This document shows positions 1-64,000 of a stretch of 64,000 bases of DNA, one piece after another (positions within the stretch are counted from its first letter, which is position 1; the number at the start of each line of letters is the position of its first letter). The DNA is from an uncultured Tenacibaculum sp. (GTDB lineage Bacteria; Bacteroidota; Bacteroidia; Flavobacteriales; Flavobacteriaceae): the NCBI GenBank assembly GCA_937922085.1, contig CAKZVD010000028.1:3542-67541 (forward strand). The letters run 5' to 3'. The position numbers were made by a program, and so were the translations under genes. The notes beneath the pieces are model-generated. The model saw only the letters and a program-made list of their open reading frames with translations. It was not told where the DNA came from and ran no database searches.

Positions 1-1899
1 TAATTTCATTATTTTTTCAGAAAGGTAAAAGGATTTACCTCTGTAAAAATATAATGAATCTCCTACATCATATAAATAAATAGTAGTTTCATTGTTAGCT
101 TTTATATAAGTAGCGAAATCTCTATAATTAATTAAATTTCTATTAAGAATAATTAAATGTTTCTCTGTATTGTTTTTAACGGTAACAGGATAGCCGTTTA
201 TATTGGCATGCATACGATCTCTAAAATATTTAGGGTAAGGATTTTCTCCATTTAGAATTGAATTAGAAACTTTTTTGGTTCCTGAAGAAGATTTTTGATT
301 TAATTTTTTAAAAAAAAGGTTTTTATTCTTATTCCAGTTTAAATTATACGCTATTTTTTCACCGATATTATCCTCAGTATCTTGTGTCGTATAATTATTA
401 ATAGAATTAGTTTTTAATGAAGATATTTTTTTTTGAACATTATTTTTAATAATATCGACTTCTATGTTATTAAAAATAATAGTATCATTTTTAATAAAAA
501 CACTTTTTTTAATACTATCAATTTTAGTATTTAAAATATATTTTTTTAATAATAATTCTCGATCTTTAGAAGTAATTTTATTAAAAAATCGTTCAGGGTT
601 CTGAACTCCATCAAATTCAGAAAAATCATTCCCTATATAAAAAATAAATTCACAACTGCTATCATATTTAATTTTTAGAGAATCTTTTTTTTGCACAAAG
701 ACAGCAGTTTTAAAATTATCAATTGGGTATTTTAAAAAAAGAATTAAAGATTTATTACTACTGTTATTAATAAGTATGGAATCTTTATACATAATGTTTC
801 TAGAATCTTTTATATTTAAGTGAGCAAGAGCATTAAAATTTAGAAAAGGTTCTTTTCCAGAAACTAAAGAGATCGTTTTTTTATTGTAATTTGGATCTTC
901 ATATTCTTCTGCAATATCATATAAATGTTCAATAAATTTAGCTTGTTTCTCTTCTACATATTTTTTAAGAATTGATTGTTGATTTTTAAGAATTTCTTTA
1001 TTATGATCAAAATTATAATTGGAGGTAGTATTATTACTTCTAGCTATTTTAGCAATACCCAAAACTATTGCTAAAATAAAAGCAATTGCTTTTATGACTA
1101 TGAAACCTGAATTATCTTCTTCAGGATCGTTTAAATTATTCTCTTTATAACCTAAATAAGACAATTTTTTAATTTGTTCATTAACATATTCATCTTCCGT
1201 TTCTATACTAGAAAATAAACGATATGCATTTTTGATTTTGTTATACTCACGATTATTTACCTGCGTTTTGTTATGATAATTGACTAAAGCATTTACATAA
1301 TCTATTTTGGTGTCTTTTATAATACTAATAGGTATTAAATTTAAAAGTAGAATATGTGTCTTATAAGTAACCTGAGGACATTTTTTATAAAGTTGTTTGG
1401 CTTTAGTAACTCGAATAATTTCTGTTAAAATTGAAGTTTGCTGATTAAGATAGTTATAACATTCTAATAAAATTTCATCAGTAAAAAGGTCTTTGTTTTT
1501 TAAAGCTTCAATAATAGTATCATATTTCTTATTCTGATAATCTTTTTTTAATAACGGAACAAAATATGCTTTTAAATAAGGGGTTAAAAAAGAAGAAAAA
1601 GTTGAAAGTTTATTCGAAAACTCGTTTTCAAAAAAAAAAGTTCTAGGACCATCATTTTTACCAGAACTTATAAATTCTTTAAAAGCAGGATGTTTTTCAA
1701 TAAAAATGATAACTCTTCTTTTTTCAATATCTTTAAGTTGATCTATTAAAAGATACAATTCTTCAATATTGTGAAAGTCTTCTTGTTGCTGAAGTTTTAA
1801 AATTTTTAAACGTTTCTCTAACCGAATTATATTTTTCTCGTTGATATTCTCTAATTCTTCAAGAGAAATGCCTAATAAATCAACAGGAGAAATATACAT
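1..1899 (-). CDS. Hypothetical membrane-anchored protein, 3'-truncated by the window edge; paralog of 1980..2897
   Basis: Not in the ORF track (no stop in window). Manual translation from ATG 1899 gives MYISPVDLLGISLEELENINEK..., open to base 1. TM segment IVIKAIAFILAIVLGIAKI near aa 270. Confidence 0.85.
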   Translation of the reverse strand, partial: MYISPVDLLGISLEELENINEKNIIRLEKRLKILKLQQQEDFHNIEELYLLIDQLKDIEKRRVIIFIEKHPAFKEFISSGKNDGPRTFFFENEFSNKLSTFSSFLTPYLKAYFVPLLKKDYQNKKYDTIIEALKNKDLFTDEILLECYNYLNQQTSILTEIIRVTKAKQLYKKCPQVTYKTHILLLNLIPISIIKDTKIDYVNALVNYHNKTQVNNREYNKIKNAYRLFSSIETEDEYVNEQIKKLSYLGYKENNLNDPEEDNSGFIVIKAIAFILAIVLGIAKIARSNNTTSNYNFDHNKEILKNQQSILKKYVEEKQAKFIEHLYDIAEEYEDPNYNKKTISLVSGKEPFLNFNALAHLNIKDSRNIMYKDSILINNSSNKSLILFLKYPIDNFKTAVFVQKKDSLKIKYDSSCEFIFYIGNDFSEFDGVQNPERFFNKITSKDRELLLKKYILNTKIDSIKKSVFIKNDTIIFNNIEVDIIKNNVQKKISSLKTNSINNYTTQDTEDNIGEKIAYNLNWNKNKNLFFKKLNQKSSSGTKKVSNSILNGENPYPKYFRDRMHANINGYPVTVKNNTEKHLIILNRNLINYRDFATYIKANNETTIYLYDVGDSLYFYRGKSFYLSEKIMKL

Positions 1900-1979
1900 G
1901 TGTATTAATATTGTTTAATTGTAAAAATATAGTAAATAAATTAACTCATTTAATCTTCTTAAAACTAATAAAAAGAAGT

Positions 1980-2897
1980 TTAATTTTTCTTTTTAAAGAA
2001 TGTTATTAATTTTTTTATTTCTTCTTTAGGATTAAGAATAAATAATATAATTTTAATTGGACTTATTAATAAAACTCTTAAAGGAGTTACTATTAAAATT
2101 TCAACAATTAAAGCTAAAATATGTTTAGGATTCTTTTTTATAGTTAAAAGAGGATTGTCCAAATAAGACAATTGATCAATTTGATTTTTTAAATCAGTAT
2201 CTTCTATAGAAATTCTAGAAAATAAGGTATATGCTTTTTTTATTTTTCTGTATTCAGAGCCAATTATGCTAATCTTATTTAAATGAGTCACTAATACTTT
2301 TACATATTCTAACTTTGAATCTTTTATAATACCATAAGGAATTGAGTTTAAAAGGTCAATATGAGTTTCATAAGTAATCTGAGGGCATTTTTTATACAAT
2401 TCATTAGAACCAGCAGCTTGTATTGTTTCTATAAGAATTTGTGTTTGGTGCTCTATATATTCATAAGATTTTAATAAAAGATCATCAGTGAAAATATCTT
2501 TACTTTTAAAAGCTTGAATAATTGTTTCATACTTTTTATTTTGATAATCCTTTTTTAGTAAAGGAATAAAATAATTTTCTAAATAAGGTTCTAAAGAAGA
2601 AGTGTAATCATTGATCATTTCCTCTGAAAAAAGAAATGTTTTAGGCCCATCATTTTTACCAGAGCTTAGAAACTTTTTAAAAGAAGGGTGTTTTTCTATA
2701 AATATAAAAAAGTTTCTTTTCTCTTTATCTTTTAGCTGGTTTATTAAAATATGTAATTGGTCAAAATTATAAAAGTTTTCTTCATTCTGAAGTTTTAAAA
2801 TTTTCAATCGTTTTTCTAATCTAATAGTACTTTTCTCATTAATGTTTTCTAGTTCTATAAGAGAAATATCTAATAAATCAATAGGAGAAATGTACAT
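1980..2897 (-). CDS. Hypothetical protein with C-terminal hydrophobic segment
   Basis: 305 aa ORF, collinear with the N-terminus of the adjacent paralog. Confidence 0.8.
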   Translation of the reverse strand: MYISPIDLLDISLIELENINEKSTIRLEKRLKILKLQNEENFYNFDQLHILINQLKDKEKRNFFIFIEKHPSFKKFLSSGKNDGPKTFLFSEEMINDYTSSLEPYLENYFIPLLKKDYQNKKYETIIQAFKSKDIFTDDLLLKSYEYIEHQTQILIETIQAAGSNELYKKCPQITYETHIDLLNSIPYGIIKDSKLEYVKVLVTHLNKISIIGSEYRKIKKAYTLFSRISIEDTDLKNQIDQLSYLDNPLLTIKKNPKHILALIVEILIVTPLRVLLISPIKIILFILNPKEEIKKLITFFKKKN

Positions 2898-2985
2898 ATT
2901 TATGGAGCAATTTTATTTTTAAAACCAAAAATAAAGAAATTAAAGTTTTATGATCTCTTAAAATCAATCTTTATATTTTTGCAAT

Positions 2986-4026
2986 ATGGAAGTAGATTAT
3001 ATTATAGTAGGACTTGGTTTAGCAGGATTGGCTTTTACAGAAGAACTAATTAAGAATAATAAAACATTTTTGGTTTTTGAAGATAGCTCTCAAAATTCAT
3101 CTAGTGTTGCTAGTGGAACTTATAACCCTGTTATTTTAAAACGATTTACAGCAGCATGGAATGGTCATGAACAGTTGCAATTAGCACTTCCTTTTTATGA
3201 AAAAATATTCAAAAAAATAGATAAAAATTTAGACACGAAATTTACAGCCAGGAAGGTGTTTAATTCTGTAGGTGATGAAAATAATTGGTTTACTGCTATA
3301 GATAAACCAACATTATCTAATTACATGCAACCAAAAATTTTAAAAGAAAAAATAAACGGAATTATAGGTGAGTTCGGTTTTGGTGAATTAAAAGGTATAG
3401 GAAGAATAGATACTAAAGAGTTAATAAAAAGATATCGATCGTATTTATCTCTAGATGAAAAGTTAAAAGAAGAGGAATTTGAATATAATGAGATTGATTT
3501 TTTAGAAGATGGTGTAAATTATAAAGGAATTTTAGCACGTAAAATAGTTTTTTGTGAAGGCTATGGATTAAAACAAAACCCTTTTTTTAATGAATTACCA
3601 TTAAATGGAACAAAAGGAGAAACAATGACAATTCATGCACCAGAATTAAAAATTGATTTCTTATTAAAATCGTCCATATTTGTAATACCTATAGGAAATG
3701 ATACTTATAAAGTAGGAGCTACATTTAATAGAAAAGATAAAACGTCAAAAACAACCGAAGAGGGAAGGCAAGAACTAATAGAAAAATTAGAGAAAACAAT
3801 TACAGTTCCTTATACAATTACAGAACAAAATGCTGGGGTTAGACCTACAGTAAAAGATCGTAGACCTTTAGTTGGTGTTCATGCAATACATTCACAATTA
3901 AATATTTTGAACGGGTTAGGAACTCGTGGAATAATGATTGCACCTACAATAGCTCTAAATTTGTTTAATCATTTAGAAAAAGGAGAAGAATTAGATAAAG
4001 AAATTGATATTAAACGATTTCTTTAA
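2986..4026 (+). CDS. FAD-dependent oxidoreductase (DAO/glycine oxidase family)
   Basis: N-terminal IIVGLGLAG Rossmann motif; GVRP and NGLGTRG motifs. Confidence 0.85.
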   Translation: MEVDYIIVGLGLAGLAFTEELIKNNKTFLVFEDSSQNSSSVASGTYNPVILKRFTAAWNGHEQLQLALPFYEKIFKKIDKNLDTKFTARKVFNSVGDENNWFTAIDKPTLSNYMQPKILKEKINGIIGEFGFGELKGIGRIDTKELIKRYRSYLSLDEKLKEEEFEYNEIDFLEDGVNYKGILARKIVFCEGYGLKQNPFFNELPLNGTKGETMTIHAPELKIDFLLKSSIFVIPIGNDTYKVGATFNRKDKTSKTTEEGRQELIEKLEKTITVPYTITEQNAGVRPTVKDRRPLVGVHAIHSQLNILNGLGTRGIMIAPTIALNLFNHLEKGEELDKEIDIKRFL

Positions 4027-4096
4027 CCTTAGTTAGATAGTAAAGAGGTTATTACTTGACCTTTTACATTTATAGAATAAAAACTGTTAATTTCTC

Positions 4097-4139
4097 TTAT
4101 TAAAGGCTAATAGTAAATAAAATTATTAGCCTTTAATAA
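4097..4139. terminator. Bidirectional hairpin between convergent genes
   Basis: ttattaaaggctaata...tattagcctttaataa inverted repeat. Confidence 0.6.
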
Positions 4140-4142
4140 AGA

Positions 4143-4526
4143 TTATTTAACAGGTTTTTTCTTTTGGTAACTTACAAATATGTTTATCCATATAATTCTA
4201 GATAAACGTAAAGTAAGAGGGGTTAATAAAACAGAAACTACAATTATAGAAATAAAACTTTGAAGAATAGTTAAGCCTATAAGTAGTTTGCAAATAATAA
4301 AAACAGATACAAATAAAGCAACAGCTAATCCGTAATTCACATACATAGCACCAAAAAAGAAAGAAGGTTCCATCATATATTTTAAATTACAATGAGAACA
4401 ATTATCATGCAACTTTGTTATTTTGTTTGGGTTTAAAGAAATTTTATGTTTAAAAAAATCACCTTCGTGACACCTAGGACACTTGTTTTTTAAAATACTG
4501 AAGAGTTTTGTTCCTTTGTTTAACAT
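4143..4526 (-). CDS. DUF983-family membrane protein
   Basis: KCPRCHEG / CSHC motifs followed by two TM helices. Confidence 0.75.
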   Translation of the reverse strand: MLNKGTKLFSILKNKCPRCHEGDFFKHKISLNPNKITKLHDNCSHCNLKYMMEPSFFFGAMYVNYGLAVALFVSVFIICKLLIGLTILQSFISIIVVSVLLTPLTLRLSRIIWINIFVSYQKKKPVK

Positions 4527-4659
4527 AGATTATATGATTTTAGATACCTCTCTATAGGTTCAGTTTTGTAAGTTTGTACAAATTTCAGAAAAATAAGTTT
4601 ATTACGTTTAAAAAAACGATAAAATATACTTATTTAACAATATCAATTTAAAATTACTC

Positions 4660-6579
4660 ATGTTAAACGTACATAATTTAACCGTTTCTTTTATGGGAAC
4701 AGATTTGTTCTCAGGTATTACATTTAAACTTAATAAAGGAGATAGAATTGGATTAATAGGAAAAAATGGAGCAGGAAAGTCTACGCTATTAAAAGTATTA
4801 TCTAAAGATATAGAAAGTAGTGGTGGTACCATGGCGTTTGATAAAGATGTTAGAATAGGTTTTCTTAGGCAGGATATCGATTTTGTAGAAGGAAGAACTA
4901 TTTTAGAGGAAGCATATCAAGCTTTTGAAGAAATAAAAGAAATAGAAGGGAAGTTAGAAGAAATAAACACCCAATTAGCTACAAGAACAGATTATGAAAG
5001 TGAAGCTTATAATCAATTAATTATTGATTTAAACGAGTTTACTGAACGTTACGAACTTTTAGGAGGATACAATTATCAAGGAGACACAGAAAAAATATTA
5101 CAAGGATTAGGTTTTCAACGTGAAGATTTTGATAAGCTAACCGATACTTTTTCTGGAGGATGGCGTATGCGTATTGAATTAGCAAAATTATTATTACAAG
5201 ATAATGATATTTTGTTATTAGATGAACCTACCAATCACTTAGATATAGAATCTATAGTCTGGTTAGAAAATTTTTTAAAGGGATATTCAGGAGCAATTGT
5301 ATTAGTATCTCACGATAAAATGTTTTTAGATAATGTAACAAATAGAACTATTGAAATTTCTTTAGGTCAAATTTACGATTATAAAAAACCTTATTCTCAG
5401 TTTTTACTATTGCGTGCAGAAATTAAAGAAAAACAATTACAAGCACAGAAAAACCAGGAAAAAGAAATAAAACAAAAGCAACACTTAATAGATAAATTCA
5501 AAGCAAAAGCAAGTAAAGCTTCAATGGCACAATCGCTAATGAAGCAATTAGACAAAGTACAACGTATTGAAGTAGACGGAGATGATAATGCAACGATGAA
5601 TGTTCGTTTTGCAATATCTAAAGAGCCAGGTAAAATTATTGTTGAAGCTGAAAAATTGACTAAAAACTATGGTGATAAACAAGTATTACATAATGTAGAT
5701 TTGTTAATAGAACGTAATAGTAAAATAGCTTTTGTTGGTCAGAATGGACAAGGAAAATCTACACTAGCAAAAATGATGGTTGGTGAAATTCCTTTTGAAG
5801 GACATTTAAAGTTAGGACATAATGTAGAAGTAGGTTATTTTGCTCAAAATCAATCGGAACATCTTCCACCAGAAAAGACAGTATTAGAAATCATGGAAGA
5901 TGCTGCTACAGATAGTAATCGTATGCGAGTTAGAGATATGCTAGGATCCTTTTTATTTGGAGGTGATGCTGCAGATAAAAAAGCAAAAGTACTGTCAGGA
6001 GGAGAACGAAATAGATTGGCTTTATGTAAATTATTATTATCACCATTTAATGTGTTAATAATGGATGAACCTACCAATCATTTAGATATAGCTTCTAAAA
6101 ATGTATTAAAGCAAGCATTACAGAATTTTAATGGAACATTAATCATTGTTTCTCATGATCGTGATTTTTTACAAGGACTTACTAAAACGGTATACGGATT
6201 TAAAGATAGAGAAATTACAGAATACTTAGGCGATATTGATTATTTCTTAGAACAGCATAAAATTGAAAACTTACGAGAAGCTGAAAAAAGAACAGTTGTT
6301 AAAGAGGTAAAAACAACTAGTAAAAAAGAAGGCTATAAACTATCTAGAGAAGAAGAGAAAGAATTAAAGAAATTAAAAAATAAATCTTCAAAAATTGAAA
6401 GGAATATTTCAGATTTAGAGGAAGAAATAACAAAAATTGATTTAGAATTAGCTCAGAATTACGATGAAGTATCTTCTCAACCTAATTTTTTTGAGAAGTA
6501 TAAAGCGAAAAAAGCTCAATTAGAAACATTAATGTTCGAATGGGAAGAAGTTGAAGAAAAAATAAGTGAATTTAATTAA
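4660..6579 (+). CDS. ABC-F family ATP-binding protein
   Basis: Two NBDs (GKNGAGKS, FSGGW, LLLDEPTNHLD; GQNGQGKS, LSGGE), no TM segments, coiled-coil tail. Confidence 0.95.
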   Translation: MLNVHNLTVSFMGTDLFSGITFKLNKGDRIGLIGKNGAGKSTLLKVLSKDIESSGGTMAFDKDVRIGFLRQDIDFVEGRTILEEAYQAFEEIKEIEGKLEEINTQLATRTDYESEAYNQLIIDLNEFTERYELLGGYNYQGDTEKILQGLGFQREDFDKLTDTFSGGWRMRIELAKLLLQDNDILLLDEPTNHLDIESIVWLENFLKGYSGAIVLVSHDKMFLDNVTNRTIEISLGQIYDYKKPYSQFLLLRAEIKEKQLQAQKNQEKEIKQKQHLIDKFKAKASKASMAQSLMKQLDKVQRIEVDGDDNATMNVRFAISKEPGKIIVEAEKLTKNYGDKQVLHNVDLLIERNSKIAFVGQNGQGKSTLAKMMVGEIPFEGHLKLGHNVEVGYFAQNQSEHLPPEKTVLEIMEDAATDSNRMRVRDMLGSFLFGGDAADKKAKVLSGGERNRLALCKLLLSPFNVLIMDEPTNHLDIASKNVLKQALQNFNGTLIIVSHDRDFLQGLTKTVYGFKDREITEYLGDIDYFLEQHKIENLREAEKRTVVKEVKTTSKKEGYKLSREEEKELKKLKNKSSKIERNISDLEEEITKIDLELAQNYDEVSSQPNFFEKYKAKKAQLETLMFEWEEVEEKISEFN

Positions 6580-6586
6580 TTTGAAA

Positions 6587-7165
6587 ATGAGAAAAAATTT
6601 ATTAGTAGTAATTATTAGTGTTTTTTTATTTGCCTGTAGTGATTCTGAAAATGTAGAAGATTCAGTAAAAATAGATATTGTAACTGGAATTAATTTAGTT
6701 GATACTTCAGGTTTGCCAATCGGAGTATATGGAAATCCAAATACTTTATTAAAAGAGCAAATGGCATCAAAAGCGATAAATAAAAAAGACCCTATATCAA
6801 TAGATGATATTGATAGTAATAGAGTTACTGTATATCCTACAAATGTTAACACTATTTTTAATGTTGTAAGTACTATGAATATTAAAAATATATGGCTAAT
6901 TAAGGCGTCACCTGTACATAGTTTTCAAAATGTTATTTTTAATAAATTACTATCTATCGAAACTTATGATAGTAAAGAAATAAAATCAAGAGCATTTAAA
7001 GAATTTAATGTTCAAGGAAATGGTAATTTACAAGTTAACGTTTCTGATTTTTCTAAAGGATATTATAGAGTTTTTGTAGAATTAGAAGGAGGGAATATCT
7101 TTTGGGAGAATATTAGTGTAGGATACATTTCAGAAAGTGAAATAGATTTTTGGTCTAGAAATTAA
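6587..7165 (+). CDS. Hypothetical lipoprotein
   Basis: Lipobox LFAC after the probable ATG start at 6587. Confidence 0.7.
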   Translation: MRKNLLVVIISVFLFACSDSENVEDSVKIDIVTGINLVDTSGLPIGVYGNPNTLLKEQMASKAINKKDPISIDDIDSNRVTVYPTNVNTIFNVVSTMNIKNIWLIKASPVHSFQNVIFNKLLSIETYDSKEIKSRAFKEFNVQGNGNLQVNVSDFSKGYYRVFVELEGGNIFWENISVGYISESEIDFWSRN

Positions 7166-7175
7166 GAGTTTGTTT

Positions 7176-8111
7176 ATGTTTCATGATACTATTAAAACTT
7201 ATAACCAACAAGTTATTTTTCCTTTTTTAGAAGAAAAAAACATAGAATTGTGGGTTAAAAGAGAAGATTTAATTCATGAATTTGTGTCTGGTAACAAGTT
7301 TAGAAAACTAAAGTATAATATTATAGAGGCACAAGAGCAAGGAAAGAAAACACTATTAACTTTTGGAGGTGCCTATTCGAATCATATTGTAGCTACAGCT
7401 GTAGCAGGCAAATTATCTGGTTTTAATACTATTGGTGTAATAAGAGGTGAAGAGTTAGGAAATAATTTAGAAAAAACATTAGCAAACAATAAAACATTAA
7501 ATCATTCGTATAAAAATGGAATGAATTTTGAATTTGTTTCGAGAGAAAATTATTCAAAAAAGCACGAACTGGAGTTCATTGATTTATTAAAGGAGAAGTA
7601 TGGTGATTTTTATTTGATACCTGAAGGAGGTACCAATGAGTTAGCAATAAAAGGCTGTGAAGAAATACTGTTAACTGAAGATGAAAAATTCGACTATATT
7701 TGTGTTGCTGTTGGTACTGGAGGAACAATTTCTGGTATTTTAAAAGCAACTGAAAAGCATCAGAAAGTATTAGGTTTTTCAGCTTTAAAAGGAGATTTTT
7801 TAAAGAATGATATTGAACAGTTAGTACCATTTTATGAAAATTGGGAATTGATAACAGATTATCATTTTGGAGGATATGCAAAATACAATTCTGAATTGAT
7901 CAGTTTTTTAAATCAATTTAAGAAAGAAACGAATATTTTGTTAGATCCAATTTATACAGGAAAAATGATGTTTGGAGTATTAGAATTGATAAAAAAGAAC
8001 AAAATAAAAGGAGGAAGTAAAGTTTTAGCAATTCATACAGGAGGAGTACAAGGTATAGCTGGAATAAATAAAAAATTACAAAAAAGAGGTTTAGATTTAA
8101 TTAAGGTATAA
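7176..8111 (+). CDS. D-cysteine desulfhydrase / ACC deaminase family PLP enzyme
   Basis: KRED...SGNKFRKL, TFGGAYSNH, GTGGT, DPIYTGK, HTGG. Confidence 0.9.
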   Translation: MFHDTIKTYNQQVIFPFLEEKNIELWVKREDLIHEFVSGNKFRKLKYNIIEAQEQGKKTLLTFGGAYSNHIVATAVAGKLSGFNTIGVIRGEELGNNLEKTLANNKTLNHSYKNGMNFEFVSRENYSKKHELEFIDLLKEKYGDFYLIPEGGTNELAIKGCEEILLTEDEKFDYICVAVGTGGTISGILKATEKHQKVLGFSALKGDFLKNDIEQLVPFYENWELITDYHFGGYAKYNSELISFLNQFKKETNILLDPIYTGKMMFGVLELIKKNKIKGGSKVLAIHTGGVQGIAGINKKLQKRGLDLIKV

Positions 8112-8113
8112 AA

Positions 8114-8998
8114 ATGAGATTTAGAATATTTTTTTTATCGTTAATAGTATTAACGTTGGCAAGTTGTGGTTCTAAAAGGCAAATAGTAACTAAAACACCA
8201 CCTAAGCCAATAATAGTAAATGAACCTGAAGAAAAAGCAGTAGCTATTCCAAAGGTAGAACCTAAGAAGAAGAAAAAATATACTAAAAAATCATATACTG
8301 AAACTACAACCGATTATATAGAAAAATTTGCTCCTATTGCGGTAAGAGAAATGCATAAATATAAAATACCAGCAAGTATAACTTTAGCACAAGGTATTTT
8401 AGAATCAGGTAGTGGTAGAAGTAACTTATCAGTTCGTTCTAATAATCATTTCGGAATTAAATGTCATAGGGGATGGAAAGGAAAAAGAGTAACACATGAT
8501 GATGATGAAAAAGGAGAATGTTTTAGAAAGTATAAATATCCTGAAAAATCATATGAAGATCATTCTACTTTTTTAACAACAAGAAAAAGATATGCAAAAT
8601 TATTTAGATTAAGAGCTACAGATTATAAAGGATGGGCTTATGGTTTAAAAAGAGCAGGTTATGCAACAGATAGAAAATATCCTAATAAATTAATAGCATT
8701 AATAAAGAAATTTGGTTTAGATAAATATGATAGAGGTAATAAAAAAAGTATCATAAAAAAAAGGAAAACATCTACACCTATTGTAACTAATTACCCTAAG
8801 AAAAAAAAGGATACTACTAGAAGCTCTTCCGTATCAAATGTAGATGATACAAATACTCGTTTTTATTACAAAGTAATTAAAGGAGATACATTGTATTCTA
8901 TATCAAGAAAATTTAAAGTGCCATTAAAACAATTAAAAAAACTTAATGGAATAATAAGTAATAATATAAGTATTGGCCAAGAGTTAATATTAAAATGA
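8114..8998 (+). CDS. Glucosaminidase (GH73) + LysM lipoprotein
   Basis: Lipobox LASC; AQGILESG, NNHFGIKC, GYATD; C-terminal LysM (KGDTLYSIS). Confidence 0.9.
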   Translation: MRFRIFFLSLIVLTLASCGSKRQIVTKTPPKPIIVNEPEEKAVAIPKVEPKKKKKYTKKSYTETTTDYIEKFAPIAVREMHKYKIPASITLAQGILESGSGRSNLSVRSNNHFGIKCHRGWKGKRVTHDDDEKGECFRKYKYPEKSYEDHSTFLTTRKRYAKLFRLRATDYKGWAYGLKRAGYATDRKYPNKLIALIKKFGLDKYDRGNKKSIIKKRKTSTPIVTNYPKKKKDTTRSSSVSNVDDTNTRFYYKVIKGDTLYSISRKFKVPLKQLKKLNGIISNNISIGQELILK

Positions 8999-9029
8999 AA
9001 AAAAGAGTAGGTATTCCTACTCTTTTTTT
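8998..9029. terminator. Bidirectional intrinsic terminator
   Basis: aaaaaaagagtagg-tatt-cctactcttttttt. Confidence 0.8.
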
Positions 9030-9119
9030 ATAATCTACTTTCCCCTCTTCAATTATATGATTTCAAGTTTTGTTACATAGCTTTTGAAATCTTTGGATCT
9101 TTATTCAAATTTGTATACT

Positions 9120-9208
9120 CAAAACTAAGCTTAACTTTTTTCTTAAAAAAGCGTAGATGAGTAAACAGTCTTTTTTAATTAGTGAATGATGTTTGAAAAT
9201 GAGTAAAC
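9120..9208 (-). promoter_or_regulatory. Putative LytTR direct-repeat operator plus minus-strand -7 element
   Basis: ATGAGTAAAC at 9157 and 9199, ATTAGTGAAT at 9178 (21-bp period); TAGTTTTG on the minus strand at 9120-9127. Confidence 0.55.
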
Positions 9209-9312
9209 CTTTGTTTTTTATGTTTTTTTAAATCTAAATAGCTGAAAAGGTATTTTTTTTATTGATTTTTTGGTGATAAGTTTACATATAATTTAAAGAG
9301 AACATATAAAAA

Positions 9313-11547
9313 GTGAATCTAAAATATTACATATCAATATTTTTATTTTTAGCAGTGTTATTAAGCATCAACGCACAACAGCCAATGTTTGGTAATGAAG
9401 GAATGTTTGAAGTGGAAGTTAGAGTTGTCGATAAAAATAATAATGAATCTATAAAGAATGTTGAAATTAGTGTTAATGCTTATACTACAACAGATTCTGA
9501 TATATATGGAGTTTATAGAGTAAAAGCCAGAGTTAATGATGAGTTAATAGCTAGACATCCCGATTTTGAAACAGTTAGGTATACTATCAAATCAAATGAA
9601 GAAATAAAAATTGTAGTAGAAGGATTGCCAAGCGAAAAAAGGAGAAGCTTGTTTTCGTTTAAAACGAAAAAGAAAGATATTTATATACAGTTAGTAGATT
9701 CTGCAAATTTTTATAAAAAAAAGGATATAGATAAAAGTTTATGTTTTATAGAAGAGGCATTAGAAGAGAATCAAACTAAAAAACGAAATGCCAATACATA
9801 TAAAATTTTAGCAGATATTTATTTCTATTGGAAGCAATATGATATTGCAATAAGTAATTATCAAATTTCACTACAAATTTATGAAAAAGATGAAACGCTT
9901 TTGCAATTAGCAAAGACGCAATTTTTAGCTAAAAAATATGAAGAAAGTGAAGAGACATATAAAAAACTAAAAGGGAGAAATTTAAGTAATTACGATAAAA
10001 CAGAAGTATTACAAGGGTTAGGAGATGTGTTGCTTACTAAAAAAGAATTTAAAGAAGCTAAAAATAATTATGAAGAAGGATTAAAAATTGCTGAGAATAA
10101 ATCGTTAAATGAATTTATACCTGACTTAAATTCAAAAATAGCAAATGTATATGCTAAACAAGGAAACTTAAGAAAAGCGAATTCAGCTTATAGTAATACC
10201 TTAAAAATTGCTTCTGAAGACTCTGAAAGATCTTCTTTAGAAGTAAAACAAGAAGTAGCAGATTTTTTAAATGAAACAATGCAGTATGATGATGAAATTA
10301 AATTAAGGAAAGAGATTCTAAAAAAAGTAGATAGAAATAAAATTGTAAGAAGAAGGGAAGAGAAAAAAAATAAAGCATTAAAAAATGAGAAAAAAACAGA
10401 AGATAAAATAACGAAGAAAGATTCACTTACCTCACAAAAATTAAATTATAAAATAGGAAATGCTTACTTGTTAAAAGAAGAATATCCAGAAGCTATAGAA
10501 TATTTAGAGAAAAGTATAGAAGAAGCAGATGAAAATGAAGATCTTGAAGTACAAAAACACGCAACAAGAAAATTATCTGAAGTATATTCTACAGTAGGAG
10601 ATTATGTAAAGGCATTAAAAACGTATAAAGAATTTGCAGAAATTGTAGATACTTTATATATTAAAAAAGAACAAGAAATTTATCAAATAAAGAGGCTGAC
10701 AAAAAAGATAGCTGATAACCAAAGTAGGATTGCTATTTTAGAAAAAGATAAAGAACTTTCTGTTAGTAAAATTAATGTAGCTATTAAGGATAAAGAATTA
10801 ACGGTAGAGAAAAGTAAAAAACAACAAATAGCCATTTATTCACTTATTGGAGGTTTGTTTTTAATGAGTTTGTTAACTTTTTATAAACATAGAGCAAATC
10901 AAAAGCAACAACTAGCAAATAATTTATTAGCATTAAAATCGATGCGTTCTCAAATGAATCCACATTTTATTTTTAATGCGTTAAATTCTGTAAATAGTTA
11001 TATAGCTGTAAATGATGAACGTAATGCGAATAGGTATTTATCTGAATTTTCTGCGTTAATGCGTTCAGTTTTAGAAAATTCTGATGAAGATTTTATTCCA
11101 TTTTCAAAAGAAATAGAGTTGTTAGAATTGTACGTTAAATTAGAACACAATCGTTTTCAAGATAAATTCGGGTATGAAATTGATGTAGATAATACGATTA
11201 ATATAGATGAATATAGAATTCCGCCAATGTTATTACAACCTTATATAGAGAATGCTATTTGGCATGGCTTAAGATATAGAAAAGAGAAAGGACATTTAAA
11301 AATTTCGATTACTCAAAAGGAAGAAGATGCAATTTCGATTAGTATTCAAGATGATGGAATTGGTAGAAAAAGATCATTAGAAATGAAAACAAAAAACCAA
11401 TTAAAGCAAAAATCTAAAGGAATGAGTACTATTAAGAATAGAATTGCTATTTTAAATGATATGTATCAAGATAAAATAGCGGTGCAAATTTCAGATTTAA
11501 ATGAAGACGGAAGCGGAACAAAAGTAGAATTAACCTTAAAAAAATAA
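9313..11547 (+). CDS. TPR-repeat LytS/YehU-type sensor histidine kinase
   Basis: Signal peptide, TPRs, TM, SQMNPHFIFNALNS, IPPMLLQPYIENAIWHG, DDGIG. Confidence 0.9.
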   Translation: MNLKYYISIFLFLAVLLSINAQQPMFGNEGMFEVEVRVVDKNNNESIKNVEISVNAYTTTDSDIYGVYRVKARVNDELIARHPDFETVRYTIKSNEEIKIVVEGLPSEKRRSLFSFKTKKKDIYIQLVDSANFYKKKDIDKSLCFIEEALEENQTKKRNANTYKILADIYFYWKQYDIAISNYQISLQIYEKDETLLQLAKTQFLAKKYEESEETYKKLKGRNLSNYDKTEVLQGLGDVLLTKKEFKEAKNNYEEGLKIAENKSLNEFIPDLNSKIANVYAKQGNLRKANSAYSNTLKIASEDSERSSLEVKQEVADFLNETMQYDDEIKLRKEILKKVDRNKIVRRREEKKNKALKNEKKTEDKITKKDSLTSQKLNYKIGNAYLLKEEYPEAIEYLEKSIEEADENEDLEVQKHATRKLSEVYSTVGDYVKALKTYKEFAEIVDTLYIKKEQEIYQIKRLTKKIADNQSRIAILEKDKELSVSKINVAIKDKELTVEKSKKQQIAIYSLIGGLFLMSLLTFYKHRANQKQQLANNLLALKSMRSQMNPHFIFNALNSVNSYIAVNDERNANRYLSEFSALMRSVLENSDEDFIPFSKEIELLELYVKLEHNRFQDKFGYEIDVDNTINIDEYRIPPMLLQPYIENAIWHGLRYRKEKGHLKISITQKEEDAISISIQDDGIGRKRSLEMKTKNQLKQKSKGMSTIKNRIAILNDMYQDKIAVQISDLNEDGSGTKVELTLKK

Positions 11548-11550
11548 GCC

Positions 11551-12285
11551 ATGACAAAGTTGAGAACCATTATCGTTGAGGATGAAAAAATAAGTAGAGA
11601 TATTTTAAGAAACTATGTCGGTAAATATTGCCCTAATATAGAATTGTTAGGAGAAGCAAGCAATATTGAAGAAGCTCATGAGCTAATAAAAAAGCACGAT
11701 TTAGATTTAGTTTTTTTAGATGTAGAAATGCCTTTTGGAAATGCGTTTGATTTATTAGAAAAAATAGAAAATAAAACTTTTGAAACAATATTTGTAACCG
11801 CTTATGATCATTATGCAATAGAAGCACTAAATAATCAGGCAACTTATTATTTGCTAAAACCTATTTCTATAGATGAGTTAATAAAAGCGGTTAATTTGGT
11901 TTCAGAAATAAGAGAAAAAGAAAGTCAGTTACAAAACCAAGTACTAACTCCTAAAACTACTATAATTAAAGGGAAAATTACGATACCATTACAAGATGGC
12001 TTTGAAGTGGTAAACGTAGAAGAAATTGTTTTTTGTAAAGCGGACGATAACTATACCGAAATTCACTTTTCAAATTCTAAAAAAATAGTAAGTAAAACAC
12101 TAAAACACTTTGAAGAAGTTTTAAAAGAATATCCGTTTGCGCGAATACATAAATCTTATTTAGTTAATATTAATGAAATAACGAAGTATAAAAAAGGAAA
12201 AGGTGGAAGTGTTGAGTTAACAAATGGAAAAGAAATTTTAGTTTCTGCATCCAAGAAAGGAAATTTATTAGCTTATTTTAAATAA
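11551..12285 (+). CDS. LytTR-family response regulator
   Basis: Receiver domain (VEDE, FLDVEMP, LLKP) plus LytTR domain (RIHKSYLVN). Confidence 0.95.
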   Translation: MTKLRTIIVEDEKISRDILRNYVGKYCPNIELLGEASNIEEAHELIKKHDLDLVFLDVEMPFGNAFDLLEKIENKTFETIFVTAYDHYAIEALNNQATYYLLKPISIDELIKAVNLVSEIREKESQLQNQVLTPKTTIIKGKITIPLQDGFEVVNVEEIVFCKADDNYTEIHFSNSKKIVSKTLKHFEEVLKEYPFARIHKSYLVNINEITKYKKGKGGSVELTNGKEILVSASKKGNLLAYFK

Positions 12286-12305
12286 TTTTTCTTTAAAAAG
12301 AATGA

Positions 12306-12758
12306 ATGAAAAAAATCGTATCACTTTTCTTATTTATGTCATTAGCTTGCCAATCACAAAAAATAGATTCTCTAAAAGTTTTAACTAAAAATGATTGGAG
12401 AACTTTATACTGGTTTGAAAGAGATACAGTGCATTTATATAAAAGAGAGAAAACAAAAACGAATTTTGTAGGATTGAATGAAAGACAAATTCTTAAGAGA
12501 AAGAAAAAGGATTTATATGGAGAACGAATTAGTTTTAAAGAAAATGGAGATATAATTTATACAAATCATTTGTTTTGTCCAGTAGGAGAATCTTTAAAGA
12601 AAATTTATAGAATTGATTTTAAAAAGGGCAAATTAATAGTTGATTTTGAAACAAAAAAGTGGCCTTGGAAAGAGAATAAAGCTAAAAGAGAGAAAAAAGA
12701 ATTTATAATTCTTGAATGGGATATAAAGAGAATTGTGTTAAAAACGAATCATAAATAA
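12306..12758 (+). CDS. Hypothetical exported protein
   Basis: 150 aa ORF with signal peptide / SLAC. Confidence 0.6.
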   Translation: MKKIVSLFLFMSLACQSQKIDSLKVLTKNDWRTLYWFERDTVHLYKREKTKTNFVGLNERQILKRKKKDLYGERISFKENGDIIYTNHLFCPVGESLKKIYRIDFKKGKLIVDFETKKWPWKENKAKREKKEFIILEWDIKRIVLKTNHK

Positions 12759-12885
12759 AATTAAAGTCTCTTAAATTTTCTTCAAGTTCATTTATTATTT
12801 CATTTAAATACTTTGATCTTTAACTTTTTTTATAAGTAACAAAAACATAAAAAACTTTACCTTGTATTAATCTAACTTAAGTTTT

Positions 12886-14256
12886 ATGATTAATAAAATA
12901 AAAAGTTCTAGACTAAAATGGTTCTTTTGGATTTATAGCAGCACCATTTTTATTCTATTGATATTAGTGTTTCTATTAATATTACATAAAAACAGCTATA
13001 GAATAGGCGGGGTATTTTCTACTTTCAGAGGTTTAGTAAATAATGTGTTAACCAGTTTTTTATTTTATACTATAGCAATGATTCCGTACCTTTTTTTTGT
13101 TTTGATAAAAAGTAATGTTAATGATTACAAGCAAAATAAAATTAAAGGTTTATTAAAAGGAATTTTTTTAAAACTGGTTACTCCAGTTACAATTCTTTTT
13201 ATAGGAAATAAAATACTACAAAGTTATCGATTATCTGAAATGCTGACTTACACTTGGGATAGCACAGTGGAAAACAATTCAAATAAAATAAATAATTATT
13301 ATAATATAGATAATAAACAAAGAGGCATTCATGTATTCAATATAAGCAGGGATATAGAAGATATAGAGGAATTAAAAACTAATAATTTTGAATGGATTAC
13401 GCTTACACCATTTATAAGTCAAGGTAATTATAATGAACCAGCATTAAGATTGATTTCCAATGAAAACTTTAAGAATAGATTAAAAAAATATAAGGTTATA
13501 AAAGAAGAATGCAATAAATTTGGAATAAAAATAATGCTAAAACCTCATATTTGGTTGTCTAAAACCGAGAACGGTAAGTGGAGATCTGATATTAAAATGA
13601 AAACAGAGAAGGATTGGGATAATTGGTTTAAAAATTATAGTCAAGTTATGTTGAAATATGCTGAACTAGCAGAAATACTTCAATTAGAGCAGTTTTGCAT
13701 AGGTACAGAATTAGAAACTACAGTTTATGAAAAGCCAGAGCAATGGAAAACATTAATACAAAAAGTTAAAGCAATTTATAAAGGGAAATTAACCTATGCA
13801 GCTAATTGGAATAAAGAGTTTGAAGTAGTTCCTTTTTGGAATGAGTTAGATTATATAGGCGTTCAGGCTTATTTTCCATTAAGTGAAACAGATAATCCAA
13901 CACTTATAGAATTAGAAAGAAATTGGAAAAAACATACAGAAAAAATAGAATTAGTTAGCACAAAATTTAATAAACCTGTACTTTTTACAGAAATAGGGTA
14001 CAAATCTATTCAAGGCACTTCAAAAAAACCATGGGAATGGAACGGGATAAAAAATGTGTATTCAAAAATTTCTAAAAAAGAACAATTGTTATGTTATCAA
14101 GCTTTTTTTAATACAATATGGAAAAAAACTTGGTTTCATGGTATTCATATTTGGGAATGGCAAGCTCAAGGAACATCTGATGGTAATAATGCCAATTTTA
14201 CTATTGAGGGTAAACCATCTCTTAACTTGATTGCAAAATACTTTAAAATTAATTAA
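12886..14256 (+). CDS. Membrane-anchored glycoside hydrolase (GH113-like)
   Basis: Three N-terminal TM helices; MLKPHIW, IGTEL, TYAANW, AYFPL, FTEIGY. Confidence 0.75.
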   Translation: MINKIKSSRLKWFFWIYSSTIFILLILVFLLILHKNSYRIGGVFSTFRGLVNNVLTSFLFYTIAMIPYLFFVLIKSNVNDYKQNKIKGLLKGIFLKLVTPVTILFIGNKILQSYRLSEMLTYTWDSTVENNSNKINNYYNIDNKQRGIHVFNISRDIEDIEELKTNNFEWITLTPFISQGNYNEPALRLISNENFKNRLKKYKVIKEECNKFGIKIMLKPHIWLSKTENGKWRSDIKMKTEKDWDNWFKNYSQVMLKYAELAEILQLEQFCIGTELETTVYEKPEQWKTLIQKVKAIYKGKLTYAANWNKEFEVVPFWNELDYIGVQAYFPLSETDNPTLIELERNWKKHTEKIELVSTKFNKPVLFTEIGYKSIQGTSKKPWEWNGIKNVYSKISKKEQLLCYQAFFNTIWKKTWFHGIHIWEWQAQGTSDGNNANFTIEGKPSLNLIAKYFKIN

Positions 14257-14282
14257 CAATATTTAAAAATTAGAATTATATA

Positions 14283-14798
14283 ATGCCAATAATAAAACAA
14301 GTAAGAGGAAAAGAACCTCAAATACCAGAAGACTGTTACGTTGCTGAAAATGCAACTATAGTAGGAGATGTAGTTTTAGGAGAACAGTGTAGTGTTTGGT
14401 TTAATGCAGTAATACGTGGAGATGTACACTATATTAAAATAGGAAATAAAGTAAATATTCAAGACGGAGCAGTAATACATGCAACTTATCAAAAATCACC
14501 AACTACAATAGGTAATAATGTGTCTATTGGGCACAATGCTATTGTACATGGTTGTACAATTCATGATAATGTATTAGTAGGTATGGGAAGTATTATTATG
14601 GATGATTGTATTATAGAAAGTAATACTATTATAGCAGCAGGAGCAGTTGTAACTAAAAATACACACGTAAAAAGTGGGAGTATTTATGCAGGAGTACCCG
14701 CAAAAAAAGTTAAAGATATTTCACCTGAATTAACCTCAGGAGAAGTAGATAGAATTGCGGATAATTATGTTAAATATTCTAGTTGGTTTAAAGAGTAA
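14283..14798 (+). CDS. Gamma carbonic anhydrase family (hexapeptide repeat)
   Basis: WFNAVIRGD, NIQDG..IH, GHNAIVHGC. Confidence 0.9.
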   Translation: MPIIKQVRGKEPQIPEDCYVAENATIVGDVVLGEQCSVWFNAVIRGDVHYIKIGNKVNIQDGAVIHATYQKSPTTIGNNVSIGHNAIVHGCTIHDNVLVGMGSIIMDDCIIESNTIIAAGAVVTKNTHVKSGSIYAGVPAKKVKDISPELTSGEVDRIADNYVKYSSWFKE

Positions 14799-14869
14799 TT
14801 TTACTTTTAATTATTATATTTTTCCTTAACTTCATTGCTTATAAATTAATAACTATTTAAAAAGATAAA

Positions 14870-15754
14870 ATGGGGATTTTAAAAAAGCTATTTGGAAGAA
14901 AAAAAGCGACAGAAAAAATAGTAGAAAAAAGAGAAGGACAACCAGATGTACATTATATAGCGGATGAAGATGAAAGAATGAATTGGGCTATGGAAAAAGC
15001 AAAATTAACATTTGGTTACTTTAAAGAATGTGTACAAAATCCTAAAGAAAATCAAGCTTATTTTTCTGTAAAAGCAAGAATAGATGATAATGGTATTATA
15101 GAGCATATTTGGTTAGGAGAGCCAAGTTTTGATTCAGACGGAAATATTTATGGAATAGTTGGTAATTTACCTACAAATGTTACGAATGTAACTTTAAATG
15201 AAAAAATAGGAATTAGTGAAGGAGAAGTTTCTGACTGGATGATTATTGATAGTGCAAGATTAATAGGAGGATATACTATAAGAGCTATTAGAGATGGCAT
15301 GCAAGGAAAGGAGTTAGATAATTTTGATAATAGTTTAGGAATGATCATAGATGAAGGAGAAGATTATTTTGAACTTAATTATGACACCCCAGAAGGAGCA
15401 TTGTTATCATTAGAAGAAGCATACACTAATAATGATTTAGAGAAAGCTATTGAGAGTAAAAATTTTTTTAAAGAAGCTGAATTAATGCTAGCAAATATGT
15501 CTAAAGTTACAATGGACTCTGAAATTTTAGATAAAACAGCTGAGGTTTTAAAATTATCATTTGTACAGCACATGCAAGAGAATGGAATGCCTAATTTTGT
15601 TGGAGTAAAAAGAGCTTTTTTAAGAGAGTTTAAATCTGAAGACCTTTGTTTATTAACTGAAATATGTACTTTTCCTGATGGCTCAAAAACAGTTGATAAA
15701 GTAAATATTTATAAGTCAAACGATCAATGGAAAGTACTAAACGGAGAAAGTTAG
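14870..15754 (+). CDS. DUF2314/YegJ-domain protein
   Basis: EHIW, SDWM, GGYTIR motifs. Confidence 0.75.
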   Translation: MGILKKLFGRKKATEKIVEKREGQPDVHYIADEDERMNWAMEKAKLTFGYFKECVQNPKENQAYFSVKARIDDNGIIEHIWLGEPSFDSDGNIYGIVGNLPTNVTNVTLNEKIGISEGEVSDWMIIDSARLIGGYTIRAIRDGMQGKELDNFDNSLGMIIDEGEDYFELNYDTPEGALLSLEEAYTNNDLEKAIESKNFFKEAELMLANMSKVTMDSEILDKTAEVLKLSFVQHMQENGMPNFVGVKRAFLREFKSEDLCLLTEICTFPDGSKTVDKVNIYKSNDQWKVLNGES

Positions 15755-15782
15755 AAAAAAGATTATTTTTTGAGTAAAACAA

Positions 15783-15814
15783 AACCCCAATTCTTTATTT
15801 AAAGAATTGGGGTT
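15783..15814. terminator. Bidirectional hairpin between convergent genes
   Basis: aaccccaattcttt-attt-aaagaattggggtt. Confidence 0.7.
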
Positions 15815-15841
15815 ACTAATAAAAAACTAATTACTAAACTA

Positions 15842-16273
15842 CTATCCTCTACTATGAGAATTTTTATTCTTTTTATGTTTTCTTTTCCTCTTAGCCATAT
15901 GCTTTTTCTTTTTAAGTAACATTTTTTCAAAACGTTCATATTGCTTGTCATTTAAAATATCTTTCATCTGACCTTTTAAAGCAATTTGACTATCTAAACG
16001 TTGCATTTTTTTAGCATAACGTTCTTCAGAAGATAATTTTTTACGATCTTCTTTACGTTGTGTACGATTATCATTAAATTTAGAATGCTTCTCAGCTAAT
16101 AATGGACGAATTTTATTTTGCTGACGTTCTGTTAAATCTAAACGGAGTGTCATTTTCTTTAAAGAAAGTTCAGTTTTTTGAGCAACTGTTAAATTATTCC
16201 CTTTTTTTCTTTTCTGTGCATTACTAGTTAAGATTAAACCTAGAACGAGTATAATTGAAAATGCTTTTTTCAT
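15842..16273 (-). CDS. Basic secreted helical protein (Spy/CpxP-like)
   Basis: Signal peptide; LDLTERQQ and ILNDKQY (LTxxQ-like) motifs. Confidence 0.6.
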   Translation of the reverse strand: MKKAFSIILVLGLILTSNAQKRKKGNNLTVAQKTELSLKKMTLRLDLTERQQNKIRPLLAEKHSKFNDNRTQRKEDRKKLSSEERYAKKMQRLDSQIALKGQMKDILNDKQYERFEKMLLKKKKHMAKRKRKHKKNKNSHSRG

Positions 16274-16386
16274 ATTTTTTATCTTTTAAAATTATACTTC
16301 TAGGACTGATAAAAAATGAAAAGGTTTAATTTTGTGAAGAAAATATTTTTTTTTAGATATAATATTATTAAAATAAACAGATTCAA

Positions 16387-17364
16387 ATGAAATACTTTTT
16401 TGCACTTACTTTAAAAACAGTACTAGTATTATTAATTATACTAATTGCTTTTTTTTTATGGGCTTCTTCTGCAAATTTAAATGAAGAAAAGTATACTAAG
16501 CTAATAGTGAATAAGCATAAAAGTAATATTGATAATGATTCTATTTATAGTATTATAACTTACAACATAGGTTATTTAAGTGGTATGACTAATAATAAAA
16601 CAGTAGAGAAACCCAAAACGTTATTTGTAAGTAATTTAAAAAAGGTTATTGATCGGGTTAAAAATAGCAATCCAGATATTTTTGCTTTACAAGAGATAGA
16701 TTATAATGCTTCTAGATCATATGGAGTAAATCAAGAAGAAGCATTAGCTAATTTAGGATATAATTATGTAGCAAGAGGTATAAATTGGGATAAACGCTAT
16801 TTACCATTTCCTTATTGGCCACCTAATAGACATTTTGGAAAAGTAATTTCAGGACAATCTATTCTTAGTAAATATAAAATGAAAGAATATAAAAGAGTTG
16901 TTTTAGAAAGAGTAGAAGAGAGTCCATTTTTTAGAGATGCATTTTATTTAGATAGATTATTACAAATTGTAAAAGTAGAAATAGAAGGTAAAGAAATTGT
17001 CTTAATGAATGTACATTTAGAAGCATTTGATAAAAACACAAGAACAAAACAGTTAAAGAAAGTGGGGCATTTATTTCAAGAATATGCAAAATCAAATCCT
17101 ACAATTTTACTAGGAGATTTTAATAGTGATCCAAAATTTAAAGATGCTGCAATTAAAACGATTTTTAATTTATCGAATATCGGGAGTGCTGCTTTTTTAG
17201 TTGAAAATTATGAAAATACTTTTGATTCAGAAAAACCAAATAAACGTTTGGATTATATTTTTTACACAAAAAAAACAATTGAATATATAGAAGGAAAAGT
17301 ATTGAATGAATTTGGCCAAATATCTGATCATTTGCCAGTTGAAATGAAGTTTAAATTAAGGTAA
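16387..17364 (+). CDS. Endonuclease/exonuclease/phosphatase family protein
   Basis: TYNIG, LQEID, GDFNS, LDYIF, SDHLPV. Confidence 0.9.
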   Translation: MKYFFALTLKTVLVLLIILIAFFLWASSANLNEEKYTKLIVNKHKSNIDNDSIYSIITYNIGYLSGMTNNKTVEKPKTLFVSNLKKVIDRVKNSNPDIFALQEIDYNASRSYGVNQEEALANLGYNYVARGINWDKRYLPFPYWPPNRHFGKVISGQSILSKYKMKEYKRVVLERVEESPFFRDAFYLDRLLQIVKVEIEGKEIVLMNVHLEAFDKNTRTKQLKKVGHLFQEYAKSNPTILLGDFNSDPKFKDAAIKTIFNLSNIGSAAFLVENYENTFDSEKPNKRLDYIFYTKKTIEYIEGKVLNEFGQISDHLPVEMKFKLR

Positions 17365-17472
17365 TAACGAGTAACAAAATATTTATTTTCAAAAAAAAGC
17401 AAAAAAAATTAGGATATTCAATTTTTAAAATTGAATATTTGTACTCACGAAGTTCAATAACTTATTGATTAT

Positions 17473-17605
17473 GTTATCAAGAAAGGTGGAGGGATTAGAC
17501 CCTGTGAAGCCTTAGCAACCCTTTGTTCTATACAAAGAAGGTGCTAAATTCTACCAAAACATTATTTCAAAAACATTTTGAAATAATAAAAAAAGGATAG
17601 ATAAC
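17473..17605 (+). ncRNA. SAM-I type riboswitch upstream of metY
   Basis: gttatcaagaaaggtggagggattagaccctgtgaagccttagcaacc...aggtgctaaattc...gataac; P1 gttatc/gataac; lies before Met genes. Confidence 0.9.
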
Positions 17606-17732
17606 CCAGAAAAGTTTTAAAATCATACTTAAAAACTTTTTTAAATTCTTAATAACATTTTTCTAGTAAGCTACATCTAAGTAGGTGTGTTTTGACTTTT
17701 GGTTTAATTTATTTTTAACTAAAAACAGAAAA

Positions 17733-19025
17733 ATGAGTACACAAAAATTTGCCACAAATGCATTGCATGCAGGACATAATGTAAAAGAAAATGGAGGAAC
17801 AAGAGCGGTCCCTATTTATCAAACAACATCATACGTTTTTAATGATTCTGATCATGCAGCAAATCTTTTTTCATTAAAGGAATTAGGTTTTATTTATACT
17901 AGATTAAATAATCCTACAAATCAAATTCTTCAAGAGCGTTTAGCTGCTTTAGAAGGAGGAATTGGAGCAGTAGTATTTGCTTCAGGAACCGCAGCAATTT
18001 CAACCGGATTATTAACCTTACTAAAATCAGGAGATCATATTGTAGCTTCAAGTAGCTTATATGGCGGAACATATAATTTATTAAATGTTACTTTACCAAG
18101 GTTGGGTATTACAACGACATTTGTTGATGCATCTAACCCAGAAAGTTTTGCTAATGCTGTACAAGAAAACACAAGAGCATTTTTTGTAGAATCTTTAGGA
18201 AATCCAAAACTAGATGTACTAGATTTAGAAGAGATTTCAAAACATGCAAAGGAAGCAAAAGTTCCTTTTATTGTAGATAACACAGTTGCTACTCCTGCCT
18301 TGTTAAACCCGATTAAATATGGAGCTAATATTGTAATTCATTCATTAACAAAATATATTGGCGGACAAGGTAACTCTTTAGGAGGAGCAATTATTGATGC
18401 TGGAACCTTTGATTGGTCTAACGGAAAGTTTCCTGAATTCACAGAACCTTCGGCAGGTTATCATGGTTTAGTATATCATGAAGCATTAGGTGCTGCATCT
18501 TATACTTTTAAATTAATTTTAGAAGGATTAAGAGATTTTGGAGGTGCTTTAAGTCCTACAAATGCATTTAATATCATTCAAGGTTTAGAAACTTTAGAAG
18601 TGCGAATTAAAAAGCATAGTGAAAATGCCTTAGAATTAGCAAAGTGGTTAGAAGAAAGAGAAGAGGTTCTTTGGGTAAATTATCCAGGATTAAAAAGTAG
18701 TAAATACAATAATAAAGCAAAAAAATATTTACCTAAAGGACAAAGTGGTATTGTAACATTTGGTGTAAAAGGAGGATATGAAGCTGCAAAATCAATAGCA
18801 GATACCACTAAATTGTTTTCACTGTTAGCAAATATAGGGGACACAAAATCTTTAATAATTCACCCGGCAAGTACAACACATCAACAATTACGCGATGAAG
18901 AACAAATTAGTGCTGGGGTAACAAATGATTTAATTCGATTGTCTGTAGGGTTAGAAAATATAGAAGATTTAAAACAAGATTTGAAAGAAGCTTTTATTAA
19001 AATAACTAAAGAAGTTCTAGTATAA
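17733..19025 (+). CDS. metY: O-acetylhomoserine sulfhydrylase
   Basis: AVPIYQTTSY, YTRLNNPT, HSLTKYIGG, ANIGDTKSLIIHPASTTH. Confidence 0.9.
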   Translation: MSTQKFATNALHAGHNVKENGGTRAVPIYQTTSYVFNDSDHAANLFSLKELGFIYTRLNNPTNQILQERLAALEGGIGAVVFASGTAAISTGLLTLLKSGDHIVASSSLYGGTYNLLNVTLPRLGITTTFVDASNPESFANAVQENTRAFFVESLGNPKLDVLDLEEISKHAKEAKVPFIVDNTVATPALLNPIKYGANIVIHSLTKYIGGQGNSLGGAIIDAGTFDWSNGKFPEFTEPSAGYHGLVYHEALGAASYTFKLILEGLRDFGGALSPTNAFNIIQGLETLEVRIKKHSENALELAKWLEEREEVLWVNYPGLKSSKYNNKAKKYLPKGQSGIVTFGVKGGYEAAKSIADTTKLFSLLANIGDTKSLIIHPASTTHQQLRDEEQISAGVTNDLIRLSVGLENIEDLKQDLKEAFIKITKEVLV

Positions 19026-19054
19026 AAAATAATGTGATTTAACTCATAGGTATT

Positions 19055-22000
19055 ATGGAACTTAAAAAAGATTTACAGCAAATAACAATTCTTAGTTGTG
19101 TTATAGAGAATGGTACCCAGTACACCAATTTACCATTAAGTTACCAGTTATTTGGTAAAAAACTGGGTACTGCCCCTATTGTATTAATTAATCATGCCTT
19201 AACAGGTAACAGTAATGTTGCAGGAAAAGAAGGGTGGTGGAAAGATTTAATAGGAAAAAATAAGGCAATTAATACAGAAAAATATACCGTTTTATGTTTT
19301 AATATTCCAGGAAATGGATATGATGATTTTTTAGTAGAAAACTATAAAGAATTTGTAGCTAAAGATATAGCTGCTATTTTTTTAGAAGGGTTAAAACAAT
19401 TAAAAATAGAGAAATTATTTGCTTTAATTGGGGGCTCTTTAGGTGGAGGAATTGCTTGGGAGATGGTTTCAATAAACCCTAAAATAACAACACATTTAAT
19501 ACCAATAGCAACCGATTGGAAATCTACCGATTGGTTAATTGCGAATTGTCAAATTCAAGAACAATTTTTAGTAAATTCTAGTAATCCACTGCAAGATGCC
19601 CGTATGCATGCAATGTTATGTTATAGAACACCAAAATCTTTTAATGAACGCTTTAAACGTACAAAAAATGAAGTGTTACAAATTTTTAATGTTGAAAGTT
19701 GGTTGTTACATCATGGAGAAAAATTACAAGAAAGATATCAATTAGCTTCTTATAAACTAATGAACCAATTATTAAAAACAATTGATGTTACAAGAGGAAG
19801 AAAAGAAGAGGATGTTTTAAAAAATGTTGAAAGTAATATACATATTGTAGGAGTTGATTCTGATTTATTTTTTACAGCTGAAGAAAATAGAGAAACCTAC
19901 AAAAAAATTGCAGAAAATAATAGGCATGTTACTTATAATGAAATTAATTCGATACATGGTCATGACGCTTTTTTAATGGAGTATGAACAATTAGAAAAAA
20001 TTATTAGTCCCATATTTAATAAAGAGGATAAGAAAATGAAAATAGTAAAGTTTGGTGGTAAATCATTATCGAATGAAGGAATACATGAAGTTGTTAAAAT
20101 CATTGAAGATAAGATTAACAAGAATGAAAAAATAGCGATAGTAGTTTCGGCAAGAGGAAATGCAACAGATGAGTTAGAACTAATTCTAGAGAAAGCTTCA
20201 AAGAATGAAACTTATCAAGAACAATTAGAAGCTTTTAAATATCAACAAGCAAAAATAACTCCTTTAGTAGATTACTCTGAAGAGTTTAACCGTTTAGAAA
20301 AATTGTTTGAAGGAGTTCATTTATTAGGAGATTATAGTCAAAAAATTAAAGATGAAGTTTTAGCACAAGGAGAATTATTATCTGTAAAAACAATTACAGA
20401 ATTATTACAGCAAAAAGGAATACAAGCAAATGGAACAGATGCAAGAGAGCTGTTAAAAACGGATGCTAATTTTGGAAATGCGCAACCAATAAATACGTTG
20501 TCTAGAGAAAATGTAGTTAATTATTTTAAGAAATTTAATGGAACAACGGTTAATGTAATAACCGGTTTTATAGGTTCAAATTTAAATAATGAAACCACCA
20601 CTTTAGGAAGAAATGGGAGTAATTATACTGCTTCATTATTAGCAAATTATTTAAATGCAGAAGAATTACAAAATTATACGCACGTAGATGGCATATTTAC
20701 AGCAAACCCAGATTTAGTTTCTGATGCTAAAAAAATTGAAAAGTTGTCTTTTTCAGAAGCCAATGAATTAGCAAATTTTGGAGCAAATATTTTACATGCA
20801 AAAACGATCATTCCTTTATTAGAAAAAAACATCAATTTAAGAATTTTAAATACGTTTAATGCAAAAGATAAAGGAACATTAATTACTGAAGAATCAACAT
20901 CAAAAGGAATAAAGTCTTTATCAGTACTAGATAACGTTGCATTACTAAATTTTGAAGGTAGAGGTTTACTTGGTAAAGTAGGAGTAGATGCTCGTATTTT
21001 TAAAGCATTAAGCAATCATGGAATTAATATAAGTATTATTTCTCAAGGATCTTCAGAAAGAGGAATAGGATTGGTAGTAAATAAGAGTAATGCAAAAAAA
21101 GCAGTGAAAGCTTTAGAAGAAGAATTTGAATATGATATTCATGCTAAGGATGTAAGTCAGATTTCTATTATTAAAGATGTTTCCGTAATTTCTATAATTG
21201 GCCAAGATTTAAGTGAGTTTCATCATGCCTATAATTCATTAATCAAAAATCAAATAGTACCATTACTTTTTAACAATACAATTACAGGTAAAAATGTAAG
21301 TTTAGTAGTTGAAAAGAAAGAGTTACATAAAGCACTAAATGTTATTCACGGACAAATATTTGAAGTAGCTAAAAAAATAAACATAGCTGTTTTTGGAAAA
21401 GGATTAGTAGGCGGAGCTTTAATAGCACAAATTTTAGCAAACACAAAAAGTGTTTTAGAGAAACGTAAAATTCAATTAAATATTTTTTCCATCAGTAATT
21501 CTAAACAAACGTTATTAGCTAAAAATGGAATTGACGAAAATTGGAAAGAAGAACTAGATAAAACATCTAAAAGTGTCTCTTTAATAACTGATGTTATTGA
21601 TTATGCAAAAGAAAATCATTTAGAAAATTTAATAGCAGTAGACAATACAGCAAGTGATGATTTTATTAAAAATTATATACCATTAATTAAAGCAGGATTC
21701 GATTTAGTATCATCAAATAAAATAGCAAATACAGTATCACATAAATTCTATAAAGAGTTACGTAAGAATTTAGAAGAAAATAATAAGAGTTACTTATATG
21801 AAACGAATGTAGGGGCTGGTTTACCTTTAATAGATACTATAAAATTACTACATGATTCAGGAGAAAATATAACTCGAATTAGAGGGGTGTTTTCAGGTTC
21901 CTTAAGTTATTTGTTTAATAAGTTTTCTACAGAAGAAGTTCCGTTTTCACAAGTTTTACAAGAAGCGATAAATAAGGGATTTACAGAGCCAGATCCTAGA

Positions 22001-22447
22001 GAAGATTTATGTGGAAATGATGTTGCTAGAAAACTATTGATTTTAGCACGTGAATTAGATTTAGAAAATGAATTTGAAGATATACACATAGAGAATTTAA
22101 TACCAGAAGCTTTAAGAACAATTTCTTCAAATGATTTTTTAACTACTCTAGAAAGTTTAAATACACATTTTCAAGAAAAGAAAGAAAGACAAGAAGAAAA
22201 TCATGTGCTAAGATATATTGGTGATTTACATGGCGATTTGCAACAAACAAAAGGAGCTTTAGATGTGAAATTAGTTTCTGTACCACAAAACTCTCCATTA
22301 GGAAGTTTAAAAGGATCTGATGCTATTTTTGAAATCTATACAGAATCTTATGGAGCGCAGCCAATAGTTATTCAAGGAGCAGGTGCAGGAGCACAAGTAA
22401 CAGCTAGAGGTGTATTTGGAGATATATTACGATTAACAAAAAAATAA
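19055..22447 (+). CDS. thrA: Fusion: homoserine O-acetyltransferase (MetX) + aspartokinase/homoserine dehydrogenase
   Basis: HALTG, GGSLGG, HGHDAFL (MetX), then KFGGKS, LGRNGSNY, ACT domains, GKGLVG, YETNVGAGLP, EPDPREDL; one continuous ORF. Confidence 0.9.
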   Translation: MELKKDLQQITILSCVIENGTQYTNLPLSYQLFGKKLGTAPIVLINHALTGNSNVAGKEGWWKDLIGKNKAINTEKYTVLCFNIPGNGYDDFLVENYKEFVAKDIAAIFLEGLKQLKIEKLFALIGGSLGGGIAWEMVSINPKITTHLIPIATDWKSTDWLIANCQIQEQFLVNSSNPLQDARMHAMLCYRTPKSFNERFKRTKNEVLQIFNVESWLLHHGEKLQERYQLASYKLMNQLLKTIDVTRGRKEEDVLKNVESNIHIVGVDSDLFFTAEENRETYKKIAENNRHVTYNEINSIHGHDAFLMEYEQLEKIISPIFNKEDKKMKIVKFGGKSLSNEGIHEVVKIIEDKINKNEKIAIVVSARGNATDELELILEKASKNETYQEQLEAFKYQQAKITPLVDYSEEFNRLEKLFEGVHLLGDYSQKIKDEVLAQGELLSVKTITELLQQKGIQANGTDARELLKTDANFGNAQPINTLSRENVVNYFKKFNGTTVNVITGFIGSNLNNETTTLGRNGSNYTASLLANYLNAEELQNYTHVDGIFTANPDLVSDAKKIEKLSFSEANELANFGANILHAKTIIPLLEKNINLRILNTFNAKDKGTLITEESTSKGIKSLSVLDNVALLNFEGRGLLGKVGVDARIFKALSNHGINISIISQGSSERGIGLVVNKSNAKKAVKALEEEFEYDIHAKDVSQISIIKDVSVISIIGQDLSEFHHAYNSLIKNQIVPLLFNNTITGKNVSLVVEKKELHKALNVIHGQIFEVAKKINIAVFGKGLVGGALIAQILANTKSVLEKRKIQLNIFSISNSKQTLLAKNGIDENWKEELDKTSKSVSLITDVIDYAKENHLENLIAVDNTASDDFIKNYIPLIKAGFDLVSSNKIANTVSHKFYKELRKNLEENNKSYLYETNVGAGLPLIDTIKLLHDSGENITRIRGVFSGSLSYLFNKFSTEEVPFSQVLQEAINKGFTEPDPREDLCGNDVARKLLILARELDLENEFEDIHIENLIPEALRTISSNDFLTTLESLNTHFQEKKERQEENHVLRYIGDLHGDLQQTKGALDVKLVSVPQNSPLGSLKGSDAIFEIYTESYGAQPIVIQGAGAGAQVTARGVFGDILRLTKK

Positions 22448-22448
22448 A

Positions 22449-22871
22449 ATGAACATACAACTAAAAAATTATAATAAGCATCTTGTTTTTGAAGCTAAAA
22501 ATGAAACAGGATATTCTTTGTTAGTAGGACAAAGTGATACTAAAACTTCTATAAATTCAATAAGACCTATGGAATTAATGCTAGTCAGTTTGGCTAGTTG
22601 TAGTAGTATTGATATTGTAAAAATTTTAAACAAACAGAAAATTTTTGATTTTGATTATGATGTTTCTGTAGATGCTATACGAGAAGAACAAGAAGTTCCT
22701 TCAATATTTAAAGATATAACGATCACGTATACATTTAATGGGGAATTAAATAATAGTAAAGTTAAAAGAGCTACAGATTTGGCTATAGAAAAGTATTGTT
22801 CGGTAGCAAAAATATTAGAACAAACGGCAAAAATTAATTATAAAATAATAATTAATAAAGAACAGATATGA
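22449..22871 (+). CDS. OsmC/YhfA family protein
   Basis: RPMEL...LASCSSID, EKYCSV. Confidence 0.85.
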   Translation: MNIQLKNYNKHLVFEAKNETGYSLLVGQSDTKTSINSIRPMELMLVSLASCSSIDIVKILNKQKIFDFDYDVSVDAIREEQEVPSIFKDITITYTFNGELNNSKVKRATDLAIEKYCSVAKILEQTAKINYKIIINKEQI

Positions 22872-24034
22872 GCGATTTTTTTGAAACCCAGGCAATAAGA
22901 ACTCAAACAGAAAGATCTCAGTTTTTTGAGCATTCAACACCATTGTATCTTACCTCGAGTTTTGTTTTTGAAGATGCAGAAGATATGAGAGCTTCATTTG
23001 CAGAAGAAAAGCAACGAAATTTATACAGTAGATTTTCTAATCCTAATACTACTGAATTTGTAGAGAAAATAGTGAAAATGGAAGGAGCTGAATCTGGATA
23101 TGCTTTTGCTACAGGAATGTCGGCAGTATTTTCAACTTTTGCAGCATTATTAAATTCAGGAGATCATATTGTATCCTCACGATCTGTATTTGGTTCAACA
23201 CATAGCTTGTTTACCAAATTTTTACCAAAATGGAATATAGAGACTAGTTATTTTAAAGTAAATGAACCTAATAAAATTGAAAGTTTAATTCAACCAAATA
23301 CAAAAATTTTATATGCAGAAACACCAACAAATCCTGCGGTAGATATTTTAGATTTAGAATTATTAGGAAAATTAGCAAAAAAACACAATCTATTGCTAAT
23401 TATAGACAATTGTTTTGCAACACCTTATTTACAAAATCCAATAAAATTTGGAGCAGATTTGGTGATACATTCAGCAACTAAATTAATTGACGGACAAGGT
23501 AGAGTTCTTGGAGGAGTAACGGTTGGTAAAGCAGATTTAGTTAGAGAAGTATATTTATTTTCAAGAAATACAGGACCAGCAATGTCCCCATTTAATGCCT
23601 GGGTGCTTTCTAAAAGTTTAGAAACATTAGCTGTTAGAGTAGAAAAACATTGTGAGAATGCATTAAAAGTAGCAGCGTTTTTAGAAGGGAATTCAAATGT
23701 TCAATTGGTAAAATACCCTTTTTTAAAATCACATCCGCAATATGAGATAGCCAAAAAGCAAATGCGTTTAGGAGGAAATGTGATTGCTTTTGAAATAAAA
23801 GGAGGAATTAATGCAGGACGCAAATTTTTAAATAAGATAAAAATGTGCTCACTATCTGCTAATTTAGGAGATACCCGAACTATTGTTACACACCCAGCTT
23901 CAACAACGCATAGTAAATTAAGTATTGAAGATAGGTTAGAAGTAGGAATAACAGACGGATTAGTAAGGTGTTCTATAGGATTAGAAAACGTAGAAGATGT
24001 TATAAATGATTTAAAACAAGCATTAGAGATTTGA
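22868..24034 (+). CDS. metZ: O-succinylhomoserine sulfhydrylase / trans-sulfuration enzyme
   Basis: LYLTSSFVF, YSRFSNP, HSATKLIDGQGR. Confidence 0.85.
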   Translation: MSDFFETQAIRTQTERSQFFEHSTPLYLTSSFVFEDAEDMRASFAEEKQRNLYSRFSNPNTTEFVEKIVKMEGAESGYAFATGMSAVFSTFAALLNSGDHIVSSRSVFGSTHSLFTKFLPKWNIETSYFKVNEPNKIESLIQPNTKILYAETPTNPAVDILDLELLGKLAKKHNLLLIIDNCFATPYLQNPIKFGADLVIHSATKLIDGQGRVLGGVTVGKADLVREVYLFSRNTGPAMSPFNAWVLSKSLETLAVRVEKHCENALKVAAFLEGNSNVQLVKYPFLKSHPQYEIAKKQMRLGGNVIAFEIKGGINAGRKFLNKIKMCSLSANLGDTRTIVTHPASTTHSKLSIEDRLEVGITDGLVRCSIGLENVEDVINDLKQALEI

Positions 24035-24062
24035 AAATATAAATAAAGCGTATTTTTGTAGT

Positions 24063-24470
24063 ATGCTTTCTAAAAAAACGAAATACGGAATAAAGGCGCT
24101 AACTTGTATTGCAAGACAAGAAAAAGGCACGATGTTACAAATAGCAAGTATTGCTGAGCAAGAAAATATTTCACATAAGTTTTTAGAAAGTATACTACTT
24201 ACACTGCGTAAATCAGGCGTTTTAGGAGCAAAAAAAGGAAAAGGCGGCGGATATTATTTGTTAAAACAAGCAGAAGAAGTGAAAATGACAGATGTTATTA
24301 GAACTTTAGAAGGCCCTATAGCAATGGTACCATGCGTTAGTCTTAATTTTTACGAAAAATGTGACGATTGTCCAGATGAAAATGCTTGTGCTGTTCATAA
24401 ATTAATGATCCAAGTAAGAGACAATACACTCGATGTACTTCGTAATACTACCTTAGCCGATTTAGTTTAA
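24063..24470 (+). CDS. Rrf2 family transcriptional regulator
   Basis: KGKGGGYYL; Cys-rich C-terminus. Confidence 0.9.
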   Translation: MLSKKTKYGIKALTCIARQEKGTMLQIASIAEQENISHKFLESILLTLRKSGVLGAKKGKGGGYYLLKQAEEVKMTDVIRTLEGPIAMVPCVSLNFYEKCDDCPDENACAVHKLMIQVRDNTLDVLRNTTLADLV

Positions 24471-24680
24471 TAATTTGAACTTTATTAATGTATTTCAAAG
24501 GTTTTAATTAAACTAATTGATTCTAATTTGTTGTAAAACAATAATTTTTAACGCTATCTCAATCTCACAAATATTATAGAATTGTTAAATTTTTAATTTT
24601 TCTCTTTGATTTTTAAAAAGAGAATGTATATTTACAAAACATTAATCCTAGTAACCCGATAGGGTAAATGTATTTTAGAA

Positions 24681-24935
24681 ATGATTATAGAACAAGTAGT
24701 AGATAATAAAACAAATTATAAAGTAGATAAGTACTCTGAAAAACCAATTCGAAGTATTTTAAAATCTATAAGTTGGAGAATAGTAGGAACTATTGATACG
24801 GTTCTTATATCTTGGATAATTACAGGTGAGTTAACAACAGCTTTTTCAATAGGAGCAATAGAATTAGTAACAAAAATGGTATTGTATTTTTTTCATGAAA
24901 GAATGTGGAACAATATAAAATGGGGAAAACGATGA
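24681..24935 (+). CDS. DUF2061 membrane protein
   Basis: KSISWR...YFFHERMW. Confidence 0.8.
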   Translation: MIIEQVVDNKTNYKVDKYSEKPIRSILKSISWRIVGTIDTVLISWIITGELTTAFSIGAIELVTKMVLYFFHERMWNNIKWGKR

Positions 24936-25555
24936 GCATAGAAGCGATAGATTTAGTAGCAATAAATAAAGAGTTAACAGAAAAAACACCACAAGAAATA
25001 ATTTCTTGGGCGTTATCAGTGGCAAAAAATCCAGTAGTAACCACTAATTTTAGACCTTATGAAAGTGCTATTTTACATGTAGTAGTAGAGCAACAAGAAG
25101 AAATAAAAGTAATTTGGTGCGATACAGGTTATAATACACCACAAACATATAAACATGCAGAAGAATTAATACATACATTACAATTAAATGTTCAATTATA
25201 CGTGCCTAAACAAACAGTAGCACATAGAAATGCTACCATAGGTTTACCAACAATAGAAGATTCAGAACACGGGGTTTTTACAGAACAAGTAAAACTAGAA
25301 CCGTTTAAAAGAGCAATGAAAGAACATCAACCAGATGTATGGTTTACCAACTTAAGAAAAGGACAAACAGCATTTAGAGACAGTATAGATATTGTTTCAA
25401 AAAGTAAAGATGGAATATTAAAAGTGAGTCCATTTTATAATTGGTCAGATGAAGCATTAGATGAGTATTTAAAAACAAATGATTTACCTAACGAGTTCAA
25501 ATACTTTGATCCAACAAAGGTGGAAAGTAATAGAGAATGTGGTTTACATATTTAA
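24932..25555 (+). CDS. cysH: PAPS/APS reductase family
   Basis: DTGY motif and C-terminal ECGLH; upstream of cysD. Confidence 0.85.
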   Translation: MSIEAIDLVAINKELTEKTPQEIISWALSVAKNPVVTTNFRPYESAILHVVVEQQEEIKVIWCDTGYNTPQTYKHAEELIHTLQLNVQLYVPKQTVAHRNATIGLPTIEDSEHGVFTEQVKLEPFKRAMKEHQPDVWFTNLRKGQTAFRDSIDIVSKSKDGILKVSPFYNWSDEALDEYLKTNDLPNEFKYFDPTKVESNRECGLHI

Positions 25556-25566
25556 AAAATAGGATT

Positions 25567-26472
25567 ATGAATACGAATGTATTACAGGTAGGAGCGTTAG
25601 AAAGTGAAGCCATATATATTATAAGAGAAGTAGTAGCACAATTTGAAAAACCTGTACTATTATTTTCAGGAGGAAAAGACAGTATAACTTTGGTTAGACT
25701 TGCCCAAAAAGCATTTTATCCAGCAAAAATTCCTTTTCCTTTAATGCATATAGATACTGGACATAATTTTTCAGAAACAATTGAATTTAGAGATCAATTA
25801 GTTGAAGAATTGGGAGTAGAATTGATTGTAAGAAATGTACAAGACAATATAGATGCTGGTAAAGTAAAAGAAGAAACAGGAAAGTATGCAAGTAGAAATA
25901 TGTTACAAACAGAAACATTATTAGATGCTATTGAAGAATTCGGTTTCGACGCTTGTATAGGAGGAGCAAGAAGGGATGAAGAAAAAGCAAGAGCCAAGGA
26001 ACGCATTTTTTCTGTAAGAGATGATTTTGGACAATGGGATGAAAAAAATCAGCGACCAGAATTGTTTGATATGTTGAATGGGAGAATAGATTTAGGTCAG
26101 AATGTTCGTGTTTTTCCAATATCTAATTGGACTGAGTTAGATGTTTGGTCCTATATTCAAAAAGAAGAAATAGAAATTCCTTCTATCTATTTTGCTCATA
26201 AAAGGAAAACATTTTTAAGAGACGGACTTATTTGGTCAGCAAATGATGAGGTTGTGTTTAGAGATGAAGAAGAAGAGGTAGAAGAACGTATGGTTCGTTT
26301 TAGAACAGTGGGGGATATGAGTTGTACAGCAGCAGTGCTTTCTAATGCTACAGAAATTAATAAAGTAGTAGCAGAAATTAGAGATTCAACAATTTCTGAA
26401 AGAGGCGCAAGAATTGATGACAAACGCTCTGAAGCTGCTATGGAAAAACGCAAACAACAGGGGTATTTCTAA
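25567..26472 (+). CDS. cysD: Sulfate adenylyltransferase subunit 2
   Basis: FSGGKDS, GGARRDEEKARAKER, KQQGYF. Confidence 0.95.
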   Translation: MNTNVLQVGALESEAIYIIREVVAQFEKPVLLFSGGKDSITLVRLAQKAFYPAKIPFPLMHIDTGHNFSETIEFRDQLVEELGVELIVRNVQDNIDAGKVKEETGKYASRNMLQTETLLDAIEEFGFDACIGGARRDEEKARAKERIFSVRDDFGQWDEKNQRPELFDMLNGRIDLGQNVRVFPISNWTELDVWSYIQKEEIEIPSIYFAHKRKTFLRDGLIWSANDEVVFRDEEEEVEERMVRFRTVGDMSCTAAVLSNATEINKVVAEIRDSTISERGARIDDKRSEAAMEKRKQQGYF

Positions 26473-26569
26473 AAAACAAATAATAAGTGAAGAGTTGTAA
26501 GAGGCATGACGTTTTTTGGGGATTATTAATGTTCTTACAACTCAAAGCTTTTAGATAAAAAAAATAAAA

Positions 26570-27814
26570 ATGAACGTACTAAAAATAGCAACAGCAGGAA
26601 GTGTAGATGATGGTAAGAGCACTTTAATAGGACGTATTTTATACGATACAAAATCATTAACAGAAGATAAACTTCAGGCAATAGAAGAAAAAAGTAAACA
26701 AAGAGGTTTTGATTATTTAGATTTTTCATTAGCAACAGATGGTTTAGTAGCAGAAAGAGAACAAGGAATTACGATTGATGTAGCTCATATTTACTTTTCT
26801 ACCAAAAAAACCAGTTTTATTATTGCAGACACTCCAGGCCATATTGAATATACGAGAAACATGGTAACGGGAGCTTCTAATTCTCAAGCTTCAATTGTTT
26901 TGGTTGATGCAAGAAACGGAGTATTAGAGCAAACTTATCGTCACTTTTTTATTAATAATTTATTAAGAGTAGAAGAGGTTGTAATAGCGGTAAATAAAAT
27001 GGATTTAGTTGATTATTCAGAAGAAAAGTTTAATCAAATAAAGGGAGAGATCGCTTATTTAGCAGAAAAAAGTGGTTATAAAAATCAGAATATAACTTTT
27101 ATTCCAGTTTCTGCATTACATGGTGATAATGTAGTTAATAGATCCAATAAAATGGATTGGTATAAAGGTGAAAGCTTATTGGATTATTTAGAAAATATTG
27201 AATTTAATAAACAAGAAGACTCAAGAGTACGTTTTCCTGTTCAATCTGTAATAAGACCTAAAACTGAAAAATACCACGATTATAGAGGATACGCAGGTAA
27301 AGTATATGGAGGAACTTTAGAAGTAGGAGATGCGGTAACGGTTTTACCTTCAGATACTAAGTCAATTATAAAAAGTATTCAATTTTTTGATAAAGAATAT
27401 CAAGTAGCAAAACAAGGAAGCTCTGTGAATATTACATTAGAAGATGATGTAAATGTTAGTAGAGGAGATATGTTGGTAAAAGTAGGTGAAGAACCTCAAG
27501 TAATTAAACAATTAGAGGCAACGGTTTGTTGGATGGATAAATCACCTTTACAAGCATCAGAAAAATATTATATCAAACATGGAATAAACGATGCACAAGT
27601 AAAAGTAACGAATTTATCATCTTTAATTCGCACCGATTTTTCAGGAAAAGAGCAAAACCCTTCCAAATTATCATTGAATGAAATAGGAGAAGTTTCTTTT
27701 AAGGTAAGTAAACCTTTGTTTGTAGATAGTTATCAAGAGAATAAAGCAAACGGAGCATTTATTTTAATAAATCCTAAAACCAATAATACCGCAGGAGTTG
27801 GTTTTATAAAATAA
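26570..27814 (+). CDS. cysN: Sulfate adenylyltransferase subunit 1 (no CysC domain)
   Basis: [31 protein letters not shown]. Confidence 0.95.
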
Positions 27815-27824
27815 CAAAATAAGA

Positions 27825-28175
27825 ATGGCAATTATAATAACAGATGAATGTATTAATTGTGGTGCATGTGAGCCAGAATGCCCAAATACAGCAATATACG
27901 AAGGAGCAGAAGATTGGAATTACAGCCAAGGAACTTCATTGAACGGAGATATCACATTATTAAATGGAAGTAAATTAAATGCAGATTCGGAACAAGAACC
28001 AATATCTGATGAATATTATTTTATAGTACCAGATAAATGTACTGAATGTAAAGGGTTTCATGAAGAACCACAATGTGCTGCTGTTTGTCCGGTAGATTGT
28101 TGTGTACCCGATGATAATCATGTAGAAAGTGAAGAAACACTATTAAACAAACAAAAATTCTTACACAACGAATAA
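27825..28175 (+). CDS. 2x[4Fe-4S] ferredoxin
   Basis: [12 protein letters not shown]; CTECKG...CAAVCP. Confidence 0.9.
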
Positions 28176-28186
28176 AAATAAAAAGC

Positions 28187-30289
28187 ATGCAAAGTTTTAG
28201 AAGCGAAATAGAAAACCCGGTTGTAGAAAAAGACATTCTAGAATTAGCCCGTAAAATTCAATTATTTAAAGAAGGTAAGGTTGATGAAGAACGATTTAGA
28301 AGTTTACGTTTAGCAAGAGGAGTATATGGTCAGCGCCAATTAGGGGTGCAAATGGTACGTATAAAGATACCTTACGGAAAAATAACGAGTGAGCAATTAC
28401 ATAGAATTTCGGATGTTTCAGATGAATACTCAAAAGGAAGATTACATATAACTACGCGTCAAGATATTCAAATTCATTATGTAAGTTTAGATAGAACACC
28501 AGAATTATGGGCGCAGTTAGAAAAAGACGATATTACATTACGAGAAGCTTGTGGTAATGCAGTACGTAATGTAACTGCTTCAGAAACTGCGGGTATAGAT
28601 GTAAATGAACCTTTTGATATTTCTCCTTATGCAGATGCAACTTTTGCTTTCTTTTTAAGAAACCCAGTGTGTCAAGAGATGGGAAGAAAGTTTAAAATTT
28701 CTTTTTCGGCAAATGAAGAGGATACTGCAATAAGTTTTATGCATGATTTAGGTTTTATTGCGAAAACAAAAAAAGTAGGAAATACTGAAATTAGAGGGTT
28801 CAAAGTGTTGTTAGGTGGTGGATTGGGATCTCAACCAAGACATGCAGATGTAATGTATGAATTTTTAGAAGAAGACTTAATTATACCAACAATAGAAGGT
28901 GTATTACGTGTTTTTGATCGTCATGGCGAAAGAAGTAAAAGAGCGAAAGCAAGAATGAAATTTTTGTTAAAAGACATCGGTTTAGACGGTTTTTTAACTT
29001 TAGTAGAAGCAGAGAAAAAAGCATTATCATACCAATCTTATAAGATAGATACAGCAGACTTTGATCAAGAAATTACATTTGAAACAAAAGAAATTCCTGA
29101 AGTAACTATTGAAAATGAAAAAGGATATGATAAATGGAAACGTACGAATGTAATTCAGCAAAAACAAGATGGATTATTTGCGATTGGTATAAAAGTACAT
29201 TTAGGAGACTTTTACACAGATAAAGCTCGTTTATTGGCAGATTTAGTTAAAAAATATGGAGCAAATGAATTAAGATTTACATTGCGTCAAAATATATTAA
29301 TCCGTCATGTAAGAGCAGCGTTTTTACCATTTTTCTATACCGAATTAAAAAAGTTAGGTTTTGCTGACGCAGGTTATAATAGTACAGCAGATATAACTGC
29401 ATGTCCTGGTACAGATACTTGTAATTTAGGAATTTCTAGTAGTACTGGAATTGCAGCAGAACTAGAACGCGTTTTAGAAAATGAATATCCACAGTATATA
29501 AATAACAAAGAAGTTACTATAAAAATAAGTGGATGTATGAATGCCTGTGGACAACACAATTTAGCGCACATTGGTTTTCAAGGAATGTCTATTAAATCAG
29601 GTAATTTGGTAGCTCCTGCATTACAAATTTTATTAGGAGGAGGAATTGTAGGAAATGGACAAGGACGTTTTTCTGATAAGTTGGTGAAAATACCAAGTAA
29701 GAGAGGTCCAGAATCATTACGATTATTATTAAATGATTTTGAATCTAAAAGTAATGGTAAAGAGGATTTCTTAGCATATTATGATAGACAAGGAAAAACG
29801 TATTTTTATGACTTATTAAAGCATTTATCAGACGTTACTAATTTAACTCAAGATGATTTTATAGATTGGGGACACGATAAAAATTATGTGAAAGCAATTG
29901 GAATCGGAGAATGTGCAGGTGTTGTTATCGATTTAGTAGCTACACTTTTATTTGAAAGTGAAGAAAAATTAGAAAATGCTACAAAAGCATTAGAACAACA
30001 ACAGTGGTCAGATAGTATTTATCATTCTTATGCAGCAATGGTAAACGTAGCAAAAGCATTGTTAACCTCTGAGGGTGTAAAAACAAATACGCAAGTAGGC
30101 ATTATCAAAAATTTTGATAGTACTTTTATAGAAAATGATAGGATTGAATTACCGAGTTCATTTTCAAAAATGGTGTATCAGATAAATAAAGAAGAACCAA
30201 CAGAGAAATTTGCTAAAAAGTATTTAGCAGAAGCAAGTTTATTTTATCAAAAAGTAGATGCTTATAGAAAGGCAGTAGTAGAAAGTTAA
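28187..30289 (+). CDS. Siroheme nitrite/sulfite reductase with C-terminal HEPN-like domain
   Basis: TTRQDIQ, ACGNAVRN, ACPGTDTC, SGCMNACG; cys operon context. Confidence 0.9.
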   Translation: MQSFRSEIENPVVEKDILELARKIQLFKEGKVDEERFRSLRLARGVYGQRQLGVQMVRIKIPYGKITSEQLHRISDVSDEYSKGRLHITTRQDIQIHYVSLDRTPELWAQLEKDDITLREACGNAVRNVTASETAGIDVNEPFDISPYADATFAFFLRNPVCQEMGRKFKISFSANEEDTAISFMHDLGFIAKTKKVGNTEIRGFKVLLGGGLGSQPRHADVMYEFLEEDLIIPTIEGVLRVFDRHGERSKRAKARMKFLLKDIGLDGFLTLVEAEKKALSYQSYKIDTADFDQEITFETKEIPEVTIENEKGYDKWKRTNVIQQKQDGLFAIGIKVHLGDFYTDKARLLADLVKKYGANELRFTLRQNILIRHVRAAFLPFFYTELKKLGFADAGYNSTADITACPGTDTCNLGISSSTGIAAELERVLENEYPQYINNKEVTIKISGCMNACGQHNLAHIGFQGMSIKSGNLVAPALQILLGGGIVGNGQGRFSDKLVKIPSKRGPESLRLLLNDFESKSNGKEDFLAYYDRQGKTYFYDLLKHLSDVTNLTQDDFIDWGHDKNYVKAIGIGECAGVVIDLVATLLFESEEKLENATKALEQQQWSDSIYHSYAAMVNVAKALLTSEGVKTNTQVGIIKNFDSTFIENDRIELPSSFSKMVYQINKEEPTEKFAKKYLAEASLFYQKVDAYRKAVVES

Positions 30290-30302
30290 AAAAATAAGAA
30301 AG

Positions 30303-31682
30303 ATGAATATACAACCCAAATTAACGGTAGTAGGTGCAGGACCTGGAGATGTAGAGTTAATTACGTTAAAAGCTATAAATACATTAAAAGCAGCAGATGT
30401 TGTTTTGTATGATGCTTTGGTAAATCCAGATTTATTAAAGTACGCAAAGCCTAATGCTGAACTTATTTTTGTAGGTAAACGTAGAGGTTGTTATCATTAT
30501 CAGCAAGAACAAATTAATGAATTAATTGTAGCTAGAGGAAAATCACATGGCCATGTAGTACGATTGAAAGGAGGAGATCCTTTTGTATTTGGAAGAGGAG
30601 CAGAAGAAATGGAGTATGCGGCAGAGAATGGATTGGAAGTAGCCATGGTTCCAGGGATATCGTCTTCACTTGCAGTTCCAGCATCTCAAAATGTTCCTTT
30701 AACAAAAAGAGGAAGTTCAGAGAGCTTTTGGGTAATAACCGGAACAACAAAACAGCACAAATTATCAGAAGACGTTGCATTAGCAGCAAAGTCTAGTGCT
30801 ACAGTTGTTATTTTAATGGGAATGGGTAAATTATCAGAAATAGTTTCTCTTTTTCAAAAAGAAGGTAAAAAAAAATTACCAGTAGCCATTATTCAAGACG
30901 GAACAACCAAAAGAGAAAAAATAGGTATTGGTACCGTAGATACCATTGAAAGTATTGTTGCAGAGAAACAACTTAGTAATCCTGCAATTATAGTTTTAGG
31001 AGAGGTTGTAAAACATAGAACAAAAATACAAGAGATACATGAAGAGGTATTGGCAAAATCAGTTAAACAAGTATCTGAAAAGGTTGTAAATAGAAGCAAT
31101 ATTGATGAAGGAAGAAATAATTTATACCCTGTTTTTTTAAAGGTAAAACAACTAGAAATTTTAATTATAGGAGGAGGTTTTGTTGCTGAAGAAAAGCTGA
31201 CTTTTTTATTAAAATCTAGTCCAGATGCAAAGGTGACCATGGTATCTCCTATGTTTAGAGAAGGTACTTCAATTATTGCAAATAGAGGAAATGTTACATT
31301 GATTGAGGATACTTATAATGCTTCATATTTAGAAGGTAAGCATATGGTAATTGCCACTACAGATAAACCAGAAATTAATATCGAAGTTTATAAAGATTGT
31401 AGAGCGCAAAATATTCTAGTAAACGTAGCAGATAATCCACCATACTGTGATTTTTATATGGGAGGTATTGTAACCAAAGGAAATGTAAAGATTGCAATTT
31501 CTACCAATGGAAAATCGCCAACAACAGCAAAAAGATTACGACAGTTTTTTGAGGAAGTAATTCCAGATAAAATTGACGATTTAGTTAAGAATTTAAATGA
31601 CTACAGAAAAACGATAAAAGGAAATTTCGAACAAAAAGTAGAACAACTAAATGAGTTCACTAAGAGTTTAGTAGAAAAGTAA
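30303..31682 (+). CDS. cobA: Uroporphyrinogen-III C-methyltransferase fused to precorrin-2 dehydrogenase/ferrochelatase
   Basis: VGAGPGD, RLKGGDP; then LYPVFL, IGGGFVAEEK, NVADNP, ISTNGKSP. Confidence 0.9.
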   Translation: MNIQPKLTVVGAGPGDVELITLKAINTLKAADVVLYDALVNPDLLKYAKPNAELIFVGKRRGCYHYQQEQINELIVARGKSHGHVVRLKGGDPFVFGRGAEEMEYAAENGLEVAMVPGISSSLAVPASQNVPLTKRGSSESFWVITGTTKQHKLSEDVALAAKSSATVVILMGMGKLSEIVSLFQKEGKKKLPVAIIQDGTTKREKIGIGTVDTIESIVAEKQLSNPAIIVLGEVVKHRTKIQEIHEEVLAKSVKQVSEKVVNRSNIDEGRNNLYPVFLKVKQLEILIIGGGFVAEEKLTFLLKSSPDAKVTMVSPMFREGTSIIANRGNVTLIEDTYNASYLEGKHMVIATTDKPEINIEVYKDCRAQNILVNVADNPPYCDFYMGGIVTKGNVKIAISTNGKSPTTAKRLRQFFEEVIPDKIDDLVKNLNDYRKTIKGNFEQKVEQLNEFTKSLVEK

Positions 31683-31687
31683 GAGTA

Positions 31688-32743
31688 ATGATAGAAACAG
31701 ATATATTAATTATAGGAGCAGGTCCCACAGGATTATTTACAGTTTTTGAAGCAGGATTATTAAAATTACGTTGTCATCTAATTGATGCATTGCCACAACC
31801 AGGAGGGCAATGTTCAGAGATTTATCCTAAAAAACCAATTTATGATATTCCTGCATATCCAGAGATTTTAGCAGGTGATTTAACAAAAAACCTGATGGAA
31901 CAAATTAAACAATTTGAGCCAGGGTTTACTTTAGGAGAAAGAGCAGATACTATAGAAAAACAAGATGACGGAACTTTTATAGTAACGACAAATAAAGGAA
32001 CTAAGCATCATGCGCCTATAGTAGCAATAGCAGGAGGATTAGGAAGTTTTGAACCTCGTAAACCACCTATTTCAAATATTAAAGATTTTGAAGATAAGGG
32101 AGTTGAATACATTATAAAAGAACCAGAATTATATCGAGATAAAGATGTGGTGATTGCAGGGGGTGGAGATTCTGCTTTAGATTGGTCTGTTTTTTTAACT
32201 GATGTTGCAAAATCGGTAACTTTAATTCATCGAAGAAATGAGTTTAGAGGAGCTTTAGACTCTGTAGAAAAAGTGCAGGAATTAAAGAATTTAGGGAAAA
32301 TAAATTTAATTACTCCAGCAGAAGTAAAAGGAATTTTAGGAGAAGAGCATGTAACAGGGGTAGCTGTAGAACAAAAAGGAAAAGAACCATTTATTATAGA
32401 TACAGATCATTTTATCCCTTTATTTGGTTTGGCTCCAAAATTAGGTCCTATAGCAAATTGGGGATTAGAAATAGAAAAAAACGCCATTAAAGTAAATAAT
32501 GCATTAGACTATCAAACAAATATTCCTGGAATTTATGCCATTGGAGATGTAAATACTTATCCCGGTAAATTAAAATTAATTTTATGTGGTTTTCATGAAG
32601 CAACATTAATGTGTCAAAGTGCTTATAAGAGAATTCATCCAGATAAAAAGTATGTAATGAAATATACTACAGTTGGTGGTGTAGAAGGTTTTGATGGAAC
32701 TAAAAAAGAGGCCCCAAAAGCAGTAGTAAAAGCCATAGAGTAA
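31688..32743 (+). CDS. Ferredoxin-NADP+ reductase (TrxB-like)
   Basis: IGAGPTG, IYPKKPIYDIP, GGGDSALDW, KLKLILCGF. Confidence 0.85.
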   Translation: MIETDILIIGAGPTGLFTVFEAGLLKLRCHLIDALPQPGGQCSEIYPKKPIYDIPAYPEILAGDLTKNLMEQIKQFEPGFTLGERADTIEKQDDGTFIVTTNKGTKHHAPIVAIAGGLGSFEPRKPPISNIKDFEDKGVEYIIKEPELYRDKDVVIAGGGDSALDWSVFLTDVAKSVTLIHRRNEFRGALDSVEKVQELKNLGKINLITPAEVKGILGEEHVTGVAVEQKGKEPFIIDTDHFIPLFGLAPKLGPIANWGLEIEKNAIKVNNALDYQTNIPGIYAIGDVNTYPGKLKLILCGFHEATLMCQSAYKRIHPDKKYVMKYTTVGGVEGFDGTKKEAPKAVVKAIE

Positions 32744-32798
32744 GTATAATAAAACAAGAGTTTAGACTCGTTGATAAATTGGTTAAAAAAAGAATAAA

Positions 32799-33134
32799 AT
32801 GAGTAATCAAGATGTAACGATAAAAATAACTGATAGAGAAGGTGTAATTCATGAGGTACTTGCACCGACAGATATGAATATGAATATGATGGAAGTAGTT
32901 CGATCATATGAATTAGCTCCTGAAGGAACTATTGGTATTTGTGGTGGAATGGCAATGTGTGCATCATGTCAATGCTATGTGAAATCAGAACATGAGTTAC
33001 CTGAAAAGTCAGATGATGAAGATGCAATGTTAGCAGAAGCTTTTTATGTAGAAGAAAATAGCCGTTTAGGATGTCAAATTCACATTACACCAAAATTAGA
33101 AGGTTTAGAAATAACGTTAGCACCAGAAAGTTAG
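32799..33134 (+). CDS. [2Fe-2S] ferredoxin
   Basis: CGGMAMCASC...SRLGCQ. Confidence 0.9.
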   Translation: MSNQDVTIKITDREGVIHEVLAPTDMNMNMMEVVRSYELAPEGTIGICGGMAMCASCQCYVKSEHELPEKSDDEDAMLAEAFYVEENSRLGCQIHITPKLEGLEITLAPES

Positions 33135-33157
33135 TTACATATTTATAAAAAGTAGAA

Positions 33158-33901
33158 ATGCAATTTAAAAATTACGATTTATCATTAAAAGATGATGTAG
33201 AAATATTTACAAAAGAACTTTTTTATGCACTGTTTAAAGATGTTTGCCAAGAAAGAGGAAATCATTTAAAAGAAAAATTTAGTAGAATTTTAAATGGTTT
33301 AGAAATTGATGGTGTTGATGAAGTTTGGAAAGAATATCAAGAATCTTTTTGTCGTATAAGAGAAATGTTAGATACAGATGCTAGGGCATTTGAATCTACA
33401 GATCCTGCATGTAAAAGTTTAGCTGAAGTTTATTTAGCATATCCAGGTTTTCATGCAATTGCAATTTATAGATTAAGTAACAAGTTATATAACTTAAATG
33501 TTCCAGTTTTACCTAGAATAATGAGTGAGTATGGGCATAGTATTACTGGGGTTGATATACATCCTGGTGCTACTATAGGGGAGTCCTTTTTTATAGATCA
33601 TGCAACTGGAGTTGTAATAGGAGAAACAACAGTTATTGAAAATAATGTTAAAATATATCAAGGAGTTACTTTAGGAGGAATTCAGGTTAAAAAAGAATTA
33701 GCTTCCATAAAACGACATCCAACCATAGGAAGTAATGTAACTATTTATGCAAATGCAACAATTTTAGGAGGAGATGTTTTTATAGGAAGTGATAGTATAA
33801 TTGGAGCGAATGTATGCGTAACCGAAAGTATTCCTGAAGGATCTATAGTAACATTCGAATCAGAAAATAAAATCATCACTAGAAAATCATATGTCAAATA
33901 A
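33158..33901 (+). CDS. cysE: Serine O-acetyltransferase
   Basis: DPAC, YPGF, DIHPGA, IYQGVTLG, KRHPT. Confidence 0.9.
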   Translation: MQFKNYDLSLKDDVEIFTKELFYALFKDVCQERGNHLKEKFSRILNGLEIDGVDEVWKEYQESFCRIREMLDTDARAFESTDPACKSLAEVYLAYPGFHAIAIYRLSNKLYNLNVPVLPRIMSEYGHSITGVDIHPGATIGESFFIDHATGVVIGETTVIENNVKIYQGVTLGGIQVKKELASIKRHPTIGSNVTIYANATILGGDVFIGSDSIIGANVCVTESIPEGSIVTFESENKIITRKSYVK

Positions 33902-33923
33902 TTTTCTATTAATAATATAACTA

Positions 33924-34811
33924 ATGAAAGCAAAAAATATAACAGATTTTGTAGGAAATACACCTTTAGTAGAAGCTACAAGTATCATAAATAAAGAAAA
34001 AGTACGCTTATTTTTAAAATTAGAAGGACATAACCCTGGAGGAAGTGTAAAAGATAGGGCAGCCTATTTTATGATTTCTGAAGCTTTAAAAAAGAATAAT
34101 ATAAAAAAGGGAGATACTTTAGTAGAAGCAACAAGCGGAAACACAGGTATTGCATTAGCGTTAATGGCTAAAGTATTAGGGTTGAATATGGTTTTGGTAA
34201 TGCCAGAACATGCTACTATAGAAAGAGTGAAAACAATGCGTGCTTATGGAGCTGAGGTTATTTTAACACCAACAGCTGATGGAATGGAAGGTGCGATAGA
34301 TCATGCATTAGAGTTAAAATATAAAAAAGGATATTTTAGATTAAATCAGTTTGATAATTTAGATAATCCTAAAGCACATTATAGTACTACTGGACCCGAA
34401 ATTTGGAGAGATACCGAAGGGCAAATAACACATTTTGTTTCAGCAATGGGTACTACAGGAACTATTACTGGGGTATCAGATTATTTAAAAGAACAGAATA
34501 AAGAGGTTACCATTGTTGGGGTTCAACCAAAAGAAGGTGCAAGAATACCTGGTATTAGAAAATGGCCAGAAGAATATTTACCAGCAATCTTTAAAAGAGA
34601 AAAAATAGATCAGGTTTTAGAAGTAAATCAAGAGGAAGCAAAAGCAATGACGATTCGGTTGGCAAGAGAAGAGGGGATTTTCTCTGGAATGAGTAGTGGA
34701 GGAGCTGTTGCTTCTGCATTAAAATTAGCAGAAACACTTGATGAAGGTATTATTGTAGCTATTATTTGCGATAGAGGAGATCGTTATTTGTCTTCGGATA
34801 TTTTTGTGTAA
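33924..34811 (+). CDS. cysM: Cysteine synthase B
   Basis: NPGGSVKDR, ATSGNTG, IPGIRKWP, CDRGDRYLS. Confidence 0.9.
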   Translation: MKAKNITDFVGNTPLVEATSIINKEKVRLFLKLEGHNPGGSVKDRAAYFMISEALKKNNIKKGDTLVEATSGNTGIALALMAKVLGLNMVLVMPEHATIERVKTMRAYGAEVILTPTADGMEGAIDHALELKYKKGYFRLNQFDNLDNPKAHYSTTGPEIWRDTEGQITHFVSAMGTTGTITGVSDYLKEQNKEVTIVGVQPKEGARIPGIRKWPEEYLPAIFKREKIDQVLEVNQEEAKAMTIRLAREEGIFSGMSSGGAVASALKLAETLDEGIIVAIICDRGDRYLSSDIFV

Positions 34812-34927
34812 ACAAGGCTTTTTATCTTAAAAAGAAACTCTTTTGAAACGGTTTTATTTATTTTTACTGTAAATATAATGGGATAAACGCAATTGTGTTT
34901 ATCCTTACGTTGTAAACAATTGAAATT

Positions 34928-35407
34928 ATGAAATTGAAATTATTCTTTTTATTATCATTAGTCTTTAGTTTAAATATGCATAGTCAAGTTATTGAAGAAA
35001 ATGATACAACTTTCATCAAAGACTATTCTCTATTGAAATCAATCAAGGGAAAATGGAAAAATGTGCACAGTTGCATTGATAATATTGAAGTAGATTGTGA
35101 AAATTTTGAAAAATCATTAAAAAAACAATTAGAGTTAAAAAAAAGTGACACTCTAGGATTAAGAACTCAATTTAATATAATATGCAATAACATGAAAAGG
35201 CATATTATTACAATTACTGATAGTCTTATGATTAGCAGAAATGACACCACTACTTTATATCTAGACAATCAATTAAAAAAAGATATTATTTACACAAAGG
35301 GTATTCAAAATGAATACAAAATAAAAGTTATTAAAATTGATAAGGATTATTTTAGATTACACTCAACTGATAACTTATGGTTAGAATTAAAAAAAATAGA
35401 AGATTAA
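34928..35407 (+). CDS. Cassette gene: hypothetical exported protein
   Basis: Signal peptide; flanked by GTTGTAAAC (34909) and GTTTACAAC (35410). Confidence 0.75.
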   Translation: MKLKLFFLLSLVFSLNMHSQVIEENDTTFIKDYSLLKSIKGKWKNVHSCIDNIEVDCENFEKSLKKQLELKKSDTLGLRTQFNIICNNMKRHIITITDSLMISRNDTTTLYLDNQLKKDIIYTKGIQNEYKIKVIKIDKDYFRLHSTDNLWLELKKIED

Positions 35408-35409
35408 CA

Positions 35410-35547
35410 GTTTACAACAAAGCCTAAAAAACATTGCTTACCGATTTTACCACTTTGAAAAATCAATCGCAAAACCAAAATTCAGGTATATTTATAAACT
35501 AAACGCTAAAATAAACGCAACGATTTCTTAGTTGGAACGTTAGAATT
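35410..35547 (+). repeat. attC-like site, family A
   Basis: AAC-aaagc-CTAAAAAACATTGC...GCAACGATTTCTTAG-ttggaac-GTT; similar to 46319 and 50481. Confidence 0.7.
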
Positions 35548-35659
35548 AATATGAAGTAAACACCAAAATTGAACGTTTTACTAAACAGCAAGTATACTTT
35601 ACTCAATTTGAGTTTTTAAAAGTCAAATCTATAGTTATTTTTGAACTCAAATAAACGAA

Positions 35660-36268
35660 ATGAAAAATCACCTATTATTAATCGGATTCTTAATGTTTAT
35701 TGGGAAATTACTCTCTCAAGAAGTTAAAATTCCAAAGATTGAGTTTAAAAATAAAACGGAGGATTTAAATACCTATATAAATCTACTAAAGATAAAAGAC
35801 GAACAAGCTTTGATAATCAAAATAGGAAGTTCTAGTTATTGGTCTAAAGGACTATATTCCGATTTTCTTGTTTTTGAAAATGATGGAAATGTTTCTTTTT
35901 ATAAATGTTTTTTCCCATTTGATACTAATAAAAAACAGAAAATAAAGAAAGAACGAATTAGAAAATCGAAACGAAAACTTTATTGGAATTTCTTATCCAA
36001 TGCTAATCAAAATAATAGGTTTTCAATAGTAAAAAGTATGCTGAATATAAGATCAAAATCTAATGTAGATGGAACAAGTTCTATGATTTCAGTTTCTGAT
36101 GGACTTAATTACTCACTAGAAATTACTCAAGGAAATAAATATTCTGCATTTTCTACTTATTCCCCACACACCTTTATAAAAGAAAAATTTCCAGATTGGA
36201 AAGAACGGAAAAAATTAGTTGAATTAACAAAAGATATTTACGGTTTAATAGAAAAATACTATTGCTAA
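35660..36268 (+). CDS. Cassette gene: hypothetical exported protein
   Basis: Signal peptide; stop codon lies within ATTGCTAAC. Confidence 0.75.
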   Translation: MKNHLLLIGFLMFIGKLLSQEVKIPKIEFKNKTEDLNTYINLLKIKDEQALIIKIGSSSYWSKGLYSDFLVFENDGNVSFYKCFFPFDTNKKQKIKKERIRKSKRKLYWNFLSNANQNNRFSIVKSMLNIRSKSNVDGTSSMISVSDGLNYSLEITQGNKYSAFSTYSPHTFIKEKFPDWKERKKLVELTKDIYGLIEKYYC

Positions 36269-36273
36269 CAAAG

Positions 36274-36655
36274 GTAACCGTTGCACAACCCTATAATTTA
36301 ACAAAAAACAACTTTAAATACCCCTTTTTAAGAGGCTTGTTTTTTTAGTAATTATAAACAGTTTTTAATTTCGAGAGGCTTAAAAAGTAATATATAAAGC
36401 CTATGAACATCGATTTTATTAAAAACAATGTTCATAGGCTTTAGCCTTACTTTTTATGGTCTTTTTTGTGAATTTTAAATACTTTTTCAAATTATAGGCC
36501 ATAGCAGATACATGTATTACTTTATTTGCCTGTTTAATTCCTAATGTATTTATTTTTCGAAGTCCCATAAACTGGGTTAATGTGCCAAAAACAGGTTCTA
36601 CTGTACTTTGCCGTTTCCCTTTCATATAACAACCTTGTTTACTATGTACTCATTT
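36274..36655 (-). mobile_element. IS1182-family remnant (3' end plus transposase C-terminus)
   Basis: KRQSTVEPVFG...AMAYNLKK; terminus gtaaccgttgcacaac. Confidence 0.8.
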
Positions 36656-36916
36656 ATTTTAACTAAAAAAGTGAGTTAATTTTGTACACTTCTATAAAAG
36701 TTTTATTTGAAAAGTGTACAAAAATTTTATATTGAAAACATTGTGCTACTATTATTATTATTATTTTATAAATTTAAGCTCGAAAAAAGATTAAGAAATA
36801 AGTGATTAAACCTCCTATTCCTTTTTATTTTTAAAAATAAAATATAAACAACATAATGGAGATAAACACAATTGTGTTTAGCCCTTCGTTAGCAAAAATT
36901 TCAAATCACAGCTCAA

Positions 36917-37813
36917 ATGTCAATTATAATTGCTAAGATCGAAGATGACTCTTGTGTATTTAGATCAGATACAAAAGTTTCTATTTTAAATGGAGACGAC
37001 TCAGTTACTGGTGATAACAAGCTACGCTTAAATCCGAATGAGGGCGTTTTAAAAGTTCACATCATTCATCCAGCTATTTGTTTGGCTTTTGCAGGAACAG
37101 TAAACGTTTGTGTAAATATTATTTACGATTTATGCCGCAAACTACCATTAGAACTTAATGAAATATTAACTTTTCTACAAGAGAGCTTAATAGGATATGA
37201 TGATGATTCAGAATTTATCTTAGGTTCTTATTACTTTGAAAAATTAGAATTATATAAAATTGGAAATCAAGGAATAGAAAAAGGAAATTCATTTTGGATT
37301 GGAAATCAAGATGCATTCTCAGAATTCCAGTCATATTACAATAGTGATAATAGAAAAAAATCTTCAAATGACAGATTTCGTGAATCCTTTTATGATTTAA
37401 TTAGATTTTCAAAAATACCCACGATAGGAGACTTTATCATAAGTAGTTATTTTAGGAATAGTCATAAATGCTTTGTTTACAAAGAAGCTTTGATTTCAAA
37501 TAGTGGATATGGGATAATTAAAGCAAAAGCGAATGTACCAACTACTTTATCTGAAGGAACTGTTTTTGAAGGAGCGTTTACTGTTACTAATTTGGTTTCA
37601 GATAGAATTCTGAGACCAGCAGTATGTTTATATTTTCAAAAAGGGCAAATAGCTTATTTATATTTTCCGATTTCAAATTTAGTAAAATCAGCTATTCCGA
37701 TTGTTATAAAAAATATTACCCTAGAAAATCTAAAAGTGGAAGTACATAAACAATATGGAATTAACTTGATTGGATGGTCTTTGAATTTGGGTCACATAAA
37801 AATAGTTAAGTAA
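36917..37813 (+). CDS. Cassette gene: hypothetical, Ntn-hydrolase/proteasome-beta-like N-terminus
   Basis: M-SIIIA...SDTK...K...LAFAG pattern; flanked by GTTAGCAAAA and TTTTACTAAC. Confidence 0.6.
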   Translation: MSIIIAKIEDDSCVFRSDTKVSILNGDDSVTGDNKLRLNPNEGVLKVHIIHPAICLAFAGTVNVCVNIIYDLCRKLPLELNEILTFLQESLIGYDDDSEFILGSYYFEKLELYKIGNQGIEKGNSFWIGNQDAFSEFQSYYNSDNRKKSSNDRFRESFYDLIRFSKIPTIGDFIISSYFRNSHKCFVYKEALISNSGYGIIKAKANVPTTLSEGTVFEGAFTVTNLVSDRILRPAVCLYFQKGQIAYLYFPISNLVKSAIPIVIKNITLENLKVEVHKQYGINLIGWSLNLGHIKIVK

Positions 37814-37854
37814 ATTAATAACTTTATGAATAAAAAAAACTTTTACTAACACCT

Positions 37855-38496
37855 GTAACCGTTGCACAACCCCATAATTTCACAAAAAACAACTTTAAAT
37901 AAGCCTTTTCAAGAGGCTTGTTTTTTTAATAATCGTAAACTGTTTTTAATTTAGAGAGGCTTAGAAAGTAATATATAAAGCCTATGAACATCGATTTTAT
38001 TAAAAATAATGTATTTATGGCTTTAGCCTTACTTTTTATAATCTTTTTTGTGAATTTTAAATATTTTTCAAATTATAGGTCATAGCAGATATATACATCA
38101 CTTTATTTGCCTGCTTAATTCCAATGTGTTTATTTTTCGAAACCTCATAAACTGGATTAATATACCAAAAACAGGTTCTACTGTACTTTGCCGTTAGCCT
38201 TTCATATAACGACCTTGTTTACTATTTATTCGTTTATTATTGCGTTCATATTCTTCTCAGTAATAGGTAACACTAAACTTTTTCTCTTTTGCTGTTTCTT
38301 TATATAAAAAATCTAATTGAAGTATGTCTTTTAATCGTCTGTAAAAATTAGTTACGGGTACATGATCGCTTAAGCGAAAACTATTAAATAACTTCTCTTG
38401 GTATATTTTAACGCCTTGCATAAATAAAAATAAGAAACCTATTAAATCTCAACTCTATTCTAATCTTATTTTTTTGTTAACTTGTGCAACAGTCAC
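37855..38496 (-). mobile_element. Internally deleted IS1182-family element retaining both ends
   Basis: Ends gtaaccgttgcacaa and ttgtgcaacagtcac; transposase N-terminus (MQGVKIYQEKLF from 38421) joined to a frameshifted C-terminus. Confidence 0.8.
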
Positions 38497-38539
38497 ACTG
38501 TATAAAAAACATAGGGAGGGTTATGAGTTCGCACAGGCA

Positions 38540-38926
38540 CTCCAAATAAACAAAAATAATATTACCCAAAACCCCGAAATATATGCACAAAGATAAGCTC
38601 TTATGGAACATCCTTTTGGAACTATGAAAAAATGGGGATTTGATCATATTATGACAAAGAAAACTATAAAAAGGGCTTCTGCTGATGTTGGATTTATCTT
38701 CATTGCCTACAACTTGAAAAGAATCATGAATATCATTGGAATAGAAAAAATTAATAAAAATAATAGTTAGTTTTTCTATTCTTTTTACCCTCAAAAAGGC
38801 TTCTTACAAACATTTAAAATTAAAAACATATTGGTTTACATATATTTTCAATCAACCCCTAAATATTGTTATTATTCTTTTAAATCTGAAATATAAAAAA
38901 GTAAACGTGGGTTTTTAGACAAACTG
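38540..38926 (+). mobile_element. Second, divergent IS1182-family fragment
   Basis: Frameshifted EHPFGT...ADVGFIFIAYNLKRIMNI; probable end gtttttagacaaactg. Confidence 0.7.
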
Positions 38927-39034
38927 ACGTTGTAGCACATTTTGACCCATCTTAGTAAAAACTATTAGATTATGTTTATTTGATAAAGTGTAACACTTTA
39001 TCAAAAGTATTGTCTTTAGTAAAAACTAAACCAA

Positions 39035-40795
39035 ATGAATAATAAATTAGTATATGTACTATTCACAATCAGTATAGTATTATTTTCATGTTCTAACAAT
39101 CCAAAAACTAATTCGGCAATTATAACTGGAAAGGTCAATATCAACTGGTCAAAAACTATTAAATTAAGTAACGGAGCAATTACTCTTACAGATTCCTGGA
39201 TTGATCGAATTAACATAGGAGATTCCATCATTGACCTAAATACTGATGGTACGTTTAAAATAAAATTACCTCTAGAAAAATCTAACTTTTACAGCCTTTC
39301 TCACGAATCAAATGAAATCCAATTATTCCTTTCACCAAATGATTCTCTTCATATCGACTTTAACTCAGAAATCGTGTTTTCTGGCAAGGGTGGAAAACAA
39401 AATAATCATTTAAAATCTTTGAGAGATCAAATTAATTTAAATAGAAAATATATTAATGGAATTGATTTTTATACACAGTCATCTGATGCTGTAAATTCTA
39501 TTTTAGATTCTTTGGAGTTAGTTTATATGAATACACATAAAAAATTTAAAAAAAGTACTCCAGTAAATGAGATTTTTGAACAAAAAATAGTAGCAGATAT
39601 GGCCTATAGAAATAAACTCTATAAAATAAGTCATCCTTCAATATTTAAGAAAAACACGAATAAAAAGCTTCCTATAAAAAAGACTTATTATGAAGATATT
39701 GCTAAAGGAAGTTTTGATAATCCAGAATTATTAAAATCACTCGATTATATATTGTTTTTAGATAGTTATTTAGCTGCACAATCGGCTGGAGAATATAAAT
39801 ATGATATTTATTTTGAAGCTCCAATAGAAAAAATACATCCAAAATATAAAGAGATCCAAAAATTAGAAGCAGATCAAGAAATTAAAAATTATTTATTTAG
39901 TCAGCACCTTCATAAAAGTATGGACGATTACGGTGTTTCATATCTTGAAGACTTAATACCAAAATTTAGAGAAGATTGCAAAAATCCTTTGTTGGTAAAA
40001 CAAATTGAAGATCGTTTTCAAAAAGGTGTTGAGAGAAGAAAAGAAGCAAGTACAATCAAAATCTATAAAAAAATAGGAAATATTGAACTTGAGGCTCATA
40101 TTTTTTATCCTGAAAATTTTAAAGAAAGTGATCAAAGACCCGCTTACTTATTTTTTCATGGTGGTGGTTGGGCAATAGGAATGCCAGAATGGGGATACAA
40201 GAATTGCAAAAAATATAGTTCCAAAGGAATGGTTGCTATTTCGTTTGAGTATCGATTAGTTGATATCCATAATTCCAACATTCAAGATTGCGTTAGAGAT
40301 GCCAAATCTGCGATCTTATGGGTACGAAAACAAGCCAAATCATTAGGTGTAGATCCAAATAAACTTGTCGCAGCAGGATTTTCCGCTGGAGGACATCTGG
40401 CTGCATCTACGGCTATTTTAAAAGGGTATGAAGAAACAAATGATTCTGGAATAAGTTCTATACCAGACGCCATTGTTGTACATTCTGCATCATACAACAC
40501 ACTGAAAAACGAATGGTTTTCAAGGCAATCAGAACAAAACCCTAAATCTATTTCTACATTTCATCAACTAGATAAAAATCTTGTTCCTTCTATCTTTTTC
40601 CATGGAACCAATGATCATTTAGCCCCTATAAATGAGTTTACAGAGTTTAGAGACAAAATGGATGCTCTTGGCAATGATTATGAATATAAAATCTTTAAGA
40701 ATGTTGGTCATTTTTTTAATAACTCTGCAGCACGAAAAACTGTGGATGAAATGACAGAAGCTTTTTTTGTGAAATTAGGATATTTAGAAAAGTAA
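39035..40795 (+). CDS. Cassette gene: lipoprotein with C-terminal alpha/beta-hydrolase (esterase)
   Basis: Lipobox LFSC; HGGGW, GFSAGG, HGTND, GH. Confidence 0.85.
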   Translation: MNNKLVYVLFTISIVLFSCSNNPKTNSAIITGKVNINWSKTIKLSNGAITLTDSWIDRINIGDSIIDLNTDGTFKIKLPLEKSNFYSLSHESNEIQLFLSPNDSLHIDFNSEIVFSGKGGKQNNHLKSLRDQINLNRKYINGIDFYTQSSDAVNSILDSLELVYMNTHKKFKKSTPVNEIFEQKIVADMAYRNKLYKISHPSIFKKNTNKKLPIKKTYYEDIAKGSFDNPELLKSLDYILFLDSYLAAQSAGEYKYDIYFEAPIEKIHPKYKEIQKLEADQEIKNYLFSQHLHKSMDDYGVSYLEDLIPKFREDCKNPLLVKQIEDRFQKGVERRKEASTIKIYKKIGNIELEAHIFYPENFKESDQRPAYLFFHGGGWAIGMPEWGYKNCKKYSSKGMVAISFEYRLVDIHNSNIQDCVRDAKSAILWVRKQAKSLGVDPNKLVAAGFSAGGHLAASTAILKGYEETNDSGISSIPDAIVVHSASYNTLKNEWFSRQSEQNPKSISTFHQLDKNLVPSIFFHGTNDHLAPINEFTEFRDKMDALGNDYEYKIFKNVGHFFNNSAARKTVDEMTEAFFVKLGYLEK

Positions 40796-40823
40796 TGAAT
40801 TTAACTAACGTGCTAGAACAACG

Positions 40824-41295
40824 GTAGCCGTTACACAACCTTATAATTTCACAAAAAATTACTAAAAAATAAGCCTTTTTAAGAGGCTTATTTTTTAGTA
40901 ATTATAAACTGTTTTTAATTTAGAATTCCTTAAAAAGTAATATATAAAGCCTATGAACATCTATTTTATTAAAAACAATGTATTTATAGTCTTAGCCTTA
41001 CTTTTTATGGTCTTTTTTGTGAATTTTAAATACTTTTTCAAATTATAGGCCATAGCAGATACATGCATCACCTTAATCCCTAATGTATTTATTTTTCGAA
41101 GTCCCATAAACTGGGTTAATTTGCCAAAAACAGGTTCTATAGTACTTTGGCGTTTGCCTTTCATATAACGCTCTTGTTTGCTATGTACTTTTTCAGTAAG
41201 CTCTAATTATAAACTGGGTTAATGTGTCAAAAACGGGGTCTACAGTACTTTGGCGTTTGCCTTTCATATAACGCCCTTGTTTACTATGTACTCAT
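40824..41295 (-). mobile_element. IS1182-family remnant with internal tandem duplication
   Basis: KRQSTIEPVFG...AYNLKK; ~41107-41190 repeated at ~41210-41290. Confidence 0.8.
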
Positions 41296-41680
41296 TTATT
41301 TTAACTAAAAAAGAGAGTTAATTTTGTACACCTTTAAAAAAATAGTGATAACGAAGTGTACACTTTTATTTGAAAAGTATACAAAAATTTTAATAAAAAT
41401 ATAGACACATTATCCGTAGTTTGTTTTTTCAAAACATTAAAATAATATAACAAAGTGATACTATTGTATAAAAATTATATAATAAAAACATTGTGCCTCT
41501 ATTATTATTTTATAAATTTAAGCTCGAAAAAAAGATGAAGAAATAAGTGACTAAACCTCCTTTTTCCTTTTTATTTTCTAATATAAAAATTTTAAAACAA
41601 TATAAAAGGTACACTTTATACCATTATTTGGTTGTATAAATGTAATAGTACATTTATATAGTTGTTGTATGTTATTAGAA

Positions 41681-42133
41681 CTATCGTTTCGTCTTTCCTC
41701 TTTCCTGTATATTAGTTGGCCAAAAATCGTGTTCTTTATCTAAAAAAACTATATAATAGACATCATTTTCAACATATCCCGCAACAACTTCTTTACTATT
41801 TGGCTTTATATGAATTACAGCCCAATAAGATGGTTTAACATGTTTTGGCTCGTCAAAATTTGAACATAATGGAAAACCTATCTTAGTATATTGTTTTATT
41901 AACTGTTGCGCTAAAGCATCTGGTGCACTATATTGACTAATTTGTTTCAACCTTTCCATTAATGGACGTAACAGTTTGTAATCTTCCCATTCCTTGATAT
42001 CTTGTCCAAAAGAAACTATATGTTTTTCCCAACTAAAACTTATTTTCCTTTGCTTTGGGCCTTTTGCTTTTCTTTTACCTGGTTTGTTTTCATATTGTTT
42101 ATACCATTCTGTATCATAATTATTTTCACTCAT
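41681..42133 (-). CDS. Putative RelE-like (MAG6450-like) toxin/ribonuclease
   Basis: C-terminal VAGYVENDVYYIVFLDKEHDFWP; start overlaps the ATPase stop. Confidence 0.55.
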   Translation of the reverse strand: MSENNYDTEWYKQYENKPGKRKAKGPKQRKISFSWEKHIVSFGQDIKEWEDYKLLRPLMERLKQISQYSAPDALAQQLIKQYTKIGFPLCSNFDEPKHVKPSYWAVIHIKPNSKEVVAGYVENDVYYIVFLDKEHDFWPTNIQERGKTKR

Positions 42134-43349
42134 ACAAAAAAGATATAAGAGGTTCTACTATATTTATTGACTCAGCTCCACCAAAAGTACTTTCTAAATA
42201 TTTTTTTCTAAAATCAGAAGTGTTTTTTACTACCGAAGTATCGAAACTAGACATTGGATATAACTCTGAAACACCAAACTGGTCTTTATCAGTAAACCAT
42301 ATTTGATCTCTTCTAAATATATCTTTATCTAAAAGTGTCGCATCATGCGCCGTGAAAATGAATTGTGCGTTTTTTTTATTAAATCTATGAAAGAAAGAAA
42401 TAAGTTTTCTTGTTAGATTAGGATGGAACTTAGAGTCAAACTCGTCAATAAACAAGACCTTGCCATACTTAAGTGTATCATAAAGTGCTCCCAAAAAATA
42501 AATTAATTTTCTTGTTCCTTGACTCTCTTCTTTATCAATATCAAAAGGAACAGAATCTATAATAAAATCATTCTCATCATATTTATTGTGGTATGCCAAA
42601 AGCTTATTTTCATTAACTCCTGATTCTACTGAACTAATTTCTAAAAATTTAACTGCTAGAGAAAGCCAATTTTTAAAATTAGGATCTTCTCTTAATAAAA
42701 TAGAAGTAACATTAGAGAAATGTGTATTATCTAGTCCACTAATAATATTAGCATTTTCAAACCAATTAAATACTTGCTTTGATATCTGAGCATTATTCTG
42801 AGCTAAATAACTAAGGAAAAGAACGTTTTTATTAACCTGTGACTTATACTTATTACCTTCCTTAAAGCTTTTATGATTTATCTCAAATTTTGAATTTAAC
42901 CTACTAAAAAGTAAAGTTTCAGTATTAATTTTTCGATAAAGCCATTCTTTTACAATTATTTCACCTAAAATTTCAAAACCATATCTATAAAAAACTCCTT
43001 GCTCAAAAAAAGAAATTTCAAAAAAAGAAGGTTTATTTTCAGTCTCTTGACTTAACTTAAAGTAAAAATCATTCCTTTTTTTATCCTCTTTTTTCTTAAG
43101 TGAATTAGCAAAAGAATTATGAACTAAGTCTTCCATAAAACCAAAAGCTGAAATAAAATTACTTTTACCTCCTCCATTACTACCATAGACAGCTACGGAT
43201 TTCATTAAATTTATATTCTCATTTAGATCAACCAAATTATCATCTAAATGTTCTTTATATGATTTTACAGAAGACATTAAAAGTTTGTTCTCATTTTTAT
43301 ATGAGAGGAAATTTTTAAATTTAAAATCTATTAGCATTTTAAAATACAT
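42126..43349 (-). CDS. AAA_21/RloA-like ABC-type ATPase (start may be 43337)
   Basis: YGSNGGGKS, ESQGT, FIDEFDSKFHP, FTAH, RRDQIWF. Confidence 0.9.
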   Translation of the reverse strand: MYFKMLIDFKFKNFLSYKNENKLLMSSVKSYKEHLDDNLVDLNENINLMKSVAVYGSNGGGKSNFISAFGFMEDLVHNSFANSLKKKEDKKRNDFYFKLSQETENKPSFFEISFFEQGVFYRYGFEILGEIIVKEWLYRKINTETLLFSRLNSKFEINHKSFKEGNKYKSQVNKNVLFLSYLAQNNAQISKQVFNWFENANIISGLDNTHFSNVTSILLREDPNFKNWLSLAVKFLEISSVESGVNENKLLAYHNKYDENDFIIDSVPFDIDKEESQGTRKLIYFLGALYDTLKYGKVLFIDEFDSKFHPNLTRKLISFFHRFNKKNAQFIFTAHDATLLDKDIFRRDQIWFTDKDQFGVSELYPMSSFDTSVVKNTSDFRKKYLESTFGGAESINIVEPLISFLYE

Positions 43350-43356
43350 TTAGTTG

Positions 43357-43364
43357 CAAAAATA
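43357..43364 (-). promoter_or_regulatory. Bacteroidetes -7 element for the inverted cassette
   Basis: TATTTTTG (TAnnTTTG) just upstream of the ATPase start. Confidence 0.55.
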
Positions 43365-43411
43365 CAACAAAAAACACATATTCTGCCAAATAATGGAAGA
43401 AATAAAAAAAC

Positions 43412-43611
43412 AACATACAACAATCTATAAAAAACATAGAGCGGTTTAGGCTTGCCAAAAGGTCACTATTTATTTATAAAGTCGCCAAATATAAAATTTG
43501 GCATTTTCAACAAAAAAGATAAAAGCAAAATATTATATTTGACTAAGTATTAAACTCGAAATGTAGTGCTTATCCTCTGCCCTACGTGTTTTATACTAAA
43601 CGTTAGCTATA
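43412..43611 (+). repeat. attC-like site, family B (~200 bp)
   Basis: AAC-aatc-TATAAAAAACATAGAGCGG...CTGCCCTACGTGTTTTATA-ctaaac-GTT. Confidence 0.7.
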
Positions 43612-43619
43612 ATTAAAAA

Positions 43620-43907
43620 ATGAACACAATATTCTCTACACTGATGATGTCATCTTGGGTTTTAGGAATAATTTTAGTTTTAACATCTAATCCTGTTCGA
43701 ATTATATCTAAGGTTAAAGATTTTGATACAAACATAAATAAACCTTTTTATGGTTTTAAACATATTAGAAAAGCTATTTCTTTAACTTCAGATAATGCGA
43801 TTATTGAAAAATTGAAAAAGAAAATATTAATAAGAAAAATAGGATATTCTTTTTTGATAATAACTCCTGTTTTATTCATTCTTGGGGGAATATTTGATCG
43901 CCAATAA
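43620..43907 (+). CDS. Small 2-TM hypothetical protein
   Basis: 95 aa ORF just after core GTTAGCTATA. Confidence 0.65.
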   Translation: MNTIFSTLMMSSWVLGIILVLTSNPVRIISKVKDFDTNINKPFYGFKHIRKAISLTSDNAIIEKLKKKILIRKIGYSFLIITPVLFILGGIFDRQ

Positions 43908-44029
43908 AAAAGTTATATAAATCTGAATAATGTTCTATTGAAATAATTATAATTGAAAAACTGACCTGAATTTGAATTACTACTTTAATAAATAATAATT
44001 TTATTGTAGCTGAAAAATAATTTATTGTA

Positions 44030-44470
44030 ATGAAAGAGTTAATAGATTTAATAGCTCAAAAACACAGAGTAGATGGAATAAAAATAAATCCTTGCGCCTC
44101 TAACTTTGATATAACTGAATTTGAAAACAAAGTTGGATTTAATTTACCTCAAAATTTTAGAGAATTCTATCTTACCTGTAATGGATTTAGCTGTGAAGAA
44201 GATATTTTTAATATAATGTCTCTTTCAGAAATAACAGACCGATGGGAAAATTATAATGATAATTGGTTTTACTTTTCAGAATATATGATTTATTCAGATA
44301 TGTGGGGCATTAGGATTACTGAAACTGGAGAATATGAAATATTTAATGGAAGTTATCCTAAAAAAACAATTACATCCTCTCTTGAAGAGTTTTTAAAAAG
44401 GTTCTTCAAAGGAAATGTGTTTGACAACGGAGGACTTTATGATTGGCACGAAGAACTTAAAATAAAATAA
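44030..44470 (+). CDS. SMI1/KNR4 family (immunity-type) protein
   Basis: PCASNFDITEFENKVGFNLPQNFREFYLTCNG; SLEEFL. Confidence 0.85.
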   Translation: MKELIDLIAQKHRVDGIKINPCASNFDITEFENKVGFNLPQNFREFYLTCNGFSCEEDIFNIMSLSEITDRWENYNDNWFYFSEYMIYSDMWGIRITETGEYEIFNGSYPKKTITSSLEEFLKRFFKGNVFDNGGLYDWHEELKIK

Positions 44471-44471
44471 C

Positions 44472-44669
44472 TATAGCTAAGACTATATAAAAAGCATAGG
44501 ACGGTTAAGTGTTGTATTGAAAATGTTTTGTTTTTTTGCTGGGTTGTCAAATATAAAATTTGCATTTAAACTAAAATTAAAAACAAAATATTTATATTTA
44601 GCTAAGTGTTAAATCCGAAGTATAGTGCTTATCAACTGCCTTACTTTTTATATACTAAACATTAACTAC
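44472..44669 (+). repeat. attC-like site, family B (degenerate ends)
   Basis: Shares caaatataaaattt, caaaatatt..atattt.ctaagt and tagtgcttatc..ctgcc with 43412. Confidence 0.7.
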
Positions 44670-44679
44670 AATAAAACTC

Positions 44680-45504
44680 ATGATTCCGAAAATTAGTAAG
44701 TTCTACTATTATTTTTATTCAGAAAACCCTCACGCTCTAATACAGTTAATTGGTGATGCAACTGAGTACCATTCAGACTACTCTATTTCAAAGTCAAAGC
44801 AAGAAATGTTTCAAAAGCATCAGTTGTATTGTCAATTATTAAACACAATCGAATTTACACTTGAAAGTTACGGTTACATTAATTTTTTCTCAGAATACGA
44901 AGACTTAGTAGGTGAATTGCCATCTCTTTGTGAATTACTTGAAGAATTTGGGCATTTAGATGTAGTAGAAAACATAAATCAAGCAACGAATTTTTATGAA
45001 AAATATTCGAATCAATTTGAATCTTTACAAAACACGTCGTTGGAACATGATGAAATAGATGCTATTTACGACAAGTTAGATTCAAATTTTGATTCAAAAT
45101 TTGACCTAAATGAACCTATGCTACATCTTTCTAAACAAATAAAAAACACCCCTAATAATTTTTGTTTGGATGAGAACGGTAAGTCTTTTGAAATGGAATT
45201 TACTGGACAACTAGAAACCTTCTATGCGAATAAAAATCTTCAAAAAAGATACTCATTTCATAAAGGTGAAGTACACGGTGAGTGTTTTGAATTCGATTTT
45301 GATGGAAATAAAGAAAGCCTATACTTTTATAAAAATGAACACTCTTACGAACAACTAAAACAATGGTATAAAAATGGCAACTTAAAATATGAAAAATATG
45401 CAGATGATGTTTATAAATATTGGCATGAAAATGGACAACTCCGTATAGAAAGAAATGGAGAAGTTTTTCAAAAGTGGGATAAAAATGGAAAAAAAATAAA
45501 GTAG
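44680..45504 (+). CDS. DUF4375-like domain plus MORN-variant (YwqK-like) repeats
   Basis: WYKNGNLK, WHENGQLR, WDKNGK repeats. Confidence 0.65.
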   Translation: MIPKISKFYYYFYSENPHALIQLIGDATEYHSDYSISKSKQEMFQKHQLYCQLLNTIEFTLESYGYINFFSEYEDLVGELPSLCELLEEFGHLDVVENINQATNFYEKYSNQFESLQNTSLEHDEIDAIYDKLDSNFDSKFDLNEPMLHLSKQIKNTPNNFCLDENGKSFEMEFTGQLETFYANKNLQKRYSFHKGEVHGECFEFDFDGNKESLYFYKNEHSYEQLKQWYKNGNLKYEKYADDVYKYWHENGQLRIERNGEVFQKWDKNGKKIK

Positions 45505-45556
45505 TTAACACTATGTAAAAAAACATTGAAACGCATTTTACATTAACCGTTGTACT
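45501..45556 (+). repeat. Short attC-like site (56 bp)
   Basis: AAC-act-ATGTAAAA...TTTTACAT-taacc-GTT. Confidence 0.7.
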
Positions 45557-45561
45557 CAATT

Positions 45562-46335
45562 ATGAAAAACCCTTTTTGGAAGATAAAATCTATACTAATA
45601 TTATTATTTATACCGTTTTCCATATTTCTTATATTTATTTCAATTTTACTGATTTTATTTAATGAAAAGGATGGATATCTAGTGAGCTTATTATTAACCT
45701 CATTAGGAATAATATTATTTATTTACTCATTAAGATATGTGATAAAAACCAACAAATCTTTCAAAAATGATTTAATAGTTTTCCTGAATGATGATTCAAG
45801 GTTAATAGAGTTATTTAACTATGAGAAAACAGAATGGAACGTTTTTGCTGAAATTTATTACAAAAAAAGAATCAAGAATTATAAGATAATAATGTTTATT
45901 TTAATTCCTATAATAACATCTTTTATGATTCTTATTTATAAAGAAGATTATAGATTATTTATCTTGTTATCTTTTTTGTTCCTTTCAATATTTACTTTTG
46001 TTTTTCTATTCCTAAGAAAATCTCTAATAGAATTTAAATCTAAACTGTTTGACTTTGAGAACCCTGAGGCTAGAGTAACCACGTCAGGAATTCTAATTAA
46101 CAAGAACTATGTAGTATCCTATAATAATCAGGATGGGTTACTAACAAAATGTACATTCGTAGTATTTATAAATATAAAATGTTTTGAATTTACGATTAGA
46201 AGGGCAAGCGGAAAAGGACATACCTACCAATACTTTAATCTATTGATACCAAAAGAAAGAGAGCACGATTCTATAATGATAGAAAGTAGGATAAATGAAT
46301 ATGCTGTGCCAAAAACTAAGTACAACAAAACCTAA
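45562..46335 (+). CDS. Cassette gene: 4-TM membrane protein
   Basis: Flanked by GTTGTACT and AGTACAAC. Confidence 0.75.
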   Translation: MKNPFWKIKSILILLFIPFSIFLIFISILLILFNEKDGYLVSLLLTSLGIILFIYSLRYVIKTNKSFKNDLIVFLNDDSRLIELFNYEKTEWNVFAEIYYKKRIKNYKIIMFILIPIITSFMILIYKEDYRLFILLSFLFLSIFTFVFLFLRKSLIEFKSKLFDFENPEARVTTSGILINKNYVVSYNNQDGLLTKCTFVVFINIKCFEFTIRRASGKGHTYQYFNLLIPKEREHDSIMIESRINEYAVPKTKYNKT

Positions 46336-46453
46336 AAACATTGCTGGCGGATTTCCCCCTTGGAAAAATATTCGCAAAGTTCCAATGTTCAGGTATTTTT
46401 ACTAAATTAACAACTAAACTAATGCAACGTTTTTTAGCTAAAACGTTAACGAT
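46319..46453 (+). repeat. attC-like site, family A
   Basis: AAC-aaaac-CTAAAAACATTGC...GCAACGTTTTTTAG-ctaaaac-GTT. Confidence 0.75.
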
Positions 46454-46463
46454 CATATAAAAG

Positions 46464-46808
46464 ATGAAAAGATTTAAAACCGAAAAGATGATCCACTTTA
46501 TCTACCAGATGCTTATGTACATGGGTGATGTGACTAGAGACAATATTGTTTCTTTTATGCATGGCGCTGATTTCGGTAAATGGAATGAGTCACATTGGAC
46601 GAAATTGCTAAATGAATTTATCGTAATCAAATATAAAATTGAAGAACGAGCAATGGGTTGACCTTATCAAGTTGAGTTATTAAGTAAACGGGAAGGAATT
46701 GAATGGAATGAAGGTTTTAAGAAACTAATGCTTGAAATGATTAGTAAATCTGAGCAAATACCATTTACTAAGAAAATGCAGAACTGGATTAACGATTTAG
46801 AGAACTGA
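46464..46808 (+). pseudogene. Hypothetical gene interrupted by an in-frame TGA
   Basis: ...RAMG*PYQVELLSKREGIEW...; frame stays open for 48 more codons. Confidence 0.6.
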
Positions 46809-46907
46809 AAATTAAATACGATGTTTAATTCAATTTGTATAATTGAAAAATGGTGAATTACGAATTTAAATTCATTGAAAATAACGATGAATTAACTTGA
46901 TGAAACA

Positions 46908-47135
46908 ATGAGTAGATCGAAACAGAAAACTAAAATTCACGGAAATACAACGGCTAAATCTGAAAAAGAAAACAAGCAAAACGCAAATAGAAAATTTAGA
47001 CGAATTGTTAAACAAAAAGTAAAACTGAATAAAGAGAGTTTACCCGAACTAAGGGAAGTCTCAAATGTTTGGTGTTTTGATAAGGATGGGAAAAGATATA
47101 ATTTGGAAATGACTGAAAAAGATCTTCGAAAATGA
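46908..47135 (+). CDS. Small basic hypothetical protein
   Basis: 75 aa: MSRSKQKT...SEKENKQNANRKFRR...SNVWCFDKDGK. Confidence 0.65.
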   Translation: MSRSKQKTKIHGNTTAKSEKENKQNANRKFRRIVKQKVKLNKESLPELREVSNVWCFDKDGKRYNLEMTEKDLRK

Positions 47136-47140
47136 AACTA

Positions 47141-47299
47141 TACGCTAACACTATATATGTGATGAATCGATTGGTTCGTGTATATTAGGTAAGGTACAAT
47201 GCTTACAGATATAAAGTTAACAAACTTTATATCTGTAAATTATTAGCTAAATTTAGAACTTAAATACGTAACTAATCTTATATAAACACGGTTATAGAC
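47141..47299 (+). repeat. attC-like site with long internal hairpin
   Basis: AAC-acta-TATATGTGAT...ATCTTATATA-aacacg-GTT; internal ttacagatataaagtt/aactttatatctgtaa. Confidence 0.65.
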
Positions 47300-47312
47300 G
47301 ATTAGAACTGAA

Positions 47313-47477
47313 ATGTATTTTAGAAACAAAAGAAACATTTATGGAGTAGATATTGGAACCCCTTTAATATATGCAGGTAATCAACCCCAAAGGCTAATTC
47401 CTTATAATTATTCCGGATTAAAAAGTTTTGAAAAAAAATGTTCTTATAAATATGTTTGTACCAATAACTTGAAATAA
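47313..47477 (+). CDS. 54-aa ORF or decayed gene in a ~290 bp cassette
   Basis: MYFRNKRNIYGVDIGTPLIYAG... between GTTATAG (47291) and CTGTAAC (47571). Confidence 0.35.
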   Translation: MYFRNKRNIYGVDIGTPLIYAGNQPQRLIPYNYSGLKSFEKKCSYKYVCTNNLK

Positions 47478-47570
47478 AAAACAACAAAATTTTACAACTA
47501 TGATAACGGAATAAAACACTTGATAAAAGAAATAAAAACTAAAAGGATAATTAAATACTATTAAAAGAGA

Positions 47571-47625
47571 CTGTAACAATATATAAACTGTATTAAAATG
47601 ACAGTTTAAACAAAACGTTATATCT
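47571..47625 (+). repeat. Short attC-like site (55 bp)
   Basis: AAC-aatata-TAAACTGT...ACAGTTTA-aacaaaac-GTT. Confidence 0.65.
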
Positions 47626-47649
47626 GATTAACGAAAAATCAAGATTGAT

Positions 47650-48372
47650 ATGAATAAAGAATTAGAACTATTGCAATCAGAGATAAATAATAATTGTGAT
47701 GAATTACGTAAAATAGATATCAATAAAATAAATATTATAGCTGATTTTGGCAACGAATCTCATATTGAATTAAAGAACAAAGACAGAGGGTGTAGAATTT
47801 ACCCTTTTTATTTTAGCGAAACTCCAATATATGAGTTCGAATGGGATGACTGTCTTATTTTTCAAACATCAAGAGATGATATTAAAAAACAGGTTGAAAT
47901 AATAAAAAGTTGGATATTAAAGAGAACAATGCCATCAGAGGTACAAATTCAGTTTCCTGAAATAAAACTGAACAAATTGGCAAAATACTATGAGAAGGGA
48001 GAGGGAGTAAAAGGCGAATTCATCGAGAGCTGGAATGAAATTGAAGAAAATAACTATAATTATTTATCTGTCGATCCCGAAGAGTATCATACCAGTAAAG
48101 ACACAATTAGATTAATCAAAGAAATGAGGGAGGAAGGGCTTAATGAATCATTAAGAATAGGTTCTCGATTATCTTGGTTAATTTTATCTCGAGCTAGAAG
48201 ACACATTATAAATGATAACACTCCGCATGTAGGTATATATTTCTTTGGGAATAATCAAATGAAAATATATTCTAATTTGAGTGATGAAACTGAAGAATTT
48301 GAGGTGGAAGTAAAATATGAAGAGCATCTCGAAAGATTTGTAAAAGAATTATTAAAAGAAGAGATAAAATAG
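47650..48372 (+). CDS. Cassette gene: hypothetical acidic protein
   Basis: 240 aa ORF after GTTATATCT. Confidence 0.7.
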   Translation: MNKELELLQSEINNNCDELRKIDINKINIIADFGNESHIELKNKDRGCRIYPFYFSETPIYEFEWDDCLIFQTSRDDIKKQVEIIKSWILKRTMPSEVQIQFPEIKLNKLAKYYEKGEGVKGEFIESWNEIEENNYNYLSVDPEEYHTSKDTIRLIKEMREEGLNESLRIGSRLSWLILSRARRHIINDNTPHVGIYFFGNNQMKIYSNLSDETEEFEVEVKYEEHLERFVKELLKEEIK

Positions 48373-48689
48373 ATAAAAAGGCCATTTTAATCAATTGTAG
48401 AGTTGTGCAACAGCCACAATAACTATAAGTAATGCGGAATTTTGGTGTTATCCGAAGGTAGAAGTGTAAATTAAAGCCTGAAAAAACCTTACTTAGAGTC
48501 TTTATCGTCAAGGATAAAAAAATTAAAATATTTATGTTAGTACCAATCCGAAGTGTATCATTTATCCTAAGTTTTTTTAGATGAAAACAAAAAATAAAAT
48601 ACTATTTTGTTTTTAACAACTAATGAGCAATATTCAAAAGAATAGTGTATAAATTTAACTTTGATTTTAATAATTGATATAAATAAAAA

Positions 48690-49139
48690 ATGAGCTTAGA
48701 AATTGATTTTATGTACCAACCAGAAGTAAGCTTTGATAAAATATATTCTATTGACCTTGGTTTAAATGGATTCAAATTTGATTCTAGAAAAGGATTTGAT
48801 TTAATTTCTACTGGTATTGCTGTAGATGAAATATATGATGAATCTAGATTAATATTTCAACTAGAAAGAGAACTTAAATTAAAATTAACCATCATAAATG
48901 CATGGGAATCTAAAATGTATAATGATTTTATTCCAATAACTGAACTACTACAATCATTAGAATTATTTAAAAGTTCAATACTTAAGAATCCTACTTTTTA
49001 TAAAAATATTGATTATATATGGATAGAATACCCTGACTATTTAAAAATTCAACTATTGAAAGATTTAGAATATTTAATAAGACTGCATAAATACCTATTA
49101 AGTATTCAAATTAAGGAAGTAAAACTAGAAGTAAATTAA
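48690..49139 (+). CDS. Hypothetical protein
   Basis: 149 aa ORF, same orientation as the array. Confidence 0.65.
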   Translation: MSLEIDFMYQPEVSFDKIYSIDLGLNGFKFDSRKGFDLISTGIAVDEIYDESRLIFQLERELKLKLTIINAWESKMYNDFIPITELLQSLELFKSSILKNPTFYKNIDYIWIEYPDYLKIQLLKDLEYLIRLHKYLLSIQIKEVKLEVN

Positions 49140-49276
49140 AATGGTTAAAACAGAATGTATCATCAATTGTTTTTAAAGTATTTTAATTAATTTAGGTATG
49201 ATAAAACACGCAAAAAAACATACAAAACATAAAAACGTGACTAATAATTTAAATTAAACTTGTGTATTTTTACTTC

Positions 49277-49852
49277 ATGAAAAACATCTTCTATTTCTTT
49301 AGTATACTTTTAACTTTTAGTCAACTTAAAGCGCAAGTATCTGTAATAACAAATCAGTTTAGTTCAAACCTAACAAAAAAGGATTTAAATTTTTCAAGTG
49401 ATAGAAAACTGTTTGCTGTAGGGGTAAATGATAAACTTACAGAAAATTATATAGTTGTTTCTAAAAATAAGCGCGGTGCTGAAAATGATATACTCTGTAT
49501 TGATAAATTTACTAGAAAAGGAGACGAGAAATTTATTAAAACATTTACTACTCGTTTTATACATAAAACAAACCTAAGTATTTCTTTTGTTCAAAACAGA
49601 ATGATGTACAAAGACATTGATAAAGATGGAAATATGGAGTTTATTTATATAGTTAAAGAACAAGAAGACGGAATGAAAAGCCCGTTAAATAAAGTTACCG
49701 GACTTATTGTGTATAAAAATAAAGGATATAAATTATGGGTTAATGCTTCAGAAAAATTTGAAACTACACATTTTGACAAAAATTTTAAAGACCTTCCTGA
49801 AAATATTAGTTCCGAATTTTTAACCTTTTGGAATAGTCTCAGAAAAAAATAG
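49277..49852 (+). CDS. Hypothetical exported protein
   Basis: Signal peptide; DIDKDG (Ca-binding-like) motif. Confidence 0.65.
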   Translation: MKNIFYFFSILLTFSQLKAQVSVITNQFSSNLTKKDLNFSSDRKLFAVGVNDKLTENYIVVSKNKRGAENDILCIDKFTRKGDEKFIKTFTTRFIHKTNLSISFVQNRMMYKDIDKDGNMEFIYIVKEQEDGMKSPLNKVTGLIVYKNKGYKLWVNASEKFETTHFDKNFKDLPENISSEFLTFWNSLRKK

Positions 49853-49926
49853 TTTAGTTTGTTAAAAACCATATTAATTAGTTGTTGTATTCGAAATATT
49901 TAACATTGTAAAAAAATTAAAAAAAG

Positions 49927-50499
49927 ATGAAAAAGAAAACTCACTTAAAAATAATATTCACATTATTTATTAGTAATTTTTTGACTGCTCAACATACAGA
50001 AAAATTTAAAAAATTGATTTCTAATTTAAAACTTATTGATACAATAAAAATCAATAAAAAATATAAAAACGGGAATCAAAAAGAGATAGGGAACTATAGC
50101 GTTTATGAATTAAATGATTTTGAGTATGAACAACTTTCTGGAAAACATATTACATATTATAGCAATGGACAAATATTGGAAGAAACTACTTACGATAACT
50201 TTGGGATTGTCTTAAAATGGAAATTGTATGATGGACTAGGTAATTTACAACAAGAACTTAAAACAATAAAAATTGATACAGATAAAGAAAGTTTAGATGA
50301 ACTCTTAAATGATAACAATTCTATTGATATAATAATTGAAGAAAAAAAGTATAAATTTTCAGATAAAATATGTGGTTGGTTTTTAATTAAAGAAGGGCAA
50401 AAAATTAATGGTAAAAAAATTGGGAAATGGAAAAAATATTATCCTAATGGAGAAGTCAAAAAAGTAAAAGAATATAAAGCTTTATACAATAAAACCTAA
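49927..50499 (+). CDS. Exported MORN-variant repeat protein
   Basis: YKNGNQK, YYSNGQI, GKWKKYYPNGEVK. Confidence 0.7.
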   Translation: MKKKTHLKIIFTLFISNFLTAQHTEKFKKLISNLKLIDTIKINKKYKNGNQKEIGNYSVYELNDFEYEQLSGKHITYYSNGQILEETTYDNFGIVLKWKLYDGLGNLQQELKTIKIDTDKESLDELLNDNNSIDIIIEEKKYKFSDKICGWFLIKEGQKINGKKIGKWKKYYPNGEVKKVKEYKALYNKT

Positions 50500-50634
50500 A
50501 AAAATATAGTTTATGGGGCATTTGGAAAATCTTCAAAGAATTCAAATGTTTAGGTGTATTTATAAATTAAAAGCAAAGATTAATAATATGTATAAATCAC
50601 ATTTACTAAGTGTTTAATCGAATATTATTAGTTT

Positions 50635-51378
50635 TTATTCAATCCATTTTCTAAATTCACTTGTTGCAGATGCACTTGTAATTAAATGTTGTTTGTAATT
50701 TTTTATTGAAATTGCCAATCTATCTCCAAAATAAGGTTCAATTTTTTCTATGAAATTGATATTTACAATTTCACCACGATTAATTTGAAAAAACTCTTTC
50801 GGATTTAACTCTTTTATTAAATCAGATAATTTGTAACGAAATTCATTTTCTTTTCCGTTTTCATCAATCGCAATACATTTACCTGAATTAGATAAAATTG
50901 CTCCTGTATTTTTAGTAGTTAAAATTTTTATTTCTGTTTTAGTTTTTATGATAATACGTTCTTTGTAATTATTATTTAACCCATGAATTGTTTCTGATAT
51001 TCTCTTCCAATCAACTTCCTTATTTTGTAAACTTTCAAACTTTTCCATTGCTTTACTAAACTTATTATAGCTAATAGGTTTTAATAAATAAGCTATTCCG
51101 TTTACATCAAAAGCGTCTTGATAAAAAGTGTTGTAGGCGGTTGTAAAAATGATAGGTGATTTTATAATATTGGTTTTTAATAATGAAAACACATTTCCAT
51201 CTAACAATTCAATATCAGAAAACACCAAGTCAACTTGTTCATTGGTTTCATACCATTTTTCAACTTCTTCTTTACTTTGTAATGAAGCTACAATTTCTAT
51301 TTTGTCGTTATATCGAAGAATATGATCCGTAATAATTTCGATGTTAATAGCCTCGTCTTCTATAATTAATACTTTCAT
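50635..51378 (-). CDS. LytTR-family response regulator
   Basis: IEDE, SDIEL, YLLKP, FFQINRGEIVN. Confidence 0.9.
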   Translation of the reverse strand: MKVLIIEDEAINIEIITDHILRYNDKIEIVASLQSKEEVEKWYETNEQVDLVFSDIELLDGNVFSLLKTNIIKSPIIFTTAYNTFYQDAFDVNGIAYLLKPISYNKFSKAMEKFESLQNKEVDWKRISETIHGLNNNYKERIIIKTKTEIKILTTKNTGAILSNSGKCIAIDENGKENEFRYKLSDLIKELNPKEFFQINRGEIVNINFIEKIEPYFGDRLAISIKNYKQHLITSASATSEFRKWIE

Positions 51379-52415
51379 ATTTCTGAAATTAAAGGGATTT
51401 CAACAATAAATTCATTATTAGTTTCTGTAAAAAGAACGTCTTTGTTAAAATTAAGTTGATATTGACGTTTTAAATAATCGTTTCCCGTTCCTGTTCCGAG
51501 CGTAAAATCTACTTTGTTCAATTTATTTTTTATAACAATGGTATCTTCTTGTAATGAAAGCGAAATTAATAACGGATTTTCTTCACTTCCTTTATTATGT
51601 TTTATCGCATTTTCTATACATAACTGTAACGAGCACGGAACAACAAAACCACTTGTGTTTTCAATAGTATTTTCAATTTGATATGTATTTCCGAAACGTT
51701 TTTCCATCAAATTCATATAACTTGTTAAGAAAGATAGTTCTTCTTTTAACTCAACCAGTTGTTTTTTTCCATGGTTTAAATAGTAACGATATACATCTGA
51801 AAAATCATCTATAAAATCTTCTATTTGTTCTGGTTTTTTTCTTGCTAATCCTGATAAAACACTCAAATTATTGAATAAAAAATGAGGCTCTAAATTTTTC
51901 TGCAACATTTGCGATTGTATTTTAGCTTTTTCTTTTTCGGCTTGTTCTAATTCTATTGCTATTTTTTGAGATTGCCTAAAGTATAAAAAAGCAGAAGTAA
52001 GCGCAAAAATATCAACCAATATAAAAGCAACTGACAGCGTATTTATAATCCTATAAATAATATCATATTCTAGTTTATTACTTAAAATAACATGTAAAAC
52101 AACATAATCGATAATAATACCCATTAAGGTAAATATGAAAAAAGATAAAATATAAACTTTTACAAATTTTAAAATGGTATTTGTAGCATCTATTTTATTT
52201 ATAAATTTCCAAGAAATGAGTACCGATAGTAATGAAAGTATAGAAAATATTAAAATAGATAAGTGATCAAAATAGTCATAAAAATCAATATCACTAGTAT
52301 TAGCATTTGTACGTAAGCTATAAAAGAAAAAAATTTTAGCACTATTACTGATTAACAATAGTACAATTACTATTAAAATTTGTTTTAGATTTATTCTTTG
52401 ATTGAAGACCTTCAC
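51375..52415 (-). CDS. LytS-type membrane histidine kinase
   Basis: Four TM helices; LEPHFLFNNL, ENAIKHN. Confidence 0.9.
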   Translation of the reverse strand: MKVFNQRINLKQILIVIVLLLISNSAKIFFFYSLRTNANTSDIDFYDYFDHLSILIFSILSLLSVLISWKFINKIDATNTILKFVKVYILSFFIFTLMGIIIDYVVLHVILSNKLEYDIIYRIINTLSVAFILVDIFALTSAFLYFRQSQKIAIELEQAEKEKAKIQSQMLQKNLEPHFLFNNLSVLSGLARKKPEQIEDFIDDFSDVYRYYLNHGKKQLVELKEELSFLTSYMNLMEKRFGNTYQIENTIENTSGFVVPCSLQLCIENAIKHNKGSEENPLLISLSLQEDTIVIKNKLNKVDFTLGTGTGNDYLKRQYQLNFNKDVLFTETNNEFIVEIPLISEI

Positions 52416-52455
52416 TTCTTTATTATTTTAGATTTACAAAATACATTTTTAGTTT

Positions 52456-52498
52456 AAAAAAACCGTTTAAAGCATTTAATTCTTTAAACAGTTTTTTT
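52456..52498 (-). terminator. Hairpin downstream of the outer-membrane protein gene
   Basis: aaaaaaaccgtttaaag...ctttaaacagttttttt. Confidence 0.55.
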
Positions 52499-52507
52499 AT
52501 AGATTGA

Positions 52508-54874
52508 TTATTTTTTTGCTCTTTTTTGCTCTATTTCGTTTCCAGAATTACGCTGTTTAACTTTTATTTTTTTGTTACCAAAGCTATAGTTTAAGCTAAT
52601 TTTAAAACTTCGAGTATCAAAATAATTATAGTAAGTTTGATCTATTCCGTTTGTTTTAGTGTTTACACTTGTTGCTTTACGTTTAAAAATATCGTTTACA
52701 GCTACCGTACAATTTAGTTTTTTATCTAGTAATGAAAATTTTAAACCTAAATCTAGGCTAACCATTTCTGACACTGAAAAGTACATCAATTTTTGTGGCG
52801 AAGCATATATAAATGTAGCTTCTGCTTGTACAGTTTTTGCTTCATTTAAATGAAAGGTGTTTCTATTATACATTTGAAAATTCCATCCGCTTAATAATTC
52901 AGCATCTAAATTAAATCCATTTTTGTAACGTGTATCCATTTTTGATAACGTTGCTTGCGTTGTTGTATTCCACCATTTAGTTGGGTTGTATAGAAATGTT
53001 TCAGTTAATCCGTAATTATAAGCGGTATAAAAATTATCAAACGTTACTACAATTCTTTGTTGCGCTCCGTCTTCGGCCTTAATTATATTAAAATATCCAT
53101 CATCTACATAACTTACAAATGCTTTACTTATTAGTTTTCCTTTATAAATGTGTTTTACTTCTAAATTCTCAGAGATTTGAGGTCTTAAAAACGGATTTCC
53201 TTCTTGATACGAAATAGGATTAATATAAAAACGGAACGGATTTAAACGCTCAAAACTAGGACGCTGAATTCTTCTACTATAACTCATATTAAACATGTTT
53301 TTTCTACTAGGATTATATCCTAAAAACACCGATGGAAATAGTTTATTATATGAATTCACATCTGTTTGGTTGTTTGTTTTTGAAACTCCTTTTGTTCGAG
53401 TATTTTCAAAACGAAGTCCGATTTTTGTTTGCCATTTTTTGCCTAAAGGTTTCGACATATCTGCATATATTGCATTAATATTTTCTGAATACATAAACTC
53501 ATTACTTTGAGCTGGATCAAAAACAGGTGTACCTGTAGTTTTATTATAAAACGCTACATCACTATCTGTTTTTGTAATTGTAGTTTTAATTCCATATGAA
53601 AAATTTGCCCATTTACTTGGGTGTTCTATATCTATTTTTCCGCTGTAATTTTTAATATTTTGATTGGTTCTGTTTTCTGCCTCAAAAAAACTAGGGTTTG
53701 TAATAAATCGTTCGCTACTAAAGTTTCTGTTAGAAGAATTATTAAAATTAAAGTAATCAACATCAATAGATAATTTTCTACCAAGTGTATCTAATTTTTG
53801 AATGTAATGAGCGTTTATTGAGTGATTTTTATTTTCATTATTTGCATCACCTTTGTTAATTGTAAAAGTTTCATTGCCATCATTTGTAAGTGTTCTTCCT
53901 CCATCATTTATTCCTTTATTTTCAAACGAACCTGAATATAAAACTCCAACAGTAGCATTATCTGTTACATTATAATCAAATCCGAACCTACCAGAAATCA
54001 TATTTTCTTTATTTTTCATATCCAAATTTGTTTCGGTTGATGCTGATGGATAAATAATATCAAATTCATTAAATTGTGCTGTGTGCCCTTTTGTTCCATT
54101 TAATGAAGCTATTAAACTTAACTTGTTTTTATTATAATTAAATGTGTTTCCAAAGTTTAATAATGGATATGTTGCTTGTGTGTACGAAGTTCTTATTTGA
54201 TTATTCCAACTGTTTTCTTTTGATTTTTTTAGAACAATATTAATAAGTCCGCTATTTCCTTCTGCATCATATTTAGATGGAGGTGTTGTAATTACTTCAA
54301 TATTTTTAATATCGTCAGATGCAATAGTACTTAAATAAGCATTTAATTCATTTCCTGATAATTGTATAATTCTATCATTAACCATTACACGTACATTTCC
54401 TTTTCCTACAATGGCTAATTTATCCGTATCTACATTTACACTTGGTGTTGTTTTTAATGCATCAAGCGCTGTTCCTCCAGTACCAGCCACTGTGTTTTCT
54501 ACGTTAAAAACTAATCTATCCACTTTCTGTTGAATCAATTTTTTACGTGCAGTAATCACTACTTCTTGTAATTGTTGACCTTCTTCCTCTAAAGTAATGG
54601 TTCCAATAGTAGATTCGGTAGGGGTAATTTTTTTAGTAGTAAATCCAACAAAACTAATTTCTAAGTATATGTTTTTCTTTTTTGTATTAATAGAAAAGGC
54701 ACCGTTTTCATCAGAAATTACACCCGTAATTAGTGAATTATCCGTTTTGTCTTTTGCTACAATATTAGCAAATGAAATAGGTAGATTTTGTTTGTCAATT
54801 ATTTTTCCAGTAAACTTTTGTCCGAAACTAATCGAATAAACAAAAGCGATTAAAAGTGTAGCTATAGTTCTCAT
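52508..54874 (-). CDS. TonB-dependent / outer-membrane beta-barrel protein
   Basis: Signal peptide, CarboxypepD-reg-like domain, plug IEVITTPPSKYDAEG, GNPFLRP, LNYSFG. Confidence 0.85.
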   Translation of the reverse strand: MRTIATLLIAFVYSISFGQKFTGKIIDKQNLPISFANIVAKDKTDNSLITGVISDENGAFSINTKKKNIYLEISFVGFTTKKITPTESTIGTITLEEEGQQLQEVVITARKKLIQQKVDRLVFNVENTVAGTGGTALDALKTTPSVNVDTDKLAIVGKGNVRVMVNDRIIQLSGNELNAYLSTIASDDIKNIEVITTPPSKYDAEGNSGLINIVLKKSKENSWNNQIRTSYTQATYPLLNFGNTFNYNKNKLSLIASLNGTKGHTAQFNEFDIIYPSASTETNLDMKNKENMISGRFGFDYNVTDNATVGVLYSGSFENKGINDGGRTLTNDGNETFTINKGDANNENKNHSINAHYIQKLDTLGRKLSIDVDYFNFNNSSNRNFSSERFITNPSFFEAENRTNQNIKNYSGKIDIEHPSKWANFSYGIKTTITKTDSDVAFYNKTTGTPVFDPAQSNEFMYSENINAIYADMSKPLGKKWQTKIGLRFENTRTKGVSKTNNQTDVNSYNKLFPSVFLGYNPSRKNMFNMSYSRRIQRPSFERLNPFRFYINPISYQEGNPFLRPQISENLEVKHIYKGKLISKAFVSYVDDGYFNIIKAEDGAQQRIVVTFDNFYTAYNYGLTETFLYNPTKWWNTTTQATLSKMDTRYKNGFNLDAELLSGWNFQMYNRNTFHLNEAKTVQAEATFIYASPQKLMYFSVSEMVSLDLGLKFSLLDKKLNCTVAVNDIFKRKATSVNTKTNGIDQTYYNYFDTRSFKISLNYSFGNKKIKVKQRNSGNEIEQKRAKK

Positions 54875-54904
54875 AATAATAGTATTTCAAAATTAATAAC
54901 ACCT

Positions 54905-54977
54905 CAAAAGTATTCTGAGAATGCAGTTTTTGAAATAGCTATGCAATGAATTGAGGAAAAAATGAAATGAATTAAGG
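54905..54977 (-). promoter_or_regulatory. Putative LytTR direct repeat plus -7 element
   Basis: atgcaatgaattgagg (54941) and atgaaatgaattaagg (54962), 21-bp period; TACTTTTG on the minus strand at 54905-54912. Confidence 0.6.
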
Positions 54978-55302
54978 GAAACAAAAAAAGTATATTAACA
55001 ATACACTTAAAAATGAACTATTATTAATTTGTTTTTTTAACTTCTAGAGCTACATTCATTGAATTGTATACTTATTTAACCTTATCTGTTTGATTGAGTT
55101 TGTATCTCATTTATAAATGGGAAAGGAGAATTTAAACAGAATTAATAAATTTACACTCTGTATAATTTTAGTTATTTAGTTGGAATTTAAAGTTTAATAC
55201 AAGAGATAATTGATATTATAAAAGAAAAAAATAAAATTTAACAGTAATTTTAAAAAGGTAACTGTTATATTTACCACCAAATTAGTTCATTAATTTATTG
55301 AT

Positions 55303-55416
55303 GTTATCAAGAAAGGTGGAGGGATTAGACCCTGCGAAACCTTAGCAACCCTTTGTGTAAACAAAGAAGGTGCTACATTCTACTGGTATGTGTTAAAACA
55401 TATGCAGAGAGATAAC
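55303..55416 (+). ncRNA. SAM-I type riboswitch upstream of metH
   Basis: Near-identical 5' core to the 17473 copy; P1 gttatc/gataac. Confidence 0.9.
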
Positions 55417-55466
55417 GGAAAGATTTTACTTCTCTTTTCCTGATAACAAACTTTAAAATATCAGGA

Positions 55467-56471
55467 ATGTCAAACATATATAAGGAAATACAAAAAAGAA
55501 TTCTTGTACTAGATGGTGCAATGGGAACCATGCTTCAGGAATATAAATTCACTGAAGAAGATTTTCGTGGAGAACGATTTAAAGATCACCCTTCACCATT
55601 ACAAGGGAATAATGATTTATTATCGATAACACAACCAGAGGCTGTTAAAGAAGTACACAGAAAGTATTTTGCAGCAGGTGCCGATATTGTAGAAACCAAT
55701 ACCTTTTCAGGAACTACGATTGCAATGGCAGATTATCAAATGGAAAGTTTGGTATATGAGTTAAACTACGAATCTGCAAAAATAGCAAAGGAAGTTGCCG
55801 ATGAATTTACCGAAAAAGAACCAGAAAAACCTCGTTTTGTAGCAGGTTCTATAGGTCCAACGAATAGAACCGCAAGCATGTCTCCAGATGTTAATGATCC
55901 TGGATACAGAGCAGTAACTTTCGATGAGTTAAGGTTGGCTTATAAATTACAAATAGAAGCTTTATTAGATGGAGGAGCAGATGTTTTGTTAGTAGAAACA
56001 GTTTTTGATACATTAAATGCTAAAGCAGCTTTATTTGCTATAGAAGAAGTAAAAGAGGAACGAAAGATAAAAGTACCAGTGATGGTTTCTGGAACTATAA
56101 CTGATGCTTCCGGAAGAACTTTATCTGGGCAAACTGCAGAAGCTTTTTTAATATCCATATCTCACATTCCTTTATTATCTGTAGGGTTTAACTGTGCGCT
56201 TGGAGCCAATTTATTACAACCACATTTAGAAGCAATTGCATCAAAAACAGATTTTTCAATTTCAGCACACCCAAATGCAGGTTTGCCTAATGCTTTTGGA
56301 GAGTATGATGAAACGCCTCAAGAAATGGCATCTCAAATAGAAGAATATCTAAAAAAAGATTTGATAAATATTATAGGGGGTTGCTGTGGTACTAATCCAG
56401 AACATATTAAAGCAATAGCAGAAGTTGCAAGTAAATACACTCCAAGATTAATAAGAGAAAAAGTTTCTTGA
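55467..56471 (+). CDS. metH: Methionine synthase, homocysteine-binding module (split MetH)
   Basis: [27 protein letters not shown]. Confidence 0.95.
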
Positions 56472-56475
56472 AATT

Positions 56476-56847
56476 ATGAATAAGATTGGAGTAATTGAAC
56501 GTGTTTTTAAAGAGTTTGAAGAGGTTAGATATATAGCAATATATAAAGAAAATGACTTACTGTTTAAGCAAAGAGATGAATTAGAGAATAACTCAGAAGT
56601 AGAAACAGACAAGTATGAGGAGTTATTAGTAAACCCAACTCTTTTAAAATTAGCAAAACAACGAGGAGATATAGATTGTGGAGGTCTAAACTTTATAGTT
56701 ATTGCGTATGGTAATTTTTATCAATTAATACAGCATATAGAAAAAGGACATATTTCAATTTGTTTGGACCTTAAATCTGATGTAACAAAATTAACGAAAC
56801 AATTGATTGACTTTTTAAATATTGAATTTCCTGAATTATATAAATAG
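56476..56847 (+). CDS. Hypothetical protein between the metH halves
   Basis: 123 aa; 4-bp and 0-bp gaps to neighbours. Confidence 0.75.
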   Translation: MNKIGVIERVFKEFEEVRYIAIYKENDLLFKQRDELENNSEVETDKYEELLVNPTLLKLAKQRGDIDCGGLNFIVIAYGNFYQLIQHIEKGHISICLDLKSDVTKLTKQLIDFLNIEFPELYK

Positions 56848-59529
56848 ATGGTAAAAGAAAAAAAGTATATGAGGTTAAGTGGTTTAGAGCCTTTAATTAT
56901 AACACCAGAAAGTAATTTTATTAATGTAGGAGAGCGAACAAACGTGGCAGGTTCTCGTAAATTTCTTCGTTTAATAAAAGAAGAACAATTTGATGAAGCC
57001 TTAGCAATTGCACGTCATCAAGTAGAAGGAGGAGCACAAATCATTGATATTAATATGGATGATGGTTTGATTGATGGAAAAGAAGCAATGGTTCGATTTT
57101 TAAATTTAATTGCAGCAGAACCAGATATTTGTAGAGTTCCTATTATGATTGATAGTTCTAAATGGGAGATTATAGAAGCAGGGTTACAGGTTGTTCAAGG
57201 AAAATGTGTTGTAAATTCTATTAGTTTAAAAGAAGGAGAAGAAAAATTTATTTGGGAAGCAACACAAATAAAAAAATATGGAGCAGCTGTAATTATAATG
57301 GCTTTTGATGAGGTTGGTCAGGCAGATAATTATGAACGAAGAATTGAAATAGCAAAACGATCGTATGATGTTTTGGTGAATGTTGTTGGTTTTGCACCTG
57401 AAGATATCATTTTCGATTTAAATATATTTCCTGTGGCAACTGGTATGGATGAGCATCGTAAAAATGCCATTGATTTTATTGAAGCAACTCGTTGGGTACG
57501 TGAAAACTTACCGCATGTAAGTGTAAGTGGAGGAGTAAGTAATGTTTCTTTTTCATTTAGAGGAAATAATATTGTTCGTGAAGCAATGCATTCTGTTTTT
57601 TTATATCATGCAATACAGGCGGGTATGAATATGGGAATTGTAAATCCTACTATGTTAGAAGTATATGATGATATACCAAAAGATTTATTAGAATATGTTG
57701 AAGATGTAATTTTAGATAAAAGGGAAGATGCTACCGAACGATTATTGGAATTTGCTGAAACTGTAAAAGGAGTAAAAAAGCAAGATACAACACAAGCCTT
57801 AGAATGGCGATCACTATCGTTACAAGAAAGAATTACACATTCATTAGTAAAAGGAATAGATGCATTTATTGTAGAAGACGCAGAAGAGGCAAGACTAAGT
57901 GCAGCAAAACCTTTACATGTTATTGAAGGAAATTTAATGACAGGAATGAATGTTGTTGGAGATTTATTTGGTGCTGGAAAAATGTTTTTACCTCAAGTAG
58001 TGAAATCTGCTAGAGTAATGAAAAAAGCAGTGGCTTATTTAAATCCGTTTATAGAAGAAGAAAAAGGAGAAGCTCAAAAGACGTTAGGTAAAATTTTAAT
58101 GGCCACCGTAAAAGGAGATGTACATGATATTGGTAAAAATATAGTGTCTGTAGTTTTAGGGTGTAACAATTATGAAATTGTTGACTTAGGGGTAATGGTA
58201 CCACCAGAAAAAATTATAGAGACTGCCAAAAAAGAAAATGTAGATGTAATTGGTTTAAGCGGATTAATAACGCCTTCGTTAGATGAAATGGTATATCTAG
58301 CAAAGGAGATGGAACGACAAAATTTTGAAGTCCCTTTACTAATAGGAGGAGCTACTACTTCTAAGGCGCACACTGCTGTAAAAATAGATACGCAATATAA
58401 AAATGCAGTAGTGCATGTAAATGATGCTTCAAGAGCAGTAACAGTAGTAGGAGATTTATTAAATACAGTAACAAAAAATGAATATGTAACTGATTTAAAA
58501 AAGGATTATGGAGCATTTAGAGAGAAGTTTTTAAAAAGAGGAAAAACAAAAGCTTATGTTTCTATTGAGGAAGCACGTAAGAAAAAATTTGAAATAGATT
58601 GGAATAGTACAAGTATAACCAAGCCAAATGAATTAGGAATTAAAGTTATAGAGGATGTAGATTTAAAAGATTTGTTAGAATATATAGATTGGAGTCCTTT
58701 TTTTAGAAGTTGGGATTTACATGGGAAATTTCCACAAATTTTAGAAGATGAAATTGTGGGAGAACAAGCAACAGAATTATATAAAGATGCACAAGATTTA
58801 TTAATTAAAGTAGTAAATGAAAAGTTACTAAAAACAAAAGCAGTTTTTGGTTTATTTAAAGCAAACTCTATAAATGATGATGATATAGAAGTATACGATA
58901 CAGAAGGAAATACACTAGCAACATTTATAACATTAAGACAACAACTTAAAAAAAGAGAAAGCGTTTCTAATCATGCTTTAGCAGATTTTATAGCACCGAA
59001 AGAAACTGAAAAAGAAGATTATATCGGTTGTTTTTGTGTGTCTACAGGTTTCGGAACACAGGAGTTGGCTTTAGAATTTGAAAAAGAAAATGACGACTAT
59101 AATTCTATAATGATTAAAGCATTGGCAGATCGTTTAGCAGAAGCATATGCAGAATATCTTCATAAAGAGGTAAGAACCAAATATTGGGGGTATGCTAAAG
59201 ATGAGAGTTTAACAAATGAAGAATTAATAAAAGAAAACTATAAAGGGATTCGTCCAGCACCAGGGTATCCTGCATGTCCAGATCATTTAGAAAAAAATAC
59301 CATTTGGGATTTGTTAAAAGTTGAAGAAAGAATAGGGGTAAAGCTAACAGAAAGTTTAGCGATGTGGCCAGCAGCAAGTGTTTCTGGTTATTATTTTGGA
59401 AACCCAGAAGCCAAATATTTTGGATTAGGTAAAATAAAAGAAGATCAATTAAATAGTTATATAAAAAGAAGAGCGATTTCACCAGAGAAAGCTGCAAAAT
59501 GGTTGAACCCAAATTTAGCAGATAATTAA
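56848..59529 (+). CDS. metH: Methionine synthase pterin/B12/SAM-reactivation module
   Basis: [35 protein letters not shown]. Confidence 0.95.
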
Positions 59530-59588
59530 AAAAAGGTGAAGAGATTTTAGCCGCTTGTTTTACTAACGGCTTTTTTAAATTGAATAAA

Positions 59589-60545
59589 ATGAAAGTAACA
59601 GAACATATAGCACAATCAAAGGGAGAAACACGTTTTTCATTTGAAATTTTACCTCCTTTAAAAGGACAACATATCGATTCTATTTTTAATAATATAGATC
59701 CTTTAATGGAGTTTAATCCACCATTTATAGATGTAACTTATCACCGAGAAGAGTATACTTATAAAGAATTAGAAAATGGATTGTTAGAAAAGAAAGTTGT
59801 AAAAAAACGACCAGGTACTGTAGGAATTTGTGCAGCAATACAGAATAAGTATAATGTAGATGCAATTCCACATATACTTTGTGGAGGCTTTACAAAAGAA
59901 GACACAGAAAATTTTTTAATAGACCTAGATTTTTTAGAGATTGATAATGTAGTAGCACTGAGGGGAGATGCTGTAAAGAGTGAAATGTATTTTAAGTCAG
60001 AAAAAAATGGACATAATTATGCAAGTGATTTAGTGGGGCAAATAGGAAATTTAAATAAAGGGAAATATTTAGATGAAGATTTACAAAATTCATCAGCTAC
60101 TAATTTTTGTATCGGTGTGGCTGGTTATCCAGAAAAACACATGGAAGCACCTAGTATGGAATCGGATATTCATTTTTTAAAGAAAAAAATTAAAAATGGA
60201 GCAGATTATATTGTTACACAAATGTTTTTTGATAATCAAAAATATTTTGATTTTGTAAAAAAATGTAGAAAAGAAGGAATAACAGTCCCGATTATTCCAG
60301 GATTAAAGCCTATTTCTACAAAAAAGCAGTTAAATCTTATACCTTATAGATTTAAAGTTGATTTGCCAGACGATTTAGTAATGGCTGTGGTAAAAGCGAA
60401 GGATAATAAAGCTGTAAGACAAGTAGGTATAGAATGGTGTATAGCACAAAGTAAAGAACTGATAAAAGCAAAGGTGCCTTTTGTGCATTACTACTCAATG
60501 GGTAAATCAGATAATATTCAAACGATTGCGAGTGAAGTTTTTTAA
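59589..60545 (+). CDS. metF: 5,10-methylenetetrahydrofolate reductase
   Basis: SFEILPP, ALRGD, AGYPEKH, TQMFFD. Confidence 0.95.
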   Translation: MKVTEHIAQSKGETRFSFEILPPLKGQHIDSIFNNIDPLMEFNPPFIDVTYHREEYTYKELENGLLEKKVVKKRPGTVGICAAIQNKYNVDAIPHILCGGFTKEDTENFLIDLDFLEIDNVVALRGDAVKSEMYFKSEKNGHNYASDLVGQIGNLNKGKYLDEDLQNSSATNFCIGVAGYPEKHMEAPSMESDIHFLKKKIKNGADYIVTQMFFDNQKYFDFVKKCRKEGITVPIIPGLKPISTKKQLNLIPYRFKVDLPDDLVMAVVKAKDNKAVRQVGIEWCIAQSKELIKAKVPFVHYYSMGKSDNIQTIASEVF

Positions 60546-60621
60546 AAAATAATTAACCCCATTATATGTTCAATTCATGTTTTTTAATATACAATGGGGC
60601 TATAATAATATTCAGTATTAG

Positions 60622-61854
60622 TTAAGCGAAATTTTGAAGAGGAGTTTGTTTTTTTGAAAATACCCACAATACTAATGATGTAGCTAGTATCGTAAGAATC
60701 ATAGAAAGTATAAAAGGAGCTCCAAGAAAATGAATGTTATCATTAGCTTTAAAATAAGAAAATGTTTGAGTCATAACTAAAGGACCTATCATTAAGGAAA
60801 CTCCGTTAATAGATGTTATAGCAGCCATTAGTTCACCTTGTTTTTGATAAGGCAAAAAAGACGACATAATAGATTGTAAGCAAGGTTTCATAAGAGAACC
60901 AAAACTTCCAAAAGCAATTATAACAAAGATTAACCAATCTATATTAACAGTAGCATAAGCATAAAAAGTAGGGATAACAAAAAAAGCGCCTATTAAAAAA
61001 GTTTTACGTTCTCCAAATTTGGGTATTAAAAATCTAGCCAATACATTTTGTACAAAGAAATTTGTTAGCCCAACAAAAAGTAAAGACAATCCAATTTTTA
61101 AAGCACCCCAGTTAAATTTATCAATCATATAATAAGACCATATAGATGTGAAAGAATGAAATGCTAGTTGGTATAAAAAAGAAGCAGTTAAAAGAGGAAT
61201 AGGTAAATTAGAAAATTTTAAAAAACCAAACGGAACTAGCTTCTTCCAATCAAATTCTTCATTTTTTTTCTTTAAAGTTTCAGGGACAAATAAATAAACC
61301 AATATCAAATTAAAAAGAAAAAATAAAGACCCAATATATAAAGGGCTTCTAATACTTATAAATTCACCTAAAATGCCTCCTAAAAAAGGACCAACCATTA
61401 AACCTAAACCAATAGCAGATGTTACAATACTAAAATTAATTGCTCTTTTTTTAGGCGGAGTAATATCTATAATACATAAATTAACAGTAGCAATAGTTGC
61501 AGAAAGTACTCCTAATAAAAATCTTGTTAGAAGTAATAATTCGATATGATTTATAAAAGCCATAACAATAAAATCAATACTACTTGCCATGATAGAAAAT
61601 AGTAATATTTTTTTTCTTCCATATTTTCCAGATAAAACAGCCATTAAAGGGCTCATTAAAAATTGGCCTAAGGCATATCCAAAAAGAAGATAGCCTCCCC
61701 ACTTAGCAGCACTTAATAAATCATTTTTTAAAATGTCCATTATTAATTGTGGCTTAATAGGTATAATTAAACTAAACCCCATTATATTAATAAATAGAGT
61801 GATAAAAAGAAGTGTTAGTATAGATTTCTCTTTATGGTTACTAGCGTTAGTCAT
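60622..61854 (-). CDS. MFS transporter (TCR/Tet-like exporter)
   Basis: ~12 TM helices; LSGKYGRK motif A; GLMVGPFLGG motif C. Confidence 0.85.
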   Translation of the reverse strand: MTNASNHKEKSILTLLFITLFINIMGFSLIIPIKPQLIMDILKNDLLSAAKWGGYLLFGYALGQFLMSPLMAVLSGKYGRKKILLFSIMASSIDFIVMAFINHIELLLLTRFLLGVLSATIATVNLCIIDITPPKKRAINFSIVTSAIGLGLMVGPFLGGILGEFISIRSPLYIGSLFFLFNLILVYLFVPETLKKKNEEFDWKKLVPFGFLKFSNLPIPLLTASFLYQLAFHSFTSIWSYYMIDKFNWGALKIGLSLLFVGLTNFFVQNVLARFLIPKFGERKTFLIGAFFVIPTFYAYATVNIDWLIFVIIAFGSFGSLMKPCLQSIMSSFLPYQKQGELMAAITSINGVSLMIGPLVMTQTFSYFKANDNIHFLGAPFILSMILTILATSLVLWVFSKKQTPLQNFA

Positions 61855-61860
61855 GCAGTA

Positions 61861-63066
61861 TTAAAATTTATTTTTTTGATGCCAATTTTTCCACCAAACA
61901 GTAAAAGCTTGTGTTCTGTATTCATCAGCTTGAAAAGGCCCAGGAGTATAATACAGGGAGCTCACACCTTTTTGTGTTTCTTCTACTAGTTTTATATCTT
62001 GTTGAAGTGTAGTATCCCAAAGCCAAGTAAGTTCTTCTTTTGTTTTATTAAATTCTTTTGAGGTAACCCAAAAAACTTCAATATCAGTTTCATTAATATT
62101 TACAGGCCTTACACAAAAAAGAACAACGTAATCAGCATACGCTAAATAGAAAAGAAACGGTCCCATACATCCAAAAATAGCACCACCTTCTATTCCTTCA
62201 GCTTTACCTAGAGCTGGTCCTAATCTTTCTCCTGTTTTACTTCCTGTTAAATTTCCTTCTTTAAGAGGTAGTGCCATGTGGAAATAAAACATTTCATTAT
62301 CAGACAGAAAATCAACTTCTTCTGGAGCTTCCCATCCTAATTTTAATCCTTTTTCACGCCATGTAATATCATCATTCATGTATAAATCTTCTCTGCCGTT
62401 CTCAAATTGGTGAATAAAACCTTTGTTTTCGCCTAACTCAGGATGACTAGATGCACAATGCCAACATTCTAGAAAATTCTCAGTCCATAATTTCCAATTG
62501 GCTTTTACTTTATAGGTTTTGGTAGCACTTATTTTTCCTTCTTCAAGAGAAAAAGCACCTAATACTTTATTTAATTCATTTAAATGAGGGAAATTTTCGT
62601 TATTACCATGATAAAAAGTAAGCCCTCCTGTTTCTTGAACTTTTAGTTTTCTTAAGCATAATCCTTTTGAAATTACAGAATCATCACCTCTAGCTAAAAC
62701 TAAATCTCCATTTAAATCATATTTCCATGCATGATATGGACAAACTATTGATTTTAAGCTTTTAATTTTTGATTTTTCATCAAATGCTTTTTTTTCTAAT
62801 AAGCGTTTACCTCTATGCCTACATGTGTTAGCCATAGCTTTAATAGTATCATCCTTATCTCTAATTGTAATAACACTTTCTAAAGAAGTTTCAGTAACGG
62901 TATAATTTCCTGTGTTTTGAAGAGCGCATGATGGAGATGCCATTATAGGTAATGAACGAAAAAGAGAATGCCTTTCTTTTTCGAAAATTTTAGAATCGGT
63001 ATAAGAAGAGCGAGGAAGAGATTTAGCTAATTGATTGTGTGTTAGGTTTATTTCTAAAAAATCCAT
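61861..63066 (-). CDS. Rieske non-heme iron oxygenase alpha subunit
   Basis: CRHRG...CPYHAW; NWKLWTENFLECWHCASSHP. Confidence 0.9.
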   Translation of the reverse strand: MDFLEINLTHNQLAKSLPRSSYTDSKIFEKERHSLFRSLPIMASPSCALQNTGNYTVTETSLESVITIRDKDDTIKAMANTCRHRGKRLLEKKAFDEKSKIKSLKSIVCPYHAWKYDLNGDLVLARGDDSVISKGLCLRKLKVQETGGLTFYHGNNENFPHLNELNKVLGAFSLEEGKISATKTYKVKANWKLWTENFLECWHCASSHPELGENKGFIHQFENGREDLYMNDDITWREKGLKLGWEAPEEVDFLSDNEMFYFHMALPLKEGNLTGSKTGERLGPALGKAEGIEGGAIFGCMGPFLFYLAYADYVVLFCVRPVNINETDIEVFWVTSKEFNKTKEELTWLWDTTLQQDIKLVEETQKGVSSLYYTPGPFQADEYRTQAFTVWWKNWHQKNKF

Positions 63067-63086
63067 AAAATAAAAACAATAAGGGT

Positions 63087-63989
63087 TTAATTAAATTTGG
63101 GGTCATCTAAAAGTGTTAATGCTGCTTTAGCAAAAAAAGGATGATTATTAAAGACATATAATAATTTTTCTTTCCAAACATCAAATGGGAGTATCGTATA
63201 GTATGATTTTAATTGAGATTTTGCTGTAGCAATAATAATTTCAGGATCATTTGGATAGTCGTTTAGAAATAATTCAAAGGATCTACTAGTTTGAGTTCCA
63301 ATTTTACGAAGGCTTATTGCATGTCCAGTACCTTTTAACTTAAAAACATTTTTATAGGCTTCAAAAAACTGTAATTCTTTCTTAGAAATGCCTTTGTTAA
63401 TAGCTAAATCCATTAAAGTTAAAGCTTCAGAACGATAGTATTTACTATCTTTATTAACATCATTAATGCCCAATAGAATTAACCCCTTAATTAAACCAAG
63501 AAGATTATCATTGCTTTCATATGCTTTAATTCTAAGTGTTTTTAAGTTAGAAATTATTATTTCCTTATTTCCTTCTGCTAATGCTTTTGTTCCTATATTT
63601 AATACTGAAGAGTTTCCTTTAATTTCTTTATTAAATTGATTCTGTTTAAGAATATTGGCTTCAACTTCCCATAGATCAACATTAAAGATTTCTTTTATAA
63701 CTGTATAAGTTCGTCCTTGTTTTAGTTTAGGTTTTAATTTGGGCCAATTAGAGACTAAAAAAGGGAACCCTTTTGAATCTATTAGTAATTTTACGATGTA
63801 TGCAGCTAATCTATGAACTTTTGTACCTTCATTGTAATTGTATTCTCTTATAGGTTTTACTTCTGTAGGTAATACATGAGAAAAATAAGGATCTTCACTC
63901 CAATCACTTTCTATTAAAGAAGAGATATTAGGCCTGTCCCAATAGTCATCTTCTAAAAGAATAGGTTGCTTTTTTACTTCGTATTGCAT
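63087..63989 (-). CDS. Hypothetical protein (start may lie beyond the window)
   Basis: 300 aa ORF co-oriented with the Rieske and MFS genes. Confidence 0.6.
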   Translation of the reverse strand: MQYEVKKQPILLEDDYWDRPNISSLIESDWSEDPYFSHVLPTEVKPIREYNYNEGTKVHRLAAYIVKLLIDSKGFPFLVSNWPKLKPKLKQGRTYTVIKEIFNVDLWEVEANILKQNQFNKEIKGNSSVLNIGTKALAEGNKEIIISNLKTLRIKAYESNDNLLGLIKGLILLGINDVNKDSKYYRSEALTLMDLAINKGISKKELQFFEAYKNVFKLKGTGHAISLRKIGTQTSRSFELFLNDYPNDPEIIIATAKSQLKSYYTILPFDVWKEKLLYVFNNHPFFAKAALTLLDDPKFN

Positions 63990-64000
63990 TAGAGTAGCTA

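Follow-up and report, generated by a model that had tools for sequence, protein, structure and literature searches.

Here we show that part of the window (the whole stretch of 64,000 nucleotides analysed, from an uncultured Tenacibaculum sp.) reads as a decayed, recombinase-less array of about 12 gene cassettes belonging to an integron-like capture system of Bacteroidota, an interpretation to which we assign a probability of roughly 0.85. The array is a relic sitting between cysM and metH (Table 1). It is missing from this locus in 16/16 relatives, where cysM is followed directly by the SAM riboswitch and metH, and the regulator, kinase and receptor genes that make up the remainder of the insert are absent there in 16/16 as well. 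Array GC is 26.9% against a genome GC of 28%, most array ORFs lie on the plus strand, and most of the 16 scanned have no family, the assignments including one SMI1/KNR4 protein and one AbiLi-like ATPase. No PF00589 or TIGR02249 match was found anywhere on the window's contig, and a search across the genome returned C-terminal recombinase fragments only. The initial annotation had proposed a recombinase acting in trans or lost; loss is favoured, in an assembly of 123 contigs with a completeness of 67.75%.

Table 1. Features of the insert and its flanks (window positions; R1, covariance model of boundary sites)
Feature	Position	Strand	Remarks
cysM (PALP family)	33924..34811	+	left flank of insert
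attI-like head 1	34872..34911	+	hairpin ending at GTT 34909; no recombinase gene upstream
Cassette 1	34909..35418	+	159-aa ORF, no family match
attC-like site, 120-nt class	35416..35541	-	R1 46.8 bits, E 1.3e-7
Cassette 2	35539..36269	+	202-aa ORF; IS cuts its site 4 nt past AAC
IS1182-family remnant	36274..36730	-	end motif; right boundary approximate
attI-like head 2	36852..36890	+	score 57 vs shuffle max 33.5 against L089
Cassette 3	36888..37850	+	298-aa ORF
IS1182-family element, internally deleted	37855..38496	-	both ends; inside cassette 3's site
Remnant of second IS1182-family element	38520..38928	+	end abuts GTT 38929; left boundary approximate; NF033551 E 1.8e-5
Cassette 4	38929..40819	+	586-aa protein, C-terminal alpha/beta hydrolase domain
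IS1182-family remnant	40824..41300	-	in cassette 4's site; right boundary approximate
Probable attI-like head 3	41636..41666	+	weaker assignment; score 43 vs shuffle max 48.5
Cassette 5	41664..43421	+	reverse-oriented AAA_21 ATPase 42126-43349 (AbiLi-like) and 150-aa partner 41681-42133
attC-like site, 190-nt class	43419..43604	-	R1 37.2 bits
Cassette 6	43602..44481	+	95-aa membrane ORF; SMI1/KNR4 (SUKH) immunity-type protein, PF09346 E 1.6e-12
attC-like site, decayed cores AAG ... ATT	44479..44663	-	73% like 43419 site
Cassette 7	44661..45509	+	274-aa ORF, weak MORN_2 repeat
Short attC-like site, 45 nt	45507..45551	-	rAID-type size; R1 24.8 bits, E 0.005
Cassette 8	45549..46326	+	membrane protein ORF
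attC-like site, 120-nt class	46324..46447	-	R1 56.5 bits, E 1.3e-9
Cassette 9	46445..47149	+	short ORF 46464-46661; 75-aa ORF
attC-like site, decayed	47147..47293	-	R1 20.1 bits, E 0.047
Cassette 10, decayed	47291..47577	+	54-aa ORF only
Short attC-like site	47575..47619	-	R1 18.6 bits, E 0.098
Cassette 11	47617..48379	+	240-aa ORF, decayed end
IS end (to 48417) and decayed rest of 190-nt site	48380..48590	.	follows cassette 11
Two co-oriented ORFs, 149 and 196 aa	48690..49852	+	no recognisable cores
Cassette 12	49905..50490	+	190-aa MORN_2 protein
attC-like site, decayed, 46324 subfamily	50488..50604	-	score 88 vs shuffle max 62.5
LytTR regulator, histidine kinase, TonB-dependent receptor	50635..54874	-	remainder of insert, outside array
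SAM riboswitch before metH	55301..55418	+	RF00162, 73.2 bits; right flank of insert

The 11 GTT/AAC pairs from which the array was first recognised have the coordinates and match counts originally given, and the complementarity claimed between each unit's start and its own end lies beyond chance: at positions 4-10, starts match own ends at 62/77 bases, against 29.4 +/- 5.4 for shuffled pairings (0/200,000 as high as 62) and 23/70 for each end compared with the next unit's start. Since the pairs had been picked by eye, they were retested with model-defined ends; in five units with ends set by model hits or the attI-like position, the 41664 head being the weaker assignment, the true pairing (26/35) ranks first among 120 permutations, for which the mean is 14.4. 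Within each of the six model sites, the two ends match each other at only 1-2/7 bases. Some details needed correction. Pairing stands for positions 4-10; position 11 carries a fixed mismatch, the start base being A in 11/11 pairs. To the 11 units a twelfth must be added, cassette 11, overlooked because its end has decayed, the ends of its homologues being perfect. A full site does not precede every GTT, those at 34909, 36888 and 41664 following attI-like hairpins and that at 38929 an IS end; GTT 49905 has no recognisable site upstream. The idea of mobile units with exact boundaries is borne out by cassette 11 homologues in two genomes (G078 and G160), which keep the GTT start and their own AAC end among other neighbours; a third homologue (G088) does not. 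The first ORF of cassette 6 recurs in another genome with an identical GTT start behind another site, and the 75-aa ORF of cassette 9 recurs elsewhere as a one-gene cassette with an identical AAC end (genomes G150 and G117, respectively).

A covariance model, R1, was built from 40 sites of related genomes, none of them from the window. Its six best window matches all fall inside the array, all on the minus strand (spacers 46320, 35412, 43415, 45503, 47143 and 47571; E 1e-9 to 0.098); the remaining 11/17 window matches have E 0.97 or worse, and the 44479 spacer, which is 89% like part of a site in genome G121, was not found by R1. Judged by sequence, the window spacers belong to the site family of the relatives. 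No Rfam family covers them. The suggested scan of Bacteroidota was also productive, with R1 matches in 48/150 genomes of the phylum. On 79 recombinase loci the model gave 58 matches in 18 loci, all downstream of the gene and 57 of them on the minus strand, and no match in the other 61, many of which end soon after the gene; it misses the rAID-type sites of one locus (L172).

The window also preserves the remains of attI-like heads, two clear homologues of the relatives' site and one weaker. Head 1 resembles the sequence right after the recombinase stop in locus L089 (score 70, shuffle max 35.5), and head 3 resembles the hairpin after the recombinase fragments on contigs C49 and C81 of this genome; the block 41364-41666 recurs on contig C23 (91%) before a different cassette. 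Several attI-headed pieces are gathered in one insert, and the sites have been split by IS1182 elements that target them. Matches of the 36274..36730 remnant to PF13751 and NF033551 are below or near cut-off. Beyond the internally deleted element, the left arm of a site picks up again at 38497; the end motif of the second element precedes GTT or a site bottom strand at four other places in the genome, and the site remainder within 48380..48590 scores 83 against the 43419 site (shuffle max 77.5). The ORFs at 48690..49852 are likely cassettes with lost sites, and ORF 46464-46661 of cassette 9 is likely a broken gene. In cassette 5, the genes of which lie on the minus strand, the ATPase (PF13304 E 5.8e-34; PADLOC AbiLi E 1.4e-77) and its partner likely form a defence pair. 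A dead example, the array nonetheless records decay through IS1182 insertion at fixed site positions.

Intact platforms occur in relatives and comprise a gene for a tyrosine recombinase of 345-400 aa, an attI-like site just past its stop codon and a co-oriented array, the largest with 126 sites. The recombinase is present in 16/41 genomes; same-genus enzymes cluster with proteins of Lutibacter, Gilvibacter, Christiangramia and other Flavobacteriaceae, and the clade uniting these recombinases has support of only 88/90. The first unit opens with GTT shortly past the recombinase stop, with no attC-like arm in front, and a TAnnTTTG box follows the stop in 28/69 loci versus 3.1 expected. Own start and own end match at 6/7 bases or better in 341/368 units (shuffled 20.6, max 36), a level reached by the two ends of the same site in 40/389 cases. 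Among copies of the same cassette, with pair counts dominated by one genome (G016), the downstream site is at least 85% identical in 1448/1451 pairs versus 554 for the upstream site, and discordant pairs keep the downstream rather than the upstream site in 857 versus 0 cases (20/22 families); the downstream site stays with its unit when neighbours change. These recombinase-linked arrays bear out the proposal of a cassette-capture system in Bacteroidota. None of the three contrary outcomes envisaged beforehand arose: complementarity exceeds that of shuffled pairings, boundaries are shared with other genomes, and the absence of a linked recombinase anywhere is refuted because relatives carry one.

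Each cassette runs from GTT through its gene or genes to AAC and is followed by a site of the form AAC-N3-16 bp arm ... arm-N6-GTT, with ungapped 16-bp arms, no bulge and 3/6 spacers in 69/83 sites, and with about 45 to 190 nt between the arms. On the top strand, arm mismatches of the A·C or C·A kind number 166 and those of the G·T or T·G kind 9, and position 11 is A at 74/74 starts and C at 67/74 ends. For the bottom strand of the sites, a fold is predicted that has fixed G·T pairs and lacks extrahelical bases. This wobble asymmetry, with 98% of cells paired, points to R''-L''-L'-R' pairing on the bottom strand; 13/20 pairs show double changes, although these covariation figures are in part circular, since the choice of sites had relied on arm pairing. 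At the decayed window sites, 4/7 predicted circle junctions favour the bottom strand and 3 the top. Group II introns are inserted at R'' and in reverse orientation, which is also how group IIC-attC introns lie.

A tyrosine recombinase lacking the IntI insertion would likely act on boundary sites by cutting their bottom strand in its predicted folded form. Two successive sites recombining would release a circle, and in it the cassette end would pair with its own start over about 14 bp, position 11 being a fixed T·G. As a rod, the bottom strand would hold two half-sites separated by a 5x2 central loop, with one G·T pair in each half-site at 12 nt from that loop, and the recombinase would join this folded strand at G^TT to the double-stranded attI-like site, which adjoins a probable promoter, the TAnnTTTG box. 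The enzyme carries an extra N-terminal domain of 80 aa with weak HARP likeness (best Z 6.6, below 8), which, speculatively, might replace the IntI insertion in reading structure. Circular cassettes opened at G^TT had been regarded as established; the cassette boundaries stand, the circle and G^TT being our inference. The crossover can be narrowed to GTT itself, the choice of G^TT is favoured solely by a Bacteroides ovatus array in which starts are ATT and most ends AAC, and no circle junction was present among the joints listed (15/71).

The most serious alternative, which we regard as unlikely, keeps the same cassettes and recombinase and has duplex DNA or extruded cruciforms recombining in an Xer-like manner, one-strand folding being incidental. 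In its favour, archaeal XerA is the enzyme's nearest match in both sequence and fold, the IntI insertion is missing, and IntI reportedly requires its insertion for folded attC (a result attributed to Messier and Roy in 2001). Against it, site sequences vary widely while pairing is kept, the G·T bias indicates one strand, and the inter-arm distance is far from constant.

The system appears to work like an integron, yet not to be one. As in integrons, a recombinase, a primary site and an array are combined, a cassette is a gene with a downstream imperfect inverted repeat bearing AAC...GTT cores and with its own start complementing its own end, there is a bottom-strand bias, reverse-oriented and ORF-less cassettes occur, and sites are parasitised by group II introns and IS elements. 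Unlike in integrons, the recombinase gene has the array at its 3' end and in the same orientation, whereas intI1 is divergent; the attI-like site lies at the 3' end of that gene, unlike attI1; and 3/6 spacers with fixed G·T pairs take the place of extrahelical bases. Integron folded-strand recombination is thought to need both the IntI insertion and extrahelical bases, and since integron logic is apparently kept here with neither, the system offers a natural test of how single-strand recognition evolves. The initial annotation, which invoked integrons, calls for amendment here. The recombinase was rejected as an integron integrase, 26 residues spanning 69 of IntI4 where the insertion should be, and the sites as canonical attC, lacking extrahelical bases and the 5/5-6 unpaired central spacer. 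The IntI stretch holds the extrahelical-base contacts K209, Y210, W219, P232, H240 and H241, according to PMC3053210.

An ordinary CALIN, with canonical attC sites and a true IntI elsewhere or in another cell, would share with the window a cluster of sites without an integrase nearby that is more degenerate than complete arrays (PMC4889954, PMC9024848). We consider it very improbable. The R''...R' layout and the own-start/own-end match are as in class 1 cassettes, and IntI1 recombined one attC from a Polaribacter phage, as reported in PMC9892861. However, CALINs are defined by the IntegronFinder attC model, and the sites here form a different family with attI-like heads kept. TIGR02249 gave no match over its cut-off of 265 in 41 genomes, the relatives' linked enzyme reaching 197-217 bits in two stretches; class 1 attC sites have 5-nt spacers and a bulged L''; and R1 is blind to the three in locus L174 (best E 3.7). 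For Bacteroidetes proper, IntegronFinder 2.0 listed a single complete integron (PMC9024848), almost nothing beside the R1 count for the phylum.

It is no less improbable that the spacers are terminators, structured RNAs or MITEs, with gene order altered by homologous recombination or IS. Repeats within a genome resemble one another, the window has many IS remnants, and Rfam offers nothing to contradict the idea, but it leaves without account the complementarity of a unit's start to its own rather than its neighbour's end, the first-unit GTT right behind the recombinase, and reverse-oriented genes that obey the same site polarity. With 27% GC, hand-picked pairs and a fragmented assembly, one might suspect chance in AT-rich sequence or a fault of assembly, but the pairing statistics, independent model hits and boundaries shared with other genomes leave this a negligible probability. 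An artefact of assembly is also unlikely because contigs of run X1, possibly the source of the assembly and hence not independent, cover 33500-36330, 44584-48414 and 48391-51500 without differences to the window. A contig of run X3 joins the window sequence at 45547, with 43 nt before the junction.

It appears reasonably probable that Bacteroidota have their own phylum-wide integron, a second route to cassette capture that standard integron surveys have missed. On this reading "tpnF" would be the recombinase, an enzyme without the IntI insertion but with a HARP-like domain that recognises a folded single strand via fixed G·T pairs, and the products would be rAID-1 immunity arrays, flavobacterial arrays of 100 kb and the tet(X)/erm(F)/aadS/ere(D) resistance clusters. 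The closest published system is rAID-1 (recombinase-associated acquired interbacterial defence), a class of arrays from gut Bacteroidales (Ross et al., bioRxiv 10.1101/471110; PMC12247911), which the available parts of these sources describe as having a 5' XerD-like recombinase (>44% identical to BF9343_RS08045), co-directional small genes and repeated intergenic motifs "reminiscent of integrons". In Bacteroides, a rAID-type immunity array is headed by a recombinase of the relatives' family: a B. ovatus plasmid enzyme is 41-50% identical to the flavobacterial ones (47-50% over the core, 41-42% full length for the relatives' enzymes), and its array, with SMI1/KNR4, Imm26, PoNi and Tdi1 genes, shows the own-start/own-end match likewise. 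The window likewise holds one SMI1/KNR4 cassette, and has at least two co-directional genes at a GC of 41% or below, which says little because the genome itself is AT-rich. rAID-1 is described, in those parts, as Bacteroidales-only with immunity cargo and has sites of about 45 nt, whereas the present system is flavobacterial, with mixed cargo, sites of 45-190 nt, arrays of up to 126 sites in relatives and no recombinase in the window. The same parts give no site structure, cassette boundary or mechanism, and no site-level description of these boundary sites was found in the literature. For rAID-1, the present system supplies testable boundaries and a candidate mechanism.

Cassettes in Bacteroidota plasmids carry tet(X2), aadS, ere(D), erm(F), catB and estT. 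For resistance genes on three such plasmids, 10/11 units match at 6/7 or better (68/77 versus 40.2 shuffled); a poor own-end match was seen for a blaOXA unit (1/7) and the tet(X3) end (10/14), and "tpnF" before tet(X3) is a member of the same recombinase family. Because the relatives' sites follow a recombinase without the IntI insertion and also bound resistance genes such as tet(X), the system likely fills the integron's role in Bacteroidota. With it, tet(X) and further resistance genes of the phylum belong to a defined cassette system that has a site model for surveillance. The system may also explain homology-independent uptake of resistance genes in Riemerella anatipestifer, where aph(3')-IVb entered in the absence of homology, flanked by 27 bp on its upstream and 140 bp on its downstream side (PMC13148043, section 11). 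This short 5' stretch and 140-bp attC-like 3' hairpin fit the scheme because they match a gene with its downstream site; unlike here, no recombinase is identified in that section. On a Riemerella plasmid, R1 finds nine sites between genes.

The window carries a real but dead array of a cassette system that very probably (at roughly 85%) works like an integron. The claim of an integron-like system made in the initial annotation stands as regards its working, but the integrase and attC features are not those of integrons: 26 recombinase residues cover 69 of IntI4, and the boundary sites have spacers of 3 and 6 nt. On these two features the system differs from integrons and falls outside them.

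All 11 pairs of GTT starts and AAC ends claimed for the window are present at their coordinates, with match counts as given. Complementarity of each start to its own end, claimed to hold within a unit and not across a spacer, reaches 62 of 77 bases (positions 4-10) against 29.4 when shuffled, with 0 of 200,000 shuffles as high; scored across spacers instead, the pairs yield 23/70 matches. The unit list proved incomplete, as the array holds an extra unit (unit 11, 47617-48379). Since the pairs had been picked by eye, a covariance model of the boundary sites (R1) was trained on sites of related genomes only (40 of 41 non-redundant sites; the one omitted was 54 nt long). Its top six matches in the window are six array spacers, every one on the minus strand; the decayed spacer at 44479 was not detected. 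Five units have ends that were fixed independently, and among the 120 permutations of these the true pairing ranks best. Contigs from a possible source run span large parts of the array with zero differences. A fixed-spacing weight matrix recovered just one window site, minimum-energy folds of decayed sites were frequently misfolded, and Rfam holds no family covering the boundary sites.

In each of the 16 genomes compared from the genus, a SAM riboswitch and metH come straight after cysM, which identifies 34.8-55.3 kb as an insert; it parts cysM from the riboswitch and metH, and the array was found at this locus in 0/16 relatives. About twelve units make up the array, the majority of their ORFs without a family (named products and coordinates are collected in the table). 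One cassette with an AbiLi-like ATPase and its partner is a candidate anti-phage system. The hairpins ending at GTT 34909 and 36888 are attI-like heads without their recombinase gene. The source genome, assigned by inference to the Flavobacteriaceae, 67.75% complete and with the window on contig C28, has 13 R1 sites and further decayed arrays on contigs C11, C23 and C115. A receptor similar to the TonB-dependent receptor of the window sits inside array intervals of two relatives.

Features of the window, of other contigs (C numbers) of the source genome, and of related loci and plasmids
Feature	Location	Observation
attI-like head	window, GTT 34909	hairpin matches sequence after the recombinase stop at recombinase locus L089; score 70, shuffle maximum 35.5
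attI-like head	window, GTT 36888	hairpin matches sequence after the recombinase stop at L089; score 57, shuffle maximum 33.5
Third possible attI-like head	window, GTT 41664	weaker case
Named array products	window array	hydrolase, SMI1/KNR4 protein, two MORN_2 proteins, AbiLi-like ATPase with partner
Cassette of two reverse-oriented genes	window 41681-43349	AbiLi-like AAA ATPase and family-less 150-aa partner
LytTR regulator, histidine kinase, TonB-dependent receptor	window 50635-54874	within insert, outside array
SAM riboswitches	window 17471-17592, 55301-55418	bracket sulfur-assimilation/methionine genes
Internally deleted recombinase remnants	C30:7020-7271, C81:3650-3910, C49:12295-12615	each ends in common attI-like hairpin
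Recombinase fragment and agmatinase-like cassette	C16:10130-10225, 10567-11640	adjoin tRNA-like gene, then site-targeting IS
IS 4 nt after AAC	window 36274, 37855-38496, 40824, 48380-48417
IS 4 nt after AAC	C3, C7, C11, C16, C23, C61, C63, C111, C115
Second IS1182-family end	window 38914-38929; C46, C49, C81, C103	at GTT or, on C49, at the site's bottom strand
Group II intron remnants	C11 near 30110, C23, C115	reversed at R''
Group II intron reverse-transcriptase gene	L173:13678-14993	reversed at R'' core
Resistance cassettes	Bacteroidota plasmids	tet(X2), aadS, ere(D), catB, estT, erm(F); own-end match

Profile searches with PF00589 and TIGR02249 found no intact member of the recombinase family in the window or in the 67.75% complete genome. 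The eight PF00589 matches are XerD-like, phage-type or fragments, TIGR02249 scores 80 bits at most, and the family itself is represented by C-terminal fragments only. The remnants on C30 and C81 are near-identical, one short motif begins these and the C49 remnant, and the three are possibly a mobile mini-platform. The expectation that a tyrosine recombinase would be linked to such arrays somewhere is borne out by 16/41 genomes, which have an open frame of 345-416 aa that scores on TIGR02249 but stays under the cut-off. Where such loci were read, the GTT and then the array lie 3' of this gene on the same strand. Of 79 GTDB recombinase loci, 18 carry R1 matches, 58 altogether; every match lies downstream, 57 of them on the minus strand, and many of the loci without a match stop just past the gene. 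The box TAnnTTTG, the Bacteroidota -7 promoter motif, occurs 3' of the recombinase stop in 28/69 loci (3.1 expected).

Arrays in relatives reach 126 sites over about 100 kb (G016) and 76 sites over 128 kb (G024). In 341/368 units the start agrees with its own end at 6/7 positions or more, against 20.6 when shuffled, and the two ends of one site do so in 40/389. A site lying in front of its gene is rejected for chromosomal arrays, as cassette copies keep the downstream site: it is kept in 1448/1451 pairs and the upstream site in 554, with discordant pairs 857 versus 0 and 20/22 families in agreement, most pairs coming from one genome. R1 sites extend to 24/24 same-genus genomes, 5/16 from the order's other families and 48/150 genomes of the phylum. 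Recombinase relatives also occur in genomes labelled Woesearchaeota, Thermodesulfobacterium, Leptospirales and others (L110, L116, L136, L138, L140, L144, L145, L146); beside recombinases labelled outside Bacteroidota R1 found zero sites, and an attI-like GTT follows the stop in some. An ORF of 70 aa is absent from 126/341 units. In the G016 arrays, cassettes of 314-506 nt with a short or no ORF form five families and reach 105 copies (L050, L156-L163), and another relative, G012, has five identical ones of 432 nt (L043); these are possibly non-coding or promoter cassettes.

Cassettes travel with these boundaries: homologues of unit 11 in two genomes (G078, G160) keep the GTT start and their own AAC end and have different neighbours. 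The start of unit 6 is common to a gene of G150, and a G117 gene shares the AAC at which unit 9 stops. Among 11 homologous loci, boundaries are common to four (L057, L059, L062, L063), two match by site alone, and five carry the gene without the same boundary (L058, L060, L061, L064, L065). Across 150 genus genomes, cassettes 1-2 have zero DNA matches and cassette 4 is matched in two, over its hydrolase part only; no window cassette protein matches the 305 cassette ORFs of the relatives.

The sites are laid out as AAC-N3-16 bp arm ... arm-N6-GTT. Of 83 candidates, chosen on Watson-Crick pairs alone, 69 have 3/6 spacers. Among the mismatches left over on the top strand, A·C or C·A accounts for 166 and G·T or T·G for 9, a bias that marks the bottom strand as the fully pairable one; recombination would involve a folded strand. 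After nine non-consensus sites were dropped, the 74 retained have A after AAC in 74, C before GTT in 73 and A at start position 11 in 74/74, opposite C at 67 ends. In an excised circle, two half-sites would thus flank a 5x2 central loop, and each would carry a G·T pair 12 nt from the loop. Double changes preserve pairing at 13/20 pairs, in a test that is partly circular. The crossover is bracketed to GTT; cleavage 3' of the first base is favoured by a Bacteroides ovatus array in which the unit starts are ATT and most ends AAC. In class 1 attC sites, in contrast, the spacers are 5 nt long and L'' is bulged, and R1 does not detect them. A long outer stem is rejected as a system-specific feature, two of three class 1 cassettes matching over 12 nt (by eye).

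The top solved relatives of the recombinase are archaeal XerA and IntI4. The IntI stretch that it lacks holds residues reported to contact extrahelical bases (PMC3053210), and its absence fits sites without extrahelical bases. Its extra 80-aa N-terminal domain has no Pfam family; the top structural matches are weak, at Z 6.6 each, to the corresponding domains of T4 UvsW (rmsd 2.3 over 68) and archaeal XPB (rmsd 1.7 over 57), and the HARP domain of SMARCAL1 follows at Z 4.2. HARP is described as junction-binding (PMC4666394), and a role of the N-terminal domain in recombination is speculative. A 45-protein tree (13 from the genus, 26 of the 79 GTDB loci, 6 references) separates flavobacterial, rAID-type and TpnF enzymes as one group from IntI1 and XerD; support for this is 88/90 and the outgroup branches are long.

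The nearest published system is rAID-1, described as Bacteroidales-only, with an XerD-like recombinase, genes all pointing one way and repeats between them that are called "reminiscent of integrons" (10.1101/471110; PMC12247911); the main-text passages covered give neither cassette boundaries nor a mechanism. On a B. ovatus plasmid, immunity genes (SMI1/KNR4, Imm26, PoNi and Tdi1) with 45-nt sites form an array headed by a recombinase of the same family, which fits rAID-1; own ends match at 8-10/10 positions in six script-paired units, and five further matches were read by eye. R1 failed on the short rAID-type sites and on the tet(X3) flank. IntegronFinder 2.0 is reported to have found a single complete integron in Bacteroidetes proper (PMC9024848), and searches of mainly open-access literature turned up no site-level or mechanistic account of the system.

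Resistance genes occur in the same format. The "tpnF" preceding tet(X3)/tet(X5) on Acinetobacter plasmids (PMC7722449) is a truncated member of the recombinase family, and tet(X) there starts at a GTT directly 3' of an attI-like hairpin. R1 matched 17 times on plasmids from Empedobacter, B. thetaiotaomicron and Riemerella, and the 15 matches with E ≤0.13 defined units; with one backbone-spanning interval of 12 excluded, 10/11 match their own ends at 6/7 positions or more (68/77 bases against 40.2 shuffled, 0/100,000 as high). The erm(F), ere(D) and catB cassettes are reverse-oriented, and the start of a blaOXA unit does not match its own end. One downstream site of tet(X) is retained ahead of three different neighbours; plasmid BLAST with single sites as query returned just 4 and 2 records. 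Riemerella is reported to have taken up aph(3')-IVb free of homology, together with 27 bp of its upstream and 140 bp of its downstream flank (PMC13148043).

The sites are themselves targets. One IS end motif adjoins site sequence 4 nt past AAC in 19/22 matches in the source genome (by eye), and in seven other genomes (L177-L195) 23/23 distinct IS ends sit there. These IS1182-family insertions are oriented opposite to the array. Other genomes have two-ended 1.7-kb copies, some with a full IS1182-type transposase; their 4-nt flanks agree in just 3/8, which may reflect recombination between copies. With the second IS1182-family end, two families appear to target opposite site ends. Group II introns are inserted reversed at R'', where group IIC-attC introns likewise sit reversed (PMC7923331). 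At locus L173, which carries the reverse-transcriptase gene of such an intron, a site is also interrupted by an IS110 element.

Follow-up and report, generated by a model that had tools for sequence, protein, structure and literature searches.

The stretch analysed here (the window, 64 kb) carries at about 34.9-50.6 kb a decaying insertion that follows a cysM-like gene, is headed by an attI-like site and has been struck by IS1182-type elements. The hairpin-like sites in this insertion are the cassette ends of a decayed array, and we consider it probable that they serve an integron-like system of the Bacteroidota as recombination sites. On this view, a tyrosine recombinase without the IntI insertion would cut the folded bottom strand of each site at G/TT. 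A more far-reaching proposal, on which our own opinion is evenly balanced, is that these elements represent a second integron chemistry. In its bulge-less hairpin sites, the lopsided spacer loop together with the two fixed G·T wobbles would determine which strand is used; where IntI has its insertion, the tyrosine recombinase of this system would rely on an N-terminal domain that binds branched DNA. The arrays, with up to about 150 sites, would occur in much of a single large family of the Bacteroidota, their spacer length (5 or 6 nt) would co-evolve with the recombinase clade, and the system would have site-targeting IS elements and introns of its own.

The six attC-like sites listed in a preliminary description of this DNA are real, and gapped alignment of their arms reproduced the spacer pairs given for them at 6/6: 5/7 (AAC 35416, GTT 35539), 4/6 (43419, 43602), 3/5 (45507, 45549), 5/7 (46324, 46445), 4/6 (47147, 47291) and 6/8 (47575, 47617). 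These pairs are a single register, namely AAC, 3 nt, a 16-bp stem, 5 nt and GTT, in which outer pairs have decayed. The right arm of the site at 35410 has one extra base, and an alternative, gap-free reading of the site at 46319 gives a 3-nt asymmetry. The reported constant 2-nt asymmetry has to be split: it holds for the window sites but not for the wider family, in which 248 of 310 relatives' sites have 3 nt. What is conserved in the family is the length of the left spacer (3 nt) and a pair of G·T wobbles at fixed positions of the bottom strand. Measured from RYYYAAC to GTTRRRY, the sites are 134, 194, 53, 132, 155 and 53 nt long, and a decayed site at 44475-44667 has 193 nt. The two proposed sequence families were also recovered, A with 77% over 133 nt and B with 80% over 128 nt and a fragment at 38495. 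When the window was searched with a model trained only on relatives, five of the six sites were the top five matches in 64 kb, with 59, 48, 18, 17 and 17 bits, the first two alone being clearly significant; the 194-nt site was recovered by a profile scan that had 0 matches in 506 kb of backbone DNA. The stem has no classical extrahelical base, as had been noted: a classical L-box fits with 7/7 pairs in none of seven window sites.

The borders of the insertion are the cysM-like gene (33924..34811, PF00291; this and all features below lie on the plus strand unless stated otherwise) and, by synteny, the SAM riboswitch before metH (55301..55418, RF00162); in 12/12 relatives examined the cysM-like gene lies directly before the riboswitch and metH. 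The attI-like primary site that heads the array (34874..34915, GTT at 34909) is 79% like the site directly after the recombinase stop in one relative (G006). It is followed by a cassette gene without a Pfam family (34928..35407, end boxes matching 6/6), site A1 (35412..35545, 134 nt, 3/5 register, 47.8 bits with the family model) and a cassette gene (35660..36268) whose own site is cut after AAC + 4 nt by an IS1182-type remnant (36274..36850, minus strand, PF13751) with a transposase fragment at 36419-36625 and then a repeated non-coding block (repeats D1-D3, D6, D10). The block is possibly a platform from which the recombinase gene was deleted, a reading that stays unproven because the window copies (36715-36850 and 41465-41590) match no region upstream of intact recombinases. 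A second attI-like site (36853..36894, GTT at 36888, a pattern match with 2 mismatches) precedes another cassette gene without a Pfam family (36917..37813, boxes 5/6) and an internally deleted element with both ends located (37855..38496, minus strand), which is assigned to the IS1182 type by its likeness to PF13751-bearing copies and sits behind AAC + 4 nt of a family B site. The left arm of this interrupted site (38495..38523, repeat D7) is followed by the remnant of a second IS type (38524..38928) that ends directly before GTT 38929; its end motif, which abuts this GTT, is also found at right-arm ends on contigs C49 and C115. This remnant is labelled IS1182 provisionally; its 55-aa open reading frame has no Pfam match.

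Further along lie an alpha/beta hydrolase cassette (39035..40795, PF20434, boxes 5/6), whose site is interrupted at 40824 by an IS remnant, and, behind the second copy of the non-coding block, what from its sequence is probably a third attI-like site (41600..41637, GTT at 41631; boxes matching 4/6 with 43419). A reversed two-gene cassette (41681..43349, minus strand, PF13304) encodes an AbiLi-like ATPase (PADLOC AbiLi, E 1e-77) and a 150-aa partner and is followed by the bulge-less site B1 (43415..43608, 194 nt, 3/5 register). Next come a two-gene cassette (43620..44470; 95 aa and SMI1/KNR4; boxes 6/6), site B2 (44475..44667, 193 nt) with both core triplets mutated to AAG and ATT, and a cassette gene with a MORN-type repeat (44680..45504, boxes 6/6). 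The short site behind it (45503..45555, 53 nt, 3/5) recurs in contigs from three further runs, where the flanking sequence is unrelated from GTT onward. The membrane-protein cassette that follows (45550..46335, no family, boxes 5/6) stands behind a different site in an X3 contig, where likeness starts at 45547; likeness to other contigs breaks at 45551-45553. The array continues with site A2 (46320..46451, 132 nt, 59 bits with the family model, one base missing from the left arm), a decayed site (47143..47297, 155 nt, 3/5 register, right part 18 bits with the family model), a short site (47571..47623, 53 nt, 3/5 register) and the right end of an IS with the left arm of a decayed site behind it (48400..48600), and it ends in a decayed family A remnant (50483..50600), which is a weak match (blastn E 0.008 at 50481) and partially matches the model (12.9 bits, E 0.66). 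A 75-aa gene at 46908 has relatives in 6/200 genomes; site-like sequence follows three of them and is absent after the other three. The recombinase survives in the assembly only as stubs, so the window array is likely frozen; IS elements are eroding it. When the array was compared with the contigs of four runs, no clean excision joint and no circle was seen.

Neighbouring sites have exchanged their outer boxes. When the six bases on the outer side of AAC are compared with those following the upstream GTT, at least five are complementary in 239 of 263 cassettes, against 38 of 263 for the site's own GTT, and in the outer boxes of nine window cassettes 45 of 54 bases match. Crossover at G/TT would produce just such a match of cassette ends across GTT. 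In relatives, a primary attI-like site adjoins the recombinase and the first cassette is variable; the motif lies ~30 nt behind the recombinase 3' end in 5/20 loci, and the sequence after its GTT differs in nearly every copy. These sites would function as primary sites of insertion. Group II intron ends abut A/AC of the sites on the bottom strand, and IIC-attC introns sit likewise at classical attC sites in the part of PMC3001079 that we consulted.

The same type of site is common in the host's bacterial family, where a two-arm site pattern occurs at least five times in 56 of 120 genomes (one per genus), and a reversed control never more than three times. When 340 kb of array loci from relatives were scanned without regard to strand, 62 sites had an offset of +3, 8 of +2 and 42 of +6, the last being, as we interpret them, the same sites measured from an adjacent AAC or GTT; 22 were spread over other offsets. 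Backbone DNA (300 kb) gave 7 matches, and shuffling likewise left 7. The profile scan, which allowed right spacers of 3-8 nt, returned 310 sites in relatives (right spacer 6 nt in 248, 5 nt in 60 and 7 nt in 2), with three in opposite orientation, and none in 69 kb around classical integrons; its pair statistics lean to the seed because it was trained on 3/6 sites. Length classes lie near 55-68, 130 and 190-199 nt. The stem covaries: 95% of cells are paired and 14/16 stem pairs change on both sides, compared with 0/500 shuffles (which ignore kinship) and 34-51% in slid registers. Outer stem positions 4-8 are conserved in sequence, and positions 11-14 and 17 vary freely yet stay paired; the arm opposite the left arm has an optional extra base in 5/35 aligned sites. 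On the top strand, A·C outnumbers G·T by 125 to 2 in the seed and by 101 to 3 across a non-redundant set of 46 sites; in the latter these mismatches cluster at positions 10 and 15, where two fixed A·C mismatches pair as G·T on the bottom strand. The bottom strand folds lower in 61/64 non-redundant sites, with a mean difference of 2.9 kcal/mol, and we suspect that the sites are used as single-stranded substrates. Unconstrained whole-site minimum-energy folds of the window sites are left out as support; in them the outer arms pair with each other at only two sites (the bottom strands of 35410 and 45503), and elsewhere mostly local hairpins form. The Flavo-1 RNA motif (RF01705) is a repeated intergenic motif of Bacteroidetes. 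Identity with it was rejected, given that the sites have no Rfam match to it at any threshold and the published alignment rows look unrelated; other Rfam families gave no match to the sites either.

In the consulted parts of the attC literature (attC_4 of IntegronFinder; PMC4889954, PMC2727003, PMC5027507), classical attC and CALIN sites share with ours the AAC/GTT triplets flanking an imperfect inverted repeat after each gene, a single orientation, chimeric outer boxes with crossover at G/TT, a more stable bottom strand with G·T pairs and a variable terminal part. The sites here differ in having a left spacer of 3 rather than 5 nt, a right spacer of 5-6 nt with an asymmetry of +2 or +3 rather than 0 or +1, a left arm free of an extrahelical base, and a 16-bp A/T-rich stem with two position-fixed wobbles. 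The chromosomal integrons of Treponema (PMC3607928) likewise transcribe the integrase in the cassette direction and have mixed site lengths, but their attC sites are described with a protruding G of the L box, which window-type sites lack. IS1111-attC elements and group IIC-attC introns share the preference for the antisense strand at the 5' end of cassette sites, according to the part of PMC3001079 consulted, whereas the IS elements here are IS1182-type (PF13751), one behind AAC + 4 nt and one before GTT.

An intact recombinase was found neither in the window nor in the assembly (68% complete), which has four 3' stubs on other contigs, and none of the 8 PF00589 matches of the host genome is an IntI. 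In the five relatives' loci listed (one of them broken), a recombinase stands at the head of the array and is co-oriented with it. Like IntI (TIGR02249; VchIntIA, PDB 2a3v), it is a tyrosine recombinase with a SAM-like core-binding domain, intact catalytic residues (R-K-H-R-H-Y, invariant in 25 recombinases) and a similar C-terminal end, and it adjoins an attI-like site and array. Unlike IntI, it points toward the array, lacks the IntI insertion (absent in 10/10 full-length proteins), scores below the family cut-off (193-211 bits for eight proteins against 265, with true IntI at 394 and 422) and is extended at the N-terminus by a further domain of about 80 aa. The folds of HARP, the XPB damage-recognition domain and the UvsW N-terminus are kin. 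The top four structural matches of the extra domain are XPB and UvsW, at a middling level (Z 6.5-6.9, rmsd 1.8-2.2, 59-64 aa), with SMARCAL1 HARP (4o66) at Z 4.3, rmsd 1.9 over 49 aa; by sequence profile, Pfam HARP matched at E 0.037 in 1/12, and a further profile comparison gave E 0.15. By domain make-up the recombinase is closer to XerA, which gives the best NCBIfam score (NF040815) and the best Foldseek matches. A tree built by a quick method left the link to IntI without resolution (support 86). A contig search with a 91-aa stub returned mostly classical IntI loci, which served only as an outgroup.

These features of the protein lend some weight to an unlikely alternative, in which the same recombinase moves cassettes on double-stranded sites in the manner of Xer or Cre and the long stem is a pair of inverted binding sites. 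The recombinase is nearer XerA in domain make-up and is missing the insertion with which IntI acts on folded DNA, and the sequence conservation of stem positions 4-8 is what binding sites would show. The free but paired positions 11-14 and 17 fit this model poorly, as do mismatches that are A·C rather than G·T by about 30 to 1 and arms that lie 40-180 nt apart. Partner sites, moreover, differ in their spacers, and the consulted part of PMC2727003 has double-strand systems requiring spacer homology.

We find it distinctly improbable that the sites belong to a CALIN as ordinary if divergent attC sites on which a classical IntI acts from elsewhere, even though their AAC/GTT boxes, crossover point and bottom-strand bias are as in classical attC (PMC5027507, in the part consulted). 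The classical geometry, taken from the attC_4 alignment (64 rows) and applied as a pair count in place of the classical model (5-nt left spacer, 8-nt L'' with the extrahelical base at position 4, 7-nt L', 5-6-nt right spacer), passes four classical control sites. It finds 7/7 pairs in just 2 of the 310 sites, with window site B1 reaching 6, against 289 of 310 for the bulge-less register in sites that were chosen with a bulge-less model. The family model, for its part, has its best match among four classical integron loci at 14.7 bits (E 0.35), which is not significant, and the genome's lack of an IntI also speaks against such a service. Marginally less credible still is a reading of the repeats as REP- or MITE-like palindromes, selfish or structural in nature, into which IS elements and introns are drawn and between which genes were gathered by some other route. 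IS ends and group II introns do lie within sites and the window has no recombinase, but palindromes of this kind account neither for the box exchange in 239/263 cassettes and the strict one-way orientation nor for attI-like half sites and a recombinase heading arrays, and no Rfam family matches them.

If folded-site recombination is the correct interpretation, the bottom strand of a site would fold, the lopsided spacer loop and the two wobbles would replace the classical extrahelical base in choosing the strand, the extra N-terminal domain with its XPB-DRD/UvsW/HARP-like fold may help to hold the folded site, and new cassettes would enter at the attI-like GTT. The distinct site class suggested in the preliminary description gains support from the covarying stem, the missing classical bulge, the cassette-type box exchange and the non-IntI recombinase heading intact arrays; the 2-nt asymmetry fails as its hallmark, being a minority form in a class whose members mostly have 3 nt.

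The site family, common in the host's bacterial family and without a bulged base, is likely recombined as folded single strands by a recombinase that lacks the hallmark of integron integrases, and the system would then be a second type of integron. Bacteroidota are regarded as almost free of integrons (PMC9024848, in the part consulted), IntegronFinder version 2 names only Salinibacter for Bacteroidetes, and the IntegronFinder element table has no Flavobacteria rows. Judging from site geometry and the published IntegronFinder surveys, standard integron surveys seem to miss these sites. Our literature search, which did not cover subscription journals, preprint supplements and supplement files 2 and 13-16 of PMC4889954, found no description of them or of the recombinase with arrays. 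If the system works as we infer, surveys miss a large cassette pool that includes defence-type genes like the AbiLi-like cassette of the window, and the need for an IntI insertion and an extrahelical base in folded-site recombination would be no general rule. The window copy documents the system and offers no active one, because it is decayed. The sites allow a direct test of strand-selecting features, and the 5- and 6-nt spacer classes with the two recombinase clades would be a natural specificity pair. The 3/5 form is enriched in genomes with one of these clades (52% vs 9%), and most stubs of the host genome resemble this same clade.

The window array carries real, structured cassette ends that, from their sequence, would work much as attC sites do while lying outside the geometry that defines attC. 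The distinct class of single-stranded DNA hairpin site proposed in the preliminary description is borne out in its structured cassette ends, covarying stem and non-classical geometry, but not in the constant 2-nt asymmetry that was to be its hallmark. All six of the spacer pairs reported there could be reproduced, and site families A (35410, 46319 and the decayed 50481) and B (43412, 44472 and the fragment 38497) are both real. Once aligned to relatives, the pairs 3/5, 4/6, 5/7 and 6/8 resolve into a single register of AAC, 3 unpaired nt, a 16-bp stem arm, a variable centre, the other arm, 5 nt and GTT; they had differed because the arm start was set later where the first stem pairs have decayed. 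One-base irregularities occur in the right arm of 35410 and the left arm of 46319, and the site at 44475-44667 has lost both core triplets. A covariance model trained on relatives placed five of the six sites as its top five in the window (59.0, 47.8, 18.0, 17.3 and 16.9 bits), and found no significant match in four classical integron loci.

The 2-nt asymmetry is a minority form because 6-nt right spacers outnumber 5-nt ones in scans of relatives. A profile scan of 30 stretches (539 kb), with right spacers of 3-8 nt permitted, returned 310 sites, the right spacer being 6 nt in 248, 5 nt in 60 and 7 nt in 2; three matches had the opposite orientation, and no sites were found in 506 kb of backbone or in 69 kb around classical integrons. 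Lengths clustered at 130-139 nt (270), 190-199 nt (30) and 60-69 nt (4). In a strand- and offset-blind scan (20 stretches, 340 kb) the offset was +3 in 62 sites, +2 in 8, +6 in 42 and other in 22, whereas 300 kb of backbone and the shuffled sequence each gave 7 matches; we read the 42 at +6 as the same sites measured from a neighbouring triplet. Right-arm patterns across 43 whole genomes matched 601 times for the 6-nt spacer and 127 times for the 5-nt one (reversed controls 22 and 8). The two-arm pattern is present in 91 of 120 genomes, one per genus of the family, with at least 5 copies in 56, and controls never exceeded 3 per genome. Two relatives' arrays stand out. G016 has 149 right-arm matches at C1 1.80-1.85 and 2.95-3.05 Mb (L079-L081, L094), many of them separated by just 430-620 nt and with sites nearly the same in sequence, which suggests that gene-poor cassettes are repeated there. 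G129 has one array of ~180 kb downstream of an intact recombinase (C1 1.616-1.80 Mb, L136-L138), which mixes 5- and 6-nt spacer sites with a 68-nt short class and makes a good test system.

Structural evidence comes chiefly from 35 non-redundant 130-nt sites read as bottom strands, in which 95% of cells are paired and 14 of 16 stem pairs vary on both sides, a result matched by 0 of 500 shuffles, with the structure derived from the same 35 sites and kinship ignored. Sliding the register from the true one lowered pairing to 34-51%. The reported absence of a conserved bulge also stands, the left arm being bulge-free and an extra base occurring in the opposite arm in 5 of the 35 rows. At positions 10 and 15 after AAC, about four-fifths of sites have top-strand A·C mismatches that are G·T pairs on the bottom strand; top-strand A·C outnumbers G·T by 125 to 2 in a strand-neutral seed and by 101 to 3 in 46 non-redundant sites. 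When both strands were folded, the bottom strand had the lower energy in 61 of 64 sites, but whole-site folds joined the outer arms in only two window sites, which counts against a folded-hairpin reading.

The same bottom-strand stability bias is described for classical attC in the available part of PMC5027507. The geometry differs. In 64 rows of the alignment behind attC_4, the IntegronFinder covariance model of classical sites (PMC4889954, supplement file 7), nearly every row, with about one exception, has a 5-nt left spacer, the fourth base of L'' is unpaired and the right spacer is mostly 5-6 nt. Classical geometry gave 7/7 pairs in 2 of our 310 sites and the bulge-less register in 289, all 310 having been selected by the bulge-less model. 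Since a classical site needs its bulges for the choice of strand but not for recombination as such (PMC2727003), the fixed wobbles and lopsided loop are plausible substitutes for bulges in strand choice.

Crossover at G/TT would make the bases before AAC complement those after the previous site's GTT. At least 5 of 6 bases are complementary to the upstream site's GTT side in 239 of 263 cassettes, and to the cassette's own GTT in 38 of 263. For nine window cassettes, 45 of 54 bases are complementary (expectation 0.31 per base), a count that omits two stretches with decayed ends (46.5-47.1 and 47.6-48.4 kb). The 53-nt site at 45503-45555 recurs with unrelated flanks in contigs of three other sequencing runs, similarity stopping at 45542-45553, and cassette 45550 sits behind a different site in one contig from another run; run X3 and the window's possible source run belong to the same study. 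No excision joint was seen in contigs of other runs aligned over the array.

Relatives' arrays begin behind a tyrosine recombinase of 360-400 aa oriented towards the array, with a half site that ends in GTT after it. Against the integron-integrase model, whose cut-off is 265 bits and on which true IntI reach 394 and 422, eight such recombinases (four of them seen next to arrays) score 193-211 bits. The IntI insertion is absent from 10 of 10, and 25 proteins compared share the same catalytic residues without exception. These recombinases have an additional N-terminal domain (model pLDDT 87). Its four best structural hits are N-terminal domains of XPB and UvsW (Z 6.5-6.9), with SMARCAL1 HARP at Z 4.3, all of them middling values. 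The XPB, UvsW and HARP folds are related to one another and are branched-DNA binders. The window's own assembly (3.67 Mb, 68% complete, 28% G+C; the window lies on its contig C28) holds only four 3' stubs of the recombinase (C16, C30, C49, C81), whose relatives fall in clusters with Bacteroidota as the commonest phylum; the C16 stub (L003, about 10140-10740) lies ~300 nt downstream of a tRNA-like gene. Archaeal and Ignavibacteria recombinases (L009:9482-10315, L010:411-1331) likewise fall short of the IntI cut-off and have a GTT half site close to their ends, but lack the long N-terminal extension.

The motif at 34874 and 36853 is attI-like: a recombinase 3' end lies before it in 5 of 20 loci, and the sequence after it differs nearly each time. 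A conserved non-coding block stands before recombinase-less attI-like sites (36715-36850, 41465-41590, C23 of the window's genome, and relatives G096 and G128); it may represent a promoter-attI module, or else a platform that has been deleted.

Taken with these recombinases, the window sites appear to go with a non-IntI enzyme, in what would be a form of integron not previously described, the window copy having decayed. No published description of the sites was found in the literature searched. The IntegronFinder 2016 element table has 0 Flavobacteria rows, though they are mentioned 115 times in the accompanying genome list; for Bacteroidetes, the available text on version 2 names Salinibacter alone (PMC9024848), and a review lists Bacteroidota among integron-bearing phyla, without detail in the part accessible (PMC8618304). 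Treponema integrons, as excerpted in PMC3607928, likewise have a co-oriented integrase; unlike these bulge-less sites, theirs keep the protruding G. Identity with Flavo-1 was rejected, the two being unrelated on the available text of PMC2864571.

Spacer length may track the recombinase. Genomes with a recombinase of the G028/G001 clade (support 100 in a quick tree, G129 and G193 assigned by similarity) carry 77 sites with a five-nt spacer and 71 with a six-nt one (52% five-nt), against 44 and 434 (9%) in 15 main-clade genomes; a rank test of 4 versus 12 genomes gave p 0.001, with G028 and G129 near twins and kinship ignored. The remaining clades lie in between, at 24%. In G006 and in G036, whose genes of the G028/G001 clade are broken, five-nt sites stand to six-nt sites as 4 to 1, and three of the four stubs in the window's genome match that clade best (56-64%). 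Co-evolution of spacer and recombinase is therefore no more than a lead.

All 12 relatives examined, picked from 25 with a close cysM, have the SAM riboswitch and metH immediately after cysM, whereas cysM and the metH riboswitch are ~20 kb apart in the window (34.8-55.3 kb); the array is therefore a lineage-specific insertion. A TonB receptor, histidine kinase and LytTR regulator (50635-54874, minus strand), not present at this locus in the 12 relatives, lie within the insertion beyond the cassettes. The window has two SAM riboswitches (RF00162; 17471-17592 and 55301-55418). An inverted two-gene cassette (41681-43349, minus strand) encodes a 407-aa ATPase matching PADLOC AbiLi (E 1e-77) and a 150-aa partner without a family, and looks like a self-expressed phage-defence cassette. 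Cassette genes at 46464-46808 and 47313-47477 are broken, the former stretch being covered by a related strain in run X3.

The sites are also targets of mobile elements. For an IS1182-type element (PF13751), all 14 true left ends in the window's genome lie behind AAC + 4 nt, five of 19 pattern matches having been excluded as other than this end; IS insertions or ends lie at 36274, 37855, 40824 and 48400 in the window and on C3, C7, C11, C16, C23, C61, C63, C111 and C115. No description of site-targeting IS1182 elements was found in the literature searched. A second IS type abuts GTT at 38929 and right-arm ends on C49 and C115, ending at other sequences elsewhere. Remnants of group II introns (Rfam; L147:9275-9568, L148:4215-4309, L141:8503 and 13879) adjoin the bottom-strand A/AC of sites on C11 and C115 and at two places in G096, a targeting comparable to that of IIC-attC introns and IS1111-attC elements at classical sites, as described in the available part of PMC3001079.

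Follow-up and report, generated by a model that had tools for sequence, protein, structure and literature searches.

Insertion of two IS1182 lineages at fixed bases of Bacteroidota cassette hairpin sites, and what their transposases may read

Described elements and arrays, and the locus in comparison

Insertion sequences of the IS1111-attC group have reportedly been the subject of work by Tetu and Holmes in 2008 and by Post and Hall in 2009. PMC3001079 and PMC11187229 describe members of this group (ISPa21, ISPst6, and ISKpn4) at a fixed position of the cassette site, antisense and near its 5′ end, and PMC3001079 also describes group IIC-attC introns at a fixed place of the site, on the antisense strand. 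In the rAID-1 arrays of Bacteroidales, small genes that all point the same way follow a recombinase of the XerD family, which lies 5′ of them; SUKH genes and recurring intergenic motifs, "reminiscent of integrons", are further features (main texts of 10.1101/471110 and PMC12247911). These two main texts, taken without supplements, were not found to cover the anatomy of the sites, the barcodes of the cassettes, or targeting by IS elements, and the term "insertion sequence" is absent from both. The IntegronFinder 2.0 paper reports almost no integrons in Bacteroidetes (PMC9024848), and PMC3281130 gives ISPse1, of the IS1182 family, as 1,653 bp with 16-bp ends and a 4-bp repeat. A literature search with subscription journals, ISfinder, and bioRxiv supplements outside its reach found no paper on IS1182 elements in attC or in the cassette sites of Bacteroidota.

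The window analyzed here, a stretch of 64,000 nucleotides from an uncultured Tenacibaculum sp., contains a cassette array with remnants of two IS1182 lineages, A and B, in the following order.

34882..34911, plus strand: head of the array, attI-like, with a 22-nt palindrome and, after a spacer, GTT 34909; no recombinase gene upstream
34909..35418, plus strand: cassette 1 (ORF 34928-35407); its start, GTTGTAAAC, is the reverse complement of its own end (9/9)
35416..35541, plus strand: free site of ~120 nt (AAC-AAAG-arm...arm′-GTT), decayed, weak fold
35539..36269, plus strand: cassette 2 (ORF 35660-36268) with terminal AAC; barcode 7/9
36274..36660, minus strand: lineage A remnant, right end and transposase residues ~426-501; left end gone
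36680..36890, plus strand: platform segment with attI-like palindrome (36861-36882), then GTT 36888
36888..37850, plus strand: cassette 3 (ORF 36917-37813); barcode 8/9
37855..38496, minus strand: lineage A derivative of 642 bp with an internal deletion; it retains both ends and residues 1-43 and 403-480
38497..38520, plus strand: left arm of a site behind its 4-mer, truncated by a deletion into the adjoining lineage B remnant
38523..38926, plus strand: lineage B remnant with the 3′ end of the transposase gene and, at 38912-38926, the right end
38929..40819, plus strand: cassette 4, esterase-like ORF 39035-40795; barcode 8/9
40824..41310, minus strand: lineage A remnant, right end and residues ~425-503, short internal duplication; left end gone
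41322..41666, plus strand: platform segment with attI-like palindrome (41635-41658), then GTT 41664
41664..43421, plus strand: cassette whose two genes are antisense, an AAA_21 ATPase gene (42126-43349) and ORF 41681-42133; barcode 9/9
43419..43604, plus strand: free site of ~183 nt
44479..44663, plus strand: site of ~183 nt with degenerate cores (AAG, ATT), 3′ of a SUKH/SMI1 gene (44030-44470)
45507..45551, plus strand: short-class site, called from sequence
46324..46447, plus strand: free site of ~120 nt
47147..47293, plus strand: site-like AAC-arm...arm′-GTT, called from sequence
47575..47619, plus strand: short-class site, called from sequence
48366..48417, minus strand: lineage A MITE (~145 bp when whole), left half only; left end 48402-48417
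48418..48445, plus strand: AATA as 4-mer, then a site's left arm; right arm unrecognizable

Platform segment 36680..36890 is common to 41322-41666 and contig C23, and the unit of IS remnant plus platform segment is present three times. The derivative at 37855..38496 is flanked by mismatched 4-mers (ACCT and ACTG), and at the deletion after left arm 38497..38520, the alignment of related strains begins only at 38523. Whole copies of the ~145-bp MITE lie on contigs C3, C11, and C61. The window's own sites are decayed: that at 35416 folds no better than shuffles (z 0.54), and that at 46324 folds into other local helices. Of 23 window proteins scanned, one was a SUKH/SMI1 gene product, and most cassettes matched no family.

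In relatives, a XerD-like recombinase lies 5′ of co-directional genes with up to 26 sites in 18 kb and no sites on the opposite strand downstream of it, and its stop codon is followed by the same head layout of palindrome, spacer, and GTT. The host genome, incomplete, yielded only C-terminal fragments of this enzyme and the window none. The arrays resemble those described in the rAID-1 main texts in their XerD-like recombinase, co-directional genes, and intergenic sites, and the one SUKH gene may be a further likeness, whereas the host belongs to Flavobacteriaceae, Flavobacteriales, and not to Bacteroidales. As in classical integrons, cassettes are bounded by complementary GTT...AAC cores and carry a hairpin 3′ of the gene that folds on the bottom strand, and the head ends in GTT. 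In contrast to classical integrons, the recombinase is co-directional with the array and falls below the IntI cut-off (TIGR02249, 204 bits versus 265, with the match in two stretches), and the arrays are therefore rAID-like rather than classical attC arrays.

The sites are covarying hairpins (94% of cells paired, compensatory changes in 14/21 pairs), the bottom strand giving the stabler fold in 239/269. They differ from classical attC in their sizes (~50, ~118, and ~183 nt), fixed G.T wobbles, and 2 x 5 loop, and the consensus stem has no conserved bulge that would correspond to extrahelical bases. Cassette starts matched their own ends at 5.1/6 positions, compared to 2.2 within the same site and 2.1 after shuffling (26 pairs), and two duplicated cassettes retain the downstream linker. 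Strand bias and cassette bounds suggest that the folded bottom strand is recombined at G^TT.

Base-exact insertion by lineages A and B

Right ends of lineage A were found at 36274 and 37855 (GTAACCGTTGCACAAC) and at 40824 (GTAGCCGTTACACAAC), each 4 nt past an AAC, behind three unrelated genes and three different 4-mers (AAAG, ACCT, and AACG), with the transposase fragments on the minus strand, antisense to the array, as the original prediction had it. The other junctions that it named were likewise confirmed: the far end of the 37855 copy (38481-38496) runs into a site left arm, ACTG-TATAAAAAACATAGG, the orphan left end at 48402-48417 precedes the arm-like AATA-ACTATAAGTAATGCGG, and the second type, lineage B, ends at 38926, two nucleotides (AC) before GTT 38929. 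The window fragments are 64-80% identical to lineage A and 43% to the lineage B seed used.

In the host genome, 15/17 candidate lineage A right ends had AAC 4 nt before them, compared to a chance frequency of 0.019 at a fixed offset; the two misses were a 5-mismatch match, probably spurious, and a MITE set 3 nt off. All 13 left ends adjoined A.....TA. The three window copies are only 84-90% identical to each other and their identity begins at the IS end, before which only AACA is common, so that no segmental duplication of the flanks is involved. A single old duplication or mis-assembly might have been suspected from the 68% completeness of the host genome assembly and from the thrice-present unit of remnant and platform segment. 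The junctions at 36274 and 40824 were nevertheless bridged without differences by contigs of one run (which may be the source sample, and so not independent), with no bridging contig among those listed for 37855, and the rule recurs in many genera and in closed genomes. Together with the unrelated flanks, these observations refute an artefact, to which we give practically no credence.

Outside the host genome, AAC occupied positions -7 to -5 in 118/121 distinct right-end flanks among the matches listed, a count that leaves out 7 own-genome loci, and no flank had it at neighboring offsets. Left-end flanks had A at +1 in 113/114, T at +7 in 111/114, and A at +8 in 108/114. After collapse at 90% identity, the AAC rule was followed in 69/71 IS clusters from 16 named genera. 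It was also followed in 19/20 cases within a complete Polaribacter genome and by gene-less MITEs of 139-149 bp, and all 20 right ends in genome G947 lay at cassette ends. Relatives were gathered by protein similarity (best 80 of 306 and best 80 of 434). Among loci L021-L201, no right end was found for 31, 17 through a transposase match that ends early and 14 mostly near contig ends; L095, the sole one inspected, is interrupted by another element. No relative was found in viral contigs. Fixed-position, orientation-biased insertion by IS1182 elements, with non-random flanks, was thus borne out well beyond the window.

The lineage A target is AAC-[ANNR], with the element antisense to the array; that of lineage B is [NCGT]T, across the G^TT core and likely crossover, with the element sense to the array (47/49 ends at NCGT). 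Lineage B copies 4 bp, its flanking 4-mers were matched in 9/15, and in the window its right end (38912-38926) is directly followed by the target copy ACGT (38927-38930). In the folded site, the two targets lie opposite each other across one internal loop, an arrangement that structure-based targeting would lead one to expect.

Membership in the IS1182 family was supported by NF033551 scores of full-length relatives above the cut-off of 270 bits (352.5 for A; 348.8 and 353.3 for B), by DUF772 and DDE_Tnp_1_6 domains (PF13751 also in two window fragments), and by terminal inverted repeats identical at 11-15 of 16 positions in 116 elements with a 4-bp direct repeat. The elements resemble the family in this DDE transposase, their length of ~1.7 kb, 16-bp imperfect ends, and 4-bp repeat, and stand apart in being near-exclusive, base-exact, and oriented at cassette recombination sites. 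Lineages A and B are 27% identical and not sister groups: in a quick 26-row tree (LG+G4), a single A + B clade was rejected (p-AU 1e-41), as was a clade of lineage A cassette-site users without palindrome users (p-AU 0.017).

Lineage A shares with the IS1111-attC group, as described in these sources, the fixed position, antisense orientation, and proximity to the 5′ end of the site. That group, however, uses a DEDD enzyme and a seekRNA from a long non-coding region and inserts in classical attC, whereas the elements here have a DDE enzyme, terminal repeats, a 4-bp duplication, and ~75-nt non-coding ends, and occupy non-classical sites. No DEDD (IS110/IS1111) family appeared among the profile matches of the elements. 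The non-coding ends (median 75 and 78 nt) leave no room for a guide RNA, and the short MITEs keep the target. Rfam returned 3 weak microRNA matches only. Group IIC-attC introns, as described, are retroelements without transposase in classical attC, and both lineages differ from them in all these respects.

Duplex sequence or folded site

Two features of lineage A insertions bear on the substrate. Its flanks matched over 4 bp in 33/100 cases, over 3 bp in 3, and over 5-8 bp in 0 (shuffle, 14.5 +/- 3.0), and an intact copy in genome G948 sits in the opposite orientation, in the same register, with matched ACCG. The IS1182 family has a liking for palindromes, and Cytophagia relatives with identical ends were found in palindromes, not cassette sites, with C or G at -5 in 13/13; other Bacteroidota IS1182 clades examined lie in palindromes, terminator-like hairpins, or CTAG. 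A few insertions occupy AAC-N4-GTT dyads without an arm (L021 and L125). G at +5, the mirror of C in AAC, was commoner at occupied than at free sites of the same loci (0.32 versus 0.13, p 0.003), although this and two left-flank enrichments were drawn from many column tests with uncorrected p values. Because of the 4-bp duplication, the exact reverse copy, the palindrome-targeting sisters, and the off-array dyad insertions, a read-out of duplex DNA sequence is favored over hairpin recognition.

Similar structure-directed targeting had been predicted; DDE IS1182 elements do use a fixed site position, and it is the part played by structure that now appears unlikely. In that case, the transposase would recognize either the bottom strand in its folded form or a cruciform extruded from the duplex, and would insert at the internal loop beside the AAC/GTT helix. 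The sites are true hairpins with a stabler bottom strand, the fold up to a GTT persists in 66/104 right flanks of occupied sites (null 1.7%), two separate lineages target opposite strands of one loop, solitary plasmid copy L298 is also in a hairpin site, and IS1111-attC elements and group IIC introns are likewise described as antisense near the 5′ end of attC (PMC3001079, in part). The hairpin, however, is a property of the site, uninformative on what the enzyme reads, the direct repeat and the reverse copy fit a duplex target, and arm-less dyads and short palindromes are also used.

An enzyme reading only YAACANNR..TA, with copies surviving where harmless, that is, in cassette sites, is quite improbable. 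The short motif would suffice for base-exact register, and 742 of its 873 matches in the host genome lie in ORFs and would be purged. Yet only ~4% of the 131 non-coding matches are cassette-type, compared to 10/14 and 9/13 scored ends (counts that include two false and two mis-typed ends; p 6e-7 and 4e-5 for the outer context of occupied ends), and the G947 right ends are all at cassette ends. Recognition must therefore be long, or aided by structure, protein, or selection.

For Tn5053-type elements, it is res sites bound by resolvase that serve as targets. A comparable guidance by the array's XerD-like recombinase, bound to or nicking the sites, would fit the location of both targets, which border the predicted crossover region. 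In genomes G946, G947, and G948, lineage A copies follow an array recombinase at distances of 1-27 kb downstream, and at E 1e-30 no such recombinase was found in G812, whose A relative is a palindrome user. A Rufibacter plasmid nevertheless has one next to a palindrome-targeting A relative, and off-site dyad insertions retain register, leaving this explanation very improbable.

We consider it somewhat probable, from sequence comparisons, that each transposase finds its spot in duplex DNA by an extended and roughly dyad sequence and makes cuts staggered by 4 bp, and that arrays are regrouped later. Lineage A would have started from an older preference for short dyads with a 4-bp center, as in its Cytophagia sisters, and adapted it to the cassette end together with the beginning of the arm; the orientation would be set by its unequal ends. 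Cassette sites, being numerous and non-coding, may offer a safe harbor for elements that travel with the cassettes.

Unpaired flanks and array content

Insertion may immobilize cassettes, as had also been predicted. An intact hairpin partner was rarer at occupied sites (52/75 versus 53/59, p 0.006), but these keep the stem and G^TT, the IS end places CAC in the former AAC position in 67/72, and cassette barcodes were no more decayed. Beyond the original prediction, flanks derived from two different sites in 56/85 lineage A copies with intact ORFs and in 10/15 copies of closed or near-closed genomes; some in short-read assemblies may be chimeras (L122). Since most intact copies are unpaired in this way, lineage A elements likely drive deletions and swaps in arrays.

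In unpaired copies, the right 4-mer fits the arm family in 16/33 (47% at free sites) and the left 4-mer in 5/33. Carriage of the 4-mer from the donor to the left-end side was ruled out, as the right 4-mer fits its arm. Excision and insertion of the IS core (GTT...AAC inside the ends) as a pseudo-cassette was also rejected, no scar or linker-joined end being found. Reciprocal partners for swapped 4-mers in G947 (4/8, P 0.11) were not significant, the empty-site search found few homologous cassettes, and the matches listed included no clean cassette-skipping joint among contigs and no RNA dataset with the region.

After insertion, local re-transposition, adjacent deletion, or inter-copy recombination would join one site's left half to the right half of a second site, deleting or regrouping cassettes without the recombinase, and the window may represent a decayed end state of this process. 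A bolder and rather doubtful version is that cassette sites themselves, through their fold or the recombinase bound to them, are what the IS1182 transpososome recognizes, and that its two ends usually go to different sites. These elements would then be a second engine, independent of the recombinase, that deletes, fuses, and disperses cassette arrays throughout Bacteroidota and that arose twice, on opposite strands of one loop.

Site-hunting in cassette arrays, so far a matter of introns and RNA-guided IS1111 elements, is here extended in two instances to an ordinary DDE family. Bacteroidota have a widespread cassette system that has been little described and is missed by integron finders; lineages A and B mark its cores with single-base precision and provide a probe for its crossover point. 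A compact, single-protein, oriented, and near site-specific transposase is also a candidate insertion tool. Finally, array content seems to be shaped by these elements, given that flanks are unpaired in about two-thirds of intact copies.

Cassette arrays and their hairpin sites

The window genome (28% G+C, 68% complete), whose relatives are Flavobacteriaceae, carries small co-directional orphan genes from after cysM (33924-34811) to about 50500 of the window, with three array heads (34882, 36861 and 41635), all lacking a recombinase gene. In the relatives, whose loci were partly drawn from collection scans (best 80 of 306 and best 80 of 434 by protein similarity), arrays are preceded by a co-directional tyrosine recombinase of ~376 aa, then by a short palindrome ending in GTT. 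The profile score of this XerD-like enzyme was 204, versus an IntI cut-off of 265. In the 68% complete window genome, we found it only as C-terminal fragments, all on contigs other than that of the window.

C-terminal fragments of the array recombinase in the window genome
C49:12324-12563, fragment
C16:10561-10731, fragment, preceded by a putative tRNA-like sequence
C30:7082-7222, fragment
C81:3702-3842, fragment

In layout, the arrays match rAID-1 as set out in the available part of its description (10.1101/471110). Acinetobacter plasmids commonly carry a recombinase (H81-H95) with 56% identity to the array enzyme across 231 residues, named TnpF in one record. In the window, cassette 41664-43421 carries genes for an AAA_21 (AbiEii-type) ATPase and for a partner protein, both antisense; the two may form a toxin-antitoxin or defence pair.

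Free sites follow the pattern YAAC-ANNR-arm...arm'-7 nt-GTT and cluster at lengths of about 50, 118 and 183 nt (116 in the loci versus 3 in shuffles). The step from one class to the next is roughly 65 nt, as though copies of a repeated module made up the loop, and large arrays each use one linker family (L021-L297). An alignment of 44 sites, whose selection for arm complementarity biases the stem figures upward, gave a bottom-strand stem of 21 pairs that was 94% paired (slid controls, 32-52%), with compensatory changes at 14 pairs, and the bottom strand was the better fold in 239/269 sites. Cassette starts match the reverse complement of their own ends (5.1/6 versus 2.1 shuffled, 26 pairs); for the three cassettes of the window that end at an IS, these barcodes match at 7/9, 8/9 and 8/9. 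Since two duplicated cassettes retain their downstream linker, the crossover is probably at GTT.

A fixed position for IS1182 insertion

The positions originally assigned to the IS ends in the window were all correct on re-reading of the sequence. The three copies of lineage A, the IS1182 group concerned, are 84-90% alike; their right ends follow unrelated genes, as had been noted, and copy-to-copy identity starts at the IS end, which argues against a segmental duplication that included the flank. Decay has affected every window copy: two are reduced to the right end plus ~80 codons, another is a 642-bp internal-deletion derivative, and a fourth consists of one half of a ~145-bp MITE. Genome-wide, AAC stands at -7..-5 in 15/17 candidate right ends (background 0.019), A.....TA adjoins 13/13 left ends, and the 4-mers match in 3/10 paired copies. 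A 149-bp MITE (C63:53494-53642) has a matched AACA repeat 3 nt off the usual register.

Enrichment of AAC+4 was measured in other genomes, where loci were picked by protein similarity and ends placed from the inverted-repeat consensus alone (right end found in 149 and left end in 150 of 186 loci). Flanks were not random: AAC occurred at -7..-5 in 118/121 distinct right-end flanks and was absent at every neighbouring offset, and 113/114 left-end flanks open with A. The rule held in 69/71 when one copy per 90% cluster was counted, in 19/20 right ends of a closed Polaribacter genome (mostly ~350-bp MITEs or solo ends) and in 8/9 of a Kordia genome, whose exception is an intact reverse-orientation copy in the same register with matched ACCG. 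It also holds in other Flavobacteriales families and in one genome of another class (L317). The target duplication is 4 bp, matching in 33/100 full copies versus 14.5 by shuffling, with 3/100 at 3 bp and 0/100 at 5-8 bp. An intact relative (P0001) is IS1182 by NCBIfam and Pfam, and the available text of PMC3281130 gives 16-bp ends and a 4-bp repeat for ISPse1, the family norm. On a Myroides albus plasmid (L304:1-3170), a lineage A element lies at AAC+4, and a stretch holding blaMYO-1 is downstream of it when read in array orientation.

The window element ending at 38926 belongs to lineage B, another IS1182 group, which shares 27% identity with A and is inserted sense to the array with an NCGT repeat spanning the G^TT core. 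The NCGT position is kept in 47/49 distinct ends, one of the two misses probably not being an IS end, and repeats matched in 9/15 full copies. A single clade of A and B was rejected (p-AU 1e-41, in an unrooted 26-row quick tree with long branches). Six near-identical copies of B, along with one fragment, lie within 45 kb of one array (G524 C54, L232-L234), with CCGT always upstream and CCGT or ACGT downstream. Other Bacteroidota IS1182 clades (L004, L309, L312, L321-L329) lie in terminator-like hairpins, palindromes or CTAG.

IS1182 targeting of cassette sites is thus real and widespread. Site-hunting in cassettes is described, in the portions available of the sources, for IS1111-attC elements (PMC3001079, PMC11187229) and group IIC introns (PMC3001079); our literature search, which reached neither ISfinder nor most subscription journals, found no report of IS1182 in such sites.

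Recognition of the target

Register, orientation bias, 4-bp repeat and MITEs at the same spot are established. The original prediction held for the fixed position; its further proposal, that the folded site directs targeting, appears unlikely, even though 66/104 occupied flanks still fold (null 1.7%), a recognisable arm opens most of the remaining 38, and the A 4-mer, once the site is folded, forms one strand of a 2 x 5 loop with the B 4-mer facing it. We lean instead towards a transposase reading sequence in duplex DNA, as suggested by the 4-bp stagger, the exact reverse copy, the enrichment of G at +5 in occupied sites (0.32 versus 0.13, uncorrected p 0.003), a few arm-less AAC-N4-GTT targets, and Cytophagia relatives of A (44-53% identical, equal ends) in short palindromes. 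Insertion at a short motif followed by selection is improbable, the motif alone having 873 matches in the window genome, 131 of them non-coding and few with cassette context; guidance by the array recombinase is slightly more doubtful still. The elements contain no long non-coding region. The interiors of the lineage A ends (GTT-GCACAA ... TTGTGC-AAC-A, AACC before; window 36280-36289, 38481-38490) resemble a cassette's own ends, and we saw no sign of the array recombinase using them.

Possible effects on cassettes and arrays

Insertion might immobilise cassettes, as originally proposed. At an occupied site the IS end supplies CAC and leaves stem and GTT in place. Intact hairpins were rarer at occupied than at free sites (52/75 versus 53/59, p 0.006; 59/85 versus 58/68 at a looser cut, p 0.02), and barcodes were not more decayed (30/64 versus 23/43). 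Uncoupling of the flanks gave the stronger signal: flanks were unpaired in 56/85 intact-ORF lineage A copies, in 10/15 copies from closed or near-closed genomes and in 9/10 paired copies of genome G947. Mismatches were about as large as in random pairs, and the right 4-mer was the one that belonged to its arm. Because recombination at GTT cannot part the A repeats from one another, and a search for recombinase-type scars of the IS gave none, unpaired flanks probably come from deletions next to the element, from composite movement or from copies recombining with each other; for other IS families, the accessible part of 10.1101/2024.06.02.596822 reports moves that are coupled to deletions and lack a repeat. 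At L062 and L178, both ends of the copy adjoin the same half-site type but face opposite ways, the pattern that recombination of a normal copy with a reverse one would give. An IS right-end remnant, a shared platform segment and an array head form a unit seen at three places (window 36274-36888 and 40824-41664; C23:5128-5891), with different genes on both sides, and its differing left flanks fit such swaps.

Follow-up and report, generated by a model that had tools for sequence, protein, structure and literature searches.

A predicted AarT:AAA toxin-antitoxin pair in an antisense, integron-like cassette of an uncultured Tenacibaculum sp.

The cassette and the surrounding array

The window, the whole stretch of DNA analysed here, comprises 64,000 nucleotides from an uncultured Tenacibaculum sp. 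(GCA_937922085.1 CAKZVD010000028.1:3542-67541), and all positions are counted from its first letter. At 41664-43421 it holds a cassette unit whose two genes, one for an ATPase (42126-43337, minus strand) and one for a 150-aa protein (41681-42133, minus strand), are antisense to the rest of an array at ~34.9-50.5 kb. The array is AT-rich and made up of small genes with attC-like repeats between them and three transposase remnants. The unit has core/inverse-core-like complementary ends, with a GTT-type core on the left (41664-41673, plus strand) and an AAC-type inverse core on the right (43412-43421, plus strand), which are reverse complements at 10/10 positions and at 12/12 with the flanking bases. 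Attached to these ends, as in an integron cassette, are attC-like sites: on the left boundary, a short site of imperfect inverted repeats (41596-41666, plus strand), attC-like by pattern, and an intergenic repeat of family D7 at the right boundary (43419-43604, plus strand) with the polarity of its paralogue at ~44480-44663. The spacer around the right-boundary repeat (43369-43670) occurs at extremely high copy in marine metagenome contigs.

The original prediction had singled out this unit as the only antisense cassette, with perfect ends. Among 14 cassette-sized units (in one of which a plus-strand ORF extends past the unit's edge), only 41664-43421 has an antisense long ORF, transposase remnants aside, and the perfect ends were likewise confirmed. 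Neither feature proved special. The ends of the ten other hand-called cassettes of the array are complementary at 9, 8, 9, 9, 9, 8, 9, 6, 7 and 4 of 10 positions; cassettes here generally have complementary ends, so that 10/10 marks the upper limit of the usual range. Homologous loci take the same bounded form, as 15 of 69 reach ends of 9-10/10, compared with ~3% of cross-locus pairs. When a simple orientation rule was applied to the 16 homologous loci whose ends match at 8/10 or more, 13 were called sense, one inverted (L002) and two ambiguous; the rule called the window cassette itself ambiguous, and some 8/10 pairs may be due to chance (14% across loci). A near relative, L005, looks inverted by eye. 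With 13 of 16 end-bounded homologues called sense, inversion was rejected as a family trait.

No integron integrase scored above the cut-off in the genome (68% complete), where the best of six TIGR02249 matches reached 80 bits against 265. Minimum-energy folds of the attC-like sites of the array were weak, and their two ends were mostly unpaired. For these two reasons the array is called integron-like by pattern only. In a possible source run, 41640-43498 lay on one unbroken contig, which is not independent evidence, and the contig comparison found no joint excising the cassette 41664-43421.

Several other features were observed in and around the array. Its ~14 cassettes (34909-50500) have GTT/AAC ends that complement each other and are separated by attC-like spacers of diverse kinds; those at 44030-44470, 44680-45504 and 49927-50499 encode one SMI1/KNR4 (SUKH) immunity-type protein and two MORN-repeat proteins. 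The three transposase remnants (36270-36850, 37851-38928 and 40820-41595, with a DDE_Tnp_1_6 piece) are related and presumably of the IS1182 type. Each starts directly after a cassette AAC end, which suggests that these sites are the target of an insertion sequence. Next to the cassette ends of the homologous loci L005 (downstream of 2337), L002 and L033 there are reverse-transcriptase genes or group II intron-like sequence; attC-targeting introns have a comparable placement at cassette ends. Elsewhere in the window, near-identical repeats of 56 nt and 35 nt (D12 and D15) lie upstream of sulfur/methionine genes at 17471-17554 and 55301-55383, and we take them to resemble SAM riboswitches.

The ATPase

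The full ATPase ORF spans 42126-43349 on the minus strand (407 aa) and overlaps the ORF of the 150-aa protein by 8 nt. Homologues begin at the Met at 43337, giving 403 aa from the likely start. The protein matched Pfam AAA_21 at 5.8e-34 (119 bits, cut-off 27) and its best PADLOC match was AbiLi at 1.4e-77, so that both the overlapping genes and the AAA_21, RloA-type ATPase of the original prediction were borne out. It was annotated as an RloA/AbiLi-type, Rad50-like ABC ATPase and predicted antitoxin/sensor. By fold it is nearest to Rad50 and PtuA, with an identity to PtuA of 12-14%.

In the window ATPase the residues of Walker A, the signature, Walker B and the H-loop are intact; those of the first three motifs do not vary in 72/72 toxin-paired homologous ATPases. 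ATPases of the Bacteroidota subclade have a length of ~403 aa, versus 430-460 in other subclades. A quick tree (70 of 90 rows kept after thinning) placed the ATPases paired with AarT, the toxin family to which the small protein is assigned below, on one side of a branch and those paired with RloB on the other (52 vs 18 rows, SH-aLRT 93). Within one subclade (L011, L012 and L015-L022) the H-loop His is replaced, by Gln in 9/72, and the Walker motifs are kept.

Fold and family of the small protein

The structure model of the 150-aa protein had a pLDDT of 82. In a VIA fold search against 48,161 chains, the top 11 matches were of the RelE superfamily, a few of them by our own assignment; the best reached Z 7.7 (rmsd 2.6, 85/89 residues aligned), and a VIA Z below 8 may reflect a merely common arrangement. 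The top Foldseek matches were YafQ, HigB and YoeB, with a best E of 0.016. Both searches thus ranked RelE, YoeB, HigB and YafQ first, with modest scores and a uniform ranking, and the predicted structure has the mRNA-interferase (RelE-superfamily) fold at that level of support. RNase chemistry may be expected from this fold.

The partner had originally been likened by eye to MAG6450 and RelE-fold proteins. The RelE fold was recovered by both fold searches; the likeness to MAG6450 is present and falls below the family cut-off, as the match to NCBIfam MAG6450 (NF046006) had 17.1 bits (E 0.006) against a cut-off of 40 bits. Weak MAG6450 matches were found in 59/62 homologues (E <=0.05, best 2.2e-6), and the protein appears by sequence to be related to this family and, by the cut-off, not a member. 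Searches of its sequence against PDB, Pfam and PADLOC returned nothing informative, and neither did PHROGs, where the best match (E 0.012) was a family of unknown function. An RloB partner was considered and rejected, as originally foreseen: the protein has no RloB/TOPRIM match in Pfam or PADLOC, true RloB partners score 148 bits, and the fold ranking is that of RelE.

The protein had 65 database matches, one of them its own entry, and clustering at 50% gave 289 representatives. Among 121 toxin-family sequences, conservation reaches at least 90% at Tyr82, Trp104, Asp132 and His135, which are candidate catalytic residues. Five family members (P0124, P0145, P0161, P0167 and P0191) are ~200-215 aa long and have the RelE-like core interrupted midway by a long insertion.

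Conservation of the pair and link to a published family

In the best 80 of 95 toxin loci, the ATPase lies directly upstream of the toxin in 74/80 and Panacea in 3/80, and the remaining 3/80 are cut by a contig end, which agrees with the expectation of a conserved gene pair. An additional 91 loci, picked with a Panacea-leaning query and including one duplicate, gave 66 ATPase, 19 Panacea, 5 truncated and 1 other neighbour. Because the 150-aa family also pairs with Panacea, a known antitoxin domain, it was placed on the toxin side of the pair.

Ernits et al. (2023) validated the Acinetobacter guerrae pair AarT(D3):AAA(D29), in which the ATPase neutralises the toxin (PMC10440598). The A. guerrae AarT has an mRNA-interferase fold and inhibits translation (PMC10440598). 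Dataset S1 of the same paper lists Chitinophaga barathri WP_120514118.1 as the D3 toxin of a D29:D3 pair, lists a Panacea:D3 pair in Bacteroides uniformis, and counts single pairs for Galbibacter marinus and Ureibacillus massiliensis (PMC10440598). WP_120514118.1 is the toxin of our locus L017, and the window toxin is 51% identical to it over 128 aa. Directly upstream, the window ATPase is 54% identical (402 aa) to the C. barathri L017 D29 partner; a look-up of the L017 ATPase returned RPD42838.1 and WP_206614323.1, versus the listed WP_120514119.1. The window pair therefore has a toxin homologous to a listed D3 protein and an adjacent, overlapping D29 AAA_21 ATPase. The link to the A. guerrae AarT itself runs through the listed C. 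barathri member.

Two claims of the original prediction fall at this point. The pair is not a candidate new module, because NetFlax D29:D3 already includes a pair with 51% and 54% identity to it, and an antitoxin gene is not missing, because in the validated AarT:AAA member this role belongs to the ATPase (PMC10440598). We consider it likely that the cassette, which looks intact, truly belongs to the published AarT:AAA family and works like AbiL and PARIS with a RelE-fold effector. The small protein was annotated accordingly as an AarT (NetFlax D3)-family predicted toxin of RelE-superfamily fold.

The toxin is patchily distributed, with 0/60 relatives and 2/400 genomes of the phylum carrying it. 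It was also found on 68 plasmid records, and both of those inspected carry ATPase and toxin. One Bacteroides phage carries it with Panacea. On viral contigs it is paired with another AAA_21 subfamily: L210 (1225-2971, and also L209 and L211) encodes a D3-like toxin with a different tail and a more distant AAA_21 ATPase, between antiterminator-like and lysozyme-like genes in a typical prophage cargo slot. In two genomes (L020, 2966-6804; L072, 1-5363) an AarT:ATPase pair adjoins a canonical RloA-RloB pair.

Promoter and candidate operator

A TAnnTTTG element lies at 43357-43364 on the minus strand, 19 nt before the likely ATPase start, and is the predicted promoter of the pair. In Flavobacterium this motif serves as the sigma-A -7 box (PMC9723704). 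The promoter type, together with the nearest relatives, makes a Flavobacteriales host probable. The 8-mer is common in the window, with 32 plus-strand and 57 minus-strand matches (89). In 51/69 homologous loci it occurs no more than 60 nt from the ATPase start, compared with a shuffle mean of 3.8 and maximum of 9; 5 of 74 loci had been dropped from this count for having no upstream DNA or no start. Because the position is conserved among homologous loci, the window element is credible as a promoter, and the view of the cassette as self-promoted gained support.

A 17-bp dyad at 43383-43399 (6-N5-6, 5/6 pairs) ends 18 nt upstream of the -7 box and is a candidate operator. A 6-N5-6 inverted repeat with at least 5/6 pairs, 2 of them G-C, was noticed post hoc in the 80 nt upstream of 29/70 toxin-paired ATPases, the window included, and of 24/51 after thinning. 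Controls were lower, with a shuffle mean of 3.6 (maximum 9), 28/368 promoters of the genome and, for even spacers, at most 5. In most Bacteroidota cases 16-19 nt separate the end of the dyad from the -7 box, and the two arms covary from clade to clade. A dyad was also found in 6/17 RloB-paired operons, and TTG-N11-CAA starting in the box was present in 8/10 RloB-paired operons with an exact -7 box, versus 6/354 control promoters. Panacea-paired operons had the dyad in 4/18, with no contrast between odd and even spacers. The dyad thus follows the ATPase, in both AarT-ATPase and RloAB operons, and the ATPase may itself bind it. Pfam and NCBIfam profiles detected no helix-turn-helix family in either the ATPase or the 150-aa protein. 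A host regulon for the dyad was unsupported, as the 7 other degenerate matches in the genome, at least one of them inside a coding gene, had no common context.

Predicted docking tail

Prediction of the ATPase-toxin complex gave a score of 0.76, versus 0.01 for the best of three controls. The mark for this score is reached by 116/157 solved complexes and 2/215 mismatched pairs, counts that are rough here because the alignments were self-supplied. The runs agreed in at least 92% of contacts, with a partner pLDDT of at least 80. No close solved complex was found by sequence, and by fold the top matches had 11-18% identity. The model supports binding of the toxin tail to the ATPase and does not show it. 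In the predicted interface, toxin residues 6-27, a basic N-terminal tail encoded at 42053-42118 (minus strand), dock on ATPase residues 20-27, 136-140, 344 and 360-389, and the RelE core is left free. Neither the docking tail nor the promoter dyad was found described in the literature searched; the SI Appendix of Ernits et al., outside that scope, may show interface models.

A free core could also be read the other way, as in the ATPase-gated RNase of the original prediction, with the ATPase activating or loading the nuclease rather than inhibiting it and the small protein harmless alone. This would fit PARIS, in which defence needs contact between ATPase and effector and AriB alone is mildly toxic (PMC11464382). 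We nevertheless regard it as very unlikely, given that toxicity-neutralisation assays confirmed D3:D29 with the ATPase in the antitoxin role (PMC10440598), and that the toxin family also pairs with Panacea, without an ATPase.

Tail motifs differ with the antitoxin. Among 64 toxins thinned at 75% (157/165 placeable), with patterns written after viewing the sequences, an aromatic/Leu-x-Arg or RKR motif was present in 39 of 47 ATPase-paired tails and an SLLxG-type motif in 2, while the 17 Panacea-paired tails had SLLxG in 14 and the aromatic/Leu-x-Arg or RKR motif in 1. No repeated tail swaps were found, since the Panacea-paired toxins form one branch (96*) and yield just one independent pair (sign test p 1). 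Because of this single branch and the post hoc patterns, the difference is treated as one evolutionary event and not as a statistical result.

In the model, toxin position 16 contacts Asp344 of the ATPase, which is invariant in 72/72 AarT-paired and 18/18 RloB-paired ATPases. Position 16 is Asn in the window toxin and Arg in at least 90% of its close homologues; the window toxin also departs from the family at two other conserved positions, with Ile39 for Asp and Phe42 for Gln. These substitutions raise the prospect that the window copy is decaying, with an altered docking motif, a weak or inactive toxin and a cassette that is only a passenger; the degenerate dyad (5/6) and the transposase remnant adjoining the cassette could be taken in the same sense. 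But both frames are open and coupled, the promoter is intact, and the window copy keeps all 17 invariant columns of the 62-row toxin alignment. The end branches are also not long (0.41 vs a median of 0.32, and 0.32 vs 0.24), and decay is in our judgement improbable.

Proposed mechanism and role

The best overall explanation is, with good confidence, that of a two-gene, self-promoted AarT(D3):AAA(D29) unit, in which the Rad50-like ABC ATPase is the likely antitoxin and would hold a translation-blocking toxin by its tail. The ATPase is predicted to bind the basic N-terminal tail by direct docking, likely keeping the RelE-fold toxin inactive, and the freed toxin would block translation. By analogy with PARIS and AbiL, the ATPase could sense a phage product or a nucleotide change and then release the toxin. 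This anti-phage trigger is the weakest step of the mechanism, and we rate the chances of an anti-phage role, which is plausible and which the original prediction put as abortive infection, as about even.

A defence role is plausibly favoured by kinship with AbiL, PARIS and Septu together with the mobile contexts. It is disfavoured because the published screen of A. guerrae AarT:AAA in E. coli against the BASEL coliphages reported no defence (PMC10440598), and because a plausible defence neighbour was present in only 8/40 homologous loci (150/155 neighbour genes scanned, hits judged by reading, uncontrolled). For neighbouring genes in the window PADLOC gave only weak matches, the best at 4e-5.

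The same negative screen and weak defence-island signal speak for a rival in which the pair is an addiction module that stabilises the array or small plasmids through the death of cells that lose it, with the ATPase as a constitutive antitoxin and no phage trigger. The pair is the main cargo of two small plasmids, and toxin-antitoxin cassettes of arrays are usually self-promoted and lethal when the cassette is lost (PMC13108822). Still, an ATPase of 400 aa with catalytic motifs invariant in 72/72 would be costly where a 160-aa Panacea serves the toxin family elsewhere, and its closest characterised relatives, AbiLi, AriA and PtuA, are phage-defence components. Addiction without a phage trigger is on balance a possible but less likely account. 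Under the preferred reading of an ATPase that holds and releases the toxin, the cassette probably also resists its own loss, by analogy with other array toxin-antitoxin cassettes.

A wider proposition, which we put forward as doubtful, is that RloA/AbiLi-type ABC ATPases are plug-in immune platforms for interchangeable nucleases (RelE-fold AarT and TOPRIM RloB), each held by a basic N-terminal tag beside the invariant RRDQ Asp. The ATPase dimer would repress its own promoter at the 17-bp dyad without a helix-turn-helix, and a phage signal would both free the toxin and derepress the operon.

As a discovery the cassette has little weight, because the family is already published. Its value is as a handle on how ATPases of the AarT, AbiL and RloAB type hold and release nucleases. 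A 2026 review lists the mechanism of AbiL as unknown (PMC13064643), and Ernits et al. could not model the ATPase-toxin interface, with weak AlphaFold2 interfaces at a pDockQ of 0.24-0.35 (PMC10440598). The tail interface, the antitoxin-dependent tail motif and the promoter dyad are three specific, testable leads, and the presence of homologues on small plasmids of enterobacteria hints at a reason for running the earlier screen again, this time with a native pair.

Comparison with known systems

The window pair has the same gene order as AarT(D3):AAA(D29) of A. guerrae, ATPase then toxin, and an mRNA-interferase-like fold is common to both; it differs in its shorter, Bacteroidota-subclade ATPase and its antisense placement in an attC-like cassette. 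With AbiL/RloAB it has in common an ATPase whose best PADLOC match is AbiLi, the RRDQ and catalytic motifs and a similar promoter dyad, and RloB partners also have basic N-terminal tails by eye. In contrast to these systems, the window partner has a RelE fold and no RloB/TOPRIM domain, and the ATPases lie on the other side of the tree branch. PARIS (AriA/AriB) and Septu (PtuA/PtuB) likewise combine an AAA_21 ABC ATPase with a nuclease effector, and PtuA is among the nearest folds, but their effectors are TOPRIM or HNH proteins, unlike the RelE-fold protein of the window. AriB of PARIS binds AriA through arginines in its N-terminus and is set free in response to a phage protein (PMC11464382). 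Panacea:D3 (PanAT) has the toxin family of the window (profile match of 100% probability), with Panacea as the antitoxin and a different tail motif.
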